Shown here: piece by piece, positions 1-63,760 of the stretch | Layout of the letters: each line of letters opens with the position of its first letter | Numbering within the stretch: the first letter of the stretch is position 1 | Assembly (NCBI GenBank): GCA_048621635.1 | Contig: JBMCWH010000003.1 | Span: 1 to 63,760 of the forward strand | Source of the DNA: Patescibacteria group bacterium | Lineage (GTDB): Bacteria; Patescibacteriota; WWE3; JAUXAW01; JAYEID01 | Length of the DNA: 63,760 bases | Direction of reading: 5' to 3' | Notes under the pieces: generated by a model | What the model saw: the letters and a program-made list of their open reading frames with translations, nothing else | What the model was told of the DNA's origin: nothing | Databases searched by the model: none | Position numbers and translations under genes: made by a program

Positions 1-45
1 GAAAGCTGATTGTCGAGAGCTGTAATGTGTTAAAATTAAGTACGT

Positions 46-1827
46 ATGGCAGGTGATCCTGTTCGCGAAATAAAGGAAAAGATTGACATTGTGGATTTTA
101 TTTCTCAGTATGTGGATTTGAAAAAATCTGGTAAGAATTATAAGGCTTTGTGTCCTTTCCATAACGAGAAAACTCCTTCCTTCATGGTTTCTCCTGATTT
201 GCAAATTTGGAAATGTTTTGGGTGTGGTAAAGCTGGTGATATTTTTTCCTTCCTTATGGAGTTTGAAGGTATTGACTTCCGAGAAGCTTTGGAATCTTTA
301 GCTGAAAAAGCTGATGTTGAACTGACTTCTTATACTCCGTCCCCCCGTGAGGAGCGACGCAAAAAGCTTTATGAGTTAAATGACTTAGCTATGCGTTTTT
401 TTCATTACTTATTAACTGAACACAAACTTGGAGAGAATGCTTTAGAATACGCTTTATCGGAGCGCGGTTTATCTGAGGAACTTGTCAGAACTTTTCAGCT
501 TGGTTATGCTCCTGATTCTTGGTCTAGTCTGTCCGAATTTCTTTTGAGTAAGGATTATACTCGTTCAGATATCGTAAGTGCTGGTTTGGCTATTTCCAAG
601 GAGGACGGGAAGAAATTTTACGATCGCTTTCGGGGTAGGTTAATATTTCCTTTGCGTGATGTACGTGGTCGCTGTGTAGGGTTTTCTGGGCGTGTTATTA
701 ACAAGGATACTGGTCCTAAATATCTTAACATTCCGGAAACCCCTGTGTTTAAGAAACGTGCTTTCTTGTACGGTCTTTACGAGGCAAGAAAGTATATTCG
801 TCGTGAAGAACATGCACTGGTCGTGGAAGGGCCTACGGATTTGCTTTCTCCTTTTGATCAGGGTTATAAAAATATAGTTGCTGCACAAGGCACTTCGTTA
901 ACTTCTGGGCAAATTAGACTTTTGAAGCGATACACTGATGATGTTTTAATTTGTTTCGATACGGATTTAGCCGGCAACGAAGCTGCCCGGAGAGGTATAA
1001 CTCTTGCGGAAAAAGGTGATCTAAATGTTCACGTGATTTTGTTACCTGACAAATATAAAGATCCGGATGAATGTGTTCGCAACGATTTGCAAGCTTGGGA
1101 AGAGGTACTTGCTAATCCTGTTTCTGTTTACGATTTTTACTTTCGCTTAGCGCAGGATAAATATGATCAATACGATCCTGTGGGAAAGAAAAAAATTTCT
1201 CAGGAGCTTTTACCAATTATTAGAGATATTCCTGATGCTATTGAGCAGGCACATTATATTGAAAAATTGGCTAAATTACTTTCTGTTGATAAAACCGTTG
1301 TCCGCCAAGCGTTGGAAAAACGTAACCAACCCTCTGGTCAGGCGGATCGTGGGCGGCAAGACCCTGTTGACCGTGTGTTAAATGCATCTGCTAACCACGG
1401 ATATCCGGAGAAGGAATACTATATGCTAAGGCTTCTGCTTCTCGGTTCCTTGAGTCATGTTAAATCTATAGTGCATAGATTAGGACGAAAGGACTTTTCT
1501 CATCGTGCTCTTCGTGAATTTTTTAGTATTCTGAAAAAGTATATCCAAGCTACTGAAGACTTTCAGATTAGTGAGTTTCGTGATAAAATAGAAAACAACG
1601 AGGATTTGTTAAACATTTTGGAAAGGCTTGTCTTTTTTGAACTTCCTCTGTCCCGCAGTCAGATTGAAGATGAGTTGGAAGGCACGTTGCAGAAATTAAA
1701 GGTGGGGCGGACAAAGAGACGTCTTAATGAGATTCAGAAAGAGATAAAGAGGAGGGAGCAGGAAGGCGACCTTGAAGAAGTAAAGGAACTTCAAAAGAAG
1801 TTTCAGGACCTGTCTAGAAAGTTATAA
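46..1827 (+). CDS. dnaG: DNA primase DnaG
   Basis: 593-aa ORF with an N-terminal CHC2 zinc finger (CPFHNEKTPSF..CFGCG) and TOPRIM motifs (EGPTDLL, DTDLAG). rpoD starts 4 nt downstream, as in the classic dnaG-rpoD arrangement. Confidence 0.95.
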   Translation: MAGDPVREIKEKIDIVDFISQYVDLKKSGKNYKALCPFHNEKTPSFMVSPDLQIWKCFGCGKAGDIFSFLMEFEGIDFREALESLAEKADVELTSYTPSPREERRKKLYELNDLAMRFFHYLLTEHKLGENALEYALSERGLSEELVRTFQLGYAPDSWSSLSEFLLSKDYTRSDIVSAGLAISKEDGKKFYDRFRGRLIFPLRDVRGRCVGFSGRVINKDTGPKYLNIPETPVFKKRAFLYGLYEARKYIRREEHALVVEGPTDLLSPFDQGYKNIVAAQGTSLTSGQIRLLKRYTDDVLICFDTDLAGNEAARRGITLAEKGDLNVHVILLPDKYKDPDECVRNDLQAWEEVLANPVSVYDFYFRLAQDKYDQYDPVGKKKISQELLPIIRDIPDAIEQAHYIEKLAKLLSVDKTVVRQALEKRNQPSGQADRGRQDPVDRVLNASANHGYPEKEYYMLRLLLLGSLSHVKSIVHRLGRKDFSHRALREFFSILKKYIQATEDFQISEFRDKIENNEDLLNILERLVFFELPLSRSQIEDELEGTLQKLKVGRTKRRLNEIQKEIKRREQEGDLEEVKELQKKFQDLSRKL

Positions 1828-1830
1828 GTT

Positions 1831-2898
1831 ATGAATGACCTTCGAGAACACCCTGGTGTACAAGATTTAATTGAAAAAGGCCGCAAAGATGGTTATGTTA
1901 CTCAGGAGGAGATTTTGGCTGTTTTTCCGGAAGCGGAAAAGGATTTAGAGCTTTTGGATGAGATTTATACCCTTTTTGTAGAGGAAGAGATCGATGTTTT
2001 GGACGAGCCAGATGAGGGGAAGACAAAGGAAGAAATTGAAGATGAATTAAATTTGGATGAGAAAAGAGATGTCTCTGATCCTGTGCGCATGTATTTTAAG
2101 GAAATTGGTAAGGTCTCTCTTTTAACTGCGGAGGAAGAAGTAGAATTGGCTAAACGGATTGAAAAAGGTGAGGAGGAAGCAAGACAAAAACTTACCCAGG
2201 CTAATTTGCGCTTGGTGGTTTCTATTGCCAAAAAGTATACAGGGCGGGGTTTGTCTTTTCTTGATCTTATTCAGGAAGGTAATATCGGGTTGATGCGGGC
2301 AGTAGAGAAATTTGATTGGCGACGGGGTTATAAATTCTCTACCTATGCAACCTGGTGGATTCGCCAAGGCGTAACCCGCGCAATTGCAGACCAGGCTCGC
2401 ACTATTCGTATTCCTGTTCATATGACAGAAACTATGAACAAGTATAAGCGGGTTGCTAGAGAATTGGAACAAGAGTTAGGACGTGAACCTGAACCAGAGG
2501 AGGTAGCGGAGGAGTTGGAGGATGTTGATTTGGAGAAGGCGCGGCAAATTGTGAGAATTCGTAGGAAACCAGCTTCTATTGAAGCGCCGGTAGGTGAGGA
2601 GAAGGATTCTCGCTTGAAAGACTTCCTTCCGGATGAGGAAACTGCTTCTCCTGAGGAGATTGCGTTTACTACATCTTTGCGTGATCGCATTAGAGAGGTT
2701 CTTTCCTCTCTAGATCCTCGCGAACGCAAAGTTTTGGAATTGCGCTTTGGCTTGGAAGATGGGCGTATGCGAACTTTGGAGGAGGTAGGTAAGGAATTTA
2801 ATGTTACTCGTGAACGAATTAGACAGATTGAGGCTAAAGCACTGCGCCGTCTTCGCCATCCTTCTCGAGCCAAGAAACTCAAGGGCTTTTCTCACTAA
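1831..2898 (+). CDS. rpoD: RNA polymerase sigma-70 factor RpoD
   Basis: 355 aa with an acidic N-terminus. Region 2 is present ([26 protein letters not shown]), as are regions 3 and 4 ([20 protein letters not shown]). Confidence 0.95.
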
Positions 2899-2980
2899 CT
2901 AAAATTTAGTTTAGCTCTTTCCTGTGTCAAGTTAGTTTTGGTGGAAAAAGTGCTGTTTTTGATGTATACTATTAACATAA

Positions 2981-3055
2981 TCCGGGGTGGCGCAGCGGTA
3001 GCGCGCGGGCCTGTTAAGCCCTAGGTCGTGGGTTCGAATCCCACCCCCGGAGCCA
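2981..3055 (+). tRNA. tRNA-Asn (anticodon GTT), CCA encoded
   Basis: Hand-folded cloverleaf: acceptor TCCGGGG/CCCCGGA, D stem GCGC/GCGC, anticodon loop CTGTTAA, T arm GTGGG-TTCGAAT-CCCAC, discriminator G followed by CCA. Confidence 0.9.
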
Positions 3056-3125
3056 TGAACCCGACGTGGTTCATGCAGTGTACCCCACGTGGTACACTGC
3101 AGTGAACTCAACGTAGTTCACTGCA
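3056..3125 (+). repeat. Three tandem hairpins immediately 3' of tRNA-Asn, with a shared loop motif C-N-ACGT
   Basis: The hairpins are TGAACC-cgacgt-GGTTCA, TGCAGTGTACC-ccacgt-GGTACACTGCA and TGCAGTGAACT-caacgt-AGTTCACTGCA. The stems differ but the loops are conserved. No T-tract follows. Confidence 0.7.
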
Positions 3126-3396
3126 TAAACAACTGCCATTCTTCATGTTAAACTCAAGTAATGTTTTACGTTTACGTTCTTCTAAGTTTAAAAATCTACA
3201 AGTTTTTACATTAGTTTTGCTACTAGATTAAAAAAACGTGTTAAAAAATATAGCCGGAGTGAAAGTACTTCTGTGTCTAAAAGACTGTTGCCGGAATTGA
3301 TTTAGTGTGGAATCCAAGGTGTTTAGGGACTTTACGTTTTTCATTTTTTTGTTAAATTTAAACAGTAAGCAATTGATAAATTAGTAAAAAATTTTT

Positions 3397-3972
3397 ATGA
3401 ATAAAAAAATAATAATTCTTGTTATTGCAGCGCTATTAATAGGTGCAGCGGGAGGGTATTTTGTGTCCGACACGCTGAAAGAAATGGGTGAGGATATTAC
3501 TGACGAAGAAGCTCTTGTGAAAGAAGAACCGGAGGAAATTGAAGAAGCGGAAGAGGTTGAAGAAGAAGCAACTTCTGAAAAAGATCAAGAAGTCACTGAT
3601 TTATATGAAGAGGATGAGGAAATTACTCCCATTTCTGACAAGATTGTTGAATTTGACGAAGACATGAGGAAAGTTCTCGCGGAAATGGATTTCGAAAATG
3701 AACCTAAATTGGTAAGTTCCAGTGGTATTACTCCTATTACTTATGTTGTAGATCGACCTCTTACAGTTGAAGATGCACAGATAGCTTACGATACGTTCAA
3801 AAATATGGAGAACTACGAAATAGAAAACACAGACTCCGATGCTGAAAGATACGAAATATCGCTTTCCGGAGAGGTTGCTGGCGAGGAATACACAGGCAAT
3901 CTTTATGTAAACTTCTGGTTTACAAAAGAAGGAGAAGAGAATGCTCAAAAAATTGTGGTCAAGACATTATAG
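3397..3972 (+). CDS. Hypothetical membrane-anchored acidic protein
   Basis: 191-aa ORF with one N-terminal TM helix (IIILVIAALLIGAAGGYFV), then a Glu-rich linker and a globular C-terminal part. I recognise no family. Confidence 0.5.
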   Translation: MNKKIIILVIAALLIGAAGGYFVSDTLKEMGEDITDEEALVKEEPEEIEEAEEVEEEATSEKDQEVTDLYEEDEEITPISDKIVEFDEDMRKVLAEMDFENEPKLVSSSGITPITYVVDRPLTVEDAQIAYDTFKNMENYEIENTDSDAERYEISLSGEVAGEEYTGNLYVNFWFTKEGEENAQKIVVKTL

Positions 3973-4029
3973 ACTTGTTTTGGTTTGAGTAAGGATTTTA
4001 TAAGGTCACCTCGCTTTTATTAAGAATAA

Positions 4030-4140
4030 GGAAAATCGATTATAATAGCTAAGTCTTCAGATGGGTGTGGGGCAGGATTTAATGTCTTTTTGGCGGCAAA
4101 GAAAGTCGGGAAGAAGGGTAGGGTAATTGGTGTTGATATC
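4030..4140 (+). pseudogene. Remnant of a class I SAM-dependent methyltransferase (ArsM/UbiE-like motif I only)
   Basis: The in-frame translation DGCGAGFNVFLAAKKVGKKGRVIGVDIT matches the SAM-binding motif I/post-I region. An in-frame stop lies at 4027-4029, there is no N-terminal part, and the downstream sequence has no methyltransferase motifs. Confidence 0.5.
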
Positions 4141-4514
4141 ACAATTCATAAAACAACCCCAGGGTTTCTTAAAGACTTTACTAAAAGTATTACTTTTTCA
4201 GCATTCAAAAGATACTTTTATGGAAACAAAAAAAGGCCGATTTTTTTTGAGCAGAACAAAATTTTTCGTGCCCCTTTGGCTGTGGGCGGAATTGGCAGTT
4301 GGTGTGTTTACAAACTGGGGTAGTTGAATAGAACAGTTTTTATTTATAAATTTAACAGATTACTGCTTTCTCTTGCCACATATTCCGAATATTCCGGACA
4401 TGCCCTGAACCCAATGTGGTTTGGGGTGATCAATCCAGTTAATATTTCGTATTTCCGCCAGAGGCGGACACGTATACCATTGTTGGAGCTAAATAGCTGA
4501 TGTATAATAACTAA

Positions 4515-5138
4515 ATGGAGATAGAAGAATATGTATTTCCTAAAGTATCTGCTCTCTATTGCTATAGGTTTTTGCTCCTTTTTCTTTTTTTGATTTTATT
4601 ACCAATAATAGATGGATTGGAATATTTGATCATTATTAAAGTTTTGATTTTGATAGGGGTTTTACTCGTTTTTGATTTTTTGATGAGGGAGATTATTATT
4701 TCTAAATTTTCTCCCACACTTTTGTATTTGTTTTCCGTAATAATTCCTTCAGCTATGATAGGTTATACTTCGGCTGATTTTTTGTTAAATACAACTGAAC
4801 TAAATTTTGTTAATTTATTGAAGGGGTATTTTGCTTTTGTTAATTATATATCAGCAATTCCGGACATTATGGCGTTAATTGGAATTGTTTCGGGTGGATT
4901 AATGTTAGCCCCTTTTTTTGAAAAGTTTTTTAAGGATTTTGTTAAGCCGAAGAAAATAAAATATATCTTAAATAATGATATTAAATTTATCTTAATATTG
5001 GCAGCTAGCCTTTTGTTTTACTTCTATTCTGGTAATTGGAGCCAAACTTATTTTTTAAGTTATGGAATTTTAAACACTATTTATTCTCGAATAACAATTG
5101 GATTGTGGAAAAAGGTTTTTTCAGGGGTTCAAACCTGA
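4515..5138 (+). CDS. Hypothetical polytopic membrane protein
   Basis: 207-aa, very AT-rich ORF with about 6 hydrophobic segments. No family recognised. Confidence 0.45.
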   Translation: MEIEEYVFPKVSALYCYRFLLLFLFLILLPIIDGLEYLIIIKVLILIGVLLVFDFLMREIIISKFSPTLLYLFSVIIPSAMIGYTSADFLLNTTELNFVNLLKGYFAFVNYISAIPDIMALIGIVSGGLMLAPFFEKFFKDFVKPKKIKYILNNDIKFILILAASLLFYFYSGNWSQTYFLSYGILNTIYSRITIGLWKKVFSGVQT

Positions 5139-5503
5139 CTTTTTAGAAAGCCTGGTGAGCGTAATTAGTTCGAACTTCGTTTAGTATGAGGTCCTAAAAT
5201 GACATAAAACTTATGGGTATTATTGCTTGGGTATTCCGTATGATTATGATTCTGCAATAGTGTTTTAAACCTTATTTTATCGGAGGGTATTGTAATTACG
5301 GAATGTAATATAGTGAGTTGAAGGGGGAACTTAAGCATTTAAATGCACTTCATTTTAGTTGCCCAAGTAATCTTCTAACAATTTTTTTGTTCGAGCATGC
5401 CATGTGCTAAATGGTGCTGTGGTAGTGTCCAAGCGGGGAAGTTTTAGATTTGCTACAATGAGACTACAAAACTTTATTTTTTTTAATAAAGCCTGATAGA
5501 TTA

Positions 5504-5779
5504 ATGAATAATAAGCCCAAATTTTCAAAAATTTTATTATTATTAAGTTTATATTATTTTCTTGGTTTTTTTATTTTAATGTATTTTGTTTATACATCCT
5601 CTTGTGATTGTCCTTATATTATTGATTATGCTCCTGATTGCTATTGTCCAGATAAAAAAACTATTTTCATTCATCTATTAAAATTACCGATATCGTCTGT
5701 TGAATTTTGGCTTTGGCAACACATTTGGCCTTTTCTTTTGTTTCAAAATGAAGTAAATACTTTTATTAATTATTTGTAA
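5504..5779 (+). CDS. Hypothetical small membrane protein with a Cys motif (SSCDCPY..APDCYCPD)
   Basis: 91-aa ORF with an N-terminal TM helix. No family recognised. Confidence 0.35.
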   Translation: MNNKPKFSKILLLLSLYYFLGFFILMYFVYTSSCDCPYIIDYAPDCYCPDKKTIFIHLLKLPISSVEFWLWQHIWPFLLFQNEVNTFINYL

Positions 5780-5923
5780 TTATAACTAGTCCGAACTTCG
5801 TGCCGCAGTACCATTCGGTGCACGGTAAAGCACTAAGGGGGAGCTGGTCGGCTATTAATTGAATTGAGCTATCCTCTAACAGTGTTTTAAGAGTTTCTTT
5901 TAATTTTTGGTATCATTAAAAAT

Positions 5924-6175
5924 ATGAAACAACTTCTTGATTCTAGAAGGATTCTAAAGATTACAGCAATAACTTTAGTTTCTTTTGCTTTAATGATTCT
6001 TTTAGGCTATTTGTTTATAATAAGCTGCAGATTACATTTTCTTCCTTGGTGTGTGTATACAACTAATTGCTATGGTCGGCGTTCTTGCATAGGAAATTCT
6101 TGTATAATGTGGTCCTGCCCGCATTATGAAAATGTAGTGGTGAGGAATGTTCTTCAATGGATGGGCCGCTGGTAA
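5924..6175 (+). CDS. Hypothetical small Cys-rich membrane-anchored protein
   Basis: 83-aa ORF with one TM helix and then 7 Cys residues. Coding status is uncertain. Confidence 0.25.
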   Translation: MKQLLDSRRILKITAITLVSFALMILLGYLFIISCRLHFLPWCVYTTNCYGRRSCIGNSCIMWSCPHYENVVVRNVLQWMGRW

Positions 6176-6236
6176 GTTTTGGTTAAATTTCAAATTTCGT
6201 TTACTAAAGGCAGCAAGGGGATTTTTATTGTAGTAA

Positions 6237-6556
6237 TTAATGGTCCATCTGCTCCCATTCCAAATTCTTCCTGCCAAAATGGCCATTCTTAGCTAGGTCG
6301 GTGTAAATTGGGTTTCGTAAATTAAAACGTTCTATGATAGCAAGGGGACGGCAGTCATAGTCGAAAGCTACTTCCTTGCCGTCTGCATAAGCACTTTTAA
6401 TAAGGGGCTTGTCATGGCCGATAACATAACCAAGTTTTATAATTACTTCATCGGCACTGTATTTGTTTAAAAGTTGTAGTGTAATCCAACGGGCCATGTA
6501 TGCGGCCGACCTATCTACTTTCGTTGGGTCTTTACCTGAAAATGCACCGCCGCCAA
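6237..6556 (-). pseudogene. metK: 3' fragment of S-adenosylmethionine synthetase (metK), with the N-terminal two thirds missing
   Basis: The minus-strand translation reads ..GGGAFSGKDPTKVDRSAAYMARW...NPIYTDLAKNGHFGR..LEWE. This covers the conserved MetK P-loop-like motif through to the C-terminus. Sequence upstream of about 6556 is AT-rich and shows no MetK similarity. Confidence 0.8.
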
Positions 6557-6691
6557 TCGGCGTTAAAACAAATATTTTAAATATTGAATAGATATATTTC
6601 GATATATGCTATAATTCTCGGGTTATTATTGAACCCAGTTATTGATTTATTAGTTAGATGTTGGATAGATATCTAACTGCAATTTTTACTA

Positions 6692-7585
6692 ATGACAAAA
6701 AAATTTAAAACAATTTTATACTTAGCCGCATTATGTTTATTAGGATTTGTTGGTGTGGTTTTCTTTATGTCATATGGAAATATTTTTACAGATACCCCTG
6801 ATATAACCCCTGTACCGGAATCTTCAACATCAACTCCATTACCTAGTGAGGAAGATTCCCCAGAACCGCTTAACCCCCTACCTTCAGAAGATTCGGAAAC
6901 GCTTCCCGATAAACCTGATGATCAGTTACCTAAGGTAGCAATAATTATTGATGACCTGGGGAATAGTGCAACTATTAATAAATCAATAAATGAAATTTCT
7001 GTCCCTTTGACGCTGGCTATTCTTCCTTTTAGATTACATACGGGGGATGCCGTGAATTATTTTTCGGGAACTAATAGATTTGAACTAATACTTCACATGC
7101 CAATGGAACCATTATCAGAAGAAGAGAAGGAAGAAAATATGCTAATGGAAAATATGAGTGAAGCACAAATCGAGGCAATGCTTGATGAGGCATTTTCACA
7201 AATGGGTAATTCTATTTTGGGGATGAACAATCACAAAGGATCATTTTTTACTTCTGATAGAGAAAAGATGAGCATAATACTAAATGTGTTGAAAAAAAGG
7301 AATCTTTACTTCCTTGATAGTTATACTTCGTCTGAGTCTGTTGGATATTCATTAGCAATGGAGATAGGAGTAAAAACGACAAGGCGACATGTGTTTCTTG
7401 ATGGACAAAATAATGAGGAATACATAAGAGAAAAGTTGTATGAAACTGTTCGTCAGGCTGAAGAAGATGGTTACGCAGTTGCTATTGGACATGCCAAGGA
7501 AAATACAATCAAAGTTCTGAGAGAAGAAGAACCGTATTTGCTAAGCAGAGTTAATTTCGTAAAAACTTCTCAAGTTGTTAGGTAG
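6692..7585 (+). CDS. Divergent polysaccharide deacetylase (YibQ-like)
   Basis: 297 aa with an N-terminal TM helix and a Pro/Ser/Glu linker. Family motifs present: VAIIIDDLGN, LAILPF, LHMPMEP, GMNNHKGS. Confidence 0.75.
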   Translation: MTKKFKTILYLAALCLLGFVGVVFFMSYGNIFTDTPDITPVPESSTSTPLPSEEDSPEPLNPLPSEDSETLPDKPDDQLPKVAIIIDDLGNSATINKSINEISVPLTLAILPFRLHTGDAVNYFSGTNRFELILHMPMEPLSEEEKEENMLMENMSEAQIEAMLDEAFSQMGNSILGMNNHKGSFFTSDREKMSIILNVLKKRNLYFLDSYTSSESVGYSLAMEIGVKTTRRHVFLDGQNNEEYIREKLYETVRQAEEDGYAVAIGHAKENTIKVLREEEPYLLSRVNFVKTSQVVR

Positions 7586-7984
7586 ACTAGTCCGAATTCT
7601 TTGTCTCCAGAATCAGCCAGTTAGCAGAGCAACCTACCTTGGCGGTTATTGATAATTCTATTAGTTTTTTTTAAAATTTCCTGCTTTGCTTAGGAATTCA
7701 ATACAAGGGGAAAGCCAATTCCCTTCCGTCTTTAATTTAGGTGTTTTTTTTATCTTTTTCTGTAGGCTGGCACAGAAAAAGACCTGATGAAGGGTTTTGA
7801 GTTTCCCTTGCTACCTATTTTGTATATTTTAGGTATGTCCTAAACTGTACTTTTATCGTGTCCCAAACCTTGTTCTGGTAATGCGATGTTCTAGTTTGGA
7901 TGGTAATCCTTTGTATGTACTTCGACAGGCTCAGGGCAAAGATACCATTACTGGCGTAAGGTATTTTTTGATATACTAAGATGT

Positions 7985-8587
7985 ATGAGTAGCTATTCTT
8001 TTATCTCTGTAGATTTACAAAATGTCTTTGCTTCTGAAGGTGGTAAGGGTTACACACCCAAATCTTCGGTTGGATTTCTAAAAAGCAAGCTTTTTCCTTA
8101 TTTTGAAAAAAAGAATATAAAAATTAATGAGATTGTGTCTGATTATAGACAGCCGCGACCTGGTGATAAGGGAGATTTATGCCATCCTGGTACTTGGGGA
8201 TACCAATCGATTGTACCGGAAAAATTGAGAAGATCTTTGTGGGTAAAATGCATGAATTCTCCAATTTGGGTAAGAGAAAATATCGGAAATGAAGATGCAG
8301 AACCTGGTCTTCCTTACCAAGATACAGCAAAGTTTGGTAAATGGTTAGAAAAAAATGTTGGGGATAGGGAAAAAGTTATTCCGGTGGTTTTTGGCCTAAC
8401 TGTTGATTGTTGTGTCCTTTCCACTTTACAAGAATTGAATTGGCGAGGGTATTACCCTTTACTTATTGAAGAAGGAACAGATCATAGAACTGGGGAAAAA
8501 GCAGACAAGCAAAAGGTTTTGGATGCTGCTATTGGGAATTGGGCTTCTGTTATAGGCTGGAAAAAATTGAAATTGACGCTTTCGTGA
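7985..8587 (+). CDS. Isochorismatase-like cysteine hydrolase family protein
   Basis: 200 aa. Contains ISVDLQNVF, CHPGTWGYQ and FGLTVDCCVLSTLQEL, where the catalytic Cys context resembles GxxTDxCV. Confidence 0.55.
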   Translation: MSSYSFISVDLQNVFASEGGKGYTPKSSVGFLKSKLFPYFEKKNIKINEIVSDYRQPRPGDKGDLCHPGTWGYQSIVPEKLRRSLWVKCMNSPIWVRENIGNEDAEPGLPYQDTAKFGKWLEKNVGDREKVIPVVFGLTVDCCVLSTLQELNWRGYYPLLIEEGTDHRTGEKADKQKVLDAAIGNWASVIGWKKLKLTLS

Positions 8588-8622
8588 ATAGTCTCGGAGC
8601 TAATATTTTCTGAGAGGTTTCG

Positions 8623-9084
8623 ATGAAAAAAAAGGATTTAAGAAAGTTTTTACTAACTTCAAACAAAGTTGGCTATGCTAGCGGAGATGAGGCAAAACAG
8701 ATTGAAGAAGAGGATGGCTCGACGACAATTGTTTTTGAACAAGGAGGTTGGAAATCCCATGATAATTACTTTGGAGGAGAGCCTTACGGTGGAAGAATAG
8801 TTGTTTTTTATAAGGATAATCCAATTTGGATAATGGTTTATTATGGTTGGGTAAAAAAGAATGCGGAAGCGGATCTTGTTTATGAATTTTTAAGGGAATC
8901 TTTGCTACAAATGCCAGAAGATTACCCGTTTCGAGGACCGCAGAAATATGAAAAAGGCAAATTTGTTTACTTAAACACTTGGCAAGGCGAGGTAGATAGA
9001 TTGTCTGGTGAGGAAGAAATTAGACAGGACAAGGAAGTTGTCTATAAGGCTAGTTATTTAGGAGGGTTTATAGACCGAAGATAG
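8623..9084 (+). CDS. Hypothetical protein (possibly DUF5680-like)
   Basis: 153-aa ORF. The pattern YASG...DGS..I.F..GGW...D.YFGGEPYGG..VV is recognised only from memory. Confidence 0.35.
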   Translation: MKKKDLRKFLLTSNKVGYASGDEAKQIEEEDGSTTIVFEQGGWKSHDNYFGGEPYGGRIVVFYKDNPIWIMVYYGWVKKNAEADLVYEFLRESLLQMPEDYPFRGPQKYEKGKFVYLNTWQGEVDRLSGEEEIRQDKEVVYKASYLGGFIDRR

Positions 9085-9291
9085 AGAAATTAACTAAGTA
9101 TGAAAATTAAGAAAAAAAATTGCTCCGAATATTTTGACAAGGAGTTTTTAGCTCTGTAATTTTAACTTTAATTTTTGATGGGAAAATCCCTTGTTGTTTT
9201 TCAATCGGAGGAAAGTAGAAGTTTCGCAATTAGCTCGAAGTAAAATTTTCTAGCAGTGCTTCTGTTTGAGAGGTAGGTTAGTGCCAGAAGA

Positions 9292-9882
9292 TTAGAAGCG
9301 AAAGGTGTCTATTAAGAAAAGTAAATCACTTTGCAACAGTTGCAGTAGTTCCATGCCCGTGAAAATCATTAAACTTCCGATTGTGAACCATTTAATTGTT
9401 GGCTTGTTGATTTTTCTTGCGAGGTAGGTAAAAATTGGTCCGAGTATAATGCCGGGCAGAGGTGTCCAGAGTAGAAACTCGAATATTTCAATAATAGAAA
9501 CAACATGTGTTTTTATATTGGAACTTATAGTGGATAGTTTTTGGGAGATGGGATTACGAGGCTGTGTTTTGGAAGGGATTGTGCTTATTAGGGAGACAGG
9601 TTTGGCATGTACACAGCGGTATCCTGAGTAAAGATCGAATTTTGTATAGCGGTAGCCGGGTTTGAGGGAACAAAGAAGACCTTCTACGTAGAAGGTTGGG
9701 TGGATGTATGTTTTCCAGGGTGTCTCTTCTTCGTTGGATTCAGCGATGGGTAGAAAAGACATGTCCCCAGAGTATTTATGTCTTAGATATTTTGATAGGA
9801 TTAACTGGTCGAAAACAATCAAAAAGTGTAGTAAAAATATTCCCAAAGCAAACACAAATAAAGCTTTTCTTATTAATTTCAT
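9292..9882 (-). CDS. Hypothetical membrane protein
   Basis: 196 aa with an N-terminal signal/TM helix and two C-terminal TM helices. Preferred over the overlapping + strand ORFs. Confidence 0.4.
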   Translation of the reverse strand: MKLIRKALFVFALGIFLLHFLIVFDQLILSKYLRHKYSGDMSFLPIAESNEEETPWKTYIHPTFYVEGLLCSLKPGYRYTKFDLYSGYRCVHAKPVSLISTIPSKTQPRNPISQKLSTISSNIKTHVVSIIEIFEFLLWTPLPGIILGPIFTYLARKINKPTIKWFTIGSLMIFTGMELLQLLQSDLLFLIDTFRF

Positions 9883-10047
9883 CTGTTCTTATTCTAGTAT
9901 AACTTGTTTGTCTTGCTTTGTTGAGCAGTTGTTCTTTCCAGGTACTTTTTACCTTTGGTTACTTACCAATGGAATCTCTAATCAGGTTATATCTTTTTTC
10001 TTGGCAACTTATCTTGAGTTTTCTGTTATACTGTAAGGTACAAAGAA

Positions 10048-10554
10048 ATGACCGACAATACAGTTTTCTTCGACCAACCAGGATCCCAAAATACTGAAGA
10101 AGTTTTAGAAGTGGTAGAGAAGCAAGCACAGAAATTAGGAATTTCCACTCTGGTTATCGCTTCTACTAGCGGTTCTACTGCTTTAAAAGCATGGGAAAAG
10201 TTAGGAGATAAGTTGGAAATAATTGCTGTTGGTACCTACTACCGACGCTGTGAACCTGAAAAAGTTGAGAAATTTGAGAACAAGGACGGTAAGTTTATCT
10301 TTGCCTTTGAAGATCTAGACTATGATTATCCCGAGTTTTTGCAGAAGGAGTTACGGCAAGAAATAGGGCAGGGTGGAAAGGTAGCTTTAGAAGTTGTGGT
10401 GGCTGCAACTCAGGCAGGTCTAATTGATGAGGGGGAGAAGGCTATTGGTGTTGGTGGTGCTTATCCAGGAGCGGATACCGCTTTCTTGGTTAAGGCTACG
10501 GAAGAATTTGATCGTTCTAAGGTGGAAAAGATTCTTTGCTGCCCTAAGCATTAG
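10048..10554 (+). CDS. Pyruvate kinase alpha/beta (C-terminal) domain-like protein
   Basis: 168 aa. The N-terminal pattern (FFDQPGSQNTEEVLEVV...LVIASTSGSTA) resembles stand-alone PK_C-like proteins. Confidence 0.45.
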   Translation: MTDNTVFFDQPGSQNTEEVLEVVEKQAQKLGISTLVIASTSGSTALKAWEKLGDKLEIIAVGTYYRRCEPEKVEKFENKDGKFIFAFEDLDYDYPEFLQKELRQEIGQGGKVALEVVVAATQAGLIDEGEKAIGVGGAYPGADTAFLVKATEEFDRSKVEKILCCPKH

Positions 10555-10677
10555 ATTATCTGCATGATTGTTGCTTTTTTGCTTTTATCATTTAGGGGGG
10601 AATTAAGCTTTAATTGCAATTCCCCTGGTTGCGTTAGGTTACTTGATGCGTTATAGTGTGGGAAGTAGGCAGTATTT

Positions 10678-11016
10678 ATGGCCCAGGAACTTTTTGTTGG
10701 CAATTTGGATTATGGTATTGATAGTGAGCAGCTTAAAAAGATTTTTGAAGCTGTAGGGGAAGTTACGAATGCTAAAGTTGTTACTGATAAAGAGACAGGG
10801 AAAAGTAAAGGTTTTGGCTTTATTAGTATGGGTTCCGAGGAAAGTGCGCAAAAAGCTATTGAGGTGTTGAATGAGAAGGAATTTGCTGGGAGAGCAATAG
10901 CTGTGGAGGAAGCAAAGTCTTCTCAGGATAGTGAACCTTCTACAGAACCAGAAGAAGCTTCTGATGATTCGGAGTCCTATAATCGTACTTTTCCTGGACC
11001 TAACGATCTCCGCTAA
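10678..11016 (+). CDS. RRM-type RNA-binding protein
   Basis: RNP2 (LFVGNL) and RNP1 (KGFGFISM) motifs, followed by an acidic Ser/Glu tail. Confidence 0.85.
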   Translation: MAQELFVGNLDYGIDSEQLKKIFEAVGEVTNAKVVTDKETGKSKGFGFISMGSEESAQKAIEVLNEKEFAGRAIAVEEAKSSQDSEPSTEPEEASDDSESYNRTFPGPNDLR

Positions 11017-11020
11017 GTTT

Positions 11021-11584
11021 TTATTTTTCTCGAGTAGGAAAACGTTTGTGATACTCTTCTTGTGCTTCTCTTATTAATTTTTTTGCTTTCTTTGCTTGTC
11101 CCCAAGAGCCTACGTTGATTTCTTTTTCTGGCTGTAAGGCTGCGTATGTTTCCCAAAAACTTTCAATTTCTTTTTTGACGTGATCACTTATTTTGGAAAG
11201 TTTGTCCATTTCTTCAAAGCGCGGGTCGTTGCTAGGAATAGCAATTATCTTGCTGTCTTTTTTCCCACTATCAATTACTTCCAACATTCCTATAGGATTA
11301 GTTGTTAGTAAACATCCCGGAAAGGTAGTAAAGGTGGAAAGTACCATTATGTCCAAAGGATCCCCATCTTCTTTGCTGAATGTTTGGGGAATGAATCCGT
11401 ATTCGGTAGGATAAAAAACGGAACTGTACAAGGCACGATCTAATTTAAAAACACCAAGATCTTTGTTGTATTCATATTTATTACTTTTCCCACGGGGTAT
11501 TTCTACTACACAGAATACTTTATTTGGGGGGTTAGGTCCTGCAGGCAGATTGTGGAAGAGATTGTTTGTAGTTTGGTCTTCCAT
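11021..11584 (-). CDS. ppa: Inorganic pyrophosphatase (family I)
   Basis: Contains VVEIPRGKSNKYEY, LDRALYSSVFYPTEYGFIPQT and DGDPLDIMVL. The ORF extends to a GTG at 11647, but the ATG at 11584 gives a typical length of 187 aa. Confidence 0.9.
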   Translation of the reverse strand: MEDQTTNNLFHNLPAGPNPPNKVFCVVEIPRGKSNKYEYNKDLGVFKLDRALYSSVFYPTEYGFIPQTFSKEDGDPLDIMVLSTFTTFPGCLLTTNPIGMLEVIDSGKKDSKIIAIPSNDPRFEEMDKLSKISDHVKKEIESFWETYAALQPEKEINVGSWGQAKKAKKLIREAQEEYHKRFPTREK

Positions 11585-11679
11585 AATTGTAAAAATCATA
11601 GCATAGATTGCACGCTTCTTTAAAGAGGCTGCGATACTTGTTTGCACAATTGTTATGGTTTATAATTCTAGGGTAGAAA

Positions 11680-12105
11680 ATGGAAGCAAAGCAACTTAGA
11701 GAACATACTTGGGCTATCCGAATTGCACGGGGGGAAAGGTTGGTTTCTAGTTTGGAGGATTTTTGTCAGCAAAAGGATATAGCTGGGGGCTTTTTCTTTG
11801 GCGTGGGGGCAGTAGGTTTTGTGGAGCTGGCTCATTACGATGTTGGAGAGAAGAATTATCAATCTCAGGAGTTCGAAGAACCTTTAGAACTGGTTAGTTT
11901 GGAAGGGAGTATAGGGTGCAAAAAAGATAGCCTTATTGTTCATGCCCATGCTGTTTTGTCTCGCCCCGATATGGAGACAATTGGAGGGCATTTGGTAGAA
12001 GGTGTTGTTTCGGGGACAGCAGAAATTTATCTGATTACATCTTCTCCTTTGGAGAAAGAACCGGATGAGATAACAGGCTTGGACCTTTTCTCCTTTTCCT
12101 CTTGA
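11680..12105 (+). CDS. PPC (DUF296) domain protein
   Basis: 141 aa. The pattern RIARGERLVSSLEDFC..GVGAV..VEL..Y....VSLEGSI...VHAHAVL...GGHL is typical of PPC/DUF296. Confidence 0.65.
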   Translation: MEAKQLREHTWAIRIARGERLVSSLEDFCQQKDIAGGFFFGVGAVGFVELAHYDVGEKNYQSQEFEEPLELVSLEGSIGCKKDSLIVHAHAVLSRPDMETIGGHLVEGVVSGTAEIYLITSSPLEKEPDEITGLDLFSFSS

Positions 12106-12115
12106 ATTAATTTAG

Positions 12116-12763
12116 ATGATACCTTTAGGTGACGACAATTTAGCACGCATTACTCCTGTTGTTACTTATTTACTTATTGGTCTTAATACTTTAGTTTTTG
12201 GTTATATTCTTTACTCACAGATCTTTTTGCCAGCCGGGTCGTTATTGACTACGTACGCACTAGTTCCGAGAAGAATTTCTTCTGGTCAAGGATATTACAG
12301 TTTCTTTACCTCTTTGTTTCTTCATGCTGATTTAGCACACCTTATTGGGAATATGCTGTTTTTGCATATTTTTGGAGATAATGTGGAAGATGCTCTAGGT
12401 CACATTAAGTTTGCTTTGTTTTACTTACTATGTGGTTTAGGGGGTTCTTTGTTGCAGTTTTTTATTTCCTCTACTTCTTCTGTTCCTGTTGTTGGTGCTT
12501 CTGGGGCAATTGCCGGTGTGATGGGGGCTTATCTAGTTCTCTATCCACAAGCACGTGTCCGCGTTCTAATTCCTGGTTTCTTCTTTTACCGGCAAGTTAT
12601 GCTTCCTGCTCAGTTTATGCTTTTTTACTGGATTTTGATACAAGTTCTTTTTGGTCTTAGCAGTTTAGGTATTAATGGGGGAGGGGTAGCTTATTTTTCT
12701 CACATCGGAGGCTTTTTAACTGGTTGGTTTTTGGTTCGGCAAAGTTTTTCCTCGGGTAGTTGA
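12116..12763 (+). CDS. Rhomboid family intramembrane serine protease
   Basis: Six TM segments, the catalytic GASGAIAGVMGAY motif and the HIGGFLTG histidine motif. Confidence 0.85.
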   Translation: MIPLGDDNLARITPVVTYLLIGLNTLVFGYILYSQIFLPAGSLLTTYALVPRRISSGQGYYSFFTSLFLHADLAHLIGNMLFLHIFGDNVEDALGHIKFALFYLLCGLGGSLLQFFISSTSSVPVVGASGAIAGVMGAYLVLYPQARVRVLIPGFFFYRQVMLPAQFMLFYWILIQVLFGLSSLGINGGGVAYFSHIGGFLTGWFLVRQSFSSGS

Positions 12764-13518
12764 TTTGTGATGTAGTTTATCTGTTCTGGTTGTACTATAA
12801 TGTTGGTAGAAGTTGTTTTGGGGTTGTAAGGAGGTCTGCTGTGGATATTCTTTGTGCTTGTGGGGATGGGGAAGAAGCTAAATCGGATGGTTTTAAGGGT
12901 GTTGAGTGTTCCTATACAGCGGACAGCATCCCTTTGCATGGGGAGTTGGTTTCCGAGTGTGTTGTTTTACATTTGGGAGACTTGCGATTCCCTTATGTAG
13001 GAGAGTTAACAAATTTTTTGAGAGAGCGAATTGACCAGATTTTGTTTGTGGCGCAAGTGGATAGGGTAGTTATCCATGCCGAATCAGCATTGGGTTGGCT
13101 GGATGGGGAAAGGCAGGCTAGGAAGGAGTTTTGGAATAGACTTTCTGACTTACCTGTGGATGTGGTGATTGAGAATAACGTGGTTAAAGCACCAAATAAG
13201 CGTTATGATTTTATTCGCGATCCGCTTTTGCTGCTCCAGGAGGTTTCAGAGGCGGGACTAGGTTTAGCTCTGGATGTCTCTCATGCTGCCTGGTTTTACA
13301 AAGGTTGGCCGGAGGCTGTTTTTTCTGTAGTGAGAGCCGCCCGACACTTACATTTAAGTGATTGGCGAAAAGGAGAGCAACACCTGCCTTTAGGAGAGGG
13401 GCTTTTGCCCATTGAACAAATACTTTCCAATTATACCGGAAAGTATACTACGTTAGAGGTTCGTGACAAGGTGAGTGATTCTCTCCATTATTTGCAAGCG
13501 AAAAGCGTTCCGTTTTGA
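12760..13518 (+). CDS. Xylose isomerase-like TIM-barrel (sugar phosphate isomerase/epimerase) protein; start uncertain
   Basis: The C-terminal half has LALDVSHA and HLHLSD....HLPLGEG motifs. The N-terminal ~50 aa of the ORF look non-native and begin at a TTG, so the true start is probably internal. Confidence 0.5.
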   Translation: MICDVVYLFWLYYNVGRSCFGVVRRSAVDILCACGDGEEAKSDGFKGVECSYTADSIPLHGELVSECVVLHLGDLRFPYVGELTNFLRERIDQILFVAQVDRVVIHAESALGWLDGERQARKEFWNRLSDLPVDVVIENNVVKAPNKRYDFIRDPLLLLQEVSEAGLGLALDVSHAAWFYKGWPEAVFSVVRAARHLHLSDWRKGEQHLPLGEGLLPIEQILSNYTGKYTTLEVRDKVSDSLHYLQAKSVPF

Positions 13519-13525
13519 ATTTTGC

Positions 13526-13563
13526 GCCCGTAAAGCTTTAGTTAAGGCTTTACGGGCCTTTTT
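13526..13563. terminator. Hairpin terminator between convergent genes
   Basis: GCCCGTAAAGC-(10 nt)-GCTTTACGGGC is a perfect 11-bp stem followed by CTTTTT. Confidence 0.65.
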
Positions 13564-13565
13564 CA

Positions 13566-14294
13566 TTAGAGGTTTTGCGGTAATGTTCTTTTTGCATTTT
13601 TTAACCGTTGAGGTGTGCCTAGGTCTTCCCAGTAAGTTTCTTGGGGGTAAATAAAAGGATTTATTTGTACCCCGTTTCCTATTAGATTTGGGTACAAATC
13701 GTTATCTCCGAAAAACCCCCAAAATTTGTTTTCGGGAATATATTCTAGGAATTCCCGGAGGAGAATATGTTGCCCGGCAAAAGTGTAAGTTTTCTTACTT
13801 TCTTGGTATCTATTACGGACCAATTTGCTTATTCTCCCGGTTTTTCCAATTCCAATTGATTGGGGGTAGTTCTTCTTTTTTATAAGGGCTATAGTTGCCG
13901 CTTTCTTATTTTTCGGATGGGTTTCTGTTATTTTTTTGAAATTTAGATTTGTAATTATGTCGGAGTTACAGACCAAGAAAGGAGTGTTAGTAGGGAGGCG
14001 TTCTTCTACAGTTTTAAGGTCACCTGCTGTTCCTAGGATTGGTTCTGTAGGTAGATGTTTATAGGTGATAGTGATGTTTTTGTAGCGGGTTCCCAATTTT
14101 TGTTGGAATTGTTTTTTAAAAGGGCGGGTAGTGATTATAGCCTTAGTAATATGAGCTTCTGCTAAGTTATCTAGTGTGTAAGTGATTAAAGGACGACCCT
14201 TTATCTCGATTAAAGGTTTGGGAATTTTGTTTGTTAGTGGCTTCAGGCGGGTGCCTAAACCGCTGGCTAAGATTACAGCTGTTTTAATTTCCAT
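13566..14294 (-). CDS. Sugar-phosphate nucleotidyltransferase
   Basis: N-terminal AVILASGLGTRLKPLTNKIPKPLIEI (the GxGTRLxPLT signature). Confidence 0.8.
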   Translation of the reverse strand: MEIKTAVILASGLGTRLKPLTNKIPKPLIEIKGRPLITYTLDNLAEAHITKAIITTRPFKKQFQQKLGTRYKNITITYKHLPTEPILGTAGDLKTVEERLPTNTPFLVCNSDIITNLNFKKITETHPKNKKAATIALIKKKNYPQSIGIGKTGRISKLVRNRYQESKKTYTFAGQHILLREFLEYIPENKFWGFFGDNDLYPNLIGNGVQINPFIYPQETYWEDLGTPQRLKNAKRTLPQNL

Positions 14295-14310
14295 AAATTA
14301 ATAATAACAT

Positions 14311-14339
14311 TTGACAAATGAATAATTATTCAATATAAT
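14311..14339 (+). promoter_or_regulatory. Consensus sigma-70 promoter with an embedded 14-bp palindrome
   Basis: TTGACA (14311-14316), an exact 17-nt spacer, then TATAAT (14334-14339). The spacer contains the perfect palindrome TGAATAATTATTCA (14319-14332). The promoter sits 22 nt upstream of the DUF134 start. Confidence 0.6.
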
Positions 14340-14361
14340 ACTTGTTGGAGGTTTTCCCATT

Positions 14362-14844
14362 ATGACTAAAACGAAGAAAAAGCGCGTTGTTCGCTTTGAT
14401 CCGAAAGTAACATATTTTAAGCCTCGTGGGGTTCCGCTGGCGGAATTAGAGGAAGTGGTGCTTAATGTTGAAGAATTGGAGGCGGTAAGATTGGCAAATG
14501 TCGAAGAATTTACTCAGACAGAAGCTGCGGGACAGATGGAGGTTTCCCAAAGTACGTTTCATCGTATTATTTCAACAGCTCATCAGAAGCTAGGAAAGGC
14601 TTTAATTAATGGTTGCTCTATAAAAGTGGAAGGGGGTGACTACAGAATGCCAAACGGAAGAGGACGCGGTGCTGGCCGCGGCGGTCGTGGGCGCCAAGGT
14701 GGGCCCTACTCTGCTGGTCCTGGCGGCACGTGCGTTTGTACAAACTGCGGACATAAGGAGCCGCACCGGGCTGGAGAACCTTGCTATAAGCGAGAGTGTC
14801 CTGAGTGCGGTAGTGCTATGGTTAGGAAACGAGAGGATAATTGA
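14362..14844 (+). CDS. DUF134 (UPF0251) predicted DNA-binding protein with an RGG-rich linker and a C-terminal Cys4 zinc ribbon
   Basis: The DUF134 core is FKPRGVPL...LNVEELEAVRL...TQ.EAA..M.VSQSTFHRI. It is followed by GRGRGAGRGGRGRQGG and then CVCTNCGH..CPECG. Confidence 0.75.
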   Translation: MTKTKKKRVVRFDPKVTYFKPRGVPLAELEEVVLNVEELEAVRLANVEEFTQTEAAGQMEVSQSTFHRIISTAHQKLGKALINGCSIKVEGGDYRMPNGRGRGAGRGGRGRQGGPYSAGPGGTCVCTNCGHKEPHRAGEPCYKRECPECGSAMVRKREDN

Positions 14845-14926
14845 GTTTTTGGCTAGTAATTTTTAACCTGGTAGTGGCGGTCGAGTTTTTAGATTTGTTT
14901 CGAAGGGGGGTGTTTTTAATTAAGTT

Positions 14927-15340
14927 ATGAAAATTTGTATTACATCTACCGGTAAAGATTTGCAATCTTTGGTTAGTTCCCGTTTTGGGAGATGTTCTTA
15001 TTTTTTAATTATTGATGCCGAGACCAAAGATGTTGAAGTAGTAGAAAATACTAATGTGCAAGCTTCAAGAGGTGCAGGTGTTGCCGCTTCTCAGGATATA
15101 GTTAATTCTGGTTGTGATGTTGTAATTTCAGGAAATATTGGTCCAAATGCTTTTTCCGTTTTGAACCAATCAGGGGTTGATGTGTTTATGGCTAGAAAAA
15201 ATGTTAGTTGCGAGGAAAATTTGCAAGCGTATAATCAAGATTCGCTAGAAAGGGCAACGGCAGAGTCAGCCCGTGGAGATGGTTTTGGTCGTGGTAGGAG
15301 GCAAGGCCGTGGTGGCGGGCGGAGAGGAGGACGTAGCTGA
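14927..15340 (+). CDS. NifB/NifX-like (dinitrogenase FeMo-cofactor-binding fold) protein with an RGG tail
   Basis: MKICITSTG..SRFGRCSYFLIID...GAGVAASQ...VISGNIGPNA pattern. The C-terminus is GFGRGRRQGRGGGRRGGRS. Confidence 0.75.
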   Translation: MKICITSTGKDLQSLVSSRFGRCSYFLIIDAETKDVEVVENTNVQASRGAGVAASQDIVNSGCDVVISGNIGPNAFSVLNQSGVDVFMARKNVSCEENLQAYNQDSLERATAESARGDGFGRGRRQGRGGGRRGGRS

Positions 15341-15663
15341 TGGCGAAAATTGCACTACCAGTAAATGGTGATGATATAGAAAAATTGGTAGCTAAACATT
15401 TTGGTTGGGCAAAAAATTATTTAATTTATGACACTGTTAGTGATGGTTTTGAGGTTGTTGCTAATCCCGAGGCAGAAGGAAAGAAGACATTACCACCAAA
15501 ATTTTTGGATCAGCACGGTGTAGATGCTGTTATCTGTTTTGATCTTGGTTCCCGCGCCGTTAATTTTTTTAATCAATTAGGTATTGATGTATTTAAGGCT
15601 GTTGGGAGTAGTTTGAAGGAGAATATCGGTAGATTTAAGAAAGGTCAGCTGGTTGTTTATTAA
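15340..15663 (+). CDS. NifB/NifX-like protein
   Basis: KIALPVNG...HFGWAKNYLIYD...DAVICFDLGSRAVNFF pattern. Its start overlaps the previous stop (TGATG). Confidence 0.75.
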   Translation: MAKIALPVNGDDIEKLVAKHFGWAKNYLIYDTVSDGFEVVANPEAEGKKTLPPKFLDQHGVDAVICFDLGSRAVNFFNQLGIDVFKAVGSSLKENIGRFKKGQLVVY

Positions 15664-15664
15664 T

Positions 15665-16594
15665 ATGGAAACCATTGCAATAACTGGAGGTAAAGGTGGT
15701 GTTGGTAAATCAACAGTTTCTGTTCTTCTTGCCAACAAGTTTAGGCGAGAAGGGAAGAAAGTGATGCTGGTTGATTTGGATGTGGAGTGTCCTAATGATC
15801 ACCTTTTGTTAGGTAGAGAATTAGCTAGTGTTGGGGAAAAAGTTTATGCTAAATTTCCTAAGCTGAACAAAGAGAAATGCACTAAGTGCTTGCATCGTGG
15901 GAGCGGAGCGACTTTACGGGGTGGTTTGTGTGTTGAAAAATGTCCTAACAATGCAATTTTCCAACCACCCGGAGAATATCCTCTCTTTATGCATGACCTT
16001 TGTTCGGGTTGTGGTCTTTGTTGGAATTTGTGTCCTTTTGGAGCTATTGAGATTGAGGAGAAGATTACGGGGGAGATATTTGTGAATCAGTTGGGTACAC
16101 CCGCTGCAGGAAAAACTTCCCCCGACGAGTCGGGAGAGGTTGGGGAGTGTGGTGAGGATTTCCCGTCGGCTTGGCTGGTGTCGGGAAGGTCAGTAGGTGT
16201 TGTGGAAGAAACAGGGCCTGTTGTTGCTGAAGTAAAAAAGTTTGCGTACCAATTGGCAGAAGAAAAAGGTGTCGATGTTATTTTGCTGGATACAGCGCCG
16301 GGGTTGCATTGTGCAGTTATCCGAGCACTTTGGGAAGTTGATAAAGCTTACGCAGTTACGGAGCCGACTCCGTTAGGCGCACATGATTTGAGACTTATTC
16401 TTAAGCTTTTGAAGAAGTTGAGGATACCAGCAAAAATAATTTTAAATCAAGCAGATTTAGGGGATCGAGATTCTGTTGATAATATTGCCCATAATTTAAA
16501 TACTGAGATTGCGTACGAGATTCCTTACTCTAAAGAAATTGTAAACGCTTATTCTAAAGGTAGGCTTTATGATTTTTCATTACAGCACTTCTAA
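15665..16594 (+). CDS. MinD/ParA-superfamily P-loop ATPase with an inserted 4Fe-4S ferredoxin domain
   Basis: Deviant Walker A (GGKGGVGKST) plus Cys clusters CTKC..C..C and CSGCGLCWNLCP. The ATG at 15665 lies 1 nt after the upstream stop. Confidence 0.8.
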   Translation: METIAITGGKGGVGKSTVSVLLANKFRREGKKVMLVDLDVECPNDHLLLGRELASVGEKVYAKFPKLNKEKCTKCLHRGSGATLRGGLCVEKCPNNAIFQPPGEYPLFMHDLCSGCGLCWNLCPFGAIEIEEKITGEIFVNQLGTPAAGKTSPDESGEVGECGEDFPSAWLVSGRSVGVVEETGPVVAEVKKFAYQLAEEKGVDVILLDTAPGLHCAVIRALWEVDKAYAVTEPTPLGAHDLRLILKLLKKLRIPAKIILNQADLGDRDSVDNIAHNLNTEIAYEIPYSKEIVNAYSKGRLYDFSLQHF

Positions 16595-16652
16595 ATAGAA
16601 GTTTGGATTTGCGCTGATATTTTTAACAATTTTGCAATTGAACAATCGAACC

Positions 16653-17819
16653 ATGTTAAGTAAACAACAAGTTTCCATAATTAGTACTGTTGCCAACGCG
16701 ACACTAGGTTTAGCAAAGGTGGTTGTGGGTATGGCTGCAAGCAGTTCAGCCCTAGTTGCTGAAGGTTTGCATTCTACTATTGATTTTGTTTCTTCAGGAA
16801 TAACTTTTTTAGGAATTCGTGTTGCTGAAAAGGAGCCGACTGAGAGACATCCCTATGGTTGGGGGAGAGCAGAGGTTTTGGCTAGTTTGGTGGTTGTGGT
16901 GTTTATTGGTTTAGCTGGTGTGGAAATTGTTCAGGAGGCAGTTACCTCTTTGCTTTCAGGTGACTATCTTCCCGTTAGCGGAGTGCTTTCCGTGGTTGTG
17001 ATGGTTGTGTCTGTAGTTGTTAATGAATTGATGGCCCGACTTAAAGTTAGGGTTGGTCAAAAACAAGAATCTTTAGCGCTCATTGCTGATGGAAAGCATT
17101 CTCGCGTTGATGTATATTCCTCTGGGGCCGCGCTGGTGGGAATCTTTTTAGCGCGATTTTTTCCTGTGCTAGATAGTGTTACTGCTTTTGGCGTAGGGAT
17201 TTATATTCTCTACGAAGCTATAGATTTAGGCAAAGAAGTAGGGGAAAATCTATTAGACATTGCAGATTTGGAGGCGGAGGAAGCTATTCGTGAGATTTGT
17301 GAGAAAGAACAAGTCGATTTGGCTGATTTACGGACTAGGAAGATTGGTTCCCTGACCCATGCGGAATTGGAGATAGTTATTCCTAAAGATGTGACAGCTG
17401 GGAAGGTGGACGATTTAGTTACTGATCTGCAAGAAACACTAGTTGAGAAAGTTCCTCATTTAGAATATGCAGTTGTTCAGATTCATGGGCATGGCAAACG
17501 GTCGAGAATGTTTCGTGGTGAGTGTGAAACTATTGAACGGGTTGGCCCAAAGAAGAAGGGCTACAGGGTGATTACTCCTTATCGTAATGGTTGTTTTTAC
17601 GAGGATTTTGGAGCTCCGGAGTATTTAGTTACTGATTATAGGGGTGAAAGAGATGTACAAAGAGAAATTGTTGAAAATCCTTACTTTAAAGTGGGCCGCG
17701 GTCACGGAGTTCGTTTTTCTCAGGCTGTTCAGGCAGATGAAGTGAGGACGGAAAATATAGGCGAGAACGCAAAAAGAGCACTCAAAGATTTGGGTGTGAG
17801 TATTTTAATTTTGAAATAA
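16653..17819 (+). CDS. Cation diffusion facilitator (CDF) transporter fused to a C-terminal NifX-like domain
   Basis: The CDF TM core has HSTIDFVSS, HPYGWGRAEV and DGKHSRVDV. The last ~100 aa (YRVITPY..FGAPEYLVTD...GRGHG...IGENAKRALKDLGVSI) repeat the pattern of the two NifX-like ORFs. Confidence 0.75.
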   Translation: MLSKQQVSIISTVANATLGLAKVVVGMAASSSALVAEGLHSTIDFVSSGITFLGIRVAEKEPTERHPYGWGRAEVLASLVVVVFIGLAGVEIVQEAVTSLLSGDYLPVSGVLSVVVMVVSVVVNELMARLKVRVGQKQESLALIADGKHSRVDVYSSGAALVGIFLARFFPVLDSVTAFGVGIYILYEAIDLGKEVGENLLDIADLEAEEAIREICEKEQVDLADLRTRKIGSLTHAELEIVIPKDVTAGKVDDLVTDLQETLVEKVPHLEYAVVQIHGHGKRSRMFRGECETIERVGPKKKGYRVITPYRNGCFYEDFGAPEYLVTDYRGERDVQREIVENPYFKVGRGHGVRFSQAVQADEVRTENIGENAKRALKDLGVSILILK

Positions 17820-17974
17820 CTTTTTCCAAAGAAGGTTGGACAGTTATTTTTAGTATATCTGTTGGTGGACAGATTTTTCTTACTTCATTGTAGCGGATTA
17901 CGGCTTGACAAATTTTTGCCTTCCTTCTAACATAGTTAAAGTGTCATTCAACTATTTAATTTTAATTAATTTTA

Positions 17975-18250
17975 ATGAAAGAACCACAGCATTTGTTTTT
18001 GTTTGAAAGAACCCGCTTACTTATTTTAAGAGCTTTGTTTAGGTGTAGCGAGGATGTCTGCGGTTGCGACCTTGTAGATAATTTGGGTGTTTCTAAATAC
18101 TTGGTCTCCTACCATATTAAAAAGTTGCGGGAGAAGGGTTTTGTAGATGAAGTTAAATGTGGGAACAGAAAGGAATACATTGTGGCTGAAGGTAAAAGGA
18201 AATTAGTTAAAAATGTACTAAGAATAACTGGTCTCTTGGATGATGAATAA
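17975..18250 (+). CDS. ArsR-family winged-helix transcriptional regulator
   Basis: 91 aa. The pattern RLLILRAL...CGCDL...GVSKYLVSYHIKKLREKGFV is typical of ArsR/SmtB. The 3' end overlaps the TrxR start. Confidence 0.7.
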   Translation: MKEPQHLFLFERTRLLILRALFRCSEDVCGCDLVDNLGVSKYLVSYHIKKLREKGFVDEVKCGNRKEYIVAEGKRKLVKNVLRITGLLDDE

Positions 18251-19181
18251 GCTTTCTGAAAAATATGACCTTGTAATTGTTGGTTCCGGTCCCGCTGGGT
18301 ATACTGCCGGAATATACGCAAGGCGGTTTAAATTAAAGACTTTGATTGTTGGTAAATCCCCGGGGGGGACAATTGCTGATGCTCATAAAGTGTGTAATTT
18401 TCCCACTTTTGGGGAGATAGCAGGGGAGGAGTTAACTCGCAGGATGCATGATGTGGCGAAAGATCTTGGGGTTAAGTCGGTGACGGCTAGGGTAGAAAAG
18501 ATAGGAAGGAAGGATTACGGCTTTCTTTTAGAAACGACATCTTCGGGGGAGGTTAAGGGGGACGCTGTGCTTTTAGCTACTGGGACAAAGCGAAGAAAGC
18601 TTAATTTGGAGCACGAGGATTATTTTTTGGGAAGGGGTGTTTCCTATTGCGCCACCTGTGATGGGCCGTTTTTCCAGGATAAGATTGTAGCAGTGGTGGG
18701 GGGCTCTAATGCAGCAACAACAGCGGCATTGTATCTTTCTGAAATTGCTAAAAGAGTTTATCTTATCTATCGAAAAGATGAGCTTAGAGGAGAGGAGATG
18801 TGGAAAGATCAGGTAGAGGAGAATCCTAAAATAGAGGTGGTTTATAATACCAATGTTGTTTCCCTGGGCGGGGAGAATAAGCTGGAGCGAATAGGCTTAG
18901 ATAACGAGTTTGCTGGTAAGGATTTTATTAGAGTTGATGGGCTTTTTGTTGAGATCGGCTCCGTTCCGGCTAATGCTTTAGCCAAGAAGATTGGTCTGGA
19001 TTTGAGTGAAGAGGGGTATCTTCGGGTGGGAGAGGATCAGTCTACTAACCTGCCCGGCTTTTACGGTGCGGGTGATATCACCACCGGTTCGGGAGGTCTG
19101 AAGCAAGTTATTACCGCTTGCAGTGAGGGAGCAATAGCGGCAACAAATATTTATAAATTTTTGAAATCGAAAGGTCCGTGA
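18240..19181 (+). CDS. Thioredoxin-reductase-like flavoprotein (low-Mr TrxR fold) with degenerate NADPH motifs
   Basis: FAD motif GSGPAGYTA and redox CATC are present. The second dinucleotide site reads GGSNAATTAA and IYRKDELR instead of the canonical GGGDSA and HRRxxFR. Confidence 0.75.
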   Translation: MMNKLSEKYDLVIVGSGPAGYTAGIYARRFKLKTLIVGKSPGGTIADAHKVCNFPTFGEIAGEELTRRMHDVAKDLGVKSVTARVEKIGRKDYGFLLETTSSGEVKGDAVLLATGTKRRKLNLEHEDYFLGRGVSYCATCDGPFFQDKIVAVVGGSNAATTAALYLSEIAKRVYLIYRKDELRGEEMWKDQVEENPKIEVVYNTNVVSLGGENKLERIGLDNEFAGKDFIRVDGLFVEIGSVPANALAKKIGLDLSEEGYLRVGEDQSTNLPGFYGAGDITTGSGGLKQVITACSEGAIAATNIYKFLKSKGP

Positions 19182-19184
19182 TAG

Positions 19185-19499
19185 ATGTCTCACATAATTG
19201 CTACTGACAAAAACTTTAAACAGGAAGTTCTTGAAGAGGAAAAGCCGGTGTTGGTTGATTTTTGGGCTCCTTGGTGCCGGCCCTGTCTTATTCTTTCTCC
19301 CATGATTGAGGAGCTTGAGGAGGAACTAGAGGGAAAAGTTTTGGTGGCGAAGCTTAATGTGGATGAGAATCGAGAGACTGCGATGCGCTATCGAATTCAG
19401 GGTATTCCGACGGTGCTGGTTTTTAAAGATGGGAAACTTCGGCAAAGGTTGGTCGGGGTGCGTTCGAAACAGGCTTATCGAAAGGCTTTGGAGCAGTAG
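19185..19499 (+). CDS. Thioredoxin with a non-canonical WCRPC active site
   Basis: 104 aa. Contains VLVDFWAPWCRPC and GIPTVLVFKDG. Confidence 0.85.
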   Translation: MSHIIATDKNFKQEVLEEEKPVLVDFWAPWCRPCLILSPMIEELEEELEGKVLVAKLNVDENRETAMRYRIQGIPTVLVFKDGKLRQRLVGVRSKQAYRKALEQ

Positions 19500-19500
19500 T

Positions 19501-19728
19501 ATGCCGATTTATAATTTCCAATGTATAGAATGCGAACATGAATTTTCTGGTATTTTTCCGATGCGCTCTTCTGGGGGAGAAGAGGTTAGCTGCCCAGAAT
19601 GTGGAAATGGGGATGTGAAACGGGTGTATAAAAGTGGTGCTACGTTGATTTCTAATTCGGACTCAAGAACTGAAGATTCGAATTGCCCAACTTGTCCTGT
19701 CTGTTCGGGCGGGGCTTGTGATTTTTAG
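19501..19728 (+). CDS. FmdB-family zinc-ribbon protein
   Basis: MPIYNFQCIECEHEF...CPECG.. and a C-terminal CPTCPVCSGGAC. The ATG lies 2 nt after the trx stop. The longer tracked ORF (19357) overlaps trx and is not credible. Confidence 0.7.
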   Translation: MPIYNFQCIECEHEFSGIFPMRSSGGEEVSCPECGNGDVKRVYKSGATLISNSDSRTEDSNCPTCPVCSGGACDF

Positions 19729-19737
19729 GATAATATT

Positions 19738-20994
19738 ATGTCGGATCCATTTGAAGATTATCTTGGACAAGTTAATAATGCATTGGAACTTCTGGATTTT
19801 GATGGGTGCGCTAATACTTTGTTGAGCACTCCACAGAAAACAGTTGAAGTGAATTTCCCAGTGGAAATGGATAGCGGTGAGGTACAGAACTTTCACGGGT
19901 TCAGGGTGCAGTTTAACAATTCTCGTGGCCCTTATAAAGGAGGAGTTAGGTTTCATCCTGAAGTTGATTTGGCAGAAGTTAAAGCTTTGGCGGCTTGGAT
20001 GACTATTAAGTGTGCAGTGGCCGATATTCCTTTTGGTGGTGCAAAAGGGGGGGTGATTGTTAATCCCAAAGAATTTTCAGAGACCGAGTTGGAGAGACTT
20101 TCCCGGGCTTACGTTAGGTCTATTTATAGAGATATCGGTCCGGATACAGATGTTCCTGCTCCTGATGTTAATACCAATTCTCAGATTATGGCTTGGATGT
20201 TTGAAGAGTACGAAAATTTGAGGGGTGAAGGATCTCCCGCCGCCTTTACGGGAAAGCCTTTAAAGTTGGGAGGTTCGGAAGGAAGGGTGGCGGCAACAGG
20301 ACGAGGAGGGGTTTATGTTTTGGAAAAAATTGCGAGAACCCTAGGTCTCATCCCTTCTCAAACAACCGTTGCTGTGCAGGGTTTTGGTAATGTCGGCTAT
20401 CATTTTGCCAAATTTGCAGCGAAGGTGGGCTTTAAAGTAATTGCTGTTTCTGATTCTACAGGTGCAGTTTTGGTTTCCAAAGGCTTAGATCCTGAGGAGA
20501 CGCTAAACTGTAAAAAAGGTGAAGGAACAGTTGCCGGTTGTTACTGTGTTGGTTCTGTTTGTGATTCTTCTTATGGACAGAAAATAACTAATGAGGAGCT
20601 GCTCCAGTTGCCTGTAGATGTTTTGGTCCCTGCTGCCTTGGGGAGTGTTATTACTGGGGACAACGCAAAGGATGTTAGGGCCAAGATAATTATTGAAATG
20701 GCTAATGGCCCCGTTACTGCTGAAGGCGCTAAAGGATTACAAAATAGAAGTATAACATCTATCCCTGATGTTCTTGCCAATTCTGGTGGTGTAATTGTTT
20801 CTTATTTTGAGTGGCTCCAGAATAGGCAAGAAACCCATTGGGGTAGGGAGAAGGTTTTTTCCATGTTGAAGAAAAAGATTACTGGTTCTTTTGAAATTAT
20901 TTGGAACTTCTCTAAGGAGCGGGAAATTTCTCTCCGAGAAGCAGCTTATGTTTTGGCTGTATCTAGGATTACAGAAGATTTAGGAAGGGAATAG
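19738..20994 (+). CDS. gdhA: Glutamate dehydrogenase (Glu/Leu/Phe/Val dehydrogenase family)
   Basis: Contains KGGVRFHP, the catalytic-lysine motif PFGGAKGG, the Rossmann motif QGFGNVG and EMANGP. Confidence 0.9.
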   Translation: MSDPFEDYLGQVNNALELLDFDGCANTLLSTPQKTVEVNFPVEMDSGEVQNFHGFRVQFNNSRGPYKGGVRFHPEVDLAEVKALAAWMTIKCAVADIPFGGAKGGVIVNPKEFSETELERLSRAYVRSIYRDIGPDTDVPAPDVNTNSQIMAWMFEEYENLRGEGSPAAFTGKPLKLGGSEGRVAATGRGGVYVLEKIARTLGLIPSQTTVAVQGFGNVGYHFAKFAAKVGFKVIAVSDSTGAVLVSKGLDPEETLNCKKGEGTVAGCYCVGSVCDSSYGQKITNEELLQLPVDVLVPAALGSVITGDNAKDVRAKIIIEMANGPVTAEGAKGLQNRSITSIPDVLANSGGVIVSYFEWLQNRQETHWGREKVFSMLKKKITGSFEIIWNFSKEREISLREAAYVLAVSRITEDLGRE

Positions 20995-20997
20995 GGT

Positions 20998-21819
20998 ATG
21001 AACAGTGGGGTAGAGAAGATTACAATTTTTCCTGGTTTTGATAAATTTGGTGAGAGAGAAAAGTTCGGCCGGCTTGAAATAGCTAGGGGAGAAATTGTGT
21101 CTATAGTTGGGCCTACTGGTGCCGGAAAGAGCCAACTTCTTTATGATATTGAGAAATTAGCCCAGGGGGATACTAAGAGTAAAAGAAAAGTGTTGATTAA
21201 TAATGTTTCTCCTGGCAAGAAATGGAAGTCTGATCCGCGGAGGAAGATTGTGGCATCTTTGTCGCAAAGTATGGATTTTTTGACAGACACTTCTGTTGGG
21301 GAATTTTTGGATATGCACCTTAAAGCGCGGGGACGGGAAACGGAAGCTAGTTTGATAAAGGAGGTAATTGATGAGGCTAATGAGATTACCGGCGAGCCCA
21401 TTTCTGCAAAAATGAATCTATTGAGCTTGTCCGGAGGTCAAAGTAGGGCTTTGATGGTTTCCGATATTGCAAATATAACTGTCTCTCCAATTATTTTAAT
21501 TGACGAGATTGAGAATGCAGGTATTAAGAAAAGTAAAGCTCTTCAGATTTTGATTGAGGAAGAGAAGATTGTCTTAATTGTTACCCATGATCCTTCTCTT
21601 GCTTTGAGTGCGGATAAACGCCTTGTTGTTGAAAATGGCGGAATTGTTAGAGTTTTGGATACTGCTCCCCAGGAAAAAGATATTGCCCATTACCTTAATT
21701 GGATAGAGGAACATAATTTGCGAATTAGAGAAAAAGTTCGCCAAGGTGAAGTGGTAGAAGAGCCCGGGATTTATTGTGTGGAGCCGACTAAATTTAGAAA
21801 TATTGAATTGAAAAATTAA
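20998..21819 (+). CDS. Stand-alone ABC-type ATPase (no permease adjacent)
   Basis: Walker A GPTGAGKS, signature LSGGQ, Walker B ILIDEIE and H-loop VTHD. Confidence 0.8.
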   Translation: MNSGVEKITIFPGFDKFGEREKFGRLEIARGEIVSIVGPTGAGKSQLLYDIEKLAQGDTKSKRKVLINNVSPGKKWKSDPRRKIVASLSQSMDFLTDTSVGEFLDMHLKARGRETEASLIKEVIDEANEITGEPISAKMNLLSLSGGQSRALMVSDIANITVSPIILIDEIENAGIKKSKALQILIEEEKIVLIVTHDPSLALSADKRLVVENGGIVRVLDTAPQEKDIAHYLNWIEEHNLRIREKVRQGEVVEEPGIYCVEPTKFRNIELKN

Positions 21820-21821
21820 CT

Positions 21822-22622
21822 ATGAAATTTGTTATCTTTGCTGGTACCCCCGGTGCGGGGAAAACTAGTATTATTAAGTTTGTCGTTGAGAACTTAGTTG
21901 GGAAGTTTGATGTCTTCTTTGCCAAGTTTGACTGTTTGCAAACTCCGGATGCTGATTTTATTTCCGAAAAATACGGAATTCCCGCCGTAAAGAAATTGGC
22001 CGGGGATCTTTGTCCCGATCACTTTACTGCGCTTGAAATTCCCAAAATTATTGAGAACAACAAAGATAAGGATCTTATTATTTTGGAAACGGCAGGCCTA
22101 TGTTTGCGGTGTTCTCCTTATGTTGAAGAGGGTTTAGGTATTAATATTTTGGATGTCACTTCGGGGAGTCCTGATCGGTATGGTCCGATCCTGACACAGG
22201 CCGATATTGTGGGAATTACTAAAGGAGACTTAATCTCTCAAGCGGAGCGGGAGATTTTCAGAGCGAAAGTGTTGGAAGTTAATCCCACAGCCAAAATTGT
22301 AGAAGCGAATGGCTTGACTGGCGAAGGCGCTGTTGATATTGGTAATTATATAAAACAGTCTTCTGATGTTGATGACCATCAGCTCACATTGAAACATTCC
22401 ATGCCTTCTGCAGTGTGTGGTTATTGTTACGGTAATAAAATTATAGATGAAGAAAAGGCGCACGAAAGGTATTTGGAAGGTAAAAAACTGAAAGCTTTAA
22501 TTCCGAATTTGAATTGTGGGAAGTGTGGATTTAAGTCCTGTAACGAGTTTATTCGCGCTGTTTTGGATGGGGAGGTTGAAAAGGAGCGTTGTCCATTTAT
22601 TAGAAAATCTAGTGGGGAGTGA
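21822..22622 (+). CDS. P-loop GTPase (G3E/SIMIBI-like) with a C-terminal putative Fe-S domain
   Basis: GTPGAGKTS, ILETAGLCLRC and GITKGDL. The C-terminal CGKCGFKSCNEFIRAV..ERCP resembles the RnfB-type Fe-S cluster domain. Confidence 0.6.
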   Translation: MKFVIFAGTPGAGKTSIIKFVVENLVGKFDVFFAKFDCLQTPDADFISEKYGIPAVKKLAGDLCPDHFTALEIPKIIENNKDKDLIILETAGLCLRCSPYVEEGLGINILDVTSGSPDRYGPILTQADIVGITKGDLISQAEREIFRAKVLEVNPTAKIVEANGLTGEGAVDIGNYIKQSSDVDDHQLTLKHSMPSAVCGYCYGNKIIDEEKAHERYLEGKKLKALIPNLNCGKCGFKSCNEFIRAVLDGEVEKERCPFIRKSSGE

Positions 22623-22636
22623 CGGTTTTTGAATTC

Positions 22637-22665
22637 TTGAAAGTATAGATTTCTCGAGTTATAAT
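22637..22665 (+). promoter_or_regulatory. Sigma-70-type promoter upstream of trxA
   Basis: TTGAAA, a 17-nt spacer, then TATAAT, ending 10 nt before the ATG. Confidence 0.5.
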
Positions 22666-22675
22666 CGCAATTGCA

Positions 22676-22999
22676 ATGGAGTATGTTTTCACTGACGACA
22701 ATTTTGAAGAGGAAGTTCTAGAAGAGGAACTTACTGTGTTAGTAGATTTTTGGGCACCCTGGTGTGGCCCGTGTAGAGTGATAGGCCCTGTAATTGAGGA
22801 ATTAGCAGAAGAGTTTGAAGGAAAGGTTAAGGTCGGGAAGTTGAATGTTGATGAGAATCCAGGTGTTGCGCAAAAATATTCAGTTATGAGTATACCGACG
22901 ATTCTTATTTTCCAAGAGGGGGAGCAAGCTAGGCAGTTAGTTGGGGTACGTTCTAAGGAGCAACTTTCCCAGGAACTTGAATCTCTTCTTGCTGCGTAA
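22676..22999 (+). CDS. trxA: Thioredoxin (canonical WCGPC)
   Basis: 107 aa. Contains VLVDFWAPWCGPC and SIPTILIFQEG. Confidence 0.9.
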   Translation: MEYVFTDDNFEEEVLEEELTVLVDFWAPWCGPCRVIGPVIEELAEEFEGKVKVGKLNVDENPGVAQKYSVMSIPTILIFQEGEQARQLVGVRSKEQLSQELESLLAA

Positions 23000-23075
23000 G
23001 CCCTTTAGCTTCCTTCGTTAGGTAATTTTTACTAACTCTCGGGCAAATTTGTGTTCTAGGAAAGGATCTTTTTTT

Positions 23076-23942
23076 ATGGTTAAAATTGCTGTTGCTTCAG
23101 GAAAAGGCGGGGTGGGGAAAAGTATGCTTGCTTCTTCTCTAGCGATCCTTTTTTCCCAAGAAAAAAATATAGTGGCTTTAGATACTGATGTGGATGCTCC
23201 CAATTTGCATTTGTGGTTGGGGGAGGAAGAGAATTGGGATAAAGTAGAGAAATTGTCAACTAACCAGCGGCCAGTCATTGATCAAGAGGAGTGTACCGAT
23301 TGTGGTAAGTGCGTTGATGTTTGTCAGTTTGGTGCGCTTTCCATGGAAGGTGGTAGATTGAAAGTGAACAGTTATTTTTGCGAAGGATGTGGTGCATGTG
23401 CAATAGTATGTTCGGACGCTATCCGGATGAATTCTGTGGACAATGCGGAAATAAGAATAAAGGAAAGAACGGATTATGATTTTCCTTTGATTTCTGCCCA
23501 GCTTAAGCCGGGAGAGACTGGTTCGGGCAAGATCGTGGACGAAATAAAACTTCGTGCAGAGCAACTCGAATCAGATTTGGTTCTAATGGATGTTCCTGCC
23601 GGTACCGGTTGCCCGGTGATTTCTGCACTCAAAGATGTGGATTTTGCGGTTCTTATTACCGAACCAACACTATCTGGTTTAAGCGATCTCCGTAGGGTTT
23701 TAGAAATTGTTGATCATTTTCATATCACCTTTGGAGTAGTGATTAATAAGTGGGATATTAACCAAAGCCTGAGTAAGCAGATTGAGAAAGAGTTTGGGGA
23801 GCAGCTGCTTGGGAAAATCTCTTACGAAAAAGGGATTTTTCAGTCTATTGCCGATCTGACTCCTGTTATGGAATCAGATCTTCCTGCTGTAGGTGAGATT
23901 GAGAAGATTTTCGCCCAGTTGAAAGACGTTTCTTCCATTTAA
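23076..23942 (+). CDS. MinD/ParA-superfamily P-loop ATPase with a 2x[4Fe-4S] ferredoxin insert (second copy)
   Basis: SGKGGVGKS, then CTDCGKCVDVCQ and CEGCGACAIVCS. Paralogous to 15665-16594. Confidence 0.8.
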   Translation: MVKIAVASGKGGVGKSMLASSLAILFSQEKNIVALDTDVDAPNLHLWLGEEENWDKVEKLSTNQRPVIDQEECTDCGKCVDVCQFGALSMEGGRLKVNSYFCEGCGACAIVCSDAIRMNSVDNAEIRIKERTDYDFPLISAQLKPGETGSGKIVDEIKLRAEQLESDLVLMDVPAGTGCPVISALKDVDFAVLITEPTLSGLSDLRRVLEIVDHFHITFGVVINKWDINQSLSKQIEKEFGEQLLGKISYEKGIFQSIADLTPVMESDLPAVGEIEKIFAQLKDVSSI

Positions 23943-24024
23943 GCAAGATATTTCTATTGTATTGTCTTTGGATTCTATTCTTTTCTCCTCATCTAGGACT
24001 GTTTGATGTATAATAAACAGCACA

Positions 24025-25122
24025 ATGAGCAAGATCTTTTCTTCGTTTTTTATCTTGTTAATTTTTTTTTGTTTGTTCTTGGTTACTCCTTTCCTTCTGT
24101 TGGCTCAAGGCCAACAGGCAAGCGAAAGCGCTGTTTTGCAACCTTCTGAAACGACTTTTTTTGAAGGCACAGTTGTAGCAGTTGAAGAAACGGATTTCTT
24201 ACAAAACTTACAAGTTGCTATTAGTAGTGGGGAGCTTGCGGGCGAAACCGTGCTAGTTTCTGTTGGAGGTATGGAAGGAAAAGTTAGTGAGAGCGAAATT
24301 TCTGTTGGGGACCGGGTTCTTCTGGGGAAGGTGGGCGAAACTTTTTATGTGCATGACTTCCTTCGTAAGAAGGCTTTGTTTTGGTTATTTATGCTTTTCC
24401 TCGGTGTTGGAGTTTTGGTTGCTGGCAGGGCAGGTATAAGTTCTTTTGTTGGATTAGCAATGTCTTTCTTGGTGATCTTGAAATTTATTCTCCCCCGCAT
24501 ATTAGTGGGTTGTGATCCGGTAGGAACAGTTGTTTTAGCTTCTTTTCTTCTTGTTCCTTTTAATTTTTATCTATCTCACGGTTTTAATCGAAAGACAACT
24601 GTGGCTATTGGAAGTACCTTGGTAGCTATATTGTTGGGGGGTTTGTTGGCGCAAGGGTTTACAGAATTTGCTAATCTCACGGGTTTTGCTAGTGAAGCTA
24701 CTAGTTTTCTTAAGGCGTCAGGCGCAGATATACCAGATATGCGGGGTTTGGTTTTAGCAGGTATTATTATTGGTTTTTTTGGTATTTTGGATGATGTAAC
24801 AATTGCGCAAGCAAGTCTTGTTGTTCAATTAAAGGAGGCAAAGCCTTCGGCCACTTTTGGTGAACTTTTTTCCCGGGGACTTCGGGTGGGTAAAGATCAC
24901 ATTGCTTCTGTAATCAACACTTTGTTTTTGGTTTATGCTGGAGCTGCTTTACCTTTGCTGTTGCTTTTTGTTTATACAGAACAGCCTTTGGGGCTTATTT
25001 TGAATACAGAGCCGGTTGCGGAAGAGATAGTTCGTACTTTGGTAGGAAGTATTGCATTAATCTCAGCCGTACCTTTGACTACTTTTCTAGCTTGTGCATT
25101 TGCAACTGAAGGCTCTTCTTGA
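24025..25122 (+). CDS. YibE/F-family membrane protein
   Basis: 365 aa with a signal/TM helix, a soluble N-terminal domain and about 7 TM helices. Contains GILDDVTIAQAS and GKDHIASVINTLFLVYAGAALP. Confidence 0.7.
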   Translation: MSKIFSSFFILLIFFCLFLVTPFLLLAQGQQASESAVLQPSETTFFEGTVVAVEETDFLQNLQVAISSGELAGETVLVSVGGMEGKVSESEISVGDRVLLGKVGETFYVHDFLRKKALFWLFMLFLGVGVLVAGRAGISSFVGLAMSFLVILKFILPRILVGCDPVGTVVLASFLLVPFNFYLSHGFNRKTTVAIGSTLVAILLGGLLAQGFTEFANLTGFASEATSFLKASGADIPDMRGLVLAGIIIGFFGILDDVTIAQASLVVQLKEAKPSATFGELFSRGLRVGKDHIASVINTLFLVYAGAALPLLLLFVYTEQPLGLILNTEPVAEEIVRTLVGSIALISAVPLTTFLACAFATEGSS

Positions 25123-25210
25123 ATTGTGTTAGAGAGGGATTAGGGTTGCGTCTTTTTGTTCTTTGTGGTTATACTGAAGACAGCTAGTTTCTCGAAAGGG
25201 GTGATAATCC

Positions 25211-25372
25211 ATGGTTACGTGTGTGCCTGATTTTTTAATGTTTCTTGCTGTAACAGCAGTTATCTTAGCTACTTTTGGCGCCTTTGTTAACGATATTTGG
25301 CTTGCTTCTACTCAATGGCTTCTTGTTGCTGCTGTGTTTGCTATCTTTGCAATTTATCTAAAGGTTCGCTAA
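25211..25372 (+). CDS. Possible 53-aa two-TM membrane peptide (below the ORF-track cutoff)
   Basis: The ATG is preceded by GAAAGGGG. The translation is MVTCVPDFLMFLAVTAVILATFGAF..LLVAAVFAIFAIYLKVR. The next ORF starts 19 nt downstream. Confidence 0.35.
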   Translation: MVTCVPDFLMFLAVTAVILATFGAFVNDIWLASTQWLLVAAVFAIFAIYLKVR

Positions 25373-25391
25373 AGATAGGGGGTGAATATTA

Positions 25392-25610
25392 ATGAATGAT
25401 CTTAGAAATATTCGACAAGATTTAGTAGCTGAGTTGCAAGGTATTAGTGAATACCAGGATCACATAGATGCAGCAGAGAACGACGAAGTTAGAGAAATAT
25501 TAGCTACTATTCGCGACGAAGAAAAGAAACACGTAGCTATTTTAATGAGTTTGATCAATCGCCTGGATGAGGTTCAGGCAGCTCATTTTAATACGGAAAG
25601 TTGGGCTTAA
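25392..25610 (+). CDS. Small two-helix ferritin-like protein (half-ferritin with an E..ExxH pattern)
   Basis: 72 aa. AELQGISEYQDH ... IRDEEKKHVAIL resembles the E/ExxH di-iron ligand spacing of half-ferritins (EncFtn-like). There is a good RBS (AGGGGG). Confidence 0.45.
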   Translation: MNDLRNIRQDLVAELQGISEYQDHIDAAENDEVREILATIRDEEKKHVAILMSLINRLDEVQAAHFNTESWA

Positions 25611-25614
25611 TTTT

Positions 25615-26265
25615 TTATTTATCTTGTTCTTGTGCTATAAAAAGGCTTATGTCTAGGGCAGTTACTTCTCCATCCCCGTCCAGATCGTAGCTTTCGTTTG
25701 TAGTACCTAATGCTTCTTCAAATCCTTCAAGTGTTAACTCTGTTTGGTCATCTTCTTCTTTTTGGTCATCTTTTTCTTTCTCTTCTTCAAATCCGCTGCT
25801 TTCTGTGGCCTGCTTTGTTGGTGGTTCTTGAGTTGTCGTTGTTTTTTCCTTTTCCTCTTTTTCTGTTTCTTGGGTAGCTGTCTTTTTTGGCGTGGTGAAT
25901 GAATAGGGGACACCGTTGTTGTCAAATAATTGCTCTCCTACACCTACTTTGTAGTAGTAAGTGGTATTGGGTTTAAGATTGTAGAGTGTTACTCGGTGTG
26001 CTTCTGTTTTTGTTTCTTCTTGCGCAGTTCGTCCTAACTCCGCAGTTTCTCCGTAAGAGACGAATCCATAAGCAGACTCGCTAGTTACCCAGGTTATGGC
26101 AGCGCTTTCTGAAGTTACTTCAGCCTCTCTTACAAGTTGTGGTTTGTTTTCTGGGGACGCTTTAGAAGTCGGTTCGCGGAATTGTTTCAGTCCTAGAATT
26201 CCTAAAGGAATTCCCAAGGATAAAAGTAAGATTCCGATAACTATTAACAGTTTCTTTTTGTTCAT
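25615..26265 (-). CDS. Membrane-anchored FN3-like domain protein with a C-terminal dockerin-like EF-hand segment
   Basis: N-terminal TM helix, then an FN3/purple-acid-phosphatase-N-like segment (AAITWVTSESAYGFVSYGET...TTYYYKV), an acidic linker, and finally YDLDGDGEVTALDISLFI. Confidence 0.6.
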   Translation of the reverse strand: MNKKKLLIVIGILLLSLGIPLGILGLKQFREPTSKASPENKPQLVREAEVTSESAAITWVTSESAYGFVSYGETAELGRTAQEETKTEAHRVTLYNLKPNTTYYYKVGVGEQLFDNNGVPYSFTTPKKTATQETEKEEKEKTTTTQEPPTKQATESSGFEEEKEKDDQKEEDDQTELTLEGFEEALGTTNESYDLDGDGEVTALDISLFIAQEQDK

Positions 26266-26275
26266 TGTTTGTTAG

Positions 26276-27040
26276 TTAGATAAATACCCATAAAAACCCG
26301 ACGAAAATCATGCTTATGGCTAGTACTGTTGTGAGGAGTGCGGTTTCTGTTCCTGTAGCTGTTTCCAGATCGCTTTCGGTTTGTGCTGTTGTGGACTCTT
26401 CCTCTGTGGTTATGTCTGTGTCTCCACCTGTTTGGTTGGGTTCTTCCGTTGTAGAATTTTTCTCTTCTTCTTCTTCTTCTTCTTCTTCTTCTTCTTCCGA
26501 AGTAGTGGTTTCCTCTTCTGAGGTAGCAGTAAGCGTGTAGGTTCCTCCCGATGTTGTGTCTAAAATGTTTTCACCTTCTAAGGCAACTTGGCTTTCTTCG
26601 TTGAAGCTTATTTCTGTGGTTGTTTTATTGGTAATGGTAGGAGTGAACTGCAGTGTTGCTAAATGTACTGCCTCTCCAGATATAGGTTCTGCATCGTTAG
26701 AATCAAAAACTGTGAAACGGATTAGCTTTTCGTCTGCATTTACAGATACACCAGCAAGAGTTAAGTTATTTGCTGCGGAAATATCGTCAGTGGTAATTGC
26801 CAGATTATCGGGTTCCCAATCCAAGGCTACCCCCACAGCGCCGGCTTCTGTGTTCGCGGTATCTAACATTACTTTAACTGGAAATTCTTCTGTGTAGGAT
26901 CCTGTGGAAGGGGAAAGGTATAATCTAACTTCCTCTGCTGCATAAGTTTTAGAAACTCCAACATTTGTTAAAGCGCTACATGAAATTGCGCCGGCGAGTA
27001 GTAGTTTAAAAATTATGTTTTTTTTCGGCAGGTAAGGCAT
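26276..27040 (-). CDS. Cohesin-like domain protein with a signal peptide, a poly-Glu linker and a C-terminal TM anchor
   Basis: Signal peptide, then FPVKVMLDTANTEAGAVGVALDWEPDNLAI (cohesin-like beta sandwich), an E12 run, and a C-terminal hydrophobic helix LLTTVLAISMIFVGFLWVFI. Confidence 0.55.
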   Translation of the reverse strand: MPYLPKKNIIFKLLLAGAISCSALTNVGVSKTYAAEEVRLYLSPSTGSYTEEFPVKVMLDTANTEAGAVGVALDWEPDNLAITTDDISAANNLTLAGVSVNADEKLIRFTVFDSNDAEPISGEAVHLATLQFTPTITNKTTTEISFNEESQVALEGENILDTTSGGTYTLTATSEEETTTSEEEEEEEEEEEEKNSTTEEPNQTGGDTDITTEEESTTAQTESDLETATGTETALLTTVLAISMIFVGFLWVFI

Positions 27041-27054
27041 ATTTATGCTTAAAT

Positions 27055-27675
27055 CTATTCTACAATAGTTACGGTTGCTTTTCCAGCACTTGTGAGAATG
27101 TTTGTCGTGTTATCCCATTGGATAACTTTGCTGAAATGCCTGGATTCCTGATCTGTTACCAAAGCTATTTCTGCTTTTCCTGGCTTGAGAGCAGTAAATT
27201 GAATTGTTCCTATTTTAGTTTCTTTATCAATTAATTTTTCTTCTTTTTGGTAGGCAGTTATTGCTAATTCTCCTTCCTTTTTAATCGTGTGGTGAAAATT
27301 AAACTGCGAGGACTTATTATTAAAAGGATTGTCCTTATCAGCTAGCCGCAGTTTTTGTGAATCGTATTTTAAAACAATATCCATAGCCGAGATTGCTTCT
27401 TCTTGATTAAGGTTAAGATTAATTGTGATTGGAATTATCTCTCCCTTTTGAATGTCGTCTTCAGGTTTTATTAGCTCTAGTTTTGCCGAGGTGTGTGTTA
27501 GTTCGGAAAGTTCGAGAGAAGATTGTTTTGGCTGGTTTTTTCCGGCGGTAAGAGTGTAACCATAGATGCCGGCTCCCACAATTTCTAAGAAAATTAATGC
27601 TATTAGGATTTTCACCATGATATTGTTCTGGTTATTTTGTTTTGTGTTCTTTTTAGAACTTTGCTTACTGATCAT
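27055..27675 (-). CDS. Cohesin-like domain protein with an N-terminal TM anchor
   Basis: TM helix, then IPITINLNLNQEEAISAMDIVLKYDSQKLRL...GTIQFTALKPG. Its start overlaps the stop of the upstream gene by 4 nt. Confidence 0.55.
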   Translation of the reverse strand: MISKQSSKKNTKQNNQNNIMVKILIALIFLEIVGAGIYGYTLTAGKNQPKQSSLELSELTHTSAKLELIKPEDDIQKGEIIPITINLNLNQEEAISAMDIVLKYDSQKLRLADKDNPFNNKSSQFNFHHTIKKEGELAITAYQKEEKLIDKETKIGTIQFTALKPGKAEIALVTDQESRHFSKVIQWDNTTNILTSAGKATVTIVE

Positions 27676-29606
27676 TGTGCTCCTTTCCTATTTAATCGCG
27701 GAAGAATTAGGGAAAGGTCTAGTGCATCAACAATCCTATCACGGTTTATGTCTGCTGTTAAAGCTTCCCCTTCTTGGTATGCTTGTTGAATCCAAATGCT
27801 TATATCTAAGGAATCTACCTTGTTGTCCTCATTTATGTCTCCGGCCGGAGCTTCGGGGAAAGTAATGTTATAAACACCGGGGCTACTCAATTTTACTGTG
27901 TTTGTGCTTTTTATTTGTAAGTGCTGTTTTGGCTTGAGGAGGAATTCGTAAGTTTTTCCCGCGTAAGTATCTAAAGAACCAAGTGCCAGTTCTTGGATAA
28001 TTCCAGTACCATAGGCGCTGCTTGTGCTAAGTTCTTTTTTCCACGCAGCTGTTTCGTAATTTTTATTAGAGCCTGCCTGACGAGCGAATATTTTTATGTT
28101 TTCTGCAGTTGGTTGAGACCTGTTCTTACGTCCCGTCAAACTAAAGTTGAAATTTAGTATTGCTGTTTCCTTTTTTATTGTTGCTGTGACAGTGTCTGTG
28201 CAGGTATTGTTTTTACTGTCAGTTACCGTTAAGCTGATGTTTATTTTTTCGTTATTGTTAACATCTTCACTTGCTATTTCCAATCTAGCAATTGCGCTAT
28301 CCTTTGCGGTTAGGGTCCCTTTGTCGGCAGACCAGTTGTAGTTGTAAGGTGTTGTCCCCCCACTTACAGAGCTGGACAATGCTTTTTCAGTTTTGGGTTC
28401 GATAGTAAAGCTTTTTTCTATTATTTTGCAAGTTAGGGGTTGGGCATTTTCGGTAACAGTGATAGAAGTAGTTTTTTCTTTAGAAATATTATTGTGGCTT
28501 AGCGAAACAGTTATGGTTCCGGAACCTTCTTTTGTGTTGGTTATTCGAACTCTGCTTTGACCCTTTGGTGTGTTATCGCTGTCATAGTTAGTTTCTAATG
28601 TTCCAATATCCTCTGATAGAGACCAGGAGAAGTCTGTATCTGTTGCCTCCTCGAAAATTGTTCCGTCATTACGGTAGGCAGTAGCAGTGATTATCTGCGG
28701 TTCCCCTGTTTGGAGAGTTACTTCGGTGGGGGAGATTGTTAAAGTTTCTAATTGCGCTTCCTCTGTTATTGTTAGGTTAATGCTATCTGTTCCTGTTTTT
28801 CCCGAGCTATCCATAGCAGTTAAGGTTATTGTGTGTTCTCCAATACTAAGACTACTTGTTTGGTAGTTTGTTCCTGTGCCTAACTCCCCGTCGATACTCG
28901 AGTGCCAGGTAAGCCTGTCACCGGAAAGGTTACCGTCTTCGCGATCTACACCTGTTCCTTGGAAGTTGATTGTTTCTTTTTCTTGGAAGGATGTTTCGTC
29001 CTGGGGAGCGGTTATGCTAGCAGTGGGTGCTGCATTTTCTCCTTCAATAGTGTAGGCTGTCCCTTTAGCTTCTCCCAGCACGTCTTCGATGTTTTTGTTG
29101 TAGACAGTACAGGTTATATCTCCCGCAGTGACGAAGGACAGGTTACTATCTCCTTGTGGTGCTGATTCTCTAACCCTGAGTTTAAAGGTTCCTATTGAGC
29201 CGGCAGAGGATACGAGATTTGTTCCCGGGTTTATAGAACGCACAAATTGTATTGTTCCATTTTCAATTTGGTTCTTTACATTTAAAGGAAAATCTAGATC
29301 GGTTTGATCTGTGTTTACCTCTGAACTGATTGCTTCAAATATTGCTGTATCGTAACTGATCGTAGTTTCGAATCCGTACAGATCTTCTCCACCCGGATCA
29401 AGGTTAATAGTTACAGTAAGTTCTTCTCCGGGTAGTAAGGTGCTTTCTGTTGGTGGTGTGGAGGTTAGTGATAAGGATGCTGGACCTTTTGATACCAAAG
29501 CCCTTTTTCGGGGTTCGTAAGAATATTGTAAGTTAAGTACAACTAAGGGAATAGTTATGGCTATAGTTAAGAGGCCGATCCTGGTTAGTATTTTTTTGGC
29601 AGGCAT
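27672..29606 (-). CDS. Large surface protein with cohesin-like, PKD/Big-like repeat and two-segment dockerin domains
   Basis: 644 aa. N-terminal TM/signal helix; LTVTINLDPGGEDLYGFETTISYDTAIFE (cohesin-like); several Ig-like repeats (LTITE, ISLTVTDS..TATI); C-terminal GDINEDNKVDSLDISIWI ... ADINRDRIVDALDLSLIL (dockerin repeats). Confidence 0.65.
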   Translation of the reverse strand: MPAKKILTRIGLLTIAITIPLVVLNLQYSYEPRKRALVSKGPASLSLTSTPPTESTLLPGEELTVTINLDPGGEDLYGFETTISYDTAIFEAISSEVNTDQTDLDFPLNVKNQIENGTIQFVRSINPGTNLVSSAGSIGTFKLRVRESAPQGDSNLSFVTAGDITCTVYNKNIEDVLGEAKGTAYTIEGENAAPTASITAPQDETSFQEKETINFQGTGVDREDGNLSGDRLTWHSSIDGELGTGTNYQTSSLSIGEHTITLTAMDSSGKTGTDSINLTITEEAQLETLTISPTEVTLQTGEPQIITATAYRNDGTIFEEATDTDFSWSLSEDIGTLETNYDSDNTPKGQSRVRITNTKEGSGTITVSLSHNNISKEKTTSITVTENAQPLTCKIIEKSFTIEPKTEKALSSSVSGGTTPYNYNWSADKGTLTAKDSAIARLEIASEDVNNNEKINISLTVTDSKNNTCTDTVTATIKKETAILNFNFSLTGRKNRSQPTAENIKIFARQAGSNKNYETAAWKKELSTSSAYGTGIIQELALGSLDTYAGKTYEFLLKPKQHLQIKSTNTVKLSSPGVYNITFPEAPAGDINEDNKVDSLDISIWIQQAYQEGEALTADINRDRIVDALDLSLILPRLNRKGAQ

Positions 29607-29847
29607 ATATTTTGTTTCTCCTTTTTTTGTTTTTATACTTAAATTTTTTGCTACTTTCCACCGCAGTTTTGTCTGTAAAATAAATAGACAACCCTTAGTT
29701 GTGGTCTAAGTTACGGCTGGAACTAATTTTAACCCTAGCAGTTTTGGGAGCTAGATGCAAGCGTGGTTTTCAACTTATTTTCTCTAGCTTTATGGCTGAC
29801 AGGGAAGGTCTTTTTTGGTAGGATAATAAAAGGAGTTAAGGAGTTTT

Positions 29848-31650
29848 ATGGTTGAATCGATAGATAAAAATAAAATACGCAATTTTTGTATTATTGCTCA
29901 TATCAATCACGGAAAGTCAACATTGGCAGATCGATTGTTGGAAGAAACCGGTACAGTTTCTTCTCGAAAAATGAGTAACAGATTGTTGGATAAGATGGAC
30001 TTGGAAAAAGAAAAAGGAATAACTATTAAGTTGAAGCCTGTAAGAATGTCTTTTTCATATTCCAGGAAGGAATATGTTTTGAATCTCGTAGATACCCCGG
30101 GACACGTCGACTTTTCTTATGAAGTGTCGAGATCATTGGCTGCTTGCGAAGGTGCTATTCTGTTGGTGGACGCCGTTTCTGGTATTCAGGCCCAAACTTT
30201 AGCTAATTTGGAGAAGGCTAGAAAGCAAGGGTTGAAAATATTACCTGTGGTTAACAAGATAGATTTGCCCGATGCTCAACCAGAGAAGGTTGCTAGAAAT
30301 TTGGTGAATTCTTTGGGTTTCGATAAGTCTTCTGTATCGTATATTTCGGCTAAAACGGGTAAAAATGTTACTCAATTGTTAAGTCGCATTGTTAAGGAGG
30401 TTTCTCCTCCAAAGCGCAATGGTTCTCACTTGCAGGGGTTAGTTTTTGATAGTTTTTATGATCCTCATCGCGGGGCAATAGCGGTGGTTCGATTAATGAA
30501 TGGCAATTTAGAAAGAGAGGCGGCAGCTTGCTTTTTAGGCACAGATACTACTTTTGTTGCTGAAGAGTTGGGGTATTTTGTTCCTGAGGAGCAGCCTACA
30601 GAGAAATTGTCAGTGGGGGAAGTAGGTTATGTTGTTACTGGAATGAAAGATATAAGTAAGATTAGGGTTGGCGATACATTGGTTTCTGGACAGCGACCAA
30701 AGATGGAAGCTTTACCCGGCTATCGGGAGCCAAAGCCAATGGTTTTCCAAAGTGTTTTTCCCTTGTCAGCTAATGGTTACACGCCGTTGAAGAAAGCTCT
30801 TCAATATTTACATTTGTCTGATTCTTCTTTCACGTTTTCTCCTTCGTCATCGGAGTCTTTAGGTAGGGGATTCCAGCTTGGTTTTTTGGGAGCATTGCAC
30901 GGAGATATAATTTGTGAACGCTTGCGGCGAGAATTTGATTTGGAGATATTAACCACACCTCCGGCTGTTTCCTATAAGATAAAGACAAATGATGGAGAGA
31001 CGCATATTGCTCGCACTCCTTCCGAGCTTCCTGAGCCTGAGCAAATTAAGGATATTCTTGAACCTTGGTTACGCGTGACCATATACACACCGGAGGAATA
31101 TTTGGGAGCAGTATTTTCACTTTGTGAGAATAGGCGTGGTGTTCACCAGCAACAGAAGCATTTTGCGGAAAAAGTGAAATTGGTTTATTTGTTACCTATG
31201 GCTTCCTTTTTGCAAGGATTTTATAACAAATTGAAATCTGCTTCTTCTGGTTATGCATCTTTGGAATATGTTTTAGACGAATGGCGGTCAGCAGATGTAG
31301 TGCGGTTAGATATATTAGTTCATTACGAGATTGTGGAGCCTCTTTCCCAACTAGTTTTACGGAAGAATGCTTATGCTGTTGGAAAGCGAATGGTATCTGA
31401 TTTGAAAGAATTGTTACCTCCAGCACAGTTTCCACTTGCTTTGCAGGCGGCAATTGGTAGTAATGTTATTGCTAGAGAAACTATTGGCGCACAGAGAAAA
31501 AATGTTACGGAAAAATTGTATGGAGGAGATAGGACAAGAAAAGACAAACTTCTTCAACAGCAAAGAGAAGGCAAGAAAGAATTAAGTGCGCGAGGGGATG
31601 TCTCAGTGCCTGCAGATGTCTTGCAAAAGCTGTGGCGGAATAGCGAATAG
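29848..31650 (+). CDS. lepA: Elongation factor 4 (LepA)
   Basis: NFCIIAHINHGKSTL, DTPGHVDF and NKIDL, plus the LepA-specific C-terminal domain (YGGDRTRKDKLL). Confidence 0.95.
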   Translation: MVESIDKNKIRNFCIIAHINHGKSTLADRLLEETGTVSSRKMSNRLLDKMDLEKEKGITIKLKPVRMSFSYSRKEYVLNLVDTPGHVDFSYEVSRSLAACEGAILLVDAVSGIQAQTLANLEKARKQGLKILPVVNKIDLPDAQPEKVARNLVNSLGFDKSSVSYISAKTGKNVTQLLSRIVKEVSPPKRNGSHLQGLVFDSFYDPHRGAIAVVRLMNGNLEREAAACFLGTDTTFVAEELGYFVPEEQPTEKLSVGEVGYVVTGMKDISKIRVGDTLVSGQRPKMEALPGYREPKPMVFQSVFPLSANGYTPLKKALQYLHLSDSSFTFSPSSSESLGRGFQLGFLGALHGDIICERLRREFDLEILTTPPAVSYKIKTNDGETHIARTPSELPEPEQIKDILEPWLRVTIYTPEEYLGAVFSLCENRRGVHQQQKHFAEKVKLVYLLPMASFLQGFYNKLKSASSGYASLEYVLDEWRSADVVRLDILVHYEIVEPLSQLVLRKNAYAVGKRMVSDLKELLPPAQFPLALQAAIGSNVIARETIGAQRKNVTEKLYGGDRTRKDKLLQQQREGKKELSARGDVSVPADVLQKLWRNSE

Positions 31651-32233
31651 GCTACAAATAGAAATTAGTAGTAAGCATTAAGCAGTAAGCAGGAAGTAGT
31701 AAGCAGGAAGTAGTAAGCATTAAGCACCAAGCTCCAAATAACAAGTTCCAAAAAGGATTCGTATTTCGTATCTCGTATTACGTATCAAGAGAAATCAGAG
31801 ACTAGAGACTGGCGACTAGTACCTGGAGACTGGAGATAGGAAACTAGTAACTGGTATAGCGGGAACGGCGAAAGAAAAAGCCTGGCTTTGGGAAATTCGC
31901 CAGCTGAACAACTGTGGGTTTACGGGACTACGAAATGAGGAAAGTCGCCTACAACGGCGACCACGCTGAGCGGGGCGACCCGCCGTCTTAGGAGGGATTC
32001 TGAATCCCCCTTCGGGGGTTCAGAATGACGATACACGTGGTTAAGCGATTGAATAGTTTGTATTGAACATTTTGAACAAGTGAGCGAAGCGAACGGTTCA
32101 ACATTTTCAACAACTTAACCAAGCGTAACGATCCAACACTTTTGACATTTTGTACCGCATGCCGTGTACCGTATTTGGTATAGCAAATTATTACGAAAGG
32201 GAACAGTAAGTTCTATTTGTTCCATTTGTCTTA
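31651..32233. repeat. 580-nt non-coding block of stuttering word repeats and GC-rich hairpins
   Basis: Tandem AGTAAGCAGGAAGT x2 plus variants, CGTAT-type heptamer stutter, GAGACT stutter, GGTATAGC words, the hairpin ATTCTGAATCCCCC-ttcg-GGGGTTCAGAAT, and the word CAACACTTTTGACATTT. Confidence 0.8.
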
Positions 32234-32266
32234 TTGCCGGATACTGATGGCGGTTATGTTATAATA

Positions 32267-32554
32267 ATGGCAGTGGAAAAGATTGGTGATATTTTATCGA
32301 GGGAGGATCTCGGCCCCTCCAAACATATAAAACATGAATTTCAAGATTTTGGCTATCGGTTGGCTTGTGAGTTGGATGATCTTGAACACCGATCTTTGTA
32401 TATGAAACTTGCCAAAGAAGAACCACGCGGTAGGCTGGAGCGTGCACTGGAGTTTGTTAAAGGTAGAGATAATTTAGAAGGTGAGAAAGGAAAAGCAAAG
32501 CTTTTTATGTGGAAACTAAAAGATTTGCGGGAGAAGAAAGAGACGGAAGATTAG
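32267..32554 (+). CDS. Hypothetical 95-aa charged protein
   Basis: The ATG at 32267 lies within the tracked ORF. The sequence is helical and Lys/Glu-rich (HEFQDFGYRLA..LYMKLAK..FMWKLKDLR). No family recognised. Confidence 0.45.
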   Translation: MAVEKIGDILSREDLGPSKHIKHEFQDFGYRLACELDDLEHRSLYMKLAKEEPRGRLERALEFVKGRDNLEGEKGKAKLFMWKLKDLREKKETED

Positions 32555-32710
32555 AAACCGGTATAGCGAATTACTACGAATTATAAGTAGCTAATTTATG
32601 CGAATGGAAAGGAGTAAAAGATAGGTAACAGGTAACGAGCAGTTCGTTGACAGATTGAACAACTTCAACACTTTTGACATTTGGATTTTGAAATTTGTTA
32701 TTTTACTATT

Positions 32711-33040
32711 ATGGACGCAGTTTCTTTTGCGGAATTCAAAAAGTTAGATTTGCGGATAGGCGAGGTGGTGGAGGTGTTAGAAGTAGAGAGTTTGGACAAG
32801 GTACTGAAGCTTCGGGTTGATTTAGGTGAGTTAGGAATTAAGACTATTTTGGCCGGTGTTAAGGAGACTCATAGTAAGGAAGATCTAGTTAGAAAGCAGA
32901 TTGTGGTGGTTGCCAATCTTGCTCCTAAGAAGATTGGAGGGGAGGTTTCGGAAGGTATGCTTTTAGCTGTGGATACTGATAAAGAACCTGTCTTGCTAAC
33001 TCCAAATAGAAAAGTGGCAGTAGGCGCGAAAGTTGTTTAA
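32711..33040 (+). CDS. tRNA-binding domain protein (CsaA/Trbp111/EMAP-like)
   Basis: Contains FAEFKKLDLRIGEV, LKLRVDLGE and VVVANLAPKKIGGEVSEGMLLA. Confidence 0.8.
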   Translation: MDAVSFAEFKKLDLRIGEVVEVLEVESLDKVLKLRVDLGELGIKTILAGVKETHSKEDLVRKQIVVVANLAPKKIGGEVSEGMLLAVDTDKEPVLLTPNRKVAVGAKVV

Positions 33041-33049
33041 TCTGTGTAA

Positions 33050-33126
33050 GGGCCTGTAGCTCAGTGGTTTAGAGCGCCATCCTTATAAGATGGATGTCCC
33101 TGGTTCGAATCCAGGCAGGCCCACCA
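33050..33126 (+). tRNA. tRNA-Ile with anticodon TAT (UAU), CCA encoded
   Basis: Perfect 77-nt cloverleaf: GGGCCTG/CAGGCCC acceptor, GCTC/GAGC D stem, CCATC-CTTATAA-GATGG anticodon arm, CCTGG-TTCGAAT-CCAGG T arm. Confidence 0.85.
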
Positions 33127-33375
33127 TCCTCCTTCGCCGCGCCTGCCTGCCGGCAAGGCAGGGCTTCGGAGGACCTTCGGTCCGAACGAAACCCGTGCAG
33201 GGGAGATGCCCCTCGTAGTTCCGATTAGTCGGAACGAAGTGAGGCAAAGTACACCTTACGGCCCTTTGCTAAAGCTATGGACGACAGGCCAGGTGGCCTA
33301 CGGGCATCCGGACGCGAGTTTAGACGAAGGAGTGTCGTTTCCGTAGCCTTGTGCGAAAGGGCACATCAATGTAGG
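33127..33375 (+). repeat. GC-rich multi-hairpin block 3' of tRNA-Ile(UAU), related to the ITS and rRNA-insertion modules
   Basis: Stems closed by tetraloop-like sequences: GGACC-ttcg-GTCC, CCTGCC..GGCAGG, GTTCCG-attagt-CGGAAC. The 23-mer GCGAGTTTAGACGAAGGAGTGTC (33314-33336) matches 62806-62828 at 22/23 positions. It ends with CCTTGTGC-gaaa-GGGCACATCAA, like the start of the rRNA insertion. Confidence 0.7.
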
Positions 33376-33513
33376 TTTATGCGGAAAGAAATAAGCAAAG
33401 AGGTCTGTATGTGTTGACTTTCCTTTGATACTCAGCAGTTTGTATTTTGGAAGACGAAGATATTTAACAATTGAGGAAAGTTGCTTCCAAATTATTAACT
33501 ACTCACACCCTAA

Positions 33514-35949
33514 CTACTTTCGTTTACGTCGGGCTCTAAAAGCCCATTTAATTAATTCAATACCTACAATATCAATAGTTCCTAAAAGCATAATTAAGCC
33601 TATATCCATTGTTCGAAGAGGATTCAGTCTTAAGAAATTACGCAAGGGATGTATTAAGAAAGAGGATGTTAATAGAATAAGACCAGAGCCAATTGTTGCC
33701 AATAACATCCGATTTTTAATCGGCGGTGAATGGATAATACTCTTACTGAGGCTACGACAAGAGAAAACGTAAAGAAGCGAGTCCAAACCAAGAGTTCCGA
33801 ATGTAATTGTTCTAATGTGGTCTATTGATGTTCCTCTGTTAAACAACCATAAAGTTACTGTTAGCAAAATAGCATCTGTCATTAATCCTACAGCAAAGAT
33901 TATTGATTTTACCTCCTTATCCAACAGTGGTACGTCTGTAGGTATAGGTGCTTGCTGTAACAATCCTGGTTCTTTTCCTTCGAATGCTAACGCAACGCCT
34001 GGTAGACCGTCTTCTACTAAGTTTATCCATAAGATTTGGAACGGCAATATTGGTAGAGGAATTCCGGTTAATAGTGAACCTCCTATTAATACAACAGTAG
34101 TGAAGCTGTCAGAGAGAAGATATGCTAGTATTTTGCGTATATTTTTGTAAATACCGCGTCCCTCTTCAATTGCGTGTACTATAGAGCTGAAACTTGATTT
34201 TACTAAAGCCATGTCTGCAGTTTCTTTAGCTACCTCTGATCCTGTGCCCATAACTATCCCTATTTCCGCACGTTTTAAAGCTAGTGAATCATTTACCCCA
34301 TCACCGGTCATAGCTACAACCTCTTTTCTTTTTTGCAGTGCTTCGACAATGCGCAGCTTCTGGTGGGGGGCTGTTCTGCAGAAGAGCTTGATGTTCGGTA
34401 TTTTGTTATTCAGTTGCTTGTCGTTAAGTTGGTGAAGCTCCGTACCAGTGATAATTTCTTTTTCTTTCAGTTGAATATCCAGCTGTTTTAGAACAGCAAC
34501 TGCCGTTTCCTTTATGTCTCCTGTTACTACCTTAGTTTCCACTCCTGCTGTTTGACAGTCCTTCAAAGCTTTTTTGACTTCTTCTCGGACCGGATCTTCT
34601 GCGTAAAGTACTCCCAGCCACTTTAATGATTTTTCCTTATTTAAATTAGTTTCTTTTTCAATTCCGGCCTGTTTTCTGTAAGCATAACCGACCGCTCTCA
34701 ATCCCGTTCCTGCTTTTTCCTTGATTTTCTGTAGCTGTTTTGATTTTTCTTCTTCACTTATTCCGCATTTTTCCAAAACGACTTCTGGAGCACCTGCTAT
34801 GAATAGGTGTTTTTTTGTAAGGGCGGACGCTAGCTTGGTCTCTGATTCAAAAGGGTCATCATCAATAATTGTACTTTCTTTAACAATTTGTTCTGGGTCC
34901 TTTGCTCCGTTGTTTTTTAGCCATTCCCAAATTGCTTTTTCTAAAGGATCTGTTCTTGCGTTGCACAAGGCAGCTGCGTAACTGATTAAATTTAAGTTAG
35001 TTTCTTCATGTTTTGTTACTTGCATGTCTCCCAGTGTTAGGGTTCCTGTTTTGTCAACACAAATTACTGTAGTGGATCCTAAAGTCTCAGTTACTGTAAG
35101 TTTTTTAATTAATGCCCCGCGATTTAGAATGCGTTTCATTCCTAAGGCAAGCACAACAGTTAGAGATACGGCTAAGCCTTCGGGAACCGCAGCTACCGCT
35201 ATAGCTACGCTGGTAATAAACATTTGGTAAGGATCTCTCCCTGTTAAAATACCTTCAATAAAGATTAATGTGGCGAGGATACCTACTACCATGGCAATGG
35301 TTTTGCTTAACCTGTTGAGCTTTTTCTGAAGAGGAGTTTTTTCTGCTTCAGTGAGACTTAGTTTATGAGCAATTTGGCCGATTTTAGTATCTTTACCAGT
35401 CTTTTTTACAATCATCTGCCCTTTGCCTGCTCCAATTAAGGTGCCCTTATAAGCGTTATCATCTTTTTCTTTCTCAACTAGTGTTGATTCACCCGTTAAA
35501 GTAGCCTCATTTATTGCTAGGTTAGCAGGTTTTACTATTGTGCCGTCTGCAGGAACCTTACCACCCGCTTTTAAAAAAACGAGGTCACCAACTACAACAT
35601 CCTGAGTCGGAATTTCTTTTCTTTTTCCGTTCCGCAAAACTTCTGCTTTGAGGGTTTGTGCCTGGGCTAACTTTTCTAATACTTTTAGAGATTTTCTTTC
35701 TTGGATATAGCCTAAAATAATGTTTAAAAGGGCGGCAGCAGCTATAGTTATTGCATCTAGCTGTTCGTTTAGGAGGAAAGCGGTGGTTGCTGCGGTTATT
35801 AAAATATACATTAACGGATTTTTGAACTGTTCTAGAAAAAGCTCGAGTTGTGATGTTGGTTTTTTTCGAGGAATTAGGTTAGGGCCGTTTTTTTCTCTGC
35901 GCCTTTTTGCTTCTTCTTTAGTTAGACCGTTGTAGTTTTCTGGAAGCAT
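33514..35949 (-). CDS. Cation-translocating P-type ATPase (type II, Ca2+/Mg2+-like)
   Basis: DKTGTLT phosphorylation site, TGES, TGDIKETA, MTGDGVNDSLALK and about 10 TM helices. The ATG at 35949 gives the N-terminus MLPENYNGLTKEEAKRR. Confidence 0.9.
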   Translation of the reverse strand: MLPENYNGLTKEEAKRRREKNGPNLIPRKKPTSQLELFLEQFKNPLMYILITAATTAFLLNEQLDAITIAAAALLNIILGYIQERKSLKVLEKLAQAQTLKAEVLRNGKRKEIPTQDVVVGDLVFLKAGGKVPADGTIVKPANLAINEATLTGESTLVEKEKDDNAYKGTLIGAGKGQMIVKKTGKDTKIGQIAHKLSLTEAEKTPLQKKLNRLSKTIAMVVGILATLIFIEGILTGRDPYQMFITSVAIAVAAVPEGLAVSLTVVLALGMKRILNRGALIKKLTVTETLGSTTVICVDKTGTLTLGDMQVTKHEETNLNLISYAAALCNARTDPLEKAIWEWLKNNGAKDPEQIVKESTIIDDDPFESETKLASALTKKHLFIAGAPEVVLEKCGISEEEKSKQLQKIKEKAGTGLRAVGYAYRKQAGIEKETNLNKEKSLKWLGVLYAEDPVREEVKKALKDCQTAGVETKVVTGDIKETAVAVLKQLDIQLKEKEIITGTELHQLNDKQLNNKIPNIKLFCRTAPHQKLRIVEALQKRKEVVAMTGDGVNDSLALKRAEIGIVMGTGSEVAKETADMALVKSSFSSIVHAIEEGRGIYKNIRKILAYLLSDSFTTVVLIGGSLLTGIPLPILPFQILWINLVEDGLPGVALAFEGKEPGLLQQAPIPTDVPLLDKEVKSIIFAVGLMTDAILLTVTLWLFNRGTSIDHIRTITFGTLGLDSLLYVFSCRSLSKSIIHSPPIKNRMLLATIGSGLILLTSSFLIHPLRNFLRLNPLRTMDIGLIMLLGTIDIVGIELIKWAFRARRKRK

Positions 35950-36182
35950 ATTTCTTGAAGTATAGCATTTACGGAGAATTATAAATAACAAATTTTAAAT
36001 GACGAATCAGCTTTCGGCTATCAGCATTCAACCAGAAACATGAATACTGATTAAATGATTTTTGGTTTTTGAATTATATAGTATTAAAACTTATTTGATC
36101 GTTTAATCATTTACTAATGATACGGTATACGACATACGGTATATGGAATTAGGACCTTGTTATAGTATTGAGTTGGAGGGGA

Positions 36183-37067
36183 TTAGAGTTCTTCCAGTTC
36201 TTTAGTTTCTTTTTCTGGTCTATCTACGTATTGAAGATATTTTTCTGTGGAGGTTAGTCTTTTGTGCCCGATTAGGTTGGAAATGTATGTAACATCTGCT
36301 CCGCGGCTAAGATGGTGGGCGACAAAAGTATGTCTTAGGGAACTGACTGTTGCATCTTCAATTCCTGCTTTTTCAAAGTATCGATTGAGGGAAGCACGGA
36401 TATTACGGATTAGAAACGGGTTTCCTGTTTTGGTAATAAATAAGATATCGGAGTCACTTTCTGGGCGTACTTCTAGGTAATCCTTTATCGCTTCTTGTGC
36501 CGCTTTGTTTAGCGGTACAGCTCGTCCTGGGCGGCGGTGGGAGGGACGGACGTATAGCTCACCTGGGCCATTGTCGGAAAAGGTAATGTCCTCGATACGT
36601 ACTTCGCGGAGTTCCCCAATGCGGATTCCAGTTTGCAAAAGAAGTTCTACAACTGCGTACATTCTTTTATCATCGCGAACTACGTCGCGCAGGGCTCGAT
36701 ATTCCATTTCTAATAGTATTCGGGGGGGTTTAATTTCAAATTGAGGATGTTTTAAGCGTGATGCGGGGTTTTCGCTTATTTCTCCTTCTTCTTTGAGATG
36801 GCGAAAGAATGTGCGGATAGAATTTATTTTTCTGGAAATAGATTTCTTTGTGTAGCCAGAATCTTCTAAGTCATCGAGGAAAGAGGCAAGGTCTCCATAT
36901 TTTATCTCGTCTGCCTCTGGGTCATCTAAAAATTCTATAAGTTGTCTTATATCCGTTCCATAGGCTAGTACTGTTGATTCTGCCCTGTTTTTTTCTTCCA
37001 GATCTTCTATGAAACCGTCATAATTTTCGCGTAATGTAGCCATTATAGCCTTAAAAATATCAGACAT
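36183..37067 (-). CDS. Tyrosine recombinase (XerC/XerD-like)
   Basis: N-terminal SAM-like domain, then a catalytic region with R..., LRHTFVAHHL, GHKRLTSTEKY. Confidence 0.8.
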   Translation of the reverse strand: MSDIFKAIMATLRENYDGFIEDLEEKNRAESTVLAYGTDIRQLIEFLDDPEADEIKYGDLASFLDDLEDSGYTKKSISRKINSIRTFFRHLKEEGEISENPASRLKHPQFEIKPPRILLEMEYRALRDVVRDDKRMYAVVELLLQTGIRIGELREVRIEDITFSDNGPGELYVRPSHRRPGRAVPLNKAAQEAIKDYLEVRPESDSDILFITKTGNPFLIRNIRASLNRYFEKAGIEDATVSSLRHTFVAHHLSRGADVTYISNLIGHKRLTSTEKYLQYVDRPEKETKELEEL

Positions 37068-37176
37068 GTTTATATCTGTCAATAGTTTATTCTATGAGGC
37101 CCCTGTTATAGACATTAGCGAGAGTATTTTCTGTCCTTTTGTTGCAGTATTTCTTTTCCGTTGGTACTCTTCAAGT

Positions 37177-37578
37177 ATGGCGTATAAATTTCTAAATATA
37201 TTTTCCGGAGACGTGAGTGGAAATAAGTTTTTTAATATAGCTGGAAAATTATTGCTATTACTTTGTATTGTTCTGCTTTTAATGTCTTTATGGAGGGCTT
37301 TGTGGGGAAGTTTGTCGTCATTAGGGCGAGTGCGCCAGTTGAGAAAAGAGGTGGGTCTATTGCAAGAGCGGAATGAAGAGTTAAAGAGCGAGTTAGAAGA
37401 GAAGAAAACATTGCACTTTGTTGAGGAAGTTGCGAGAAGAGATTTAGGTATGGTGAAGGAATCCGAACAAGTGGTAGTTGTTCCTGGAGAAGACTCTCGG
37501 ATGAAGCATGATCCAGTTGGTGATAGTGCTCTTTCTCTGAAAACGTGGAAAGAATGGCTTTTCGTTTTTGGATGGTGA
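37177..37578 (+). CDS. ftsB: Septum formation initiator (FtsB/DivIC family)
   Basis: The ATG at 37177 is followed by a TM helix, a coiled coil (LRKEVGLLQERNEELKSELEE) and EEVARRDLGMVKE. Confidence 0.7.
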   Translation: MAYKFLNIFSGDVSGNKFFNIAGKLLLLLCIVLLLMSLWRALWGSLSSLGRVRQLRKEVGLLQERNEELKSELEEKKTLHFVEEVARRDLGMVKESEQVVVVPGEDSRMKHDPVGDSALSLKTWKEWLFVFGW

Positions 37579-37885
37579 TATAGCGAATAGTTATTCCGCT
37601 CACCGCGTGCCGCTTTCCGTCCTCAGCTACAAATTTGTAGCCGATTCTCAAGCGAGCAACTGACAACTATCTCTCTTTGCACCCTGCACCCCGTACCCTG
37701 TTATCACGGATTAAACGAGTTAAACCTTAAAGGGTTCTCCGGTTATAAGATACAAAATACGATATACGAAATACGGTATATACTGTATTGCCCATTAGCA
37801 TTTGATATTAGGCTTCCACTAAAGCTACTTCCTACTAGTTATAGCTTGAGTGCTTTGTCTATATTTGCTATAATAGTAAGCACGA

Positions 37886-37963
37886 CGCGGGGTGGTGTAG
37901 CGGACTGCATGCGAGGCCCATAACCTCGAGGTAGGAGGGTTCGACTCCCTCCCCCCGCAACCA
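37886..37963 (+). tRNA. Initiator tRNA-fMet (CAT), CCA encoded
   Basis: Starts CGCGGGG and ends CCCCGCAACCA, giving the bacterial initiator C1xA72 mismatch. The anticodon loop is CCCATAA. Confidence 0.8.
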
Positions 37964-38104
37964 TCACGACATCCAAAGTTGCCGAAGGCAACTTCCGCCG
38001 GGATGCCCCGTTGGAAACGAGCGTTAGCGAGTTTTGGATAACGGGGCAGCGATTTTACGGCAGGGTAGCTCAGGTGGCAGATAATAATTTGACAGACTTT
38101 TAAG

Positions 38105-38803
38105 ATGGCTAAGTCAAAAGAACGTTTAAAAGCTAGAAAATTAAGGAGAGCAGGAAGTAGTATTAACGAGATAGCTGAAAAGGTTAATGCGTCAAAAAGC
38201 AGTATAAGTAGGTGGTGTAGAGATGTTGAGTTAATCGAAGAGCAAAGAAGAGACTTGCTTAAGAGAGCAGAAGACGGGGCGGCCAAAGGCCGATTGAAAT
38301 GGGCAAAAATACAGAAGCAACGGCGGTTGACAGAGATTAGAACTTTATGTAAAGAGGGAATTGAAGAAGTGGGAGATTTGAACAGAAGAGATTTTTTTCT
38401 GACCGGGGTAGGTCTCTATTGGACGGAAGGATTTAAATCCAATGACAGATGCGGTTTTATAAACTCCGATCCGGAAATGGTCTGTTTCTTAATCCTTTGG
38501 ATGAAGACCTTTTTTGATCTGGAAGACGAAGATTTTTATGTTAACGTAGATATAAATATTGCTCATAAGGAGAGAATTGAAGAAGTAGAGAAGTTCTGGT
38601 CTGATGTTACAGGGATTCCGGTTGAACGCTTTCGAAACCCCAGTTATAAGCGTTATAAATTAAAGAAGAAATTCGAAAATTTTGAAAATCACTACGGTTC
38701 CTTGCGAGTATATGCAAAGAAAGGAACCAAGAAATTCAGGAAAATAAGAGGCTGGATTGAGGGTTTGAAAGGTAATTTTGATAAAAAGGCTATTGACTAT
38801 TAG
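38105..38803 (+). CDS. Putative LAGLIDADG-type homing endonuclease with an N-terminal HTH
   Basis: 232 aa. HTH (SINEIAEKVNASKSSISRWC) and one LAGLIDADG-like motif (FFLTGVGLYWTEGFK). The stop codon directly abuts tRNA-Met. Confidence 0.5.
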   Translation: MAKSKERLKARKLRRAGSSINEIAEKVNASKSSISRWCRDVELIEEQRRDLLKRAEDGAAKGRLKWAKIQKQRRLTEIRTLCKEGIEEVGDLNRRDFFLTGVGLYWTEGFKSNDRCGFINSDPEMVCFLILWMKTFFDLEDEDFYVNVDINIAHKERIEEVEKFWSDVTGIPVERFRNPSYKRYKLKKKFENFENHYGSLRVYAKKGTKKFRKIRGWIEGLKGNFDKKAIDY

Positions 38804-38877
38804 GGCAGGGTAGCTTAACGGTAGAGCAGAGCTCTCATAAGGCTCCGGAGAGGGTTCGATTCCCTCCCCTGCCACCA
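38804..38877 (+). tRNA. tRNA-Met (CAT; elongator type, or Ile2 if lysidinylated), CCA encoded
   Basis: GGCAGGG/CCCTGCC acceptor, GAGCT-CTCATAA-GGCTC anticodon arm, GAGGG-TTCGATT-CCCTC T arm. Confidence 0.85.
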
Positions 38878-39030
38878 TTTTTTTTACCAACTTTGAGTTT
38901 TAGGACAAGAATTTGTTGTCCGTAGCTTTGTGTTGGGGAACAGTCAACGCGTATCTCTCCAAAACTACGAAAATATCCCCCAGTCATAAAATTAGTGACC
39001 CCTGACAGACTCTTTAGTTATACATGGTGT

Positions 39031-39990
39031 ATGAAACAAATAGGGATCTTGCTAGGTGGTGTTTCTTCAGAACATAGAGTATCTCTCAAATCTGGGCAGG
39101 CAGTGTTGGATAATATTAATCGCAGGAAGTATAAGCCTTGTAAACTTAAAATAAGGGAAGACGGTAGGTGGTGTTTTTCCATTAAAGAACTGAAAGGAAT
39201 GGATTGTGTTTTTATTGCTTTACACGGGAAGGGTGGGGAGGACGGTACAATACAGGGTTTTTTAGAAACATTGGGTGTAAATTACACTGGACCGGGGGTG
39301 TTTTCATCTGCTCTAGGAATGGATAAATACAGTTGTAAAGAGCTATGGAAAGGGCATGATTTGCCAACAATACCGCATCAGATTGTTGAAACACCGCAAG
39401 AATGTCTTAGTAATCATTTTCCTTTTGTTCTTAAACCTCGGAAGGAAGGTTCTTCTCTAGGCATATCGATTGTGAGAAAAGAAGCAGAAGTTGGAGAATG
39501 CTTTGAAAATGCCCGTCATTATGACGAAGATGTTTTGTTAGAGCCTTATATAAAAGGAAGAGAGTTGACTGTAGGCGTGTTAAATATTTCCGGACAGCTA
39601 AAAGCTTTGCCTATAGTTGAGATTATACCGGCTACAGAATTTTATAATTATGAAGCTAAGTACAACCGTAGTGATACGGAATATATTGTTCCTGCAAACC
39701 TTTCGGCGAAGGTAACACGGAAAATACAAGAAATTGCTGTGAGAGCCTGTAAGATAATTAAAATAAATTCTTTCTCCCGTGTAGATTTCTTGTTAGAGAC
39801 TACGCACCCTTACTTGTTGGAAGTGAATACTATACCAGGTCTTACTTCCCATTCTCTTCTTCCCAAAGCCGCCCAAGCTAATGGTATTTCTTTTACTGAA
39901 TTGATTAGTAGAATGATCGAAGGGGGCTTTAACAATCGAACAACCCGTCTGCCGACCCGTTTCGATGCGAGGCGCGCGGGGCAGGTTTAA
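39031..39990 (+). CDS. ddl: D-alanine--D-alanine ligase
   Basis: MKQIGILLGGVSSEHRVSL, ALHGKGGEDGTIQG, ATP-grasp motifs, and EVNTIPGLT. The last ~20 aa run into a GC-rich repeat. Confidence 0.9.
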   Translation: MKQIGILLGGVSSEHRVSLKSGQAVLDNINRRKYKPCKLKIREDGRWCFSIKELKGMDCVFIALHGKGGEDGTIQGFLETLGVNYTGPGVFSSALGMDKYSCKELWKGHDLPTIPHQIVETPQECLSNHFPFVLKPRKEGSSLGISIVRKEAEVGECFENARHYDEDVLLEPYIKGRELTVGVLNISGQLKALPIVEIIPATEFYNYEAKYNRSDTEYIVPANLSAKVTRKIQEIAVRACKIIKINSFSRVDFLLETTHPYLLEVNTIPGLTSHSLLPKAAQANGISFTELISRMIEGGFNNRTTRLPTRFDARRAGQV

Positions 39991-40265
39991 CCTTTGCGGT
40001 TTTCCTTGGCTGGCTTTTTTCCTTCCTCGGCTCTCTCCCGTTCCCGATTTTAGGTCGGAAAACCAGCCCACCAGCTAACTAGCTTACTTGACTTTTCTTT
40101 ATTCTTGAAGCTCTTCTATACGAGATACAAAATACGAGATATACAATCCGGTATACCAGCTGTGTCATAGTTATCATTGCTTAACTTTTGGTTACCTTTT
40201 AGAGGCAAATGTTAAAGGGCAGTGGTTAGCTGTCAACCATTGCTGGTCTCTTGTTTTAGTATTCA

Positions 40266-42200
40266 GTGGCTGAAAATAGCTTGAGGCTGTGGTATAATCT
40301 ATATGCTGTGGATAATTCATTATTAGACAAATCGAAAAAGCAAGGCATTCCTACTCCTCAAGAAAATAAAAATAATTTAGTAAAAAATTTTATTCTTTAC
40401 GGTTTTCTTGCCTTGGCAGCTTTTGTTGTGCTTATGGCTTTTGGTTCATTAGGTGAGTCTGTAGAGGAAAAGTCAATCACCGAGGTGTTGTCATATATTC
40501 GGAAAGGGTCGGTTCAGGAAGTGGTTGTTTCTGGGGATGACCTACGTGTTACTTTGGACGATGGGAAAAAAGTGCGTGCTGTTAAGGAGCCAGACCAAAG
40601 TTTTATTTCCCTGCTTACGGAACAAGGTCTAAGTGTTGATGATATTGCGGAAAGCATAAAGGTAGAGGAGCCAACAGATATTTCTTGGGTAGATATTGTA
40701 ATCAACTTTTTGCCCCTTGTCTTAATGGTGGTCTTTTTTGTTATGTTATTCAAACGTGCTGGTGGGAATGGGGGACCAGGTGGAGGATTGCTTAGTTTTG
40801 GGAAAAGTAAAGCACAACGGTTTGGTAAAGAACAGCCACAAGTCAGTTTTGATGATGCTGCCGGTTTAGATACTGCTAAAAAAGAGTTACGAGAGGTAGT
40901 TGATTTTTTGAAAAATCCGGGCAAATATCGAAAATTGGGGGCTAGAATTCCGAAAGGTGTTTTGTTAGTCGGTCCAGCAGGTACTGGTAAAACTCTCCTT
41001 GCACGCGCAGTAGCTTCAGAGGCGAATGTTCCTTTCTTTTCAGTAGCCGGTTCAGAGTTTATGGAAATGTTGGTTGGTGTAGGATCTGCACGCGTGCGAG
41101 ATTTGTTTAAAACTGCTAAGCAAAATGCTCCTAGCTTGGTGTTTATTGACGAGATAGAAACTATTGGCCGGCATCGTGGTGCTTCTATGATGTCTCAAGG
41201 TGAACAGGAGCAGACTCTTAATCAAATTTTAACAGAAATGGATGGTTTTGAACCTAATGCAGGGGTAGTGGTTATTGGTGCGACTAATCGACCACAACTT
41301 TTGGATCCTGCTCTGGTTCGTCCTGGTCGGTTTGATCGCCGTATTGTGCTGAATCTTCCTGATATTGAAGGGCGGGAGGGGATTATTAAGATCCATATGA
41401 AGGGAAAACCTTTTACTGATGATGTGGATGTGGAACGGCTGGCGCGGAGAACTGCAGGGTTTTCTGGGGCAGATATTGAAAATATGCTGAATGAGGCTGC
41501 TATTCTTGCTGCTCGGGAAGGAAAAAAGAAAATAGGCAAAGAGGAGCTGGAAGAAGCTGCAACTAAAGTAAAGTTGGGTCCAGCCAAGAAACGGTTGCAA
41601 ACAGAAGAGGAACGGCGTTTAACAGCTTTTCATGAAGCGGGGCACGCAGTTGTGTCTTACAGTCTTCCCAACACAGATCCTGTCCACCGAGTTTCTATTG
41701 TTTCCCGCGGCCTAGCTCTTGGATTTACGATGATCCCTCCTACTGTAGATCGTTATAACCAAACCCAGACTAGGCTTGAGGAACAGATAGTAGCTCTTCT
41801 TGGTGGGCGTGCTGCGGAAAGTATGGCCTTAGGTGAGTTTAGTATTGGAGCCTCTTCGGATATTCAGGAGGCAACTAAGATTGCTCGCAAAATGGTTACG
41901 GAATACGGAATGAGTTCTTTGGGTCCTATTTCTTTGGTTTCTTACGACCGTGGAGGGTCCGATGATAATTTCTCTTGGAGAGGGGGCTTATCAGAAAAGA
42001 TAGAATATTCGGAGGAAATGGAAAAGAAAATAGATCGGGAGGTTAAGAAAATTATCGATCAAAGTTTTGAACGGGCGAGAAAAGAGCTAGAAAATCGGCA
42101 GGATGTGTTGGAAAGGGTGGCGGAGAAACTTATGGAACAAGAAACAATTGGTGGAGATGAGTTTAGGAAATTGATGGAGGGAGATCTTTCTGAGGAGTAG
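40266..42200 (+). CDS. ftsH: ATP-dependent zinc metalloprotease FtsH
   Basis: [15 protein letters not shown], the SRH region, and the zinc site HEAGHAV. The GTG start is uncertain. Confidence 0.93.
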
Positions 42201-42209
42201 CTTTGCATT

Positions 42210-43106
42210 ATGGTATCTTCTACCACCAATAATAAGCTGATTTTAGTTGATGGCCATTCTGTTCTGCACCGTGCTTATCACGCTTTTCCTAAATCCTTAT
42301 CTACTTCGGAAGGCGAGCTTACTAATGCTGTCTACGGATTTACCCGCGGTCTTCTTTCTGTTTTGGGAAAATTTGGACCCCAGTGGATTGCTGTTTGTTT
42401 TGACACCGCTGGCCCAACTTTTCGCCATGAGGAATACAAACCGTACAAAGAACATCGTCCAGAAATGGAGGAAGAATTAAAAGTTCAATTAGACAGAGTT
42501 CACCAGGTAGTAGAAACTTTTGATTTTCCTACTTTTGAAATGGAAGGCTATGAGGCAGATGACCTAATTGGTACTTTGTGTTTGCAAGCAGAAAAGAAGG
42601 ATCAAATTAGCGAGATAGTTGTGGTTACGGATGATCGTGATTTGCTACAGTTAGTTAATGAAAAAATAAAAGTTTATCTTGCTCGCAGAGATGAAGTTTG
42701 GGACAAAGATAAAGTTCGGAAGGAATACGGTTTTGAGCCGAAGAAGATAGTTGACTACAAGGCTTTACGCGGTGACCCTTCTGACAATATTCCTGGTGTT
42801 CGGGGTGTAGGTCCCCAAAGAGCCAAAGATTTGTTGGCAAATTTTTCTAGTTTGGAGGATATTTATCAGCATCTGGAGGAAGTTGATCCGAAGATTTCAA
42901 AGCTATTAACTGCTTCCGAAGACAATGCCCGCGTTTCTAAAAGACTAGCTGATGTTTTACGTAATTTACCTATTGAACTTGATTTGGAAAAGTGTCGTAC
43001 TTCGACGTTGGATAGAGAGGAACTGAAGAGTCTTTTTATGGAGTTAGAATTTAATTCTTTACTGAAAAAGCTTCCGGAAAAAAATCCGCAAATGCCACTT
43101 CTGTAA
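42210..43106 (+). CDS. Stand-alone 5'-3' exonuclease (FEN-like, Pol I N-terminal domain homologue)
   Basis: LILVDGHSVLHRAYHA, the acidic cluster VVTDDRDLLQL, and the H3TH segment GDPSDNIPGVRGVG. At 298 aa there is no polymerase domain. Confidence 0.85.
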   Translation: MVSSTTNNKLILVDGHSVLHRAYHAFPKSLSTSEGELTNAVYGFTRGLLSVLGKFGPQWIAVCFDTAGPTFRHEEYKPYKEHRPEMEEELKVQLDRVHQVVETFDFPTFEMEGYEADDLIGTLCLQAEKKDQISEIVVVTDDRDLLQLVNEKIKVYLARRDEVWDKDKVRKEYGFEPKKIVDYKALRGDPSDNIPGVRGVGPQRAKDLLANFSSLEDIYQHLEEVDPKISKLLTASEDNARVSKRLADVLRNLPIELDLEKCRTSTLDREELKSLFMELEFNSLLKKLPEKNPQMPLL

Positions 43107-43196
43107 ACAGGTTCTTATATACCCAACTACTAGCTACTAACTGCTCCTAATTACTATTTACTACTAATCAGCAAATTTGTTTGCTAAACTTGGTAT

Positions 43197-44333
43197 ATGA
43201 AAGTTGCTTTAGTACACGATTATCTTACCCGGTTAGGGGGTGCGGAGCGTGTGTTAGCTGCTTTTTCTGAGCTTTGGCCTGATGCGAAGTTATTTACCTT
43301 GTTGAAGAAGCCTTTTACTCGAGAGTCTTTTTCTCAGGAAATTAGCACTTCCTTTTTAGATCAATTTCCTGCCAAGATAAAAACTTCCAAATTTTTTGTT
43401 CCTTTGTATCCTTTTTTAGTAGAGAGATTTGATTTGTCCCCTTTCGATGTGGTTGTTTCCTCAGGTTATTTTTCTAAGGCGGTACTAACCTATCCTGATC
43501 AATTACATATTAATTATTGTCATACCCCCCCACGTTTTCTTTATCACTATTCGACAGAGGCCCCAATCCGCAAAAGTTTACTAGGTAAAATTTCCTTGCC
43601 TCTGCTTGATCATAAATTACGTGTTTGGGATTTTCTCTCTGCACAGAGGCCAGATACTATTGTTGCTAACTCAGAAACAGTAGCTTCCAGAATTAGAAGT
43701 ATTTGGCGGCGCAATGTGGAAGTTGTTTACCCCCCTGTGGAAATTGACCCCGTTGACAATAATCCGTTAAGGAGTGGTAAGAATTCCCCGATTGGCAAGC
43801 AGCGGAACCATCAGGTTGGGTATTTTCTTGTTGTTTCCCGTTTAGAAACCTACAAAAATGTTGATGTCGTTATTGAAGCGTGTAACAGGTTACAGGTGCC
43901 ATTGAAGATTGTGGGGACTGGTTCTGAGCAAAAGGATCTTGAAAGTTTGGCAGGGCCGACAACCAAATTTTTAGGGCGCGTTTCGGATCAAGAACTAAAT
44001 TCCCTTTATAGACGGGCAGGCGCATTGATTGTTGCTGCTTCTGAAGAGGATTTTGGCATTACTCCTGTAGAAGCAATGAGCAAGGGAACACCAGTGGTTG
44101 CTTTGCGAAGCGGGGGTTTCCAAGAAACTGTAGTGGAAGGAAAGACAGGCCTTTTCTTTGAGCAGCCAGAAGTTACTATTTTGGTTAAAGTCTTGCAACA
44201 AATGGATACCTTTTATTGTCGGGAAAAAGATTGTTATAAACAAGCGGAAAAGTTCTCCAAGCGCCGCTTTAAAGCAAGGTTTCATACTCTTGTGCAACGT
44301 TGGTGGCAGGATAAGCGCGAATCCTTGGCGTAG
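43197..44333 (+). CDS. Glycosyltransferase family 4 (GT-B fold)
   Basis: MKVALVHDYL.. at the N-terminus and the EEDFGITPVEAMSKGTPVVA E-X7-E motif. Confidence 0.8.
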   Translation: MKVALVHDYLTRLGGAERVLAAFSELWPDAKLFTLLKKPFTRESFSQEISTSFLDQFPAKIKTSKFFVPLYPFLVERFDLSPFDVVVSSGYFSKAVLTYPDQLHINYCHTPPRFLYHYSTEAPIRKSLLGKISLPLLDHKLRVWDFLSAQRPDTIVANSETVASRIRSIWRRNVEVVYPPVEIDPVDNNPLRSGKNSPIGKQRNHQVGYFLVVSRLETYKNVDVVIEACNRLQVPLKIVGTGSEQKDLESLAGPTTKFLGRVSDQELNSLYRRAGALIVAASEEDFGITPVEAMSKGTPVVALRSGGFQETVVEGKTGLFFEQPEVTILVKVLQQMDTFYCREKDCYKQAEKFSKRRFKARFHTLVQRWWQDKRESLA

Positions 44334-44369
44334 TTGTTTTTCCTCTTTGTGTTAGAATAGTCCTCAGAT

Positions 44370-45200
44370 ATGCCGGAATTACCGGAAGTAGAGACAATTA
44401 AGAGACAGCTTGCGGATGAGTTAGTGGGGCTGGAGATTAAAGGTGTAGTTTGCAAAGATGAACGATTGCTTCAACCTGATACGCAGACAGTGGGACGGGC
44501 CGTTGTTGAAGCTGTTTTTAAAGATGTTGATAGGACAGCTAAGCTCCTTATTTTTACTTTAGCAAAAGAAGGAGAAACGTTTTACCTGTTGTGCCATTTG
44601 CGCATGTCGGGGAGATTATTTTTTCGTAACCAATCTGATCCAGAAGATGATTATGTGGGAGTGACAATCAAGCTGTCCCAAGGAAAAGAGTTGCGTTTTG
44701 CTAGTGCGCGTAAGTTTGGGTATATCCGTTTGGCAGATGAGCAGGAAATGCAGGAAACCTTGAAAAAATACGGTCCAGAGCCTTTAGACGATTTAACTTT
44801 TGAAAAATTTAAGAATATTCTTGCTGATACAAGGGCGATGGTTAAGACAGTTTTGATGGATCAAAAAAGAATTGCGGGAGTAGGTAATATTTATGCTAAC
44901 GACGCCTTGTTTTTGGCAGAAATAAACCCAGAGACTCCGGCAAATAAACTTTCGGCTGGAGAAAAAGAAACTCTTTACAATGCCTTAGAACAGGTGCTTA
45001 AGGAAGGTTTGGATACAGAAGGAGCATCGGATCAGTGGTACCGAAACGCTTACGGTGGGAAAGGATCTTATCAAGAGCATTTTAAAGTTTACGGCAAAGC
45101 TGGAGAGTCTTGCCCGGAATGTGGCGGAACTATTAAAAGGATAAAGGTGGGTGGGCGAGGTACCTTCATCTGTCCCAATTGCCAGAAAAAAAGTACTTAA
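44370..45200 (+). CDS. mutM: Formamidopyrimidine-DNA glycosylase
   Basis: MPELPEVETI N-terminus, H2TH region, and a C-terminal zinc finger CPECGG...CPNCQ. Confidence 0.93.
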   Translation: MPELPEVETIKRQLADELVGLEIKGVVCKDERLLQPDTQTVGRAVVEAVFKDVDRTAKLLIFTLAKEGETFYLLCHLRMSGRLFFRNQSDPEDDYVGVTIKLSQGKELRFASARKFGYIRLADEQEMQETLKKYGPEPLDDLTFEKFKNILADTRAMVKTVLMDQKRIAGVGNIYANDALFLAEINPETPANKLSAGEKETLYNALEQVLKEGLDTEGASDQWYRNAYGGKGSYQEHFKVYGKAGESCPECGGTIKRIKVGGRGTFICPNCQKKST

Positions 45201-45336
45201 AGAATAAGTGCTAGATAATAAAGAAAAAGAGACTAGGGACTGATATAGCGAATTATTACGACTAGGAAAGGAAAGAGGTCCACACAGTTTATCGGCAATA
45301 AGCAATTGAATACTATAACTATTTAATTATTGAACC

Positions 45337-46497
45337 ATGATTTTAAAAGAATTATCTTTAACTAATTTTAGGAATTACGTTTCCAAAACTTTTTCTTTTT
45401 CTCCGCAAACAACTTTGATTGTTGGTCCTAATACTGCAGGTAAAACCAATTTGTTGGAAGCTATTTATTTACTTTCCGTAGGCGACTCTCTAGCTGCTTC
45501 TTCTGATGCGGAACTGATTCTGCTTGATAAGGCTTGGGGAAGAGTGGAGTTGGTAGCAGAACAGAAAGATGTTGTTCAGGATGACCTTCCTGATGTGGAT
45601 TTGTCTGTGGCTGAACAGCCTGTTGATAAAGACGATCAAATGAATTTTGAAGTTTTTATTAAAAGAGAAGGGAAAACGCGCGCGCAAAAAATTTTCAAGA
45701 TCAATGGTGTGGAAATAAGTAAGCGGGATTTCCAAGGCCAGTTTAAGATTGTTATTTTTTCCCCAACCACCCTGGATCTGGTTTTAGGAAGTCCTTCCGG
45801 GCGGAGATCTTATTTGGATAGGGTGCTTTCTTCTATAAAAGATACTTACTACCAAAACCTGCAAGATTACAAGAAAGTAGTTCGGAACAGGAATAAATTA
45901 TTGTGGATGATTAGAGAGAACAATGTTTCTGAACAACGCTTGTCTTATTGGAATACTCAGCTTTTTGAATTGGGAGGGGAGATTCACAAACATAGAAAGA
46001 CGTTGGTTACTAGACTTAACAATGAGTTAGCAGATTTGGGTTGGGGGATACGGTTGCAGTATACTCCTAGTAGATTGGTTAAGGAACGTTATAAGGAAAG
46101 ATTATCTGAGGAAGTTGAAAAAGCTACTACGTGTTTTGGACCGCACAGGGATGATTTTCAATTTTTGGGTTTAGTTAATGATGTGAGAAAAAGACAGTCG
46201 GAAACTACTGGGAATGGTAAAGAGGGGATTAACAGAGACTTAGCTGTTTTTGGGTCGCGAGGGGAGCAGCGGGAAGCAGTTTTAGCACTTTGTCTGGCGG
46301 AGTTAGAAGTTGTCACTGATTTTTCCAATCAGCGTCCTCTTCTTCTCTTGGATGATATTTTTTCTGAACTGGATCAGAAACACCGGGAAAAAATTTGTTC
46401 TACTCTTTCTCGTCAACAAACTATAATTACTTCTGCTGAGCCTGAATTGTTGAATTCCGGCTTAATGGATAATGCGCACTTAGTTAATTTGGATTAG
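45337..46497 (+). CDS. recF: DNA replication/repair protein RecF
   Basis: LSLTNFRNY, GPNTAGKTNLLEAIY, and the C-terminal signature/Walker B region LLLLDDIFSELD. Confidence 0.9.
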   Translation: MILKELSLTNFRNYVSKTFSFSPQTTLIVGPNTAGKTNLLEAIYLLSVGDSLAASSDAELILLDKAWGRVELVAEQKDVVQDDLPDVDLSVAEQPVDKDDQMNFEVFIKREGKTRAQKIFKINGVEISKRDFQGQFKIVIFSPTTLDLVLGSPSGRRSYLDRVLSSIKDTYYQNLQDYKKVVRNRNKLLWMIRENNVSEQRLSYWNTQLFELGGEIHKHRKTLVTRLNNELADLGWGIRLQYTPSRLVKERYKERLSEEVEKATTCFGPHRDDFQFLGLVNDVRKRQSETTGNGKEGINRDLAVFGSRGEQREAVLALCLAELEVVTDFSNQRPLLLLDDIFSELDQKHREKICSTLSRQQTIITSAEPELLNSGLMDNAHLVNLD

Positions 46498-46584
46498 AGA
46501 AAGAAATTGGAGACTAGAGACTAGTAACTGGTAATTAGAATTTCGTATACCGTTATTATTTGTAGTAATTCGCCATATCAACAA

Positions 46585-47133
46585 ATGCGTGTTTTCTTAG
46601 CAATTCATTTACCAGTAGCAGTTAAAGAAAGCTTGGCCCAGATGCAAGCTTGTTTGGCAAGAGATCTCTCCGGTGTCCGTTGGGTTGATCCGGAAAAGAT
46701 GCATCTAACTTTGTTTTTTTGGGCTGATTTTCCTTGCGAAGCTGTTTCTAAGTTGAAGAAAGTAGTTTCCTCTGTAGCTATTGAAAAAGAACCTTTTGAA
46801 GTATCTTTGGGTTCTTGGGGGGTTTTTCCTCACAAGGAAAATCCCCGCGTGCTTTGGGTTGGGTTGCAGAAAGGTAAGGAGCAAATGCTGTTGTTTCACA
46901 AATCTTTGAAAAAGGAGTTGCTTTGTCTTGATATTGAGTTTGCGGATAAGCACTTTGTCCCGCATATAACTTTGGGGCGGGTAAAAAAGATTCAGTTGAA
47001 TAAGTGTAGTTCGCTTTTGGATGAGGCGATTAGTGAGGTGACCTTTTCCGTGAATTCGGTCTCTGCTGTGCACAGCGTACTGAAACCTAGCGGATCGGAA
47101 TATCGGCAGCTATTTGCTGTTTCTTTTACCTAA
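46585..47133 (+). CDS. thpR: RNA 2',3'-cyclic phosphodiesterase (2H family, ThpR/LigT)
   Basis: Two HxTx motifs: HLTL and HITL. Confidence 0.85.
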   Translation: MRVFLAIHLPVAVKESLAQMQACLARDLSGVRWVDPEKMHLTLFFWADFPCEAVSKLKKVVSSVAIEKEPFEVSLGSWGVFPHKENPRVLWVGLQKGKEQMLLFHKSLKKELLCLDIEFADKHFVPHITLGRVKKIQLNKCSSLLDEAISEVTFSVNSVSAVHSVLKPSGSEYRQLFAVSFT

Positions 47134-47192
47134 ATTATTTATTTGCATCTTGTTCTTAGGAAGGTTTTTCCTTAGAATCAAGGTGTGGGTCT

Positions 47193-48965
47193 ATGTTAAA
47201 CCTGTCTTTCTTGAGTAAAAAAGATTTAAGAAATATTTTCTCTGCTTGTAAGATTGTCTACCAAATTGATCCTCTTGCTGTTGCTGTTGAGTCTTCGATA
47301 TTTATTTCTAACGCCTTTCTGGTTATGTACAGAATTTCTCTTTTTGGTACTTTTTTAGATCACACTGTTGATTATATTGATTCTGTGGATAGTTTTGTGT
47401 TTGTTGAGTATATCTATTCTCCTTCTTTTTATTCTTTTGCTCAGCTTTTTGGTCTGTGGTTTATTACTTCCTTTTTAATGTCGTTAAAAAGATATTTTCA
47501 AAGTCGGCTTGAGATTAAATATAAGGAAGAGATGCCGGCCCGAGTCGTAGAAAAGATTGCAGATTTGAATATGGAAGATGTGGAAAGGAAGGAATTTAGG
47601 GATTTATTGTCTAATATAAATAATTACGCTTTTAGTCGTATATTAGACACCTATATGCGGGTTCGGCAATTTTTTCACCAGTTGGTAAAGATGGGAAGCG
47701 CTGCCTTTTTTGTATTTCGGATAAATCCCTGGTTACCTTTGGGGGCCTTTTTACTAGTACTTCCGGAGATTATTTACAAATTTCGTTCTAAGGTTGCAGA
47801 GCGGAAGTTTTTGGATGAGTCTGTTGAACGAAGGAAGTTGGCTGATTACATTTACCGGGAAGCGACGCGTTTGCGTAATTTTCCCGAGCTGAAAGTGGAT
47901 CGTGTTTTTGATTTTTTCCTTTCCATAAGGGAAAGTGTGACCCAGGAGCTTACCGAAGGTGTAGATAGTAGGCGTTATGACCAGTACGTGAAGAGTTTTG
48001 CCTTTTCTGTGTTTGACCAGTTCTTGTTTCGTGGTCTCTTGATCGCTTTGGTGGCAATGGCTGTGGTGCAGAATATAAGCGTAGGAATTTTTCAAGCTTT
48101 GTTTAACTATATGCGTAGTCTTTACTCCTCTTCTCTTGCTTTGTGGGACCGTCTTTCTTCTGTCGGAGACAACTCTCAATATATAGAAGATTACCTTAAC
48201 TTTATTGAATTTACAGGGTTTGGTGATGTCAGTACCGGTTATCTTCATTTGGATGCCGAGGATCCTAGTGTTAGTGTTCAAGACCTTACCTTTACTTATC
48301 AAGGGTGGAAAGAGCCTATATTTAAGGATATGAACTTTTTTATTGAGGGTGGGGGTAAAGCTGGTTTTGTAGGGGAAGATGGTGCAGGAGGTACTACTCT
48401 AGCTAAGCTTTTGTGTGGTCTGTATCGGATTAGAAAAGGAGATATTTTGTACGATGGTAAGTCTATTAAGGATTTGAAAAGAGGGGAATTGAAGGAGAAT
48501 ATAAGTGCTCATTTTGATGCCTTTGTTAAATATGACCTTAGTTTTTGCGAAAATATCGTTCTAAGTTCCTCTGGTACTTCTGGTTGGGATTTTGATCCCG
48601 ATCTTTACAAACAAGTTCTTTATGTTACTGGTTTGGACTCTTGGTTGGAGGAGACAGGTCTTGATGATTCGCAAAAATTAGGTAAAAGCTTAGGGCAGGG
48701 GGCAGAAATTTCCCAAGGTTATTGGCAAAGGATAGCGTTAGCTCGTACTCTTTATCGGAACAGTTCTGTGTTTATCTTGGATAACCCGTTAGCTTATGTG
48801 GATGCTTTTTCTCGCCGGGAAATTTACAAGCGCTTGTTGGCTTTTGTAGGGGACAGGACATTGCTGGTTATGTTGAACACTTTGGAGGTTGCTCGTTATT
48901 TTGACTATGCTTTTCTTCTAGAAAATAAGAAAGCTAAAGAGTTACAACTCGGATCTACGCAATGA
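47193..48965 (+). CDS. ABC exporter-type fused TMD-NBD protein with degenerate catalytic motifs
   Basis: TM domain plus NBD fold. However, Walker A reads GEDGAGGTT (Lys replaced), the signature reads ISQGYWQR (not LSGGQ), Walker B reads ILDNP (Glu to Asn), and no H-loop His is visible. Confidence 0.7.
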   Translation: MLNLSFLSKKDLRNIFSACKIVYQIDPLAVAVESSIFISNAFLVMYRISLFGTFLDHTVDYIDSVDSFVFVEYIYSPSFYSFAQLFGLWFITSFLMSLKRYFQSRLEIKYKEEMPARVVEKIADLNMEDVERKEFRDLLSNINNYAFSRILDTYMRVRQFFHQLVKMGSAAFFVFRINPWLPLGAFLLVLPEIIYKFRSKVAERKFLDESVERRKLADYIYREATRLRNFPELKVDRVFDFFLSIRESVTQELTEGVDSRRYDQYVKSFAFSVFDQFLFRGLLIALVAMAVVQNISVGIFQALFNYMRSLYSSSLALWDRLSSVGDNSQYIEDYLNFIEFTGFGDVSTGYLHLDAEDPSVSVQDLTFTYQGWKEPIFKDMNFFIEGGGKAGFVGEDGAGGTTLAKLLCGLYRIRKGDILYDGKSIKDLKRGELKENISAHFDAFVKYDLSFCENIVLSSSGTSGWDFDPDLYKQVLYVTGLDSWLEETGLDDSQKLGKSLGQGAEISQGYWQRIALARTLYRNSSVFILDNPLAYVDAFSRREIYKRLLAFVGDRTLLVMLNTLEVARYFDYAFLLENKKAKELQLGSTQ

Positions 48966-48983
48966 GAATGTTAAAATACTGAT

Positions 48984-50033
48984 ATGCAAGAACCTCGCTT
49001 TGAAATTACAAGCCAAATTTTAGAAAACGTGGGAAGGATTGATGCCGCTCGGGAGATGATTGAAAATGCTCCTCTAGTACCTCTTTGGGAAAGGAGATTT
49101 AAGAGAGAGGCTATTGAACGGACAGTACATTATGCCACTGCTTTGGAAGGTAATGCTTTGAATTATACAGAAGTTAAGGAAATACTAGACAAGGGTACAG
49201 AACATCGAGTGACCGCAGGGCAGCGAGATATTCAGGAAGTAATAAATTATCGTAAGGCAATAGAATATATAGATGAGCTGCTGGAGAAGGACGTGCAAAT
49301 AATTGATGAAGAAATTGTTAAACACTTAAATTCTCTTATAACAGACGGGCTTATTGATGAGGATTTGCGAGGTAAATATCGGGAAGTGCCCGCCATTAGT
49401 AGAAACATGCGAACTATGGAAAAGTCGCTTGATTGGCCAGACCCTCAGAGGGTTCCTTGGTTGATGGGGCAATTATTTGACTGGCTTTCCGGGAAAGGCC
49501 GGGAGGTTCACCCTATTTTGCGAGCGGGTGTCATCCATACTTGGCTGGTTTTAATTCATCCTTTTTCTGAGGGTAATGGAAGGACAGCACGAATTCTTTC
49601 CACCTTAAGTTTGTGTTTGGATGGCTATGATATTCGCCGGTTCTTTTGTCTTGAGGAATATTATGACCAAGATGCTGCGCGCTATTATCAGGCGATTCGG
49701 GCAGTTTTAGACTCGGATGGTAATTATACTGACTGGCTTGAGTATTTTACTACTGGCTTAGCTCTTGAATTTACTCGGGTGGAGAAGAGAGTTCTGGATC
49801 TTAGCCGTGATGCCAGCTTGAAATCTTCTGCAGGTCAGGTACGTCTTAATCCGCGACAGGAGAAGATAATTCTGTTTGTTAAAGACTACGGACAAATTAA
49901 AAATAGTGATTGGCAGGAACTTTTTCCTGATGTTTCTGACGATACGATTTTGCGGGATATCAAAGAGCTAGTAGAAAAGGGGGTTTTGGTAAAGAGAGGT
50001 AAGACTAAAGCTGCCCGCTATGAGTTTCCCTGA
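48984..50033 (+). CDS. Fic family protein (Fic_N, Fic core and a C-terminal winged helix)
   Basis: Core motif HPFSEGNGRTAR, an N-terminal ALEGN helix, and a C-terminal DILRDIKELVEKGVL. Confidence 0.9.
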   Translation: MQEPRFEITSQILENVGRIDAAREMIENAPLVPLWERRFKREAIERTVHYATALEGNALNYTEVKEILDKGTEHRVTAGQRDIQEVINYRKAIEYIDELLEKDVQIIDEEIVKHLNSLITDGLIDEDLRGKYREVPAISRNMRTMEKSLDWPDPQRVPWLMGQLFDWLSGKGREVHPILRAGVIHTWLVLIHPFSEGNGRTARILSTLSLCLDGYDIRRFFCLEEYYDQDAARYYQAIRAVLDSDGNYTDWLEYFTTGLALEFTRVEKRVLDLSRDASLKSSAGQVRLNPRQEKIILFVKDYGQIKNSDWQELFPDVSDDTILRDIKELVEKGVLVKRGKTKAARYEFP

Positions 50034-50123
50034 ATTTGTACAAAAGCTCCTATCAGTTCCTGTCCTGTTTTTCATGGTCGGATATGTGCGAATCGTATTG
50101 TAAAAAGTCTCTACCTTTTTGAC

Positions 50124-50286
50124 AGAAGACGGTGGGCCGTTCCCAAAAACGTTCGCCTTGGTTAGTATCTGCCGGAATTTATTTTTTTAGGCTCACTCAG
50201 CGAAAAATTTACATCTAGGTTGGCTTTTGTTGACACTTACAGAAAGTAAATTTTTCGGTGTTTTGGTTAATGATCCACCGTCTTCT
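50124..50286. promoter_or_regulatory. Nested perfect inverted repeats in the Fic-ligase intergenic region
   Basis: The outer 12-bp inverted repeat is AGAAGACGGTGG (50124-50135) / CCACCGTCTTCT (50275-50286). The inner 12-bp inverted repeat is CGAAAAATTTAC (50201-50212) / GTAAATTTTTCG (50246-50257). Confidence 0.6.
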
Positions 50287-50320
50287 ATTTGACATGTTGG
50301 GGTTAGGTTAGCAGTTGCTT

Positions 50321-52090
50321 ATGAAGTTTTCTACTTTATCTACGTACTTGCAAAAAATTGAAAATACTTCTGCCACTTCGGAAGAGATTAAATTGTTGTC
50401 CAAACTATTTTTAAAGGCCTCAATTAGAGAAGCTGGTAAGATTGGTTATCTTGTCTTAGGGCGGTTAGGACCTCTTTACAGCAATCCTGGTTTTGGTTTG
50501 GGGGAAAAGTTGATGATTAGGGTTATCGCTATCGCTTTTGAAGAAGAAAAGGACATCGTCGGGGAGAAATTTGAGGATTTGGGGGATTTAGGGGAAGTTG
50601 TCCAGGAATTAGCAAAAAATAATCAGGAGAAGAATTTGGGTATTTTGGATGTATATGAGAAACTCTTAGCTATTGCGAAGTTGGAAGGATCTGGGTCTCA
50701 AAAGAAAAAAGTAGAAAGATTTTCCTCTTTGTTACAATCTTTAGACCCACTTTCGAGTAAATACGCTGTTCGAATTGTCCTGGGAAGTTTGCGGTTGGGT
50801 GTAGCGGAAAAAACCTTGTTAGCAGCACTTTCCTGGTTGGAAAAGGAGGATAAATCTTTGTTGAAGGATTTGGAGAAGATTTATTTTGTACATCCGGATG
50901 TTGGTGAAATTATTACTAAGTTTAAAGAGGGAAGTGTGGAAGCACTTTCTGACTCGGAGATGGAAATTGGTATACCTGTACGGTTAGCTTTGTGCCAACG
51001 GGAAGAAAAAACAGAAAAGATTGTGAAGAGGATGGAGGGGAAAGCTGCTGCTGAGTATAAACTGGACGGCACCCGCTTACAACTTCATTTGGATAAGGGC
51101 AAGGAACCTCGTTCAGTTAAAGATGCTCAACGACGGGAAATTGATTTTTTTGTGGCCACCTATACTCGTAATTTGGAAGAAACCACGACTATGTTCCCAG
51201 ATATTGTTCAAGGTGTGATAGAACAGCTGGATGTACAGTCAGCTATCTTAGATGGTGAAGTGATTGGCTACGACCCAGAAACGGAAGAATTTTTGCCTTT
51301 TCAGGTAACTGCTCAGCGAAAAAGGAAATATGGTGTTGCAGAAAAGGCAGAGGAGGTGCCTTTGAAATTTTTTGTTTTTGATCTTCTTTATTTGGATGGG
51401 GAGAACCTTCTTTCCAAACCCCTTTCGGAGAGAAGAGCTTTGTTGGAATCTGTAATTAGAAAAGGGGAGAAGATTATACCAATTGAGCAAAAGATAGTGA
51501 AAAGTGCTGACCAATTGGCAAATACTTTTGATGAAGCTGTTAACAAAGGTTTGGAGGGATTAGTAGTTAAGGATTTGGATGCTTGTTATCAGGCTGGTTC
51601 TCGCGGATATTCTTGGATTAAGTATAAGCATCAGGAAGGAGAGTTGTCGGATACATTGGATTGTGTGGTTCTAGGGTATTATGCGGGACAAGGAAAGCGA
51701 GCAGAATTGGGAATTGGTGCCTTTCTAGTAGGAGTTTACAACCAAGAGAGGAATCGTTTCGAAACTGTTGCCAAGATTGGAACTGGACTTACAGATGAGC
51801 AGTGGGAGGAGATGCGAAGACGTTGTGATGATTTGACCGTGGAAAAGCAGCCGGCTAATGTTTTTTTGCAATCTGATTTATATCCGGATACATGGGTTAG
51901 ACCGGAAATGGTTGTGGAAATTTTTGCTGACGAAATTACCCAGAGTCCTGTACATACTGCTGGTGCAGGGGAGACTGGTGCTGGATATGCGCTAAGATTT
52001 CCTCGTCTTATTAGTTGGAGGGATGACAAAAACGCGCAGGATGCGACCACAGCTGACGAAATAATTGACCTCTATGAGATGCAGAAATGA
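50321..52090 (+). CDS. lig: ATP-dependent DNA ligase (Lig1/archaeal-like, three-domain)
   Basis: Adenylation motif I AEYKLDGTRLQ, motifs EGLVVK and WIKYK, an N-terminal DNA-binding domain and a C-terminal OB domain. Confidence 0.9.
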   Translation: MKFSTLSTYLQKIENTSATSEEIKLLSKLFLKASIREAGKIGYLVLGRLGPLYSNPGFGLGEKLMIRVIAIAFEEEKDIVGEKFEDLGDLGEVVQELAKNNQEKNLGILDVYEKLLAIAKLEGSGSQKKKVERFSSLLQSLDPLSSKYAVRIVLGSLRLGVAEKTLLAALSWLEKEDKSLLKDLEKIYFVHPDVGEIITKFKEGSVEALSDSEMEIGIPVRLALCQREEKTEKIVKRMEGKAAAEYKLDGTRLQLHLDKGKEPRSVKDAQRREIDFFVATYTRNLEETTTMFPDIVQGVIEQLDVQSAILDGEVIGYDPETEEFLPFQVTAQRKRKYGVAEKAEEVPLKFFVFDLLYLDGENLLSKPLSERRALLESVIRKGEKIIPIEQKIVKSADQLANTFDEAVNKGLEGLVVKDLDACYQAGSRGYSWIKYKHQEGELSDTLDCVVLGYYAGQGKRAELGIGAFLVGVYNQERNRFETVAKIGTGLTDEQWEEMRRRCDDLTVEKQPANVFLQSDLYPDTWVRPEMVVEIFADEITQSPVHTAGAGETGAGYALRFPRLISWRDDKNAQDATTADEIIDLYEMQK

Positions 52091-52333
52091 TTTGCTCGCG
52101 GTCAAATAAGGGTATGACAGTGAGGCTGTGTATGTAATTCGGTATGCGATTCTTGGTATACGGTGACAGACGATATCGGTTATATCAAATACTAGTTTCC
52201 AGTTTCTAGTCTCTAATTTCCGGTTTTTTTTTCTTTTGTATACTGTTGACAGTTTGGCTCTTTCTCGTTACTCTGAGGGTGTACTAGAGATAAATTTTTT
52301 TGGATTAATTTTTTGAAGGGAGGTGAATAACTG

Positions 52334-52750
52334 ATGCCTGAAGAATATGAAACAACTTCGGAAGAGGGAACAGCGCAGGTGGAGAGTTCTGTGTCTGGAC
52401 AGCCAAGTTCAGGAAGTGTGTCTGGTGGTGGAACTGGTTTAGATTCTAATGTTGCTGGGGCACTTTGTTACGCTTTAGGTTTGATTACTGGTATTATTTT
52501 CTTGGTGATGGAGAAAGAAGATGACTTTGTTCGGTTTCATGCTATGCAGTCAATAGTTGTCTCTGTTGCCCTGCTGTTGGTGAGCGTTGTGTTAGGTATT
52601 GTTCCTATCCTCGGTTGGATTTTGGCTTTTTTGATCAATATTGGTTCTCTTATTCTCTGGCTACTTTTGATGTACAAAGCTTATCAAGGTGAAGAATGGG
52701 AAGTGCCAGTTTTAGGTAAGATTGCTCGTGAGCAGATGAACAAGGTTTGA
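52334..52750 (+). CDS. DUF4870-like membrane protein
   Basis: NVAGALCYALGLITGIIFLV.EK.D.FVRFHAMQS pattern and 3 TM helices. Confidence 0.65.
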   Translation: MPEEYETTSEEGTAQVESSVSGQPSSGSVSGGGTGLDSNVAGALCYALGLITGIIFLVMEKEDDFVRFHAMQSIVVSVALLLVSVVLGIVPILGWILAFLINIGSLILWLLLMYKAYQGEEWEVPVLGKIAREQMNKV

Positions 52751-52780
52751 ATTAGGTTTGGTTGAGATCAATTAAAAGGG

Positions 52781-52812
52781 GACAGCTTTAATTAGCTGTC
52801 TTCTTTTTTTTG
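52781..52812 (+). terminator. Rho-independent terminator
   Basis: GACAGCT-ttaatt-AGCTGTC followed by TTCTTTTTTTTG. Confidence 0.7.
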
Positions 52813-52861
52813 TTAGGGTTATGTGGTTGTTTTGGCTTGGGGGAGATGCTATCCTAACCGT

Positions 52862-53269
52862 ATGTTCTTTGTTCTGGACAGTTTTTGGAAATTTCTTCCT
52901 TTTTTGTATTTTTTGTTGGGAGGGGTTTTGGGTATGTACGTGTTTAAGGTGTGTGTACTAATGAATGTTTCTGCTGCCTTTCGTAATTTTGTTACTTACA
53001 TTGCTGCGGTTATTTTGCACTTTTATGTTATTTTTAGCACACCTTCTGTATTTGCAGCTAGTTTTCTCTCTGCTCTTGTTTTAAGTATGTTAATTAGACA
53101 GTATAAAGCCCATAAAAACGACAATCTTCAACAGTGGTTTTGGGCAGTAGGCCGGGAACCTGAACAGCCTTATTTGCTTTTCTATTATTTGGTTAGTGGC
53201 ACTATTTATGTATATTCACTAGTAATCTTTTTATTAACCTTTTTTAGCGGAGGGATGCGCAGTTTTTGA
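52862..53269 (+). CDS. Hypothetical 4-TM membrane protein
   Basis: Hydrophobic ORF. The ATG at 52862 lies inside the tracked ORF (GTG at 52823). The stop overlaps the fba start. Confidence 0.4.
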   Translation: MFFVLDSFWKFLPFLYFLLGGVLGMYVFKVCVLMNVSAAFRNFVTYIAAVILHFYVIFSTPSVFAASFLSALVLSMLIRQYKAHKNDNLQQWFWAVGREPEQPYLLFYYLVSGTIYVYSLVIFLLTFFSGGMRSF

Positions 53270-54165
53270 TGTCTTTGAGAACCACTTTTAAAAAATATAG
53301 GAAACAATCAGCTTCTTTGGGTGCTTTCAATCTGTCCACTGTTTCCCAGTTAAAAGCTGCGGTTGCTGCTGCCTGTGATTTACAAACCCCCTTAATTTTG
53401 GAACTTTCTCCTGGCGAAGCGGGGTTTTTTGGAATAGAAACTTTGGCAGGAATTCGAGATTCTCTAGTGGAAATAAGAGCTGAATTTTGTTCAACAGTTC
53501 GGATAGGTGATGCTGATCTTCCAAATATATATCTTAATTTAGACCACGCTGAGAGTATCAATACTATAAAAAGGGCTTTAGAAGCCGGTTTTGATATGGT
53601 TCACTTTGACGGTTCGGAACTTCCTTTTGAAGAAAATATTGCTAAATCCAAGAGCGTGGTTGAGATAGCCCGGAAATATAATGCTTTGGTGGAGGGGGAA
53701 ATTGATCAAGCCGGAGGGCACTCTACTGTGAAAAGTGAAGTAGGGAAGAAGGTGATGACTGATCCGAAGAAAGCGGCGGACTTTGTCTCCAAAACAGGTG
53801 TAGATATTCTTGCTTGTTTCTTTGGCAACCTTCACGGCGTCTATTCCAAGGAACTAGAGCTTGATTTTAACCATTTCCAGAAAATTAAAATGTCTATTGA
53901 ATCTGCTTGCCCTGGGCGGAGTCGAAGAGTGTTCTTTTCTCTGCACGGAGGATCCGGTGTAAGGGCAGGCGATTTATCGAAGGCCGCAGGACAAGGTATT
54001 GCAAAGATGAATTTTAATACCGAGCTTCGCCAAGCTTGGGCCAGTTCCCTACGAGAATCATTGGCGAAAAAAAAGGGTGAAATTGTGCCGTACAAAGTTT
54101 TGCCACCAGTAATTGGATCAGTCCGAGAAGTTGTAGAAGAGAAATTGCGGCTTATTAGTAAATAA
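53266..54165 (+). CDS. fba: Class II fructose/tagatose-bisphosphate aldolase
   Basis: Contains NLDHA, HFDGS and LHGGSG. Confidence 0.8.
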   Translation: MMSLRTTFKKYRKQSASLGAFNLSTVSQLKAAVAAACDLQTPLILELSPGEAGFFGIETLAGIRDSLVEIRAEFCSTVRIGDADLPNIYLNLDHAESINTIKRALEAGFDMVHFDGSELPFEENIAKSKSVVEIARKYNALVEGEIDQAGGHSTVKSEVGKKVMTDPKKAADFVSKTGVDILACFFGNLHGVYSKELELDFNHFQKIKMSIESACPGRSRRVFFSLHGGSGVRAGDLSKAAGQGIAKMNFNTELRQAWASSLRESLAKKKGEIVPYKVLPPVIGSVREVVEEKLRLISK

Positions 54166-54252
54166 TGAATTTTCCGCGTTCCGCTAACCGTAAACCGCTT
54201 TCGGAAGAAGCGGAGGGCGGGTTCGCGGTGTGCTGATCGCTGAGATTTAATT

Positions 54253-55218
54253 ATGTTTGACATAATAACTGTTGGTCACTCTACAATAGATTACTTTCTT
54301 AAACTTCGTGAAGCTGATGTGCACTTACATGAAGATGGTGATTCTTTGCTTTGTGTGGATTTTGCCGACAAGATTCCGTTGGAGAGTTTTGAAGAATATG
54401 TAGGAGGTAATGCTACCAATACTGCGGTGGGCTGTGCCCGCTTAGGGTTGGATACAGCGATTGTTTCCTGGATAGGTAAGGATTTGGAAGGAGAATTTGT
54501 TTTGAAAACATTAAAAGAAGAAGGGGTAGACTCTATGTGGATTCGTATTTCTGAGGAGGATTCTACAGACCAATCTGTTATTTTGAACTTTCAGGGTGAG
54601 CGGACAATTTTTTCTTACCATCCTTCCAGAACTCCCCATTTGCCGGAAAATGTTCCCGAGACTAAGTATGTTTATCTTACCTCTTCTGGCGTAGACTTCC
54701 AGGAATTACATGTGCAGGTTGCTCATTATGTTGGGCAGGTAGGAGCAAAGCTTGCTTATAACCCGGGGACGCATGAACTAGAGGCAGGGGTGGAAAAAAA
54801 CCGCGCGGTTTTAGAATGTTGTCAAGTGCTAATTCTTAACAGTGAAGAGGCAGGGGAATTGGCAAGAGGAAAGTTTGTGGATTTTGAAGAAGATAAACGA
54901 GCTCAACAGATAGGGGAGCTTATGCAAGAGCTGCGGGACGCAGGACCTGAGATAGTTGCAGTTACAGATGGGGGGCTCGGTTCTTATGTTTTTGATGGTA
55001 AGAATATTATTTTTGTTCCGCCAGTGGAAACTGAGGTAGTAGAGATGACAGGGGCAGGGGACAGTTTTTCGGCCGGGTTTCTTTCTGCGCTTGTGCGGGG
55101 AAAAGATTTAAAGACAGCGCTTAAGTGGGGGAACACTAATGCAACCTCCGTAATTTCTCAAGTTGGTTCCCAGGCAGGTCTTTTGAGTAGGGAAGATTTA
55201 AGAAGCCGGGATTTGTAA
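54253..55218 (+). CDS. PfkB-family carbohydrate kinase
   Basis: GGNATNTA and the C-terminal TGAGDSFSAGF motif. Confidence 0.85.
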   Translation: MFDIITVGHSTIDYFLKLREADVHLHEDGDSLLCVDFADKIPLESFEEYVGGNATNTAVGCARLGLDTAIVSWIGKDLEGEFVLKTLKEEGVDSMWIRISEEDSTDQSVILNFQGERTIFSYHPSRTPHLPENVPETKYVYLTSSGVDFQELHVQVAHYVGQVGAKLAYNPGTHELEAGVEKNRAVLECCQVLILNSEEAGELARGKFVDFEEDKRAQQIGELMQELRDAGPEIVAVTDGGLGSYVFDGKNIIFVPPVETEVVEMTGAGDSFSAGFLSALVRGKDLKTALKWGNTNATSVISQVGSQAGLLSREDLRSRDL

Positions 55219-55272
55219 TTTGAGGTTGGAAAGCAGTAACACTTTGCCTTACGTTGATGTTATCATCCAAAT

Positions 55273-56004
55273 ATGAAAACACTAGGAATTGATGAGGCAG
55301 GGAGAGGTTGTGCAATTGGTCCCATGGCAGTTGGGGGTGTGCTGGTTAGAGATGGGGATTTAGAATCTCTAAAAAGTTTGGGGGTTAAAGATTCGAAGCA
55401 TCTTTCTCCGGGAAAACGTGAAGAACTTTTTCCCCAGATTAAAGAAAAAGCTCTTTTTTATGAAGTAAAGTTTATCTCTCCTTCTGATATTGATGAGAGT
55501 AATTTAAATCAGATTGATCTTCAGGAAATTATTTCTTTTGTTGCAAAACTAAACCCCAACAAGGTTATTTTTGATGTTCCTACTAACCCTTCCGGTGTAG
55601 AGAATTTTGTTAAAGCAGTAAGGTTGGGTTTAGGGGAATCTGTCGATTCCTTATTAAAATCTGTCCAAGGAAAAACTTCGGAGGTTGGATCTACAGAAAC
55701 CTCCGAGGTTGAGGAATTGGGCAGGGAGAGAAGTAACCAACCGGAGCTAATCGGAGAAAACAAAGCGGATGAAAATTATCCCATTGTTTCTGCCGCCTCT
55801 GTTTTGGCAAAAGTAGCGCGTGATCAGGTTATTGAAGAGCTGCATAAACAGTATGGAGATTTTGGTTCAGGGTATATGAGTGATGAGAAAACACAGGTGT
55901 TTTTAAGGGACTGCTTTGCAAAGAATGGAGATTTCCCTCCTATTATTCGCCGCAAATGGAGCTCAGTACAAGGATTTTTACAAAAGCAGAGGAAACTTAT
56001 CTGA
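55273..56004 (+). CDS. rnhB: Ribonuclease HII (with an extra ~25-aa Ser/Glu-rich segment)
   Basis: GIDEAGRGCAIGPM, KDSK and VSAASVLAKVARD. There is an extra segment, KTSEVGSTETSEVEELGRE. Confidence 0.85.
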   Translation: MKTLGIDEAGRGCAIGPMAVGGVLVRDGDLESLKSLGVKDSKHLSPGKREELFPQIKEKALFYEVKFISPSDIDESNLNQIDLQEIISFVAKLNPNKVIFDVPTNPSGVENFVKAVRLGLGESVDSLLKSVQGKTSEVGSTETSEVEELGRERSNQPELIGENKADENYPIVSAASVLAKVARDQVIEELHKQYGDFGSGYMSDEKTQVFLRDCFAKNGDFPPIIRRKWSSVQGFLQKQRKLI

Positions 56005-56066
56005 TTTTGTATATTCCTTCCTACTTGTGATCTTATCCCAATTCTATTTGTTATAATATTTTATAG

Positions 56067-56945
56067 ATGAGTAAAGTTGCTCTGATTGGAAAACAAGGTC
56101 GGGGGGAAAATATTACCCAAGCTTTAAGTTTGGTGGGGGATAACTTTATCTCCAAATTCCATGCTGCCAAAAAACCCTTAATAAAAGTTAATTTTGTATC
56201 TTCAACCCGACAGTTAGCTGCAACTCATGTGGATGCAGTTCGCACAGTCTTAAATTTCTTGCTTCCTTATACAGATAAAAAAATAACTATTGCGGAAGCG
56301 TCTGTCCGAAATACAAAAACCGGGTTTGAAAATTTTGGTTATACAGAATTGCAAAAAGATTATGAACAAATTGAGTTAGTGGATTTGAATGGTACCCAGA
56401 CAGAAGAGCATGCCGGTTTTTCTTTGTCCAAAATTGTCCTAGATTCGGACTTTCGTATTAGTATTGGTCCTCCTAAGACTCACGACACTACTATAATAAC
56501 CGCAGCAATGAAAAATATGGCAGTGGGATCTATTATTACCGGAGAAGGTGTTTTAGGCAGGCATCTACGTTCTGGTTTCCATCAAGGAAGTTATCGCGAT
56601 TCCAATAAAAGGTTAGTTGATATTTATCAATTTGTTTTCCCCCATTTAGCAGTTGTTGACGGGTTTTTGGGTATGCAAGGTTCCGGACCGTCTAGTGGGG
56701 ACCCTGTGGAATCTGATTGGGCTTTGGTAGGAACAAATGCTGTTGAGGTTGATGCTGTTTGTGCGTATTTGGTGGGATATGCTCCTGAAGATATTGGTTA
56801 TCTTTGGTTTGCGCAGGAGAAAGGTTTGGGAAAAATTGATCTTTCCGAGATTGAGATTGAGGGGGACGAGCCTGAACAGTTAAGGCGAGAATTTGCGAAC
56901 CACCCTAACTACGTATCTGAATTATCTTGGCGAGAGCATGCGTAG
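56067..56945 (+). CDS. DUF362 domain protein
   Basis: IKVNFVS, PKTHDTT, MKNMAVG and VVDGFLGMQGSGP. Confidence 0.7.
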   Translation: MSKVALIGKQGRGENITQALSLVGDNFISKFHAAKKPLIKVNFVSSTRQLAATHVDAVRTVLNFLLPYTDKKITIAEASVRNTKTGFENFGYTELQKDYEQIELVDLNGTQTEEHAGFSLSKIVLDSDFRISIGPPKTHDTTIITAAMKNMAVGSIITGEGVLGRHLRSGFHQGSYRDSNKRLVDIYQFVFPHLAVVDGFLGMQGSGPSSGDPVESDWALVGTNAVEVDAVCAYLVGYAPEDIGYLWFAQEKGLGKIDLSEIEIEGDEPEQLRREFANHPNYVSELSWREHA

Positions 56946-56986
56946 TTGGTAGAGAAAGTCGTTGTGTCTATGTTAGAATTTAGAAA

Positions 56987-57490
56987 ATGCAAATTTTAGA
57001 GGCAATAAAAACAAGGCGAAGTATACGTGCTTTTAAGGAAAAAGATATTTCCGAAGGAGATTTAGATAGGTTGAAAGAAGCTTTGCGTTGGGCACCTAGT
57101 GCCCGAAATTTACAGCCGCGTAAATTTTACTTCGTAATGACTGAGGAAAAGCGTAAGCAATTGGATTCTGCTGTTTCCCAATCTTTTGTTTGTCGCGCGC
57201 CCCTTGTGGTTGTTGCTTGCAGAGATTTGGAAAAAGCTCGCGGAGAAAAAGGCGAGAATTTATATTCTATTACTGATACCTCTTTTTCTCTTCAAAACCT
57301 GGTTTTAGCAGCTTGCGAGCTAGGGCTGGGTACTTGTTATATAGGCGCGTTTAATCGTAAGAAAGTTGCTGAGCTTCTAGATCTTCCTGAAAATCTTAGG
57401 CCTATGCTTCTTGTTCCTGTTGGTTATCCTGCGGAGCAACCCTCTCCTACTTCTCGTGTTCCGAAAGAAGACGCGGTTACAGAACTTTAA
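56987..57490 (+). CDS. Nitroreductase family protein
   Basis: IKTRRSIRAF, APSARNLQP and a typical length of 167 aa. Confidence 0.8.
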   Translation: MQILEAIKTRRSIRAFKEKDISEGDLDRLKEALRWAPSARNLQPRKFYFVMTEEKRKQLDSAVSQSFVCRAPLVVVACRDLEKARGEKGENLYSITDTSFSLQNLVLAACELGLGTCYIGAFNRKKVAELLDLPENLRPMLLVPVGYPAEQPSPTSRVPKEDAVTEL

Positions 57491-57520
57491 GTATGTTTGG
57501 GTTGTGCTAGAATATTTTCA

Positions 57521-58450
57521 ATGCCGGAAACTTATGATTTGATAATAATTGGAGCTGGTCCAGCTGGTTTGGCTGGTTCATTTTACGCATCTCGTTGTTT
57601 TTCCTTAGACACTCTTGTTTTCGATGGCTCTCCGGGAGGACAGATGGCAGAAGCTAGACAACTCGCTAGTTATCCGGGGTTTAAGAACATATCTGGTTGG
57701 GAACTTATGGAGAATATGTTGGAGCAAGCAAAATCTTTCGGTGTAGAAATAAAAACTAAGAAAGTTACTACTGTGAGGGAGCGGGAGGGAGTATTTGTTG
57801 TTTCTACGGAGGAGGAAACTTATCAGGCGAAAACTGTTTTAGTTGCTATAGGAGCTGGCCCTAGGAAATTGGGTGTTCCTGGGGAGGAAGAGTTTATCGG
57901 TAAAGGTATCTCTTATTGTGCGCTTTGTGATGCGCCTTTTTATAAAGACAAGGTAGTGGGTGTTGTGGGGGGAGGGGATAGTGCTCTGGATGGGGCTTTA
58001 GAGCTTTTGGAACACGTGAAGAAGATTTTTTTGATCCATCGCCGGGAAGAATTTCGTGCCAAACCTTTGTTTGTCCAAAAGATTAAGGAAGCTGAAAATG
58101 TTGAATTAGTTTTAAAAAGAAATGTGGTTAGGGTGGAAGGTGAAGAAATGGTAAACAAATTGATTTTGGATATGCCTTATCAGGGAGCTGACTTCTTGAA
58201 GGTGGACGGAGTGTTTATCGAGATCGGTAATGTCCCTGACAGAGAGTTTTTGGAAGATATTGGCTTGGAAACAACTGAGCAGGGATACGTACCTGTTGCT
58301 GAGGACATGCGCACTAATATTGAAGGTATATATTCTGCAGGAGATGTAACCACAGCCTCTAATGGGGTTAAGCAGATTGTTACTGCCTGTAGTGAAGGAG
58401 TGATAGCTGCAAAAAGTATCTATAATTATCTTCGTAAAGAAGGGAGGTGA
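57521..58450 (+). CDS. trxB: Thioredoxin-disulfide reductase (canonical NADPH motifs)
   Basis: GAGPAGL, CALCDA, GGGDSALDGA and HRREEFRA. Confidence 0.88.
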   Translation: MPETYDLIIIGAGPAGLAGSFYASRCFSLDTLVFDGSPGGQMAEARQLASYPGFKNISGWELMENMLEQAKSFGVEIKTKKVTTVREREGVFVVSTEEETYQAKTVLVAIGAGPRKLGVPGEEEFIGKGISYCALCDAPFYKDKVVGVVGGGDSALDGALELLEHVKKIFLIHRREEFRAKPLFVQKIKEAENVELVLKRNVVRVEGEEMVNKLILDMPYQGADFLKVDGVFIEIGNVPDREFLEDIGLETTEQGYVPVAEDMRTNIEGIYSAGDVTTASNGVKQIVTACSEGVIAAKSIYNYLRKEGR

Positions 58451-58458
58451 AAGATATA

Positions 58459-58650
58459 ATGCCAGAAAAAAGAAACTTAACCATAGATCCTGAGAAGTGT
58501 ATTGGATGTGGGTTGTGTGCTACTATTGCGGGCGAAACGTTTAAGTTAGGAGAAAGTGGAAAGGCAATTGTAACTGATTCGGAAGGGAATTCGCGCGAGG
58601 AAATTGAAAAAGCTATTGAGTCGTGCCCCGTAGATGCAATTAGTTGGTAA
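58459..58650 (+). CDS. Small single-cluster ferredoxin
   Basis: 63 aa from the ATG at 58459, which has a GGGAGG RBS. Contains CIGCGLC...CP. Confidence 0.75.
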   Translation: MPEKRNLTIDPEKCIGCGLCATIAGETFKLGESGKAIVTDSEGNSREEIEKAIESCPVDAISW

Positions 58651-58916
58651 CTTTCGTCTCTGTATTTGCTAGATTTTGGTTTTGGGCAAATCCGCATATT
58701 ACAGCTAGTCGTTCGTACTATTAACTGTTGACTGTCAACGGCTGACTGTTATCTGTTACTGATTATTAGTCTCTAATCTCTAATTTTCTAAGTTTCCGTT
58801 TTCCCTCTCGTTCAATTAATCAACTAATCATTTTTTGAGTTGATATAGCTTAACTAGCAAATCGACTAATTTTGTATATCAGTCCAGTTTTTGAGGAATG
58901 GTAGAATAACCTTGTG

Positions 58917-60056
58917 ATGAGAACTGTTTCCCGAGATTCAAAAATAGCAGTGGCAATGAGTGGGGGAGTGGACAGTGGAACTACCGCCTTTCTTTTAGTA
59001 GAAAAAGGATATTCGGTTGCGGGCATATTTATGCAGCACTTAGATGGTATGGAGGAACAGAAGGAAACAGTACAGGCGATGGCGGATAGGTTAGACATAC
59101 CTTTGCAAGTGGTTGATTACAGGGATAGATTTAGGGATTTAGTTGTTGATTACTTTGTTTCTGAATATGCGGCAGGAAGGACACCAAACCCTTGCGTTGT
59201 GTGTAATAGGTATATAAAATTTGGCGATCTTTTACAGGAGACACAACACTTGGGGTGTGATTATCTTGCGACCGGACATTATGCTCGAATCCAAGTTGCC
59301 GACGGCTCGGAACTTGATGCCCGCCAATTTAAACTTTTAATGGGGGAGGACAAAAGTAAAGATCAATCCTATTTTTTGTGGCAGTTGGAGCAAGAACAGC
59401 TTGAACACATTTTGTTTCCAATTGGTGAGATGAGAAAGAAGAGTATAGTAAATATTGCTAAGAATAATAATTTATCTGTTGCACTTAGATCGGAATCTTT
59501 TGAGGTCTGTTTTGTAAAGGATTCCTTGGAAGATTTTTTGAAAGAGCGCATTCCAGAAAAATTTAATCCTGGCCCTGTGTTTGACACTTCGGGCAAAAAA
59601 ATAGGTCAACATTTTGGTTTACCTCTTTATACTTACGGGCAGCGCCGCGGTTTCGAGCTGACGAAATATAAAGGTATCCCTTTGTACGTGGTAGACAAAA
59701 AACCTGAGAAAAATGCTTTGATTGTTGGGCGTGGGGAAGAATCTGAAGTTGCTACATTCAGAGTAGAAGATGTAAACTGGATACGACGATTTGGCAAGGG
59801 TGTTGTTAGGAAAGAAAACAAACGTGATATAGGAGGAACGAAATGCGAAATGCAAAATAAAAGATACGATATGCATGGACATATCAGGATAAGACATCAG
59901 GGTGAACTTTTGCCGGGGAGTATAAATATATTGGAAGGCAACAACGCTGAAATAAATTTAGATACCCCTACTAGCGGGGTGGCTCCAGGTCAAAGCAGCG
60001 TTTTTTATAAGGACGATGAAGTACTAGGTGGAGGTGTTATTACTCAAATTTGCTGA
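58917..60056 (+). CDS. mnmA: tRNA 2-thiouridine(34) synthase MnmA (with a ~25-30-aa C-terminal-domain insertion)
   Basis: PP-loop VAMSGGVDS, NPCVVCN, and the C-terminal APGQSSVFY..LGGGVI. Confidence 0.9.
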   Translation: MRTVSRDSKIAVAMSGGVDSGTTAFLLVEKGYSVAGIFMQHLDGMEEQKETVQAMADRLDIPLQVVDYRDRFRDLVVDYFVSEYAAGRTPNPCVVCNRYIKFGDLLQETQHLGCDYLATGHYARIQVADGSELDARQFKLLMGEDKSKDQSYFLWQLEQEQLEHILFPIGEMRKKSIVNIAKNNNLSVALRSESFEVCFVKDSLEDFLKERIPEKFNPGPVFDTSGKKIGQHFGLPLYTYGQRRGFELTKYKGIPLYVVDKKPEKNALIVGRGEESEVATFRVEDVNWIRRFGKGVVRKENKRDIGGTKCEMQNKRYDMHGHIRIRHQGELLPGSINILEGNNAEINLDTPTSGVAPGQSSVFYKDDEVLGGGVITQIC

Positions 60057-60135
60057 ATAACTGCTAATTTTCTCCCCCTTCTAATTTTTCCCCTTATTGA
60101 TGGGCTGCATTGCGTTTTTTTCTATTTTTGTTCTG

Positions 60136-60164
60136 TTGACAATTCCCCCGTTAGTTGTTACACT
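60136..60164 (+). promoter_or_regulatory. Candidate rRNA operon promoter
   Basis: TTGACA, a 17-nt spacer, then TACACT, about 140 nt upstream of the 16S 5' end. Confidence 0.45.
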
Positions 60165-60268
60165 TTTAGTACATGAATAGGAGGTTGCCTATCTAGTAAT
60201 TATTTAAATATAGATATCCTTCATGGGTTTGTTAAAGCGGCCCTCCTGTTTGTGGGGCCGTTTCTTTT

Positions 60269-60281
60269 TGCCCTTTAACAG
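60269..60281 (+). promoter_or_regulatory. boxA-like antitermination element in the rRNA leader
   Basis: TGCCCTTTAACAG versus the E. coli rrn boxA TGCTCTTTAACAA (11/13). It sits just after a hairpin and T-run in the leader. Confidence 0.5.
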
Positions 60282-60304
60282 TTAAAAAGTAGAAGGAACC
60301 AAAA

Positions 60305-61944
<1,640 letters not shown>

Positions 61945-62246
61945 AAAGGAGTACCTTATAATCTCTTATCCAATCTGAGTTAATTCATATAATCGATCAT
62001 ATGTGAGTTACTGGTGAAGAGAATGGTTTCAATTTTTCACAATTGAAACTGGATCGAGTTTGCTAGATTAGCTTAAATCTAGTACTGACCTGTGATTTTT
62101 CGCAGGTGGCGTTCCTTCTACTTTTTAGCTGTTAAGGCAGAGATTTTTGTCTTTAGAAGATTGAGTTTGTTGAGACCTCCTTCGCTGAAGCTACGGAGGA
62201 CCAATTCAACTAACCAGATTCTAGTAAAAATTTGGAGTTTTATTAG

Positions 62247-62323
62247 GCGCGTGTAGCTCAGCGGCTTAGAGCACTTCTCTGATAAGGAAGGGGTCCGTGG
62301 TTCGAGTCCACGCACGCGCACCA
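62247..62323 (+). tRNA. tRNA-Ile (GAT) in the 16S-23S spacer, CCA encoded
   Basis: GCGCGTG/CACGCGC acceptor, anticodon loop CTGATAA, CGTGG-TTCGAGT-CCACG T arm. Confidence 0.9.
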
Positions 62324-62440
62324 CTTTTCGCTCTTGACGAGCTACGGATGGCCGTCGGCCACCCCGAAGCGAGTCTAAGCGAAGGAGTGTCACTCATAGC
62401 CCTGCCTCGCCGGCAGGTAGGCAGGCTTGGCGAAGGGTGG
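62324..62440 (+). repeat. GC-rich hairpin element following tRNA-Ile (ITS copy A)
   Basis: About 85% identical by eye to 62759-62872. The closing stem pairs CCACTTTTCGC (which includes the tRNA CCA) with GCGAAGGGTGG. Confidence 0.75.
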
Positions 62441-62681
62441 CAAAGCATAGTTTCTCGGAAAATTGCTAATGAAATCTGGATTGTTACAAAATTTAATATT
62501 TACCTTAGCGTTCAGATTCTCCCTAGATTTCCTTTTTTAAGTAATTTTCCGGAACTGAATTCTGATTACCGTTGGGTTGAAGGGTCTCGTTGAGCCTCTT
62601 GGCTCCGGCACGCTTAGCGTGCCTTCGCTCGAGACTAATTCCGACCATCCAAATTTGAAGACGAATTTGGGATTTCATTGA

Positions 62682-62758
62682 GGGGCTGTGGCGCAGTTGG
62701 CTAGCGCACCACATTTGCAGTGTGAAGGTCGTGGGTTCGAATCCCACCAGCTCCACCA
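62682..62758 (+). tRNA. tRNA-Ala (TGC) in the 16S-23S spacer, CCA encoded
   Basis: GGGGCTG/CAGCTCC acceptor with the G3:U70 Ala identity pair, and anticodon loop TTTGCAG. Confidence 0.9.
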
Positions 62759-62872
62759 CCCTTCGCTCTTAATGAGCTACGGGTGGCCTTCGGCCATCCC
62801 AAGTAGCGAGTTTAGACGAGGGAGTGTCACCCATAGCCTTGCCTCGTCGGCAGGTAGGCTTGGCGACGGGTG
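62759..62872 (+). repeat. GC-rich hairpin element following tRNA-Ala (ITS copy B)
   Basis: Homologous to copy A. The closing stem pairs CACCCTTCGC with GCGACGGGTG. Confidence 0.75.
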
Positions 62873-63032
62873 ACCGAAAATGTTTGTGCGAAACAAGTTG
62901 AGTTATTTAAGCAGCACATTTTAGCCTGCGATGTATATCGCTGGTTGAATTTTGCTACTTGTGTGGCAATCTACTTCGCACTTTGAAAACTAAATAGCAG
63001 GAACGAATATGCAAAATCCGTATAGAATACTC

Positions 63033-63760
<728 letters not shown>

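Follow-up and report, generated by a model that had tools for sequence, protein, structure and literature searches.

The closest described relatives of the operon analysed here include the ORP complex of Desulfovibrio and the IssA protein of Pyrococcus. In D. vulgaris Hildenborough the ORP complex consists of Orp3, Orp4, Orp5, Orp8 and MrpORP (Orp9), with OrpR as its regulator. Fe-S transfer has been described for the ORP complex and MrpORP (PMC6345978), and OrpR places the orp operons under Fe-S redox control (PMC8359166). The orange protein of D. gigas binds a [S2MoS2CuS2MoS2] cluster (PMC6345978). IssA serves thioferrate storage in Pyrococcus (PMC5524996), and IssA homologues are raised in M. 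voltae grown on FeS2 (PMC8516115). A sequence-only reading of the present locus held that no function had been established for genes of this kind; this is too strong a statement, as the ORP complex, MrpORP and IssA offer partial experimental anchors (PMC6345978, PMC5524996, PMC8359166).

How does the locus compare? In the window (the whole 63.8-kb stretch of DNA analysed), five co-oriented genes on the forward strand follow one promoter and constitute a real operon in the tiny genome of a CPR (Patescibacteria) bacterium. They encode a DUF134 protein (14362..14844; PF02001, E 2e-23), NifX-like protein 1 (14927..15340; PF02579, E 2.5e-24), NifX-like protein 2, which is without a tail (15340..15663; PF02579, E 1.2e-19), a MinD/Mrp P-loop ATPase with a Fer4 insert (15665..16594; CbiA 6e-18, ParA/NUBPL 1e-15, Fer4 3e-11) and a CDF exporter (16653..17819; Cation_efflux PF01545, E 2.5e-47, and ZT_dimer). 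Promoter and genes all lie where they had been placed, Pfam supports each identity, and the PF02579 and DUF134 assignments are both well above Pfam thresholds. The claim of overlapping or 1-nt junctions holds for two of the four: NifX-like 1 stop and NifX-like 2 start overlap by 1 nt (TGATG), and a 1-nt gap precedes the ATPase gene. The other two measure 82 nt (DUF134 to NifX-like 1) and 58 nt (ATPase to CDF, counted to the ATG used by homologues, or 37 nt if counted to a TTG further upstream). We saw no nitrogenase gene in the ORFs examined between 12 and 25 kb of the window, in agreement with the sequence-only reading.

With a probability of about one half, we read the operon from its sequence as the CPR version of an ORP/IssA-type metal-sulfide (probably Fe-S) module for storage and trafficking, combined with a dedicated divalent-cation exporter. 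The cargo of such a module is most likely an anionic metal-sulfide, iron-sulfur or thioferrate-like species.

The nearest solved sequences of NifX-like 1 are MTH1175 (2e-24), TM1290 (4e-21) and the D. gigas orange protein (6e-16), and its top NCBIfam match is the MrpORP Di-Nase domain. The closest matches of the small NifX-like proteins are MTH1175/IssA-type and orange-protein sequences rather than NifX/NafY, which supports the earlier proposal of a metal or metallocluster role rather than FeMo-co synthesis. FGxC occurs in only 24 of the 74 cluster NifX-like proteins, most of which have no conserved Cys ligands, and 48 of the 74 carry cationic, IssA-like tails. NifX-like 1 ends in such a cationic tail (residues 108-137, 15248-15337), with 9 Arg and 10 Gly in 30 residues; this Gly/Arg tail, like that of the IssA storage protein, had escaped the sequence-only reading. 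It is nearly devoid of aromatic residues, the ones stressed for IssA, and Gly/Arg-rich segments could equally well bind nucleic acids. In Methanocellales, a NifX domain is found fused to DUF5320.

The exporter has six TM helices, a cytoplasmic dimerisation domain and, at its C-terminus, an extra, divergent NifX-like domain (about 17538-17816). The operon consequently holds three PF02579-type domains: one Gly/Arg-tailed, one tailless and a third attached to the CDF at its cytoplasmic end. This third domain, absent from the sequence-only reading, matches PF02579 weakly in a direct Pfam search (E 0.033) and aligns with the free NifX-like proteins in hhalign at 98.4% (E 4e-15); Pfam PF02579 matches are on record for more distant CDF homologues. 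In the AF2 model (pLDDT 81.6) it adopts a beta-beta-beta-alpha-beta-alpha-beta order, and Foldseek matches the model to YiiP and ZnT. The fusion is kept in at least 70 clusters and in 31 representatives at 50% identity. The exporter scores 224 bits with TIGR01297; its best NCBIfam models are MamB, MntE, MamM and FieF, with MamB, MamM and FieF above ZitB and DmeF. Its nearest solved sequence is FieF/YiiP (E 7e-20), with which site A aligns. That site (H40/D44/H149/D153) is complete and nearly invariant. As an H-D-H-D tetrad is typical of Zn2+ CDFs, the cargo of the exporter could be Zn rather than Fe.

In the DUF134 protein, a sigma-4-like HTH regulator domain (UPF0251; residues 3-95) is joined by a disordered Gly/Arg linker (about 96-120) to a Cys6/His zinc-ribbon module at the C-terminus, which we call Ztail (about 121-157, 14722-14832). 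The AF2 model (pLDDT 83) has three helices, disorder at residues 99-116 and a beta-ribbon tail, with Foldseek matches to sigma region 4 and DeoR HTH domains. In an alignment of a sample of DUF134-Ztail clusters, of which there are about 100 among the matches listed, C126, C129, C146 and C149 never vary, and C124 and C141 hardly do. The fusion of Ztail to DUF134 is a feature that the sequence-only reading had missed. In most relatives Ztail is a free-standing protein of about 70 residues with its own gene, and the family, almost absent from Pfam annotation, yields 3840 matches at E <= 0.001.

The operon ATPase is Orp3/Orp4-like (COG1149 type), scores below the cut-off of both the MinD and the MrpORP models, and carries a 2x[4Fe-4S] ferredoxin insert (about 15878-16054). 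GKGGVGKS, the eight ferredoxin cysteines and a cysteine after Walker B are invariant among its orthologues; an 11-residue insertion within the first CxxCxxC of the window protein is found in no orthologue. A profile search located a second MinD-Fer4 ATPase 5 kb downstream on the same strand (23076..23942; Pfam CbiA 4e-19, ParA and Fer4), followed by a YibE/F membrane protein gene (24025..25122). The two ATPases make an Orp3/Orp4-like pair, and the second, being the orthologue of a second MinD that follows the CDF gene in loci L001, L009, L010 and L012, probably belongs to the same functional set as the operon.

Is this association peculiar to one genome? The gene set is conserved among CPR bacteria and DPANN archaea and turns up in many ultra-small members of both domains, and the order seen in the window recurs in L001, L002, L009 and the DPANN loci L157 and L158. 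Requiring 3 kb or more of flank on either side left 38 CDF-NifX loci, at which the neighbours were NifX (31/38), MinD-Fer4 (31/38, a count slightly inflated because the MinD profile HMM also matches a few ferredoxin-only ORFs), DUF5320 (27/38), Ztail (25/38) and DUF134 (24/38). Three of the 38 have none of the partner genes nearby; solitary CDF-NifX genes occur in L006, L019 and L022. Linkage of DUF134, NifX-like, MinD-Fer4 and CDF genes, on which the sequence-only reading depended, is kept in dozens of genomes. The hard link to a metal exporter proves stronger than that reading claimed, for a NifX-like domain forms the end of the CDF itself, and other lineages (L181 and L191) fuse the CDF instead to the Cys-rich Ztail that here sits on DUF134. 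Such fusions among CDF, DUF134, NifX and Ztail tie regulator, exporter and carriers into one system.

Which protein reads the promoter? The sigma-70 promoter (TTGACA-17 nt-TATAAT, 14311..14339, forward strand) is a perfect consensus, score 12/12, and no second perfect match occurs in the window, where chance would give 0.03; GGAGG at 14347-14351 lies upstream of the DUF134 ATG at 14362. Its spacer contains a 14-bp perfect palindrome, TGAATAATTATTCA (14319..14332), a putative operator. A search for further copies, as had been suggested, returned none in the window, where the palindrome is unique even as TGRRTANNTAYYCA (0.04 expected). The -35 hexamer and palindrome are kept in four related genomes; the 14 bp are identical in L001, L009, L010 and L011 despite differing flanks, which makes five genomes with the window. 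A TGAATAnnTATTCA box, or its variants TGAATATATATTCA or TGAACATAGGTTCA, lies upstream of DUF134 operons in both CPR bacteria and DPANN archaea, just past the archaeal TATA box and inside bacterial -35/-10 spacers. At 12/12, TGAATAnnTATTCA heads 15 of 105 DUF134-containing gene runs, compared with 0.24% of background windows. Given this recurrence, the palindrome is probably the DUF134 operator.

Firmicutes carry the identical 14-mer at cadC promoters, making an ArsR-type repressor a live rival. The operon would then follow the classical ArsR/SmtB pattern of controlled metal efflux, as in CzrA-CzrB or CadC-CadA: the sensor encoded at 17975-18250 (forward strand; HTH_5, E 5e-11), or another in the genome, would bind TGAATAATTATTCA, Zn, Cd or another thiophilic metal would free the DNA and induce the CDF, and the NifX-like, MinD and DUF134 genes would be accessory passengers. 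We consider this unlikely, though it is the best of the alternatives. We found TTGACA-NN-TGAATAATTATTCA in 41 genome stretches, of which some 30 are Firmicutes/Tenericutes promoters directly before genes for cadC-like ArsR (EMCVCD), HMA-domain proteins or CadA-type P-type ATPases; the H-D-H-D site of the CDF would suit such a role, and the window ArsR gene, with its CxC motif (CGCDL, alpha-3 type), begins 155 nt past the CDF stop. L044 has an ArsR gene whose product shares the 'LVSYH' recognition helix; a related palindrome, TCAATAATTATTGA, lies upstream of it, and SufC, SufBD, Ztail and CDF-NifX follow. Against this, the flanks retrieved for the four relatives with the identical box hold no ArsR gene, and ArsR is nearby in only 4/88 CDF loci and 2/80 DUF134 loci. 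TGAATA half-sites also precede two-gene DUF5320-DUF134 units of bacteria and archaea, in which DUF134 is the sole DNA-binding protein. The window ArsR has the recognition helix SYHIKKL rather than the SHQL of the CadC type; it heads an arsR-trxB-trx unit with its own promoter-like site (17905-17933, score 10/12), from which the TGAATA box is absent. Nor does ArsR control account for the fusion of the CDF with NifX-like or Ztail domains.

Under the ORP/IssA-type reading, a DUF134 dimer on TGAATAnnTATTCA, between -35 and -10, would repress its own operon, and metal or Fe-S occupancy of the Cys-rich tail would alter its DNA binding, in parallel with the Fe-S-sensing OrpR of Desulfovibrio orp operons. 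The NifX-like proteins would hold anionic Fe-S or metal-sulfide species non-covalently, with Gly/Arg tails neutralising charge as proposed for IssA and thioferrate, and the Fe-S ATPase or ATPases may load, unload or reduce the cluster pool in the manner of Mrp/NBP35-type carriers. The FieF/MamB-like CDF, with its H-D-H-D site, would move surplus Fe2+ and/or Zn2+ out in exchange for protons, its NifX-like domain either docking carrier proteins or sensing how full the cluster pool is and so gating export. Trafficking, storage and detoxification cannot be separated by sequence alone.

Could the complex instead serve mainly cell division or cell-pole organisation? MinD-type ATPases would place it at the membrane, and the CDF would be an anchor, through its NifX-like domain, rather than a homeostatic exporter. 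The Desulfovibrio ORP complex contains the same protein types and has been given a putative role in cell division, with MrpORP showing polar localisation (PMC6345978). The ATPases are members of the MinD/ParA superfamily, and a soluble-complex domain on a membrane protein would tether the complex. We regard this as improbable: the MinD equivalog models are far off (52 bits against a cut-off of 213), min, fts and division genes were not found in the neighbourhood, the neighbours are redox and metal genes (Trx, TrxB and a CobW-like GTPase, with Suf in L044), and the complete, nearly invariant transport site argues that the CDF still transports.

Less plausible again is a Mo, W or Cu thiometalate carrier system, in which the NifX-like proteins would bind Mo/W-S(-Cu) clusters, as the orange protein does, to supply or detoxify Mo, W or Cu while the CDF expels the partner cation. 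In its favour, the orange protein of D. gigas ranks third among the solved matches of NifX-like 1 (E 6e-16). In the examined region, however, we saw no Mo/W cofactor, ModABC/TupABC or copper genes, molybdoenzymes are generally missing from CPR genomes, and no CDF is known to transport Mo, W or Cu(I). Solely the Pfam family name of PF02579, 'Dinitrogenase iron-molybdenum cofactor', suggests that the operon is a remnant of, or an accessory to, nitrogenase FeMo-cofactor synthesis (NifX/NafY/NifB function). This reading can practically be dismissed: the nifX equivalog reaches 20 bits where its cut-off is 112, AnfO reaches 16 where it is 129, nif genes were not seen in the examined region or in a cluster-HMM survey of about 170 related loci, and the module is typical of CPR and DPANN organisms.

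How, then, does the operon relate to known systems? Like NifX, NafY and the NifB C-terminal domain, it employs the PF02579 fold superfamily, whose members bind complex anionic Fe-S clusters with incomplete Cys ligation; unlike them, its proteins fall under the nifX curated cut-offs, in non-diazotrophic organisms and outside any nitrogenase context. With CzrA-CzrB and CadC-CadA it shares a TGAA-N6-TTCA-type palindrome over a strong promoter before a metal exporter, the 14-mer of Firmicutes cadC promoters and an adjoining ArsR gene. Here, in contrast, the ArsR gene does not come first and has no conserved place beside the operon in relatives, the box goes with DUF134 in bacteria and archaea alike, and the operon holds four non-efflux genes. 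The exporter resembles FieF/YiiP and MamB/MamM in its six TM helices, cytoplasmic dimerisation domain, site A tetrad and HPYG loop, with MamB, MamM and FieF as best family models and E. coli FieF as nearest solved sequence. It differs in site A (H-D-H-D rather than D-D-H-D) and in the additional NifX-like domain of about 95 residues that comes after a disordered linker, a region not reached by any of the closest solved CDF structures matched.

Unlike the ORP system, the window has no Mrp-DiNase fusion (MrpORP model NF041136, 40-50 bits against a cut-off of 450), a sigma-70 promoter with DUF134 in place of sigma-54, OrpR and IHF, and one operon in place of two divergent ones; CDF-NifX, DUF5320 and Ztail are not among the components named in the ORP papers cited above. 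Both systems nonetheless cluster MinD-superfamily ATPases with two [4Fe-4S] motifs (Orp3, Orp4) with single-domain PF02579 proteins (Orp5, Orp8), are anaerobe-specific and have a dedicated regulator with a Cys-ligated sensor. The window tail is shorter (30 residues) and poorer in aromatics than that of IssA, and CDF, MinD-Fer4 and DUF134 partners go unmentioned in the cited IssA literature. The comparison with IssA and the uncharacterised 'IssX' clade is one of sequence match and tail composition: as in P. furiosus IssA, a PF02579/IPR003731 globular domain precedes a glycine-rich tail that is cationic and disordered, MTH1175, the nearest solved sequence, is the template of the IssA model, and homologues respond to Fe/S supply in methanogens.

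The operon opens at a sigma-70 promoter (TTGACA-17 nt-TATAAT, 14311-14339) that scores 12/12 against the consensus and is the only perfect consensus promoter in the 63.8 kb, where 0.03 would be expected by chance. A perfect palindrome of 14 bp, TGAATAATTATTCA (14319-14332), lies in the promoter spacer and is single-copy in the window, also when searched as the degenerate pattern TGRRTANNTAYYCA. A GGAGG motif (14347-14351) lies upstream of the first ATG, and five co-oriented genes follow downstream of the promoter. The sequence-only reading had described their junctions as uniformly tight; this holds for the second and third, with gaps of -1 and +1 nt, but not for the first and fourth, with gaps of 82 and 58 nt. 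All domains that it had named are borne out by Pfam: DUF134, two PF02579 (NifX-like) proteins, a P-loop ATPase with Fer4 (MinD-Fer4) and a cation-diffusion-facilitator (CDF) exporter. It had overlooked three features: a Cys-rich tail on DUF134, a Gly/Arg tail on the first NifX-like protein and a third NifX-like domain at the end of the CDF. The operon that it had singled out is real, and its interpretation as a unit for metal or metallocluster handling is supported and sharpened.

The window is bacterial. It carries a 16S rRNA gene (60305-61942) and the beginning of a 23S gene (from 63034), and the nearest protein relatives of its genes are found in Patescibacteria (CPR) metagenome bins. The 16S match covers 1638 nt against a 1533-position model and so contains ~100 extra bases; insertions in rRNA genes have been reported for CPR. 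Two tRNA genes (62247-62320 and 62682-62755) are located between the 16S and 23S genes. Nearly all 2-kb bins of the window (1-63760) have a strongly positive GC skew (mostly 0.1 to 0.33), the cumulative skew climbs almost continuously, and all but one of the likely genes at ~12-25 kb are on the forward strand. Skew and gene orientation together indicate that the window probably represents one replichore with a strong gene-strand bias.

The first gene of the operon encodes a DUF134 protein (PF02001, 83 bits against a cut-off of 27, E 2e-23), in which Y16, F17, K18 and P19 of the YFKP motif are invariant. Its helix-turn-helix (HTH) is modelled at pLDDT >90 and superposes on sigma region 4 and on the DeoR HTH, with weak structure-search statistics (E ~0.1); a sequence search for a solved homologue found none. 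Beyond the HTH, a Gly/Arg linker leads into a Cys-rich tail, TCVCTNCGHKEPHRAGEPCYKRECPECG, referred to here as Ztail. Four of its Cys residues are invariant, two more are nearly invariant, and the tail is predicted to form a zinc-ribbon-like beta structure. In most related loci Ztail is a separate gene of ~70 aa, and its profile matches 3840 database clusters, almost without Pfam annotation. At two loci (L181, 4814-5869; L191, 1178-2248) the C-terminus of the CDF is a Ztail in place of the NifX-like domain found on the CDF of the window. Ztail is a large family of small Cys-rich proteins, fused to regulator or exporter depending on lineage, and provides a testable handle on the system. The family and its alternative fusions appear to be new. 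Literature searches on DUF134, UPF0251, COG1342, DUF5320 and the box sequences returned essentially nothing relevant.

Which protein binds the palindrome? Four relatives (L001, L009, L010 and L011) carry the same 14-mer at the same promoter position, while the flanking bases, even the -10 hexamer, differ; at two further loci (L071 and L083) this position is taken by TGAACATAGGTTC(A/T). Requiring a perfect palindrome gave few hits upstream of distant clusters, and we therefore scored the 160 nt upstream of each cluster gene-run head against TGAATAnnTATTCA, with random windows from the same loci as background. A 12/12 match precedes 15 of the 105 heads of DUF134-containing runs, compared to 0.24% of random windows. 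Three further matching heads are DUF5320 genes, with DUF134 following after a longer gap, and the near-variants TGGGTATATATTCA and TGAATATATACTCA are likewise frequent at run heads. DPANN archaea and Methanocellales place the box directly after a TATA-like element, TTTAAATA, and extend it to TTA-TGAATATATATTCA-TAA; in CPR bacteria it follows TTGACA, and the -10 element is located inside the box or just past it. Many box-bearing units consist of DUF5320 and DUF134 only, and an ArsR gene is found near 2 of the 80 DUF134 loci. The simplest reading is that the box is the operator of DUF134, which represses its own operon. An operator that is common to bacteria and archaea and tracks DUF134 appears to be new, and its conservation in promoters of both domains should make the DUF134 regulon predictable in hundreds of genomes.

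Could an ArsR/SmtB-type repressor bind the box instead, as in a classical metal-efflux operon? In a collection-wide search, TTGACA-NN-TGAATAATTATTCA occurs at 41 places, ~30 of which are Firmicutes/Tenericutes promoters before cadC-like ArsR repressors, HMA-domain proteins or CadA-type ATPases. The identical core in these promoters indicates that the box core is also an ArsR/SmtB-type operator, and an ArsR with a CGCDL motif is encoded right after the CDF of the window. However, the recognition helix of this ArsR is unlike that of the CadC type, its own promoter lacks the box, and the retrieved flanking sequences of the four relatives with the identical box contain no ArsR gene. We favor DUF134 over ArsR as the box-binding protein, at odds of roughly 3:1.

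The cadC-type promoter-operator is itself strikingly conserved: TTGACA-NN-TGAATAATTATTCA-A-(C)TATAAT is present in ~30 genomes of Firmicutes, Tenericutes and Gastranaerophilales (L089-L129; e.g. L092 4158-4179, L102 59-80). The window's own arsR (17975-18250) is the first gene of an arsR-trxB-trx unit (17975-19499) directly after the CDF, with a promoter-like site at 17905-17933, and its end overlaps trxB by 11 nt.

Is the gene set as a whole conserved? We scanned an alignment of the CDF with its C-terminal NifX-like domain (CDF-NifX) against species-representative genomes and obtained 80 loci, nearly all from CPR and a few from Archaeoglobales. These loci were annotated by naive ORF calling and HMMs built from the window's proteins, with organism labels as written in the records. 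Neighbors on the same strand and within 5 kb were counted at the 38 fusion loci that have at least 3 kb on both sides. A free NifX-like gene is found near CDF-NifX at 31/38 loci, as is a MinD-Fer4 gene, the 'MinD' HMM also picking up a few ferredoxin-only ORFs; the proposed linkage is thus conserved in related genomes. DUF5320 is present at 27/38, Ztail at 25/38 and DUF134 at 24/38, and 3/38 loci have none of the five. The most frequent order is DUF5320, Ztail, NifX, CDF-NifX, MinD, a gap, MinD and DUF134. The window's clade (L001, L002, L009-L012) shows the order DUF134-Ztail, NifX, (NifX), MinD, CDF-NifX, and then a second MinD. A second scan, anchored on DUF134 (80 loci), detected this family in CPR bacteria, DPANN archaea, Methanocellales and Clostridia, with DUF5320 adjacent at 53 loci, MinD at 29, NifX at 26 and CDF-NifX at 13. 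Two archaeal loci (L157 and L158) have the same gene order as the window. Many of the surveyed CPR and DPANN organisms keep the module despite their minimal genomes; complete genomes that have it include CP179888, CP179889, OY969116, OY970175 and OZ246408.

Individual loci add further partners. The cluster of a Methanocellales MAG (L172, 5995-10910) begins with a DUF134 with zinc ribbon, an Mrp/ApbC-like ATPase and a 2x[4Fe-4S] ferredoxin, and continues with DUF5320, a NifX+DUF5320 fusion, NifX and two MinD-Fer4 genes; at a distance of 18 nt, TGAATATATATTCA precedes its DUF134. Another locus (L044, 7600-11242) encodes, in order, ArsR, a SufC-like ATPase, a SufB/D-like protein, Ztail and CDF-NifX, an arrangement that links the module directly with genes for SUF Fe-S assembly; here a palindrome, TCAATAATTATTGA, is found 23 nt upstream of the ArsR start. 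The closest relative (L001, 9214-10671) encodes a 485-aa protein between CDF and second MinD-Fer4, at the position of arsR-trxB-trx in the window. The N-terminal part of this protein is thioredoxin-like, with a CxxC motif, and its multi-TM part looks CcdA/DsbD-like by eye. Further downstream in the window, an ABC-type ATPase (20998-21819), a CobW/HypB/UreG-type GTPase (21822-22622) that ends in a PF04060 'putative Fe-S cluster' domain, and a second thioredoxin (22676-22999) are encoded in succession; together with the operon they make up a redox/metal gene island of ~11 kb. A second MinD-Fer4 gene (23076-23942), 5 kb downstream of the operon, precedes a YibE/F protein, as in L001.

The exporter of the window matches the CDF family with a Pfam E of 2.5e-47, together with ZT_dimer, and TIGR01297 at 224 bits (cut-off 82); its model consists of six long helices and an alpha-beta C-terminal domain. 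The closest solved protein is E. coli FieF/YiiP (E 7e-20), and the MamB, MntE, MamM and FieF models score above ZitB and DmeF. Site A residues H40, D44, H149 and D153 align with D45, D49, H153 and D157 of YiiP, and H-D-H-D is the classic Zn-type CDF site. As to its cargo, site A would suggest zinc, whereas overall similarity points to the Fe/Zn/Mn branch.

This CDF carries ~95 extra C-terminal residues. More than 70 homologous clusters, at identities as low as 36%, retain this extension, in which N342, P343 and G352 are invariant. On its own it scores 14.9 bits against PF02579 (E 0.033), under the cut-off; PF02579 is recorded for ten more distant CDF homologues (P0064, P0066, P0067, P0069, P0072, P0074, P0076, P0085, P0095 and P0097). 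Foldseek with the whole CDF model retrieved CDF structures only and was hence uninformative on the C-terminal domain, and profile-profile comparison was used instead. The CDF C-terminal domains match the free NifX-like proteins with 98.4% probability (E 4e-15), and in the AlphaFold (AF2) model (pLDDT 81.6) a disordered linker leads into a domain of beta-beta-beta-alpha-beta-alpha-beta topology. The C-terminal domain is a member of the PF02579 superfamily. A search of 1.84 billion representatives with this domain yielded 31 clusters only, most of them proteins of ~395-424 aa with the match at the C-terminus, indicating a small, distinct, CDF-attached NifX-like subfamily. We found no paper describing the CDF-NifX fusion, and co-mentions of CDF and NifX, including D. 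magneticus FmpB, are unrelated. A CDF with a fused carrier domain appears to be new. With a cluster-carrier domain at its cytoplasmic end, the exporter would physically link metal export to Fe-S carrier proteins.

The free NifX-like proteins 1 and 2 match PF02579 at 85.8 and 70.9 bits (cut-off 26.3; E 2.5e-24 and 1.2e-19). The solved sequences closest to NifX-like 1 are MTH1175 (E 2e-24), TM1290 and the Desulfovibrio gigas orange protein (E 6e-16). Its C-terminal tail of 30 residues contains 9 Arg and 10 Gly and has a net charge of +6; net-positive Gly/Arg tails are present on 48 of the 74 distinct free NifX-like proteins of these clusters. An FGxC motif occurs in 24/74, which rules out these Cys ligands as a generally conserved feature, and a covalently ligated cluster is therefore not assumed. 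A role in FeMo-co synthesis, already disfavored by the sequence-only reading, is rejected on curated cut-offs and gene context, as the nifX equivalog (TIGR02663) is hit at 20 bits against a cut-off of 112 and nif genes are absent from the examined neighborhood of the operon.

Pfam assigns the ATPase to the CbiA/ParA-NUBPL P-loop families, with a Fer4 insert. Its Walker A is of the deviant type (GKGGVGKS); it has eight ferredoxin Cys, and a further Cys is conserved past Walker B. Scores of 52 bits against minD_bact (cut-off 213) and 43 bits against minD_arch (202) come from alignments limited to the P-loop region, and the MrpORP model NF041136 gives partial matches only, at 40-50 bits against a cut-off of 450. 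An 11-residue insertion, LHRGSGATLRG, separates Cys 2 and 3 of the first CxxCxxC (15878-15940; residues ~72-89). It is missing from all four orthologues and from the paralogues, and could either perturb the first cluster site or be an artefact of assembly.

How might these proteins work together? We infer a function for the operon from sequence, structure prediction and gene context. DUF134 would bind the box over the promoter core and repress transcription, and its Cys6/His tail may sense metal or Fe-S and thereby loosen or tighten repression. The NifX-like proteins would hold anionic Fe-S or metal-sulfide species non-covalently, their Gly/Arg tails neutralizing the charge, and the Fe-S ATPase(s) would load, unload or reduce this pool. 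Surplus Fe2+ and/or Zn2+ would be exported by the CDF, whose NifX-like domain may dock the carriers or report how full the pool is. Regulator, carriers and exporter are treated as one machine mainly because of four fusions, CDF-NifX, CDF-Ztail, DUF134-Ztail and, in Methanocellales, NifX-DUF5320; such joining of coding sequences suggests that the proteins interact. A bolder proposal, which we consider rather doubtful, is that DUF134, DUF5320, Ztail, IssA-like NifX, MinD-Fer4 and the NifX-tipped CDF constitute one ancient cross-domain module under a single operator, TTA-TGAATAnnTATTCA-TAA, working in bacterial (-35/-10) as well as archaeal (TATA) promoters, and that ultra-small anaerobes (CPR, DPANN) rely on this module as their principal system for buffering and exporting iron sulfide. 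If so, Fe and S would be kept in it as a polyanionic mineral with a protein coat, and any excess would leave by way of the CDF. For iron and sulfide storage and buffering in anaerobes, the locus provides concrete testable handles, among them a candidate operator for the uncharacterised DUF134 family.

Two known systems invite comparison. The ORP complex of D. vulgaris comprises Orp3 and Orp4, which carry two [4Fe-4S] motifs, together with MrpORP and two PF02579 proteins, Orp5 and Orp8. MrpORP transfers Fe-S clusters to Orp3-Orp4-Orp8 and has a polar location; the complex is tied to cell division only 'putatively' (PMC6345978). Its regulator OrpR senses redox state via a Cys-ligated [4Fe-4S] cluster and turns the operons on at low potential (PMC8359166). 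Similar to ORP, the window clusters two-[4Fe-4S] MinD-superfamily ATPases with small PF02579 proteins, and the likeness to Orp3/Orp4 is one of type. Unlike ORP, it lacks the Mrp/NBP35 P-loop and Di-Nase fusion (MrpORP), and has a single operon with a perfect sigma-70 promoter and a DUF134 regulator instead of divergent sigma-54/OrpR-dependent operons. P. furiosus IssA combines the same globular domain with a cationic, glycine- and aromatic-rich tail and serves as a store of Fe and S, held as thioferrate in large particles, and 'IssX' denotes an uncharacterised clade of non-thermophilic IssA homologues with high pI and glycine-rich tails (PMC5524996). Two IssA homologues, Mvol_0689 and Mvol_0693, increased in Methanococcus voltae on pyrite (PMC8516115). 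Like IssA, NifX-like 1 has a disordered tail, cationic and rich in glycine, behind an IPR003731 domain, but this tail contains a single Phe only and lacks the aromatic-rich (Trp/Tyr/Phe) repeats; aromatic-rich Gly/Arg segments are found instead in separate DUF5320 proteins of relatives. To our knowledge, IssA is the only characterised thioferrate store. The system of the window belongs, as a variant, with the ORP/IssA-type systems known from anaerobes, and because it has neither the MrpORP fusion nor sigma-54/OrpR control, it is not a strict Desulfovibrio ORP complex.

What the first reader, a model, noticed from the sequence alone, without database searches (positions are those of the whole stretch)
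17975..19728. ArsR regulator, TrxR-like enzyme lacking NADPH motifs, WCRPC thioredoxin and a zinc-ribbon protein
The TrxR paralogue at 18240 keeps the FAD motif and the CATC redox centre. Where canonical enzymes have GGGDSA and HRRxxFR, it has GGSNAA and IYRKDELR. The second TrxR at 57521 keeps both canonical motifs. Loss of the HRR motif is characteristic of ferredoxin- or other-donor-dependent TrxR-like flavoenzymes. Its co-translated thioredoxin has WCRPC instead of WCGPC, which should shift the redox potential. The module is translationally coupled (overlaps or gaps of 1-3 nt) and preceded by an ArsR-type metal/redox sensor.
Basis: partly seen in the sequence, partly recalled or inferred. 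Interest (0 to 1): 0.55.

Follow-up and report, generated by a model that had tools for sequence, protein, structure and literature searches.

The report
Variant thioredoxin reductase operon in CPR bacterium
A tiny-genome (Patescibacteria) bacterium has a second thioredoxin reductase and thioredoxin pair under its own regulator; the enzyme's NADPH pocket is altered but not lost, and it belongs to a large untested enzyme subfamily that is often the only thioredoxin reductase in such bacteria.

Summary
The sequence observation holds. The genes run ArsR (17975-18250), TrxR paralogue (18240-19181), WCRPC thioredoxin (19185-19499) and FmdB zinc ribbon (19501-19728), with an 11-nt overlap and gaps of 3 and 1 nt. 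The motifs GGSNAA and IYRKDELR are there, and the second TrxR at 57521 is canonical.

"Lacking NADPH motifs" overstates it. An indel-free alignment with E. coli TrxB shows only G154S, E159T, H175Y and R177K. R176 and R181 are kept. A proven NADPH enzyme (M. mazei NTR) shares two such deviations.

The protein belongs to a large conserved "GGS/YR" subfamily of Patescibacteria, also seen in DPANN and Asgard MAGs. That subfamily is the only TrxR homologue found in at least 23 of the 87 CPR genomes classified (200 sampled). It scores far closer to NADPH enzymes than to FFTR, DTR or TRi, and it has no C-terminal aromatic tail.

The donor is untested. I put NAD(P)H at about 0.5 and ferredoxin at about 0.3.

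WCRPC is a rare, recurrent natural variant and is not tied to this TrxR type. The operon layout is not conserved.

The ferredoxin gene in this genome is co-translated with the canonical TrxR. In relatives it is fused to that enzyme.

This scan has flagged other HRR-less TrxR paralogues on other DNA before. This is the mildest such case.

The parts
17905..17933 (+). Promoter-like site: TTGACA, 17 nt, TAACAT
   Evidence: 10 of 12 matches. It lies in the 155-nt gap upstream of ArsR. This is a consensus match only.
17932..17955 (.). Inverted repeat ATAGTTAAA-N6-TTCAACTAT overlapping the -10 hexamer; candidate ArsR operator
   Evidence: 9-nt arms, 89% complementary. It is the only such site in the 631-kb genome. 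The operator role is inferred.
17975..18250 (+). ArsR/SmtB-family regulator, 91 aa, with Cys24, Cys29, Cys31 (CSEDVCGCDL) and Cys62
   Evidence: The cysteines are conserved in the 43-44% identical orthologues L186 and L187, which sit beside glutaredoxin, NifU, IscS and Rrf2 genes.
18240..19181 (+). Low-Mr thioredoxin reductase paralogue of the 'GGS/YR' subfamily (GGSNAATT, VYLIYRKDELRGEEMW, AHKVCNFP)
19185..19499 (+). Thioredoxin with WCRPCL active site
19501..19728 (+). FmdB-family zinc-ribbon protein, 75 aa, with two CxxC pairs and a Cys-rich tail
   Evidence: No homologue was found next to the other TrxR loci with this query.
19738..20994 (+). Glutamate dehydrogenase, 9 nt downstream; a possible NAD(P)H source
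   Evidence: GDH lies beside TrxR on the same strand in 10 of 89 other CPR loci. A terminator-like hairpin at 19694-19715 leaves co-transcription open.
57521..58450 (+). Canonical TrxR paralogue (GGGDSA, HRREEFR), used as comparator
58447..58650 (+). Single-cluster ferredoxin, overlapping the canonical TrxR stop by 4 nt
   Evidence: Fer4_13, 4e-15. It is fused to the TrxR in L177 and L121.
22676..22999 (+). Second thioredoxin, WCGPC

Best explanation
This is a second, separately regulated thioredoxin system. A promoter with a unique inverted repeat drives a Cys-rich ArsR-type repressor, a low-Mr FAD thioredoxin reductase, its thioredoxin (WCRPC) and a small FmdB zinc-ribbon protein. A glutamate dehydrogenase gene follows directly.

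The reductase is a working TrxR. It keeps the FAD motif, the CATCD redox centre with its acid catalyst, and the GRG and Phe thioredoxin-docking residues. It belongs to a large, conserved, uncharacterised 'GGS/YR' subfamily typical of Patescibacteria.

Its nucleotide pocket is remodelled (G154S, H175Y, R177K, E159T) but still under selection. Most likely it still takes a hydride from a pyridine nucleotide, perhaps with less dependence on the 2'-phosphate (dual NADH/NADPH use). The electrons would then pass FAD -> Cys-Cys -> thioredoxin by the usual domain rotation.

The ArsR protein probably senses thiol or metal stress through its conserved cysteines and de-represses the operon.

Shown here: gene order, motifs, family membership, conservation and distribution. 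Inferred: the donor, the regulation, and any role for the zinc ribbon.
For: 1. Alignment. The alignment with E. coli TrxB has no indels in this stretch; R176 and R181 are kept and R177 becomes Lys.
2. Conservation. In 90 YR-type sequences below 70% identity, R178 is invariant (it defines the set), and L182, R/K183 and W188 lie in the most conserved quartile. Only small residues (S, A, G) dominate position 156.
3. Precedent. M. mazei NTR, treated as a canonical NADPH enzyme (PMC6262447), also has Thr at the E159 position and Lys at R181.
4. Similarity. The best PDB matches are NADPH enzymes: SsTrxB3 at 9e-68 and MmNTR at 5e-61. Weaker are TaTR 1e-44, DTR 2e-40, FFTR 1e-35 and TRi 1.5e-28. Alignments of the motif region to several NTRs run through the whole motif, to query residues 72-77. 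Those to DTR, TaTR and two FFTR entries stop at residues 61-62, just before the R181-equivalent.
5. Structure. The AF2 model has pLDDT 94.6 and superposes best on flavin-reducing-state NTRs, including NADP complexes (TM 0.86-0.87).
6. Housekeeping role. The subfamily is the only TrxR homologue found in at least 23 of 87 classified CPR genomes and in 3 of 4 same-family genomes.
7. Context. GDH sits beside TrxR on the same strand in 10 of 89 CPR loci from 9 families. Four are YR-type and six are H-type, which suggests a shared NAD(P)H supply.
8. Regulator. The ArsR cysteines are conserved, and its orthologues sit with Grx, NifU and IscS genes.
Against: - The third Gly of GGG contacts the pyrophosphate (Wierenga rule, as quoted in PMC5627308). 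It is Gly in all 88 His-type sequences but Ser or Ala in most YR-type sequences, and Asn (3) or Lys (2) in five of 163. Canonical dinucleotide binding may therefore be impaired.
- The R177 position is relaxed (K, G or R).
- No NAD kinase was found in this genome, which is 89% complete.
- The organism has a 2-oxoacid:ferredoxin oxidoreductase and ferredoxins.
- TrxR homologues of this class are often co-translated with or fused to a ferredoxin.
- Conserved basic residues could equally dock an acidic ferredoxin.
- No member of the subfamily has been assayed.
- The operon layout is not conserved, so links to the zinc ribbon and GDH may be incidental in this densely packed genome.
Confidence: 0.5

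Rival explanations
1. The enzyme is ferredoxin-dependent, working like FFTR. Reduced ferredoxin from the 2-oxoacid:ferredoxin oxidoreductase reduces the FAD one electron at a time. The altered pocket no longer binds NAD(P)H, and its conserved basic residues dock the acidic ferredoxin.
For: G154 is replaced only in the YR background, H175 becomes Tyr, and R177 is relaxed. A few members carry Lys or Asn at the pyrophosphate-contact position. The genome has POR and ferredoxins and no detectable NAD kinase. Related CPR TrxRs, including YRG and NRG forms (L180, L183), have a ferredoxin gene directly downstream.
Against: No ferredoxin gene is in this operon. The ferredoxin is coupled to the canonical HRR paralogue, and the fused forms L177 (HRR) and L121 (HRN) keep GGGDSA, so ferredoxin wiring does not track motif loss. 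The motif is conserved rather than degenerate as it is in TRi (PMC5627308). The protein is much less similar to FFTR or DTR than to NTRs, lacks the C-terminal Trp tail of cyanobacterial FFTR (PMC8154056), and is about 25 residues longer than clostridial FFTR chains.
Confidence: 0.3
2. The enzyme is strictly NADH-dependent, as reported for Thermoplasma TrxR. The changes remove NADPH preference in a cell that makes little or no NADP.
For: NAD kinase was not found in this genome. Only 27 of 201 CPR genomes had a hit above the cut-off. TaTR lacks HRR and uses NADH (PMC6262447).
Against: No acidic residue appears at the end of strand beta-2, and R, K and R are retained, which favours a 2'-phosphate. 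NAD kinase presence does not track TrxR type: 7 of 34 YR genomes and 3 of 26 HRR genomes have it.
Confidence: 0.15
3. The protein is not a thioredoxin reductase in vivo. It is a TrxR-fold flavoenzyme with another substrate (for example a persulfide, a metal or a small disulfide) that uses the clade-specific His49 and Cys52.
For: His49 and Cys52 (AHKVCNFP) are conserved in the subfamily (147 and 123 of 163) and nearly absent from HRR enzymes. The operon has an ArsR-type metal or thiol regulator.
Against: CATCD, GRG and the Phe docking residues are intact. A thioredoxin gene is adjacent here and in several other loci. In many genomes this is the only TrxR homologue found.
Confidence: 0.05

Closest known systems
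Archaeal-type low-Mr NADPH thioredoxin reductases (Sulfolobus solfataricus TrxB3, PDB 3F8P/3F8R; Methanosarcina mazei NTR, PDB 4ZN0)
   Same: These are the best sequence and fold matches. They share the length, the FAD motif, CxxC in the nucleotide domain and the Trx-docking residues. MmNTR shares Thr at the E159 position and Lys at R181.
   Different: Here the third Gly of GGG is Ser, His175 is Tyr and Arg177 is Lys. Cys52 and His49 are clade-specific. The donor has not been tested.
Thermoplasma acidophilum TrxR (PDB 3CTY)
   Same: A TrxR that deviates from HRRxxxR and was first thought to be pyridine-nucleotide independent. It is the precedent that motif change can mean a coenzyme switch rather than loss (PMC6262447).
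   Different: It is a weaker match (1e-44). TaTR lacks the whole motif, whereas this protein keeps most of it.
Ferredoxin-dependent flavin thioredoxin reductases: clostridial FFTR (6GNA) and cyanobacterial FFTR/DTR (5J60, 6XTF)
   Same: The same TrxR fold and CxxC chemistry, with deviation from the NADPH motifs.
   Different: Much lower similarity (1e-35 and 2e-40). There is no C-terminal aromatic tail (PMC8154056). It is about 25 residues longer than clostridial FFTR. The basic residues of the 2'-phosphate site are retained.
Desulfovibrio vulgaris TRi (PDB 5NII)
   Same: An extra TrxR paralogue beside a canonical one in an anaerobe.
   Different: TRi has TQ/NGK and GEGxxAxN (PMC5627308). This protein has YRKD and GGSxxAxT, and the match is only 1.5e-28. 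TRi-like genes do occur in other CPR genomes (L132, L135, L136) and are clearly distinct.

Membership tests
Low-Mr thioredoxin reductase (TrxB, TIGR01292) | N-terminal FAD-binding GxGxxG | tested here: met
   GSGPAG at residues 15-20; invariant in alignments.
Low-Mr thioredoxin reductase (TrxB, TIGR01292) | Redox-active CxxC plus acid catalyst in the nucleotide domain | tested here: met
   CATCD at residues 137-141, aligned with E. coli CATCD.
Low-Mr thioredoxin reductase (TrxB, TIGR01292) | Thioredoxin-docking G[R/K]G and Phe after the CxxC (PMC5627308) | tested here: met
   GRGVSYCATCDGPFF.
Low-Mr thioredoxin reductase (TrxB, TIGR01292) | Pyrophosphate motif GGGxxAxE | tested here: not met
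   GGSNAATT. The third Gly is Ser and the Glu is Thr. Thr at the Glu position also occurs in the NADPH-dependent MmNTR.
Low-Mr thioredoxin reductase (TrxB, TIGR01292) | 2'-phosphate motif VxxxHRRDx[F/L]R | tested here: inconclusive
   VYLIYRKDELR. V, R176, D, L and R181 match; H becomes Y and R177 becomes K.
Low-Mr thioredoxin reductase (TrxB, TIGR01292) | Score above the NCBIfam equivalog cut-off (343.45 bits) | tested here: not met
   313.2 bits. The canonical paralogue also falls short at 336.6 bits, so this does not discriminate.
Cyanobacterial FFTR/DTR and DDOR | [quoted passage not shown] | tested here: not met
   The protein ends at ...KFLKSKGP, level with the canonical paralogue and E. 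coli TrxB.
Clostridial FFTR | Sequence affinity to the FFTR clade and a short chain of about 290 aa | tested here: not met
   6GNA (288 aa) scores 1.3e-35 against 9e-68 for NTRs. The query is 313 aa.
Clostridial FFTR | Reduction by ferredoxin, not by NAD(P)H | not testable with these tools
   This needs an enzyme assay.
TRi (Desulfovibrio type) | TQ/NGK in place of HRRD and a degenerate GEGxxAxN (PMC5627308) | tested here: not met
   The protein has YRKD and GGSNAATT.
Thioredoxin (TIGR01068) | Family score above cut-off; WCGPC active site | tested here: inconclusive
   120.7 bits against a cut-off of 96.8, so that part is met. The active site is WCRPC, not WCGPC.
ArsR/SmtB regulators | Winged HTH_5 domain with a CxC metal or thiol site in helix alpha-3 | tested here: met
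   PF01022 at 4.9e-11. The CGCDL motif is conserved in orthologues. Ligand not tested.
FmdB zinc ribbon (TIGR02605 / PF09723) | CxxC...CxxC ribbon above the family cut-off | tested here: met
   49.5 bits against 31.3.

The most novel reading that the evidence does not exclude
The GGS/YR thioredoxin reductases form a new donor class. They are marked by Ser at the pyrophosphate glycine, Tyr for His175, and a His49/Cys52 pair on the loop that lines the flavin. They are the sole TrxR homologue found in at least 23 of the 87 Patescibacteria genomes classified here and are also present in DPANN and Asgard MAGs. On this reading they no longer use NADPH but run on ferredoxin or strictly on NADH, in cells that mostly lack NAD kinase.
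Probability: 0.3. Interest if true: 0.6.

Novelty: new variant of a known kind. Interest (0 to 1): 0.35.

Why it matters
Thioredoxin reduction is the main thiol-repair route in ultra-small, host-dependent bacteria, and nobody has measured what powers it there.

In at least 23 of the 87 CPR genomes classified here (from 200 sampled), the only TrxR homologue found is this variant type. NAD kinase was detected above the cut-off in only 27 of 201. The electron source of this subfamily therefore bears on how these cells balance redox at all.

The case is also a caution. Calling a TrxR "NADPH-independent" from the HRR motif alone over-calls. Here the charged residues are kept, and the ferredoxin gene is attached to the canonical paralogue, not to the variant one.

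Tried and rejected
- **FFTR, DTR, DDOR or TRi membership.** Rejected on similarity, tail, chain length and motif.
- **NAD kinase versus TrxR type.** I tested whether NAD kinase presence tracks the type. It does not: 7 of 34 YR genomes and 3 of 26 HRR genomes have it.
- **Conservation of the operon layout.** Same-family orthologues (L174-L176) lack these neighbours. An ArsR-family gene lies beside a YR-type TrxR only in L090, and it is a different ArsR. No zinc-ribbon homologue was found elsewhere.
- **WCRPC thioredoxins in 400 CPR species genomes.** A DNA pattern search gave only chance hits outside Trx genes, at the rate of the reversed-pattern control.
- **Single origin of the YR motif.** A 191-row FastTree with the motif columns removed needs 12 changes of the label, of which starred branches force at least 6. 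A 35-row IQ-TREE with the motif columns kept puts the YR-like rows in one group at SH-aLRT 90, with one YRG row (L158) outside it. Single origin is therefore unresolved.
- **Tools and papers unavailable.** The FFTR (PNAS 2018), DFTR (JBC 2016) and TaTR (ACS Omega 2017) papers are not held. What I say about them comes from papers that cite them.
- **Reference sequences.** Sequences of FFTR, DTR, TRi, TaTR and DFTR could not be brought into a tree. Their distance rests on PDB E-values only.
- **Pocket geometry.** Model coordinates are not exposed, so the pocket could not be inspected.
Full report
**Observation**

The window comes from a Patescibacteria (CPR) MAG of 631 kb in 34 contigs, 89% complete. 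On the + strand the genes run as follows:
- an ArsR-family regulator at 17975-18250
- a TrxR homologue at 18240-19181, overlapping ArsR by 11 nt
- a thioredoxin at 19185-19499, after a 3-nt gap
- an FmdB-type zinc-ribbon protein at 19501-19728, after a 1-nt gap
- a glutamate dehydrogenase at 19738-20994, after a 9-nt gap

The family assignments are firm. The second TrxR (57521-58450) has GGGDSA and HRREEFR, and a second thioredoxin (22676-22999) has WCGPC. These are the only two TrxR and two Trx genes found in the genome.

Upstream of ArsR is a 155-nt gap with a promoter-like site. An inverted repeat, ATAGTTAAA-N6-TTCAACTAT, overlaps the -10 hexamer. That repeat occurs nowhere else in the genome.

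**How far the NADPH site is changed**

I fetched E. coli trxB and aligned it. The stretch from the CxxC through the motif aligns without indels:
- E. coli: [32 protein letters not shown]
- This protein: GGSNAATTAALYLSEIAKRVYLIYRKDELRGE

In literature numbering the changes are G154S, T156A, E159T, H175Y, R177K and F180L. R176, D178 and R181 are kept.

The published signatures are GGGxxAxE and VxxxHRRDx[F/L]R, in which three arginines hold the 2'-phosphate (PMC5627308). The residues are largely intact at the same positions.

Two of the deviations also occur in M. mazei NTR, which PMC6262447 treats as a canonical NADPH enzyme. That enzyme reads GGGNSAVT...VHRRDHLK.

The G154S change is the serious one. 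That glycine makes the close approach to the pyrophosphate (PMC5627308, quoting Wierenga).

**What family it belongs to**

All 120 nearest database proteins are 49-57% identical and come mostly from Patescibacteria metagenomes. Those whose NADPH-site region could be read carry GG[S/A/G]xxA and, almost all, IYR[K/R/G]xxL[R/K]G..W; four have Val in place of the Tyr.

In a pooled alignment of 291 TrxR sequences:
- His at position 177 always goes with GGG and, in all but one case, with no Cys52 (88 of 89).
- Tyr goes with a non-Gly at 156 in 103 of 119 and with Cys52 in 85 of 119.
- Within 90 YR-type sequences below 70% identity, R178 is invariant (it defines the set).
- L182, R/K183 and W188 are in the most conserved quartile. 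The R177 position is relaxed.

The segment is therefore under selection. It is not decaying as described for TRi.

Distribution across genomes:
- Among 200 evenly sampled CPR genomes, I classified the 87 with the best matches. At least 33 have a YR-type enzyme, and in at least 23 it is the only TrxR homologue found at E<=1e-30.
- Three of the four same-family genomes have an orthologue (51-56% identical) as their only TrxR. The fourth has only the canonical type.
- The same motif type appears in DPANN and Asgard MAGs.

The enzyme is thus the housekeeping TrxR of many of these organisms, not a degenerate spare. CPR TrxRs overall show many other motif states (VRG, ARR, SRS, NIN and others).

**Relation to known NADPH-independent enzymes**

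PDB sequence matches rank NADPH enzymes first: SsTrxB3 at 9e-68 and MmNTR at 5e-61. Well behind are Thermoplasma TrxR (1e-44), Gloeobacter DTR/FFTR (2e-40), clostridial FFTR (1e-35) and TRi (1.5e-28).

With the motif region alone, alignments to several NTRs run through the whole motif, to query residues 72-77. Those to DTR, TaTR and two FFTR entries stop at residues 61-62, just before the R181-equivalent.

The protein has no C-terminal extension, so it lacks the flavin-stacking Trp tail that defines cyanobacterial FFTR (PMC8154056).

The AF2 model is confident (pLDDT 94.6). It superposes best on flavin-reducing-state NTRs, including NADP complexes.

PMC6262447 also reports that Thermoplasma TrxR, first called nucleotide-independent for lacking HRR, was later shown to use NADH. 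This is a direct warning against inferring the donor from motif loss.

**Context evidence on the donor**

For a pyridine nucleotide:
- GDH lies directly beside a TrxR gene on the same strand in 10 of 89 other CPR loci, from 9 families.
- Four of those TrxRs are YR-type and six are H-type.
- This suggests that both types draw on the same GDH-made nucleotide.

For another donor:
- NAD kinase was not found in this genome with either Pfam domain. Only 27 of 201 CPR genomes had a hit above the cut-off. Its presence does not track TrxR type.
- The genome has a 2-oxoacid:ferredoxin oxidoreductase and ferredoxins.

The most telling point concerns the ferredoxin:
- A single-cluster ferredoxin gene (58447-58650; Fer4_13, 4e-15) overlaps the stop codon of the canonical HRR paralogue, not of the variant one.
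- In relatives this ferredoxin is fused to the TrxR (L177 in the same family, L121 in the same class).
- In others it lies directly downstream of both H-type and YRG/NRG-type enzymes (L181, L180, L183).
- Ferredoxin wiring of TrxR homologues is therefore common in this class but independent of the HRR state.

**The partners**

- **Thioredoxin.** WCRPC occurs in 9 of the 120 nearest homologues. It is always followed by Leu or Met where WCGPC proteins have Arg, Lys or Gln. That looks like a charge relocation and argues against a sequencing error. Thioredoxins next to other YR-type TrxRs are mostly WCGPC. I found no other WCRPC thioredoxin in 400 CPR species genomes. The only papers with this motif concern plant nucleoredoxins. 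Its effect on redox potential is untested.
- **ArsR.** The protein has four conserved cysteines (C-x4-C-x-C and a later KCG). Its closest orthologues sit with glutaredoxin, NifU, IscS and Rrf2 genes. This points to thiol or Fe-S sensing rather than arsenic.
- **Zinc ribbon.** The association was not seen in any other locus.

**Verdict**

The enzyme is a member of an uncharacterised but very common CPR variant of low-Mr TrxR. Its nucleotide pocket is remodelled and conserved.

My estimates for the donor:
- NAD(P)H, possibly with relaxed specificity: about 0.5
- ferredoxin: about 0.3
- strict NADH: about 0.15
- a non-Trx function: about 0.05

Earlier notes of this scan describe other HRR-less TrxR paralogues in CPR, DPANN and Firmicutes. 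Those have lost all the phosphate-binding residues, whereas this one has not.

Noticed in passing
window 57521-58650; L177:1282-2472(-); L121:3516-4667(+); L180:2447-2626; L183:1292-1483; L181:534-740: The canonical HRR-type TrxR is co-translated (4-nt overlap) with a 67-aa single-cluster ferredoxin. In a same-family genome and a same-class genome the two are fused into one 383-396-aa protein. In three more relatives the ferredoxin lies directly downstream. A nitroreductase and a DUF362 gene lie upstream in the window.
   Followed up: partly
G000 whole genome; 201 Patescibacteria genomes: NAD kinase (PF01513, PF20143) was not found in this genome, which is 89% complete. Only 27 of 201 sampled CPR genomes had a hit above the cut-off, yet many of them keep an intact HRR NADPH motif in their TrxR.
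   Followed up: partly
L087, L094, L099, L133, L157, L158, L162, L163, L170, L172; window 19738-20994: Glutamate dehydrogenase lies directly beside TrxR on the same strand in 10 of 89 CPR loci from 9 families. It also does so in some DPANN and other MAG loci (L006, L009, L020).
   Followed up: partly
window 18384-18395 (residues 49-52, AHKVCNFP): His49 and Cys52 replace the T..VEN of canonical TrxRs on the loop whose neighbouring residues line the si-face of the flavin. They are conserved in the YR subfamily (147 and 123 of 163); Cys52 is almost absent from HRR enzymes (1 of 83) and His49 is uncommon there (14 of 83). Their function is unknown.
   Followed up: partly
L132:4473-5387, L135:2626-3543, L136:1532-2440: Some CPR genomes carry a tandem second TrxR homologue with GEGDFAA and xDGKxxSI, the signature described for Desulfovibrio TRi.
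   Followed up: no
L093, L096 (G017, G044): These YR-type TrxRs have Lys at the pyrophosphate-contact glycine (GGKNAA) and Leu at the R181 position. Canonical dinucleotide binding looks unlikely in these members.
   Followed up: no
P0062, P0074 (431 aa); L008:3632-4924: Fusions of an N-terminal thioredoxin-like domain (CPPC) to a YR-type TrxR.
   Followed up: no
L015, L022, L023 (Promethearchaeota MAGs): Asgard loci hold a GGSDSA/IYRG-type TrxR preceded by two long thioredoxin-like proteins with KCMAC and A/ECMDC motifs.
   Followed up: no
L186, L187: The closest orthologues of the ArsR protein (43-44% identical, same Cys pattern) lie in clusters with Rrf2, NifU-like and cysteine desulfurase genes. 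L187 also has a CPWC glutaredoxin.
   Followed up: partly

Follow-up and report, generated by a model that had tools for sequence, protein, structure and literature searches.

Recurring words in the intergenic gaps of this DNA are degenerate tandem arrays of seven-base units, which, together with a 20-base core motif, are dispersed through the intergenic spacers. The window, by which we mean the whole stretch analysed, is 63,760 nt of contig JBMCWH010000003.1 (GCA_048621635.1) from an uncultured, ultra-small member of the Patescibacteria (WWE3). The 7-nt periodicity aligns the arrays with a known class, the STRR or long simple-sequence repeats of 7 nt. Similar repeats have been described in cyanobacteria and a few other groups (PMC4679880); for Patescibacteria, we found no literature report of heptamer arrays. 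Between 31.6 and 58.9 kb, arrays occupy twelve intergenic loci (Table 1). The convincing copies are all intergenic, mostly 0-70 nt past a stop codon, and the names that an earlier, sequence-only reading had given to the flanking genes agree with Pfam matches and synteny.

Seven-base periodicity

By autocorrelation, intergenic DNA past 31 kb showed a lag-7 identity of 0.347 compared to 0.272 in shuffled sequence (z = 11), and lag 14 was also raised (z = 7.2). Coding DNA reached only 0.259 at lag 7, and in the intergenic gaps before 31 kb the signal was near absent (0.285). Strict lag-7 segments numbered nine, versus 1.5 in block shuffles. Eight of the nine are intergenic; the other, at 59831-59869, is short and is the sole one within a gene (58914-60056). 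TRF assigned a period of 7 or 14 to 12 arrays. Within arrays, lag-7 identity was 0.47 to 0.72, versus about 0.2 at lags 5, 6, 8 and 9, and in several of them lag-14 identity equaled or exceeded it. Across the 203 nt of the array at 31654-31856, the values were 0.63 at lag 7 and 0.58 at lag 14. TRF matches ranged from 68 to 100%, with identical neighbouring units never more than two or three in a run. This period unifies nearly all of the words and had been missed by the sequence-only reading.

Three word families

That reading had proposed three recurrent word families, (a), (b) and (c). All three lie far above chance, and their words and coordinates were confirmed, with a few sites falling short. 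Allowing up to 3 mismatches, the 20-mer of family (a), GRTATAGCRAATTAYTACGA, had 4 matches where 0.03 were expected, a count reached in 0 of 100 shuffles. These are the sites proposed at 32177, 32560, 45242 and 46561. The sites proposed at 31853 and 37577 are half-copies rather than full members, since they hold the 5' half only (GGTATAGCG and GATATAGCGAAT). At the same threshold, family (b), GAGACTAGAGACTRG (GAGACTR), gave 13 matches at 5 loci versus 2.15 expected (0/100 shuffles), and family (c), ATACGANATACGANATAC (ATACGAN), gave 12 versus 0.29, 10 of them at six intergenic loci. Of the sites proposed for (c), those at 31759-31786, 36119-46, 37749-85 and 40117-58 were borne out, but the one at 52140-52170 was too degenerate to pass. 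A weak (c) match with 3 mismatches (59857-59874), probably a chance one, falls inside the coding sequence at 58914-60056. Relative to the co-directional flanking genes, orientation is mixed, with three forward and two inverted loci for (b) and three of each for (c).

Table 1. Repeat modules of the window, in positions of the whole stretch
Feature	Position	Strand	Composition and setting
Family (a), full copies	32177, 32560, 45242, 46560	+, +, +, -	<=3 mismatches
Family (b) loci	31791-31854, 45229, 46503-46531, 52192-52220, 58766	+, +, +, -, -	
Family (c) loci	31761-85, 32164, 36120-44, 37750-81, 40118-42, 46531	-, -, +, +, +, -	
lepA-downstream array	31654-31856	+	29 heptamers in one 7-nt register, continuous 203-nt lag-7 segment (TRF): AGTAAGC/AGGAAGT units 31667-31745; bridging units; inverted (c) TTCGTAT x4 31755-31789; (b) GAGACTR x8 31790-31860
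(a) 5' half-copy	31853-31861	+	GGTATAGCG; adjoins (b) array directly; then GC-rich structured element 31862-32045
Heptamers with full (a)	32151-32196	+	TGTACCG CATGCCG TGTACCG TATTTGG (inverted-(c)-like); (a) GGTATAGCAAATTATTACGA 32177-32196
Full (a) with extension	32560-32614	+	GGTATAGCGAATTACTACGA 32560-32579; conserved 3' extension to ~32614; 6 nt past stop of conserved 95-aa gene
xer(-)/P-type ATPase(-) spacer	35998-36150	+	AATCAGC TTTCGGC TATCAGC 35998-36034; (c) ATACGGT ATACGAC ATACGGT 36116-36150
divIC/ftsB-downstream	37577-37785	+	(a) half-copy GATATAGCGAAT 37577-37588; NNNNCCG 37590-37625; GCACCCY x3 37673-37705; (c) x5 37741-37785
ddl/ftsH spacer	40114-40158	+	(c) array ATACGAG ATACAAA ATACGAG ATATACA
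5'-3' exonuclease/glycosyltransferase spacer	43118-43175	+	CAACTAC TAGCTAC TAACTGC ... TACTACT
mutM-downstream	45229-45275	+	(b) GAGACTA GGGACTG; full (a) GATATAGCGAATTATTACGA 45242-45261 and its flank
recF-ligT spacer	46502-46579	mixed	Nearly all repeat: (b)+ 46502-46545; inverted-(c) fragment TTTCGTATACCG; inverted (a) 46560-46579
lig-downstream	52187-52226	-	Inverted (b) AGTTTCC AGTTTCT AGTCTCT AATTTCC
NNNNCCG heptamers	54169-54200	+	TTTTCCG CGTTCCG CTAACCG TAAACCG; 4 nt past stop codon
Ferredoxin-gene-downstream	58715-58795	mixed	TAACTGT TGACTGT CAACGGC TGACTGT TATCTGT TACTGAT; inverted (b) TTAGTCTCTAATCTCTAATTT
(a)-like	58836		TTGATATAGC; near 58715-58795 array

Dispersed copies and length change

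Loci share blocks of 25-48 nt at 79-92% identity, in both orientations and with the non-repeat flank GAAATY included. The xer/P-type ATPase spacer matches 37757-37781 at 92% over 25 nt, and the lig-downstream array matches 31791-31821 at 87% over 31 nt. The ddl/ftsH array is 85% identical to 37748-37780 over 33 nt, with its unit variants in the same order. Hence, from the shared order of unit variants and the shared non-repeat flanks, these are dispersed homologous modules and not independent stutters.

The repeats are not confined to the window. Read depth on the modules is 4-35x single-copy depth (763 versus 22 at 31654-31856), and same-depth contigs from the same metagenome (3878, 13441, 6249 and 5458 nt) carry further copies. 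The combination of modules in differing orders, as had been described for the window, recurs on these other contigs of the genome, where modules are joined differently. On two further contigs of this genome, matching 32556-32614 and 32560-32605, the motif follows (b) or inverted (c) arrays. Besides the 4 copies of (a) in the window, other contigs hold 4 or more, for a genome total of at least 8. At one locus outside the window, the motif forms an inverted pair about 27 nt apart.

Compared to an NCBI MAG contig of the same population (L061), the window differs by 9 SNPs in 18 kb. The sole indel between the two assemblies is 14 nt, or two units (AGTAAGCAGGAAGT, 31684-31697), lies within the array and might be a MAG assembly collapse; strains with STRR systems differ in 7-nt increments. 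Contigs of four metagenome runs, which hide rare variants, showed no 7-nt indels and none matching this 14-nt one.

Syntenic relatives

Syntenic loci of relatives (L104-L110) lack the window's words and have 7- or 8-nt arrays of their own, in some cases in the same spacer. Between the exonuclease and glycosyltransferase genes, L109 carries ATCAACT x4 in the corresponding position, where L107 has period-8 arrays. The recF-ligT spacer of L104, L108 and L110 is 15-44 nt long and free of repeats. In the nearest relative, L108, a 16-nt word of the 31726-31741 module is present at a different locus. Strict lag-7 arrays occur at 7.3 per 100 kb in a further 80 Patescibacteria loci (1.2 Mb), versus 2.1 per 100 kb in other bacteria (885 kb). 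Intergenic DNA makes up 14.5% of the sequence of those Patescibacteria loci and holds 40% of their arrays. Directly downstream of genes, two relatives have inverted array pairs with T-runs behind them (L107, 790-867; L109, 2919-3019), so arrays can become part of functional-looking structures.

Structure and signals

RNA folding gave z-scores of -1.7 to +0.2 in 10 of 11 array-bearing stretches, indicating that the arrays are unstructured. The exception, 37579-37700 (z = -2.3), owes its score to a separate small hairpin, GCUACAAAUUUGUAGC. The element at 31900-32045 folds with z = -3.3.

A search for inverted repeats up to 500 nt, covering all repeat-bearing gaps, found neither terminal inverted repeats nor target-site duplications at the modules. 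The 64-kb window holds no RAYT or transposase gene, and its sole HTH ORF (38105-38803) has weak, N-terminal matches. We rejected REP/BIME/REPIN palindromes, as there is no stable hairpin fold and there are no inverted arms; MITEs, as the modules lack terminal inverted repeats; and CRISPRs, as the 7-nt units are contiguous, with no spacers and no regular layout. The sequence-only reading had likewise set aside CRISPRs and REP-type hairpins.

Its suggestion of terminator arrays was not supported: no array has a stem with a T-run or any terminator-like site, and such sites are not enriched (14 versus 15.1 and 16 versus 12.4 expected). Ordinary hairpin terminators occur elsewhere in the window (13519-13565 and 52774-52807). 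The divIC/ftsB-downstream repeats all lie upstream of a tRNA-Met promoter (37846-37874), and the lig-downstream array lies upstream of a promoter-like TTGACA-17-TACTCT site. The arrays themselves are neither terminators nor promoters. Against Rfam 15, rRNA and tRNA alone reached the gathering score in the whole window, and 31500-40400 had no match at E <= 1.

Origin and possible roles

We lean toward viewing the modules as STRR/LSSR-like heptanucleotide satellite arrays that change by slippage in 7- or 14-nt steps and spread between spacers. Slipped-strand mispairing or unequal exchange would lengthen and shorten arrays locally by such steps, and point mutation would then degrade them, so that the "word" would drift along the array. 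Recurrence at many loci with conserved boundaries goes beyond pure local slippage, so a copying mechanism must be assumed. The copies themselves are observed; unit blocks, often with the 20-55-nt core (a), would have been copied from spacer to spacer in either orientation to give mosaics, perhaps by ectopic recombination, gene conversion or some small-element mobility. Since a 7-nt unit breaks the reading frame, arrays would persist only between genes, presumably as tolerated spacer DNA with no sequence-specific function of their own. According to Mrazek 2007, as reported in PMC4679880, heptamers are the commonest prokaryotic repeat unit of 5-11 nt and are ascribed to polymerase slippage. Several points sit poorly with this reading. 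The units are 60-75% alike, and imperfect arrays of such kind slip poorly. Some 1 kb of array DNA per 30 kb in a streamlined genome hints at some benefit, against the tolerated-spacer view. Nor does this reading account for the near-missing period-7 signal before 31 kb.

Could the modules be mobile elements instead? The earlier suggestion of decayed miniature elements is possible for the core (a): with its flanking arrays, it would be a very small non-autonomous repeat, moved in trans by the product of a gene elsewhere and inserting preferentially in or beside heptamer arrays, much like Nostoc small dispersed repeats or REPINs. The copies of (a) occur in both orientations and always adjoin (b) or inverted (c) arrays, the inverted pair has a REPIN-like layout, the relatives' syntenic spacers are short and lack the motif, and the displaced 16-nt word in L108 also fits. 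We nevertheless consider this unlikely, as terminal inverted repeats, target-site duplications, hairpins and a transposase or RAYT-like gene in the window are all missing. Moreover, searching 596 Gb of genomes and the metagenome contigs with exact patterns gave single chance matches in coding DNA only, and no empty-site/filled-site pair was found at close evolutionary distance, the closest database relative having at most 56% RecF identity. A regulatory role has been proposed for Beggiatoaceae TAACTGA, for heptamers upstream of Nostoc recF/recO and for Geobacter "global regulatory elements" (PMC4679880, PMC2700814, bioRxiv 10.1101/2022.06.06.494920), although none of these precedents has any known binding protein. 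By analogy, each heptamer family might be a multivalent DNA or transcript platform whose protein tunes the flanking genes. A few words do recur at 5-6 loci each, with 84-92% identity that exceeds the identity of neighbouring units; they sit at gene boundaries, and the related words AACTAC and ATCAACT share the exonuclease-glycosyltransferase spacer of the window and L109. Yet orientation is mixed, distances to stops, starts and promoters vary, the neighbours are unrelated housekeeping genes, and syntenic relatives do not keep the words; the promoter beside the ATG of the 95-aa gene, TGTTATAAT, is conserved with L104, but the (a) motif upstream of it is not. Such a role is therefore quite improbable; its candidate binders would be a cold-shock, S1 or CsrA-type single-strand binder or a regulator reading direct repeats.

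The arrays begin mostly just past stop codons and are unstructured, and several would yield C-rich, G-poor RNA there, so they might act as a hairpin-less transcription stop or insulator, such as Rho-loading (rut-like) tracts. The plus strand is C/U-rich and G-poor at 37590-37705, 40060-40100, 43118-43175, 52187-52240, 54169-54200 and 58760-58830, and the inverted pairs with T-runs in relatives resemble terminators. However, on the transcribed strand the forward (b) and AGTAAGC arrays are rich in G/A and poor in C, one and the same family can lie in either orientation, terminator-like sites show no excess, and the genome already has ordinary intrinsic terminators. We regard this role as very unlikely.

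Comparison with known systems

Satellite arrays of the kind we favor most resemble the cyanobacterial STRR and the intergenic heptamer mixtures of Microcystis, Nostoc, Gramella and Elizabethkingia: 7-nt head-to-tail units in both orientations, dispersed intergenically, with several word families per spacer (PMC4679880). The host differs, being a tiny-genome member of the Patescibacteria (CPR) and not a cyanobacterium, Bacteroidetes or Beggiatoaceae. Although the arrays exceed shuffle lengths, they are short (mostly 4-10 units) and far more degenerate than classical STRRs, with a unit identity of 60-75%, and they are joined to a unique 20-55-nt core motif.

The Beggiatoaceae TAACTGA repeats are also intergenic heptamers, in 2-6 copies at many loci, and share the microbial-mat habitat (MacGregor 2015, PMC4679880). 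There, one dominant, near-perfect word lies forward, a few nt upstream of the start and overlapping the ribosome-binding region (PMC4679880), whereas here several degenerate words lie mostly just past stops in no fixed orientation. Geobacter metallireducens has 4 x GGACCGG at 49 sites and 5 x MTYCTGA at 15 sites, dispersed homologous blocks of 4-5 tandem heptamers that, like ours, match between loci by nucleotide BLAST (PMC2700814). Those elements are GC-rich, of fixed length and also intragenic; the arrays here are AT-rich, variable in length and mosaic, and their convincing copies are intergenic.

GGGACTG and ACTGTTG are similar to the STRR1 and STRR3 units in reverse complement, and TTACTGA to TAACTGA, at 6/7 positions, which could be chance. 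Proteobacterial BIMEs/REP and REPINs are likewise short extragenic modules in varied orders and orientations, but they are stem-loops, whereas tandem heptamers with no palindrome are found here and no RAYT-type gene lies in the window. In size, the 20-27-nt dispersed core here is like the small dispersed repeats (SDR) of Nostoc.

A seven-nucleotide period unites the word families

Three word families, (a), (b) and (c), had been reported in a sequence-only reading, and all three were located where it placed them, far above chance expectation. In the window, allowing 2 mismatches, the (a) 20-mer GRTATAGCRAATTAYTACGA occurs 4 times versus 0.03 expected, the (b) word GAGACTAGAGACTRG gave 13 matches at 5 loci versus 2.15 expected, and the (c) word ATACGANATACGANATAC gave 12 matches versus 0.29 expected, 10 of them at 6 intergenic loci. 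A weak (c) match with 3 mismatches (59857-59874) lies inside a gene; the convincing copies of all families are intergenic. The gene names given in that reading were borne out by Pfam and synteny. Its (a) sites are full copies except for 31853 and 37577, which are 5' half-copies only, and its (c) copy at about 52140-52170 proved too degenerate to count.

What unifies these families is a period of 7 nt. TRF assigned periods of 7 or 14 to the stutters already noticed and added arrays of AGTAAGC, TGCACCC and AGTTTCC. Measuring lag-7 identity (the fraction of positions matching the base 7 nt away), we observed 34.7% in intergenic DNA after 31 kb versus 27.2% in shuffles (z = 11), with z = 7.2 at lag 14 and 2.8 at lag 21. 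The signal is absent from coding DNA (25.9%) and from intergenic gaps before 31 kb (28.5%), and the first 31 kb contain no arrays. Strict lag-7 segments number 9 versus 1.5 in block shuffles; 8 are intergenic, and the ninth (59831-59869) falls within the gene at 58914-60056. At a looser threshold the long segments measure 203, 88, 75, 58, 57 and 51 nt, every one intergenic and beyond 31 kb. The word changes gradually along the 203-nt segment, AGTAAGC giving way via bridging units to TTCGTAT and this in turn to GAGACTR, the unit of family (b); other gaps hold units of NNNNCCG, GCACCCY, NNACTAC and TGACTGT. In several arrays lag-14 identity is at least as high as lag-7 identity, and hence duplication proceeds by blocks of two units.

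We conclude that the arrays are a real, statistically solid feature and belong to the heptanucleotide-array class, for which this phylum is new; they differ from that class in their degenerate, mosaic form and in the attached 20-55 nt core. The class is poorly understood, and was previously recorded in cyanobacteria, Beggiatoaceae, some Bacteroidetes and Geobacter. As summarised in PMC4679880, heptamers are the commonest unit among long simple sequence repeats of 5-11 nt in prokaryotes, an abundance attributed to polymerase slippage (Mrazek 2007). Microcystis, Nostoc, Gramella and Elizabethkingia have mixed intergenic heptamer assemblages, marine Beggiatoaceae have TAACTGA repeats, and Cyanothece strains differ by 7-nt indels (PMC4679880). 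Geobacter metallireducens has blocks of 4-5 tandem heptamers dispersed at 49 and 15 sites (PMC2700814). A text search of limited reach, which is not proof of absence, turned up no description of heptamer arrays from CPR bacteria.

Homology of blocks at different loci

Might the copies be independent stutters? Comparing gap with gap by short-word BLAST, we found (b) blocks of 31 nt with 84-87% identity among 31791+, 46503+, 52220- and 58786-, the alignments extending into a non-repeat left flank, GAAATY. The (c) blocks, of 25-33 nt, are 85-92% identical among 36120, 37748, 40123 and 31786- and present the same order of unit variants (AGATACAAAATACGA...). Flanks and unit order common to several loci are not expected of independent slippage; hence, the blocks were copied from one spacer to another, in either orientation. 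At 31853 and 45242 a (b) array leads directly into motif (a); at 32177 the array before it is (c)-like and inverted. The modules therefore form composites. That the dispersed copies are homologous blocks sharpens the questions of how arrays spread and if anything binds them at all.

Source-metagenome contigs were aligned to the repeats to find copies outside the window. Repeat depth was 4-9x single-copy depth in a first pass (for example, 174 versus 19.5 at 31733); over the AGTAAGC core it was 763 versus 22, partly due to the array's internal repetition. Repeat copies also lie on other contigs whose depth (18-24) is that of the genome, so the family is not limited to the window and is dispersed, as had been proposed. 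On the 6249- and 5458-nt contigs, TCGTATTTCGTATCT (inverted (c)) or GAAATTGGAAACTAGTAACTGG (b) precedes (a), and module order differs on other contigs (for example, 31661 + TTAC + 45245-45273 + 20 nt + 32593). The mosaic character is genome-wide.

The window differs from L061, a MAG contig of the same population, by 9 SNPs and one indel in 18 kb. That indel, AGTAAGCAGGAAGT at 31684-31697, is 14 nt, exactly two units, and the window's version is backed by a Logan contig of metagenome run X1. Slippage predicts such a change; a collapsed MAG assembly would give an identical picture. No 7-nt indels were seen among contigs of four runs, contigs being apt to hide minor variants. The arrays break short-read assemblies, with contigs terminating in arrays, and can produce false length variants in MAGs.

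Features of the window, related contigs and other Patescibacteria loci
Location	Feature	Details
31654-31856	Post-lepA 203-nt segment	29 heptamers, single register
5164-5180, 5785-5801, 7586-7600	Own word family of the first half of the window, (A/T)TAGTYCGAAYTTCGT	Directly after three stop codons; 2 matches with up to 3 mismatches versus 0.07 expected, third weaker
32066-32143	34-nt tandem repeat AACATTTTCAACAACTGAACCAAGCGTAACGATCC	2.2 copies
32134, 32666	15-mer CAACACTTTTGACAT	Twice
32650-32665 / 33030-33045	16-nt inverted repeat	94% complementary; flanks tRNA-binding-domain gene
3878-nt contig	Matches 31652-31719	4 mismatches
13441-nt contig	Matches 31679-31725	
6249-nt contig	Inverted pair of (a)	
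5458-nt contig	Matches 32556-32614	
13519-13565, 52774-52807	Ordinary hairpin terminators	
32255-32269 and many others (e.g. 7970-7985, 24005-24025)	Extended -10 boxes (TGNTATAAT / TGATATACT)	3-15 nt before start codons; box of the 95-aa gene conserved in L104
L104	TAGCAAC/TAGTAAC arrays	
L107	Period-8 words	ACATCCAA, CTGTCAAA, TTTCTAAT
L109	ATCAACT x4	Exonuclease-glycosyltransferase spacer, where the window has CAACTAC/TAGCTAC
L107:773-1585, L107:2039-4077	Period-8 arrays and GC-rich palindromes, apparently within exonuclease and glycosyltransferase reading frames	CCCTTCGGGTTGGGG...CCCGAAGGGTTGGGG; GGCAGTCGGGCGGTTA x3 then CTGTCAAACTGCCAAA x2
L173:4589-5604, L126:15421-17064	Near-perfect heptamer arrays	
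26276-29606 (- strand)	Three neighbouring genes with cohesin and dockerin domains (Pfam)	Surface-protein set unusual for a CPR bacterium
3' end of window	16S-tRNAIle-tRNAAla-23S operon	
33050-33126	tRNA-Ile gene, anticodon TAT	Uncommon in bacteria
33127-33400, 37960-38060, 62349-62422, 62759-62880, 60374-60551, 63315-63471	GC-rich, structured-looking element family	60374-60551 in 16S, 63315-63471 in 23S
31862-32045	GC-rich element directly 3' of (a) half-copy	-56 kcal/mol, z = -3.3; 13-bp hairpin GGGAUUCUGAAUCCCCCUUCGGGGGUUCAGAAU
38060	5' 22 nt of tRNA-Met gene (GGCAGGGTAGCTCAGGTGGCAG)	Complete tRNA-Met starts 38804
38105-38803	232-aa ORF between partial and full tRNA-Met	Weak N-terminal transposase/resolvase-type HTH matches
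3056-3125	Three tandem 24-nt units directly 3' of tRNA-Asn	Every unit imperfectly palindromic (TGAACCCGACGTGGTTCA...)
50124-50286	A 27-nt (78% complementary) and a 15-nt (93% complementary) inverted repeat, nested	Within 281-nt gap upstream of ATP-dependent DNA ligase gene

Candidate identities of motif (a)

Exact scans with an 18-mer and a 20-mer (596 Gb of species-representative genomes, plus metagenome contigs) returned single matches only, in coding DNA (peptide IANYYD), their number close to chance expectation. Origin as a tRNA fragment, prompted by a chance database match in a tRNA-like SINE, was rejected: the window's six tRNAs share nothing with (a). So was a mobile gene cassette of the form (a)-ORF-(a), as the 95-aa ORF between the copies at 32177 and 32560 is syntenic and 80% identical in the relative L104, without (a). 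A role as an extended -10 promoter (TGNTATAGC) was rejected for the 95-aa gene, the sole gene where it could be judged. Its promoter, TGTTATAAT, abuts the ATG at a point some 60 nt 3' of (a) and is conserved with L104; hence (a) is not this gene's promoter. Its mRNA is apparently leaderless. One (a) copy is oriented antisense into recF, which also counts against the promoter reading. Extended -10 boxes near start codons elsewhere suggest leaderless or very-short-leader mRNAs.

Relatives carry arrays built from other words

The window has a G+C content of about 40%, strongly positive GC skew and genes almost all on the + strand. RecF homologues place its host in the Patescibacteria (CPR): neighbours at about 40% identity are Gottesmanbacteria and the Microgenomates group, a further set of relatives stands at 47-56%, and the RecF search gave no close sister genome between 56% and 100%. 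Two contigs encode an identical lepA product: JBMCUG010000005.1 of the NCBI MAG GCA_048622755.1, and a Logan contig from a microbial-mat metagenome. The window sequence is present in 4 DNA runs from microbial-mat and hypersaline-lake samples. None of the transcriptome runs screened contains the host, the best sharing 14% of 16S words.

We compared seven syntenic loci (xer-divIC-ftsH-exonuclease-glycosyltransferase-mutM-recF-ligT-ABC). The window's words occur in none of them. Word-level matches in relatives are limited to an exact 16-mer, ACCAAGCTCCAAATAA, at a different locus in L108, the nearest relative, and two exact 14-15 nt matches with L104 and L107, neither inside a heptamer array proper. 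In the window the recF-ligT spacer spans 87 nt and is almost all repeat; in L104, L108 and L110 it measures 5-44 nt and contains no repeats. The relatives carry arrays of their own; just 3' of ftsH, both L107 and L109 have a terminator-like arrangement of inverted array pairs with T-runs after them. The 5'-3' exonuclease and glycosyltransferase genes of L107 are uncalled where its period-8 arrays and palindromes lie, on a scaffold with N-runs.

A conserved small protein served to retrieve another 80 loci, 1.2 Mb in total, from Patescibacteria (Woese-, Gottesman-, Collier-, Shapiro-, Beckwithbacteria and others). Strict lag-7 arrays number 7.3 per 100 kb there, versus 2.1 in 885 kb from unrelated bacteria and 14.1 in the window. 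Intergenic DNA, 14.5% of the sequence under a crude ORF mask, contains 40% of these lag-7 arrays, versus 7% of lag-6 arrays. Some loci equal the window in richness: L173 (Collierbacteria) has 11 arrays in 12 kb, and arrays are plentiful in L167 and L126 too. Array words in L173 and L126 include TAACCGA, GAACTGA and TAACTGA (L173; the last is the Beggiatoaceae word), and inverted pairs occur as AGTGAAT x4 ... ATTCACT x5 and as TTTTCGG arrays facing CCGAAAA arrays. Hence, the process is widespread in the phylum, and the words are lineage-specific. Patescibacteria genomes are among the smallest and most streamlined of bacteria, so spacers full of drifting 7-nt arrays are unexpected.

Origin of the arrays

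How might such arrays arise? With slightly more belief than doubt, we favor a mechanism in which arrays would grow and shrink by slippage or unequal exchange in 7- or 14-nt steps, would also be copied from spacer to spacer, and would be tolerated solely where no reading frame is at stake. An inverted-repeat search found no inverted arms flanking arrays within 500 nt, and a tiny mobile element built around (a) is unlikely. Protein-binding regulatory arrays are a little less likely again. Reporter expression in Nostoc is influenced by heptamer repeats located 5' of recF and recO (bioRxiv 10.1101/2022.06.06.494920). The Rfam scan reported rRNA and tRNA only, with nothing at the arrays. To our knowledge, no binding protein or copying mechanism has been described for any heptamer-repeat precedent.

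The proposed terminator role did not hold up: neither promoter-like nor terminator-like sites are enriched or coincide with arrays. The earlier view that these are not REP-type hairpin repeats stands, since RNA folding of 11 array-bearing stretches gave z between -1.7 and +0.2 in 10; the eleventh (37579-37700, z = -2.3) has a separate small hairpin, GCUACAAAUUUGUAGC. Termination or insulation without a hairpin seems to us very improbable. We give little credence, if somewhat more than to that, to heptamer and octamer arrays being a hitherto undescribed, clade-wide feature of Microgenomates-type Patescibacteria, either modular blocks of non-coding elements or the product of a dedicated activity. 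As building blocks, unpaired arrays would, for example, be protein- or Rho-loading platforms, and inverted pairs with T-runs would act as terminators. A dedicated array-writing activity would be one that these Patescibacteria have in common, perhaps through horizontal transfer, with cyanobacteria, Beggiatoaceae and Bacteroidetes of the same mats. Slippage or exchange combined with copying between spacers remains our preferred mechanism.

Structured elements near tRNA and rRNA genes

GC-rich blocks with GCGAGTTTAGACGARGGAGTGTC lie 3' of tRNA-Ile(TAT), tRNA-Ile(GAT) and tRNA-Ala. Both the 16S and the 23S gene contain inserted blocks of 48 and 106 nt (90% and 92% identical), separated by about 25 nt; the 16S match exceeds the model's length by about 105 nt. 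These insert blocks have CGAGCGTTAGCGAG in common with the spacer after tRNA-Met, and similar GC-rich elements occur in the relatives L104 and L110. Rfam gave no match for these elements, which could be intervening sequences or processing stalks. The element at 31862-32045, whose word GTTCAGAATGACGAT recurs in L107, is perhaps a structured RNA that lacks annotation, or else a small insertion.

The interval 38060-38877 resembles the product of an insertion into a tRNA gene, with the gene restored; in L104 two tRNA-Met genes are adjacent, without the 232-aa ORF. The nested repeats upstream of the ligase gene may be a structured leader. In L104, a hairpin upstream of tRNA-Ile, GTACCACGTGGGGTAC, resembles the units that follow tRNA-Asn in the window, and tRNA-Ile(TAT) is next to the 95-aa gene there as well.
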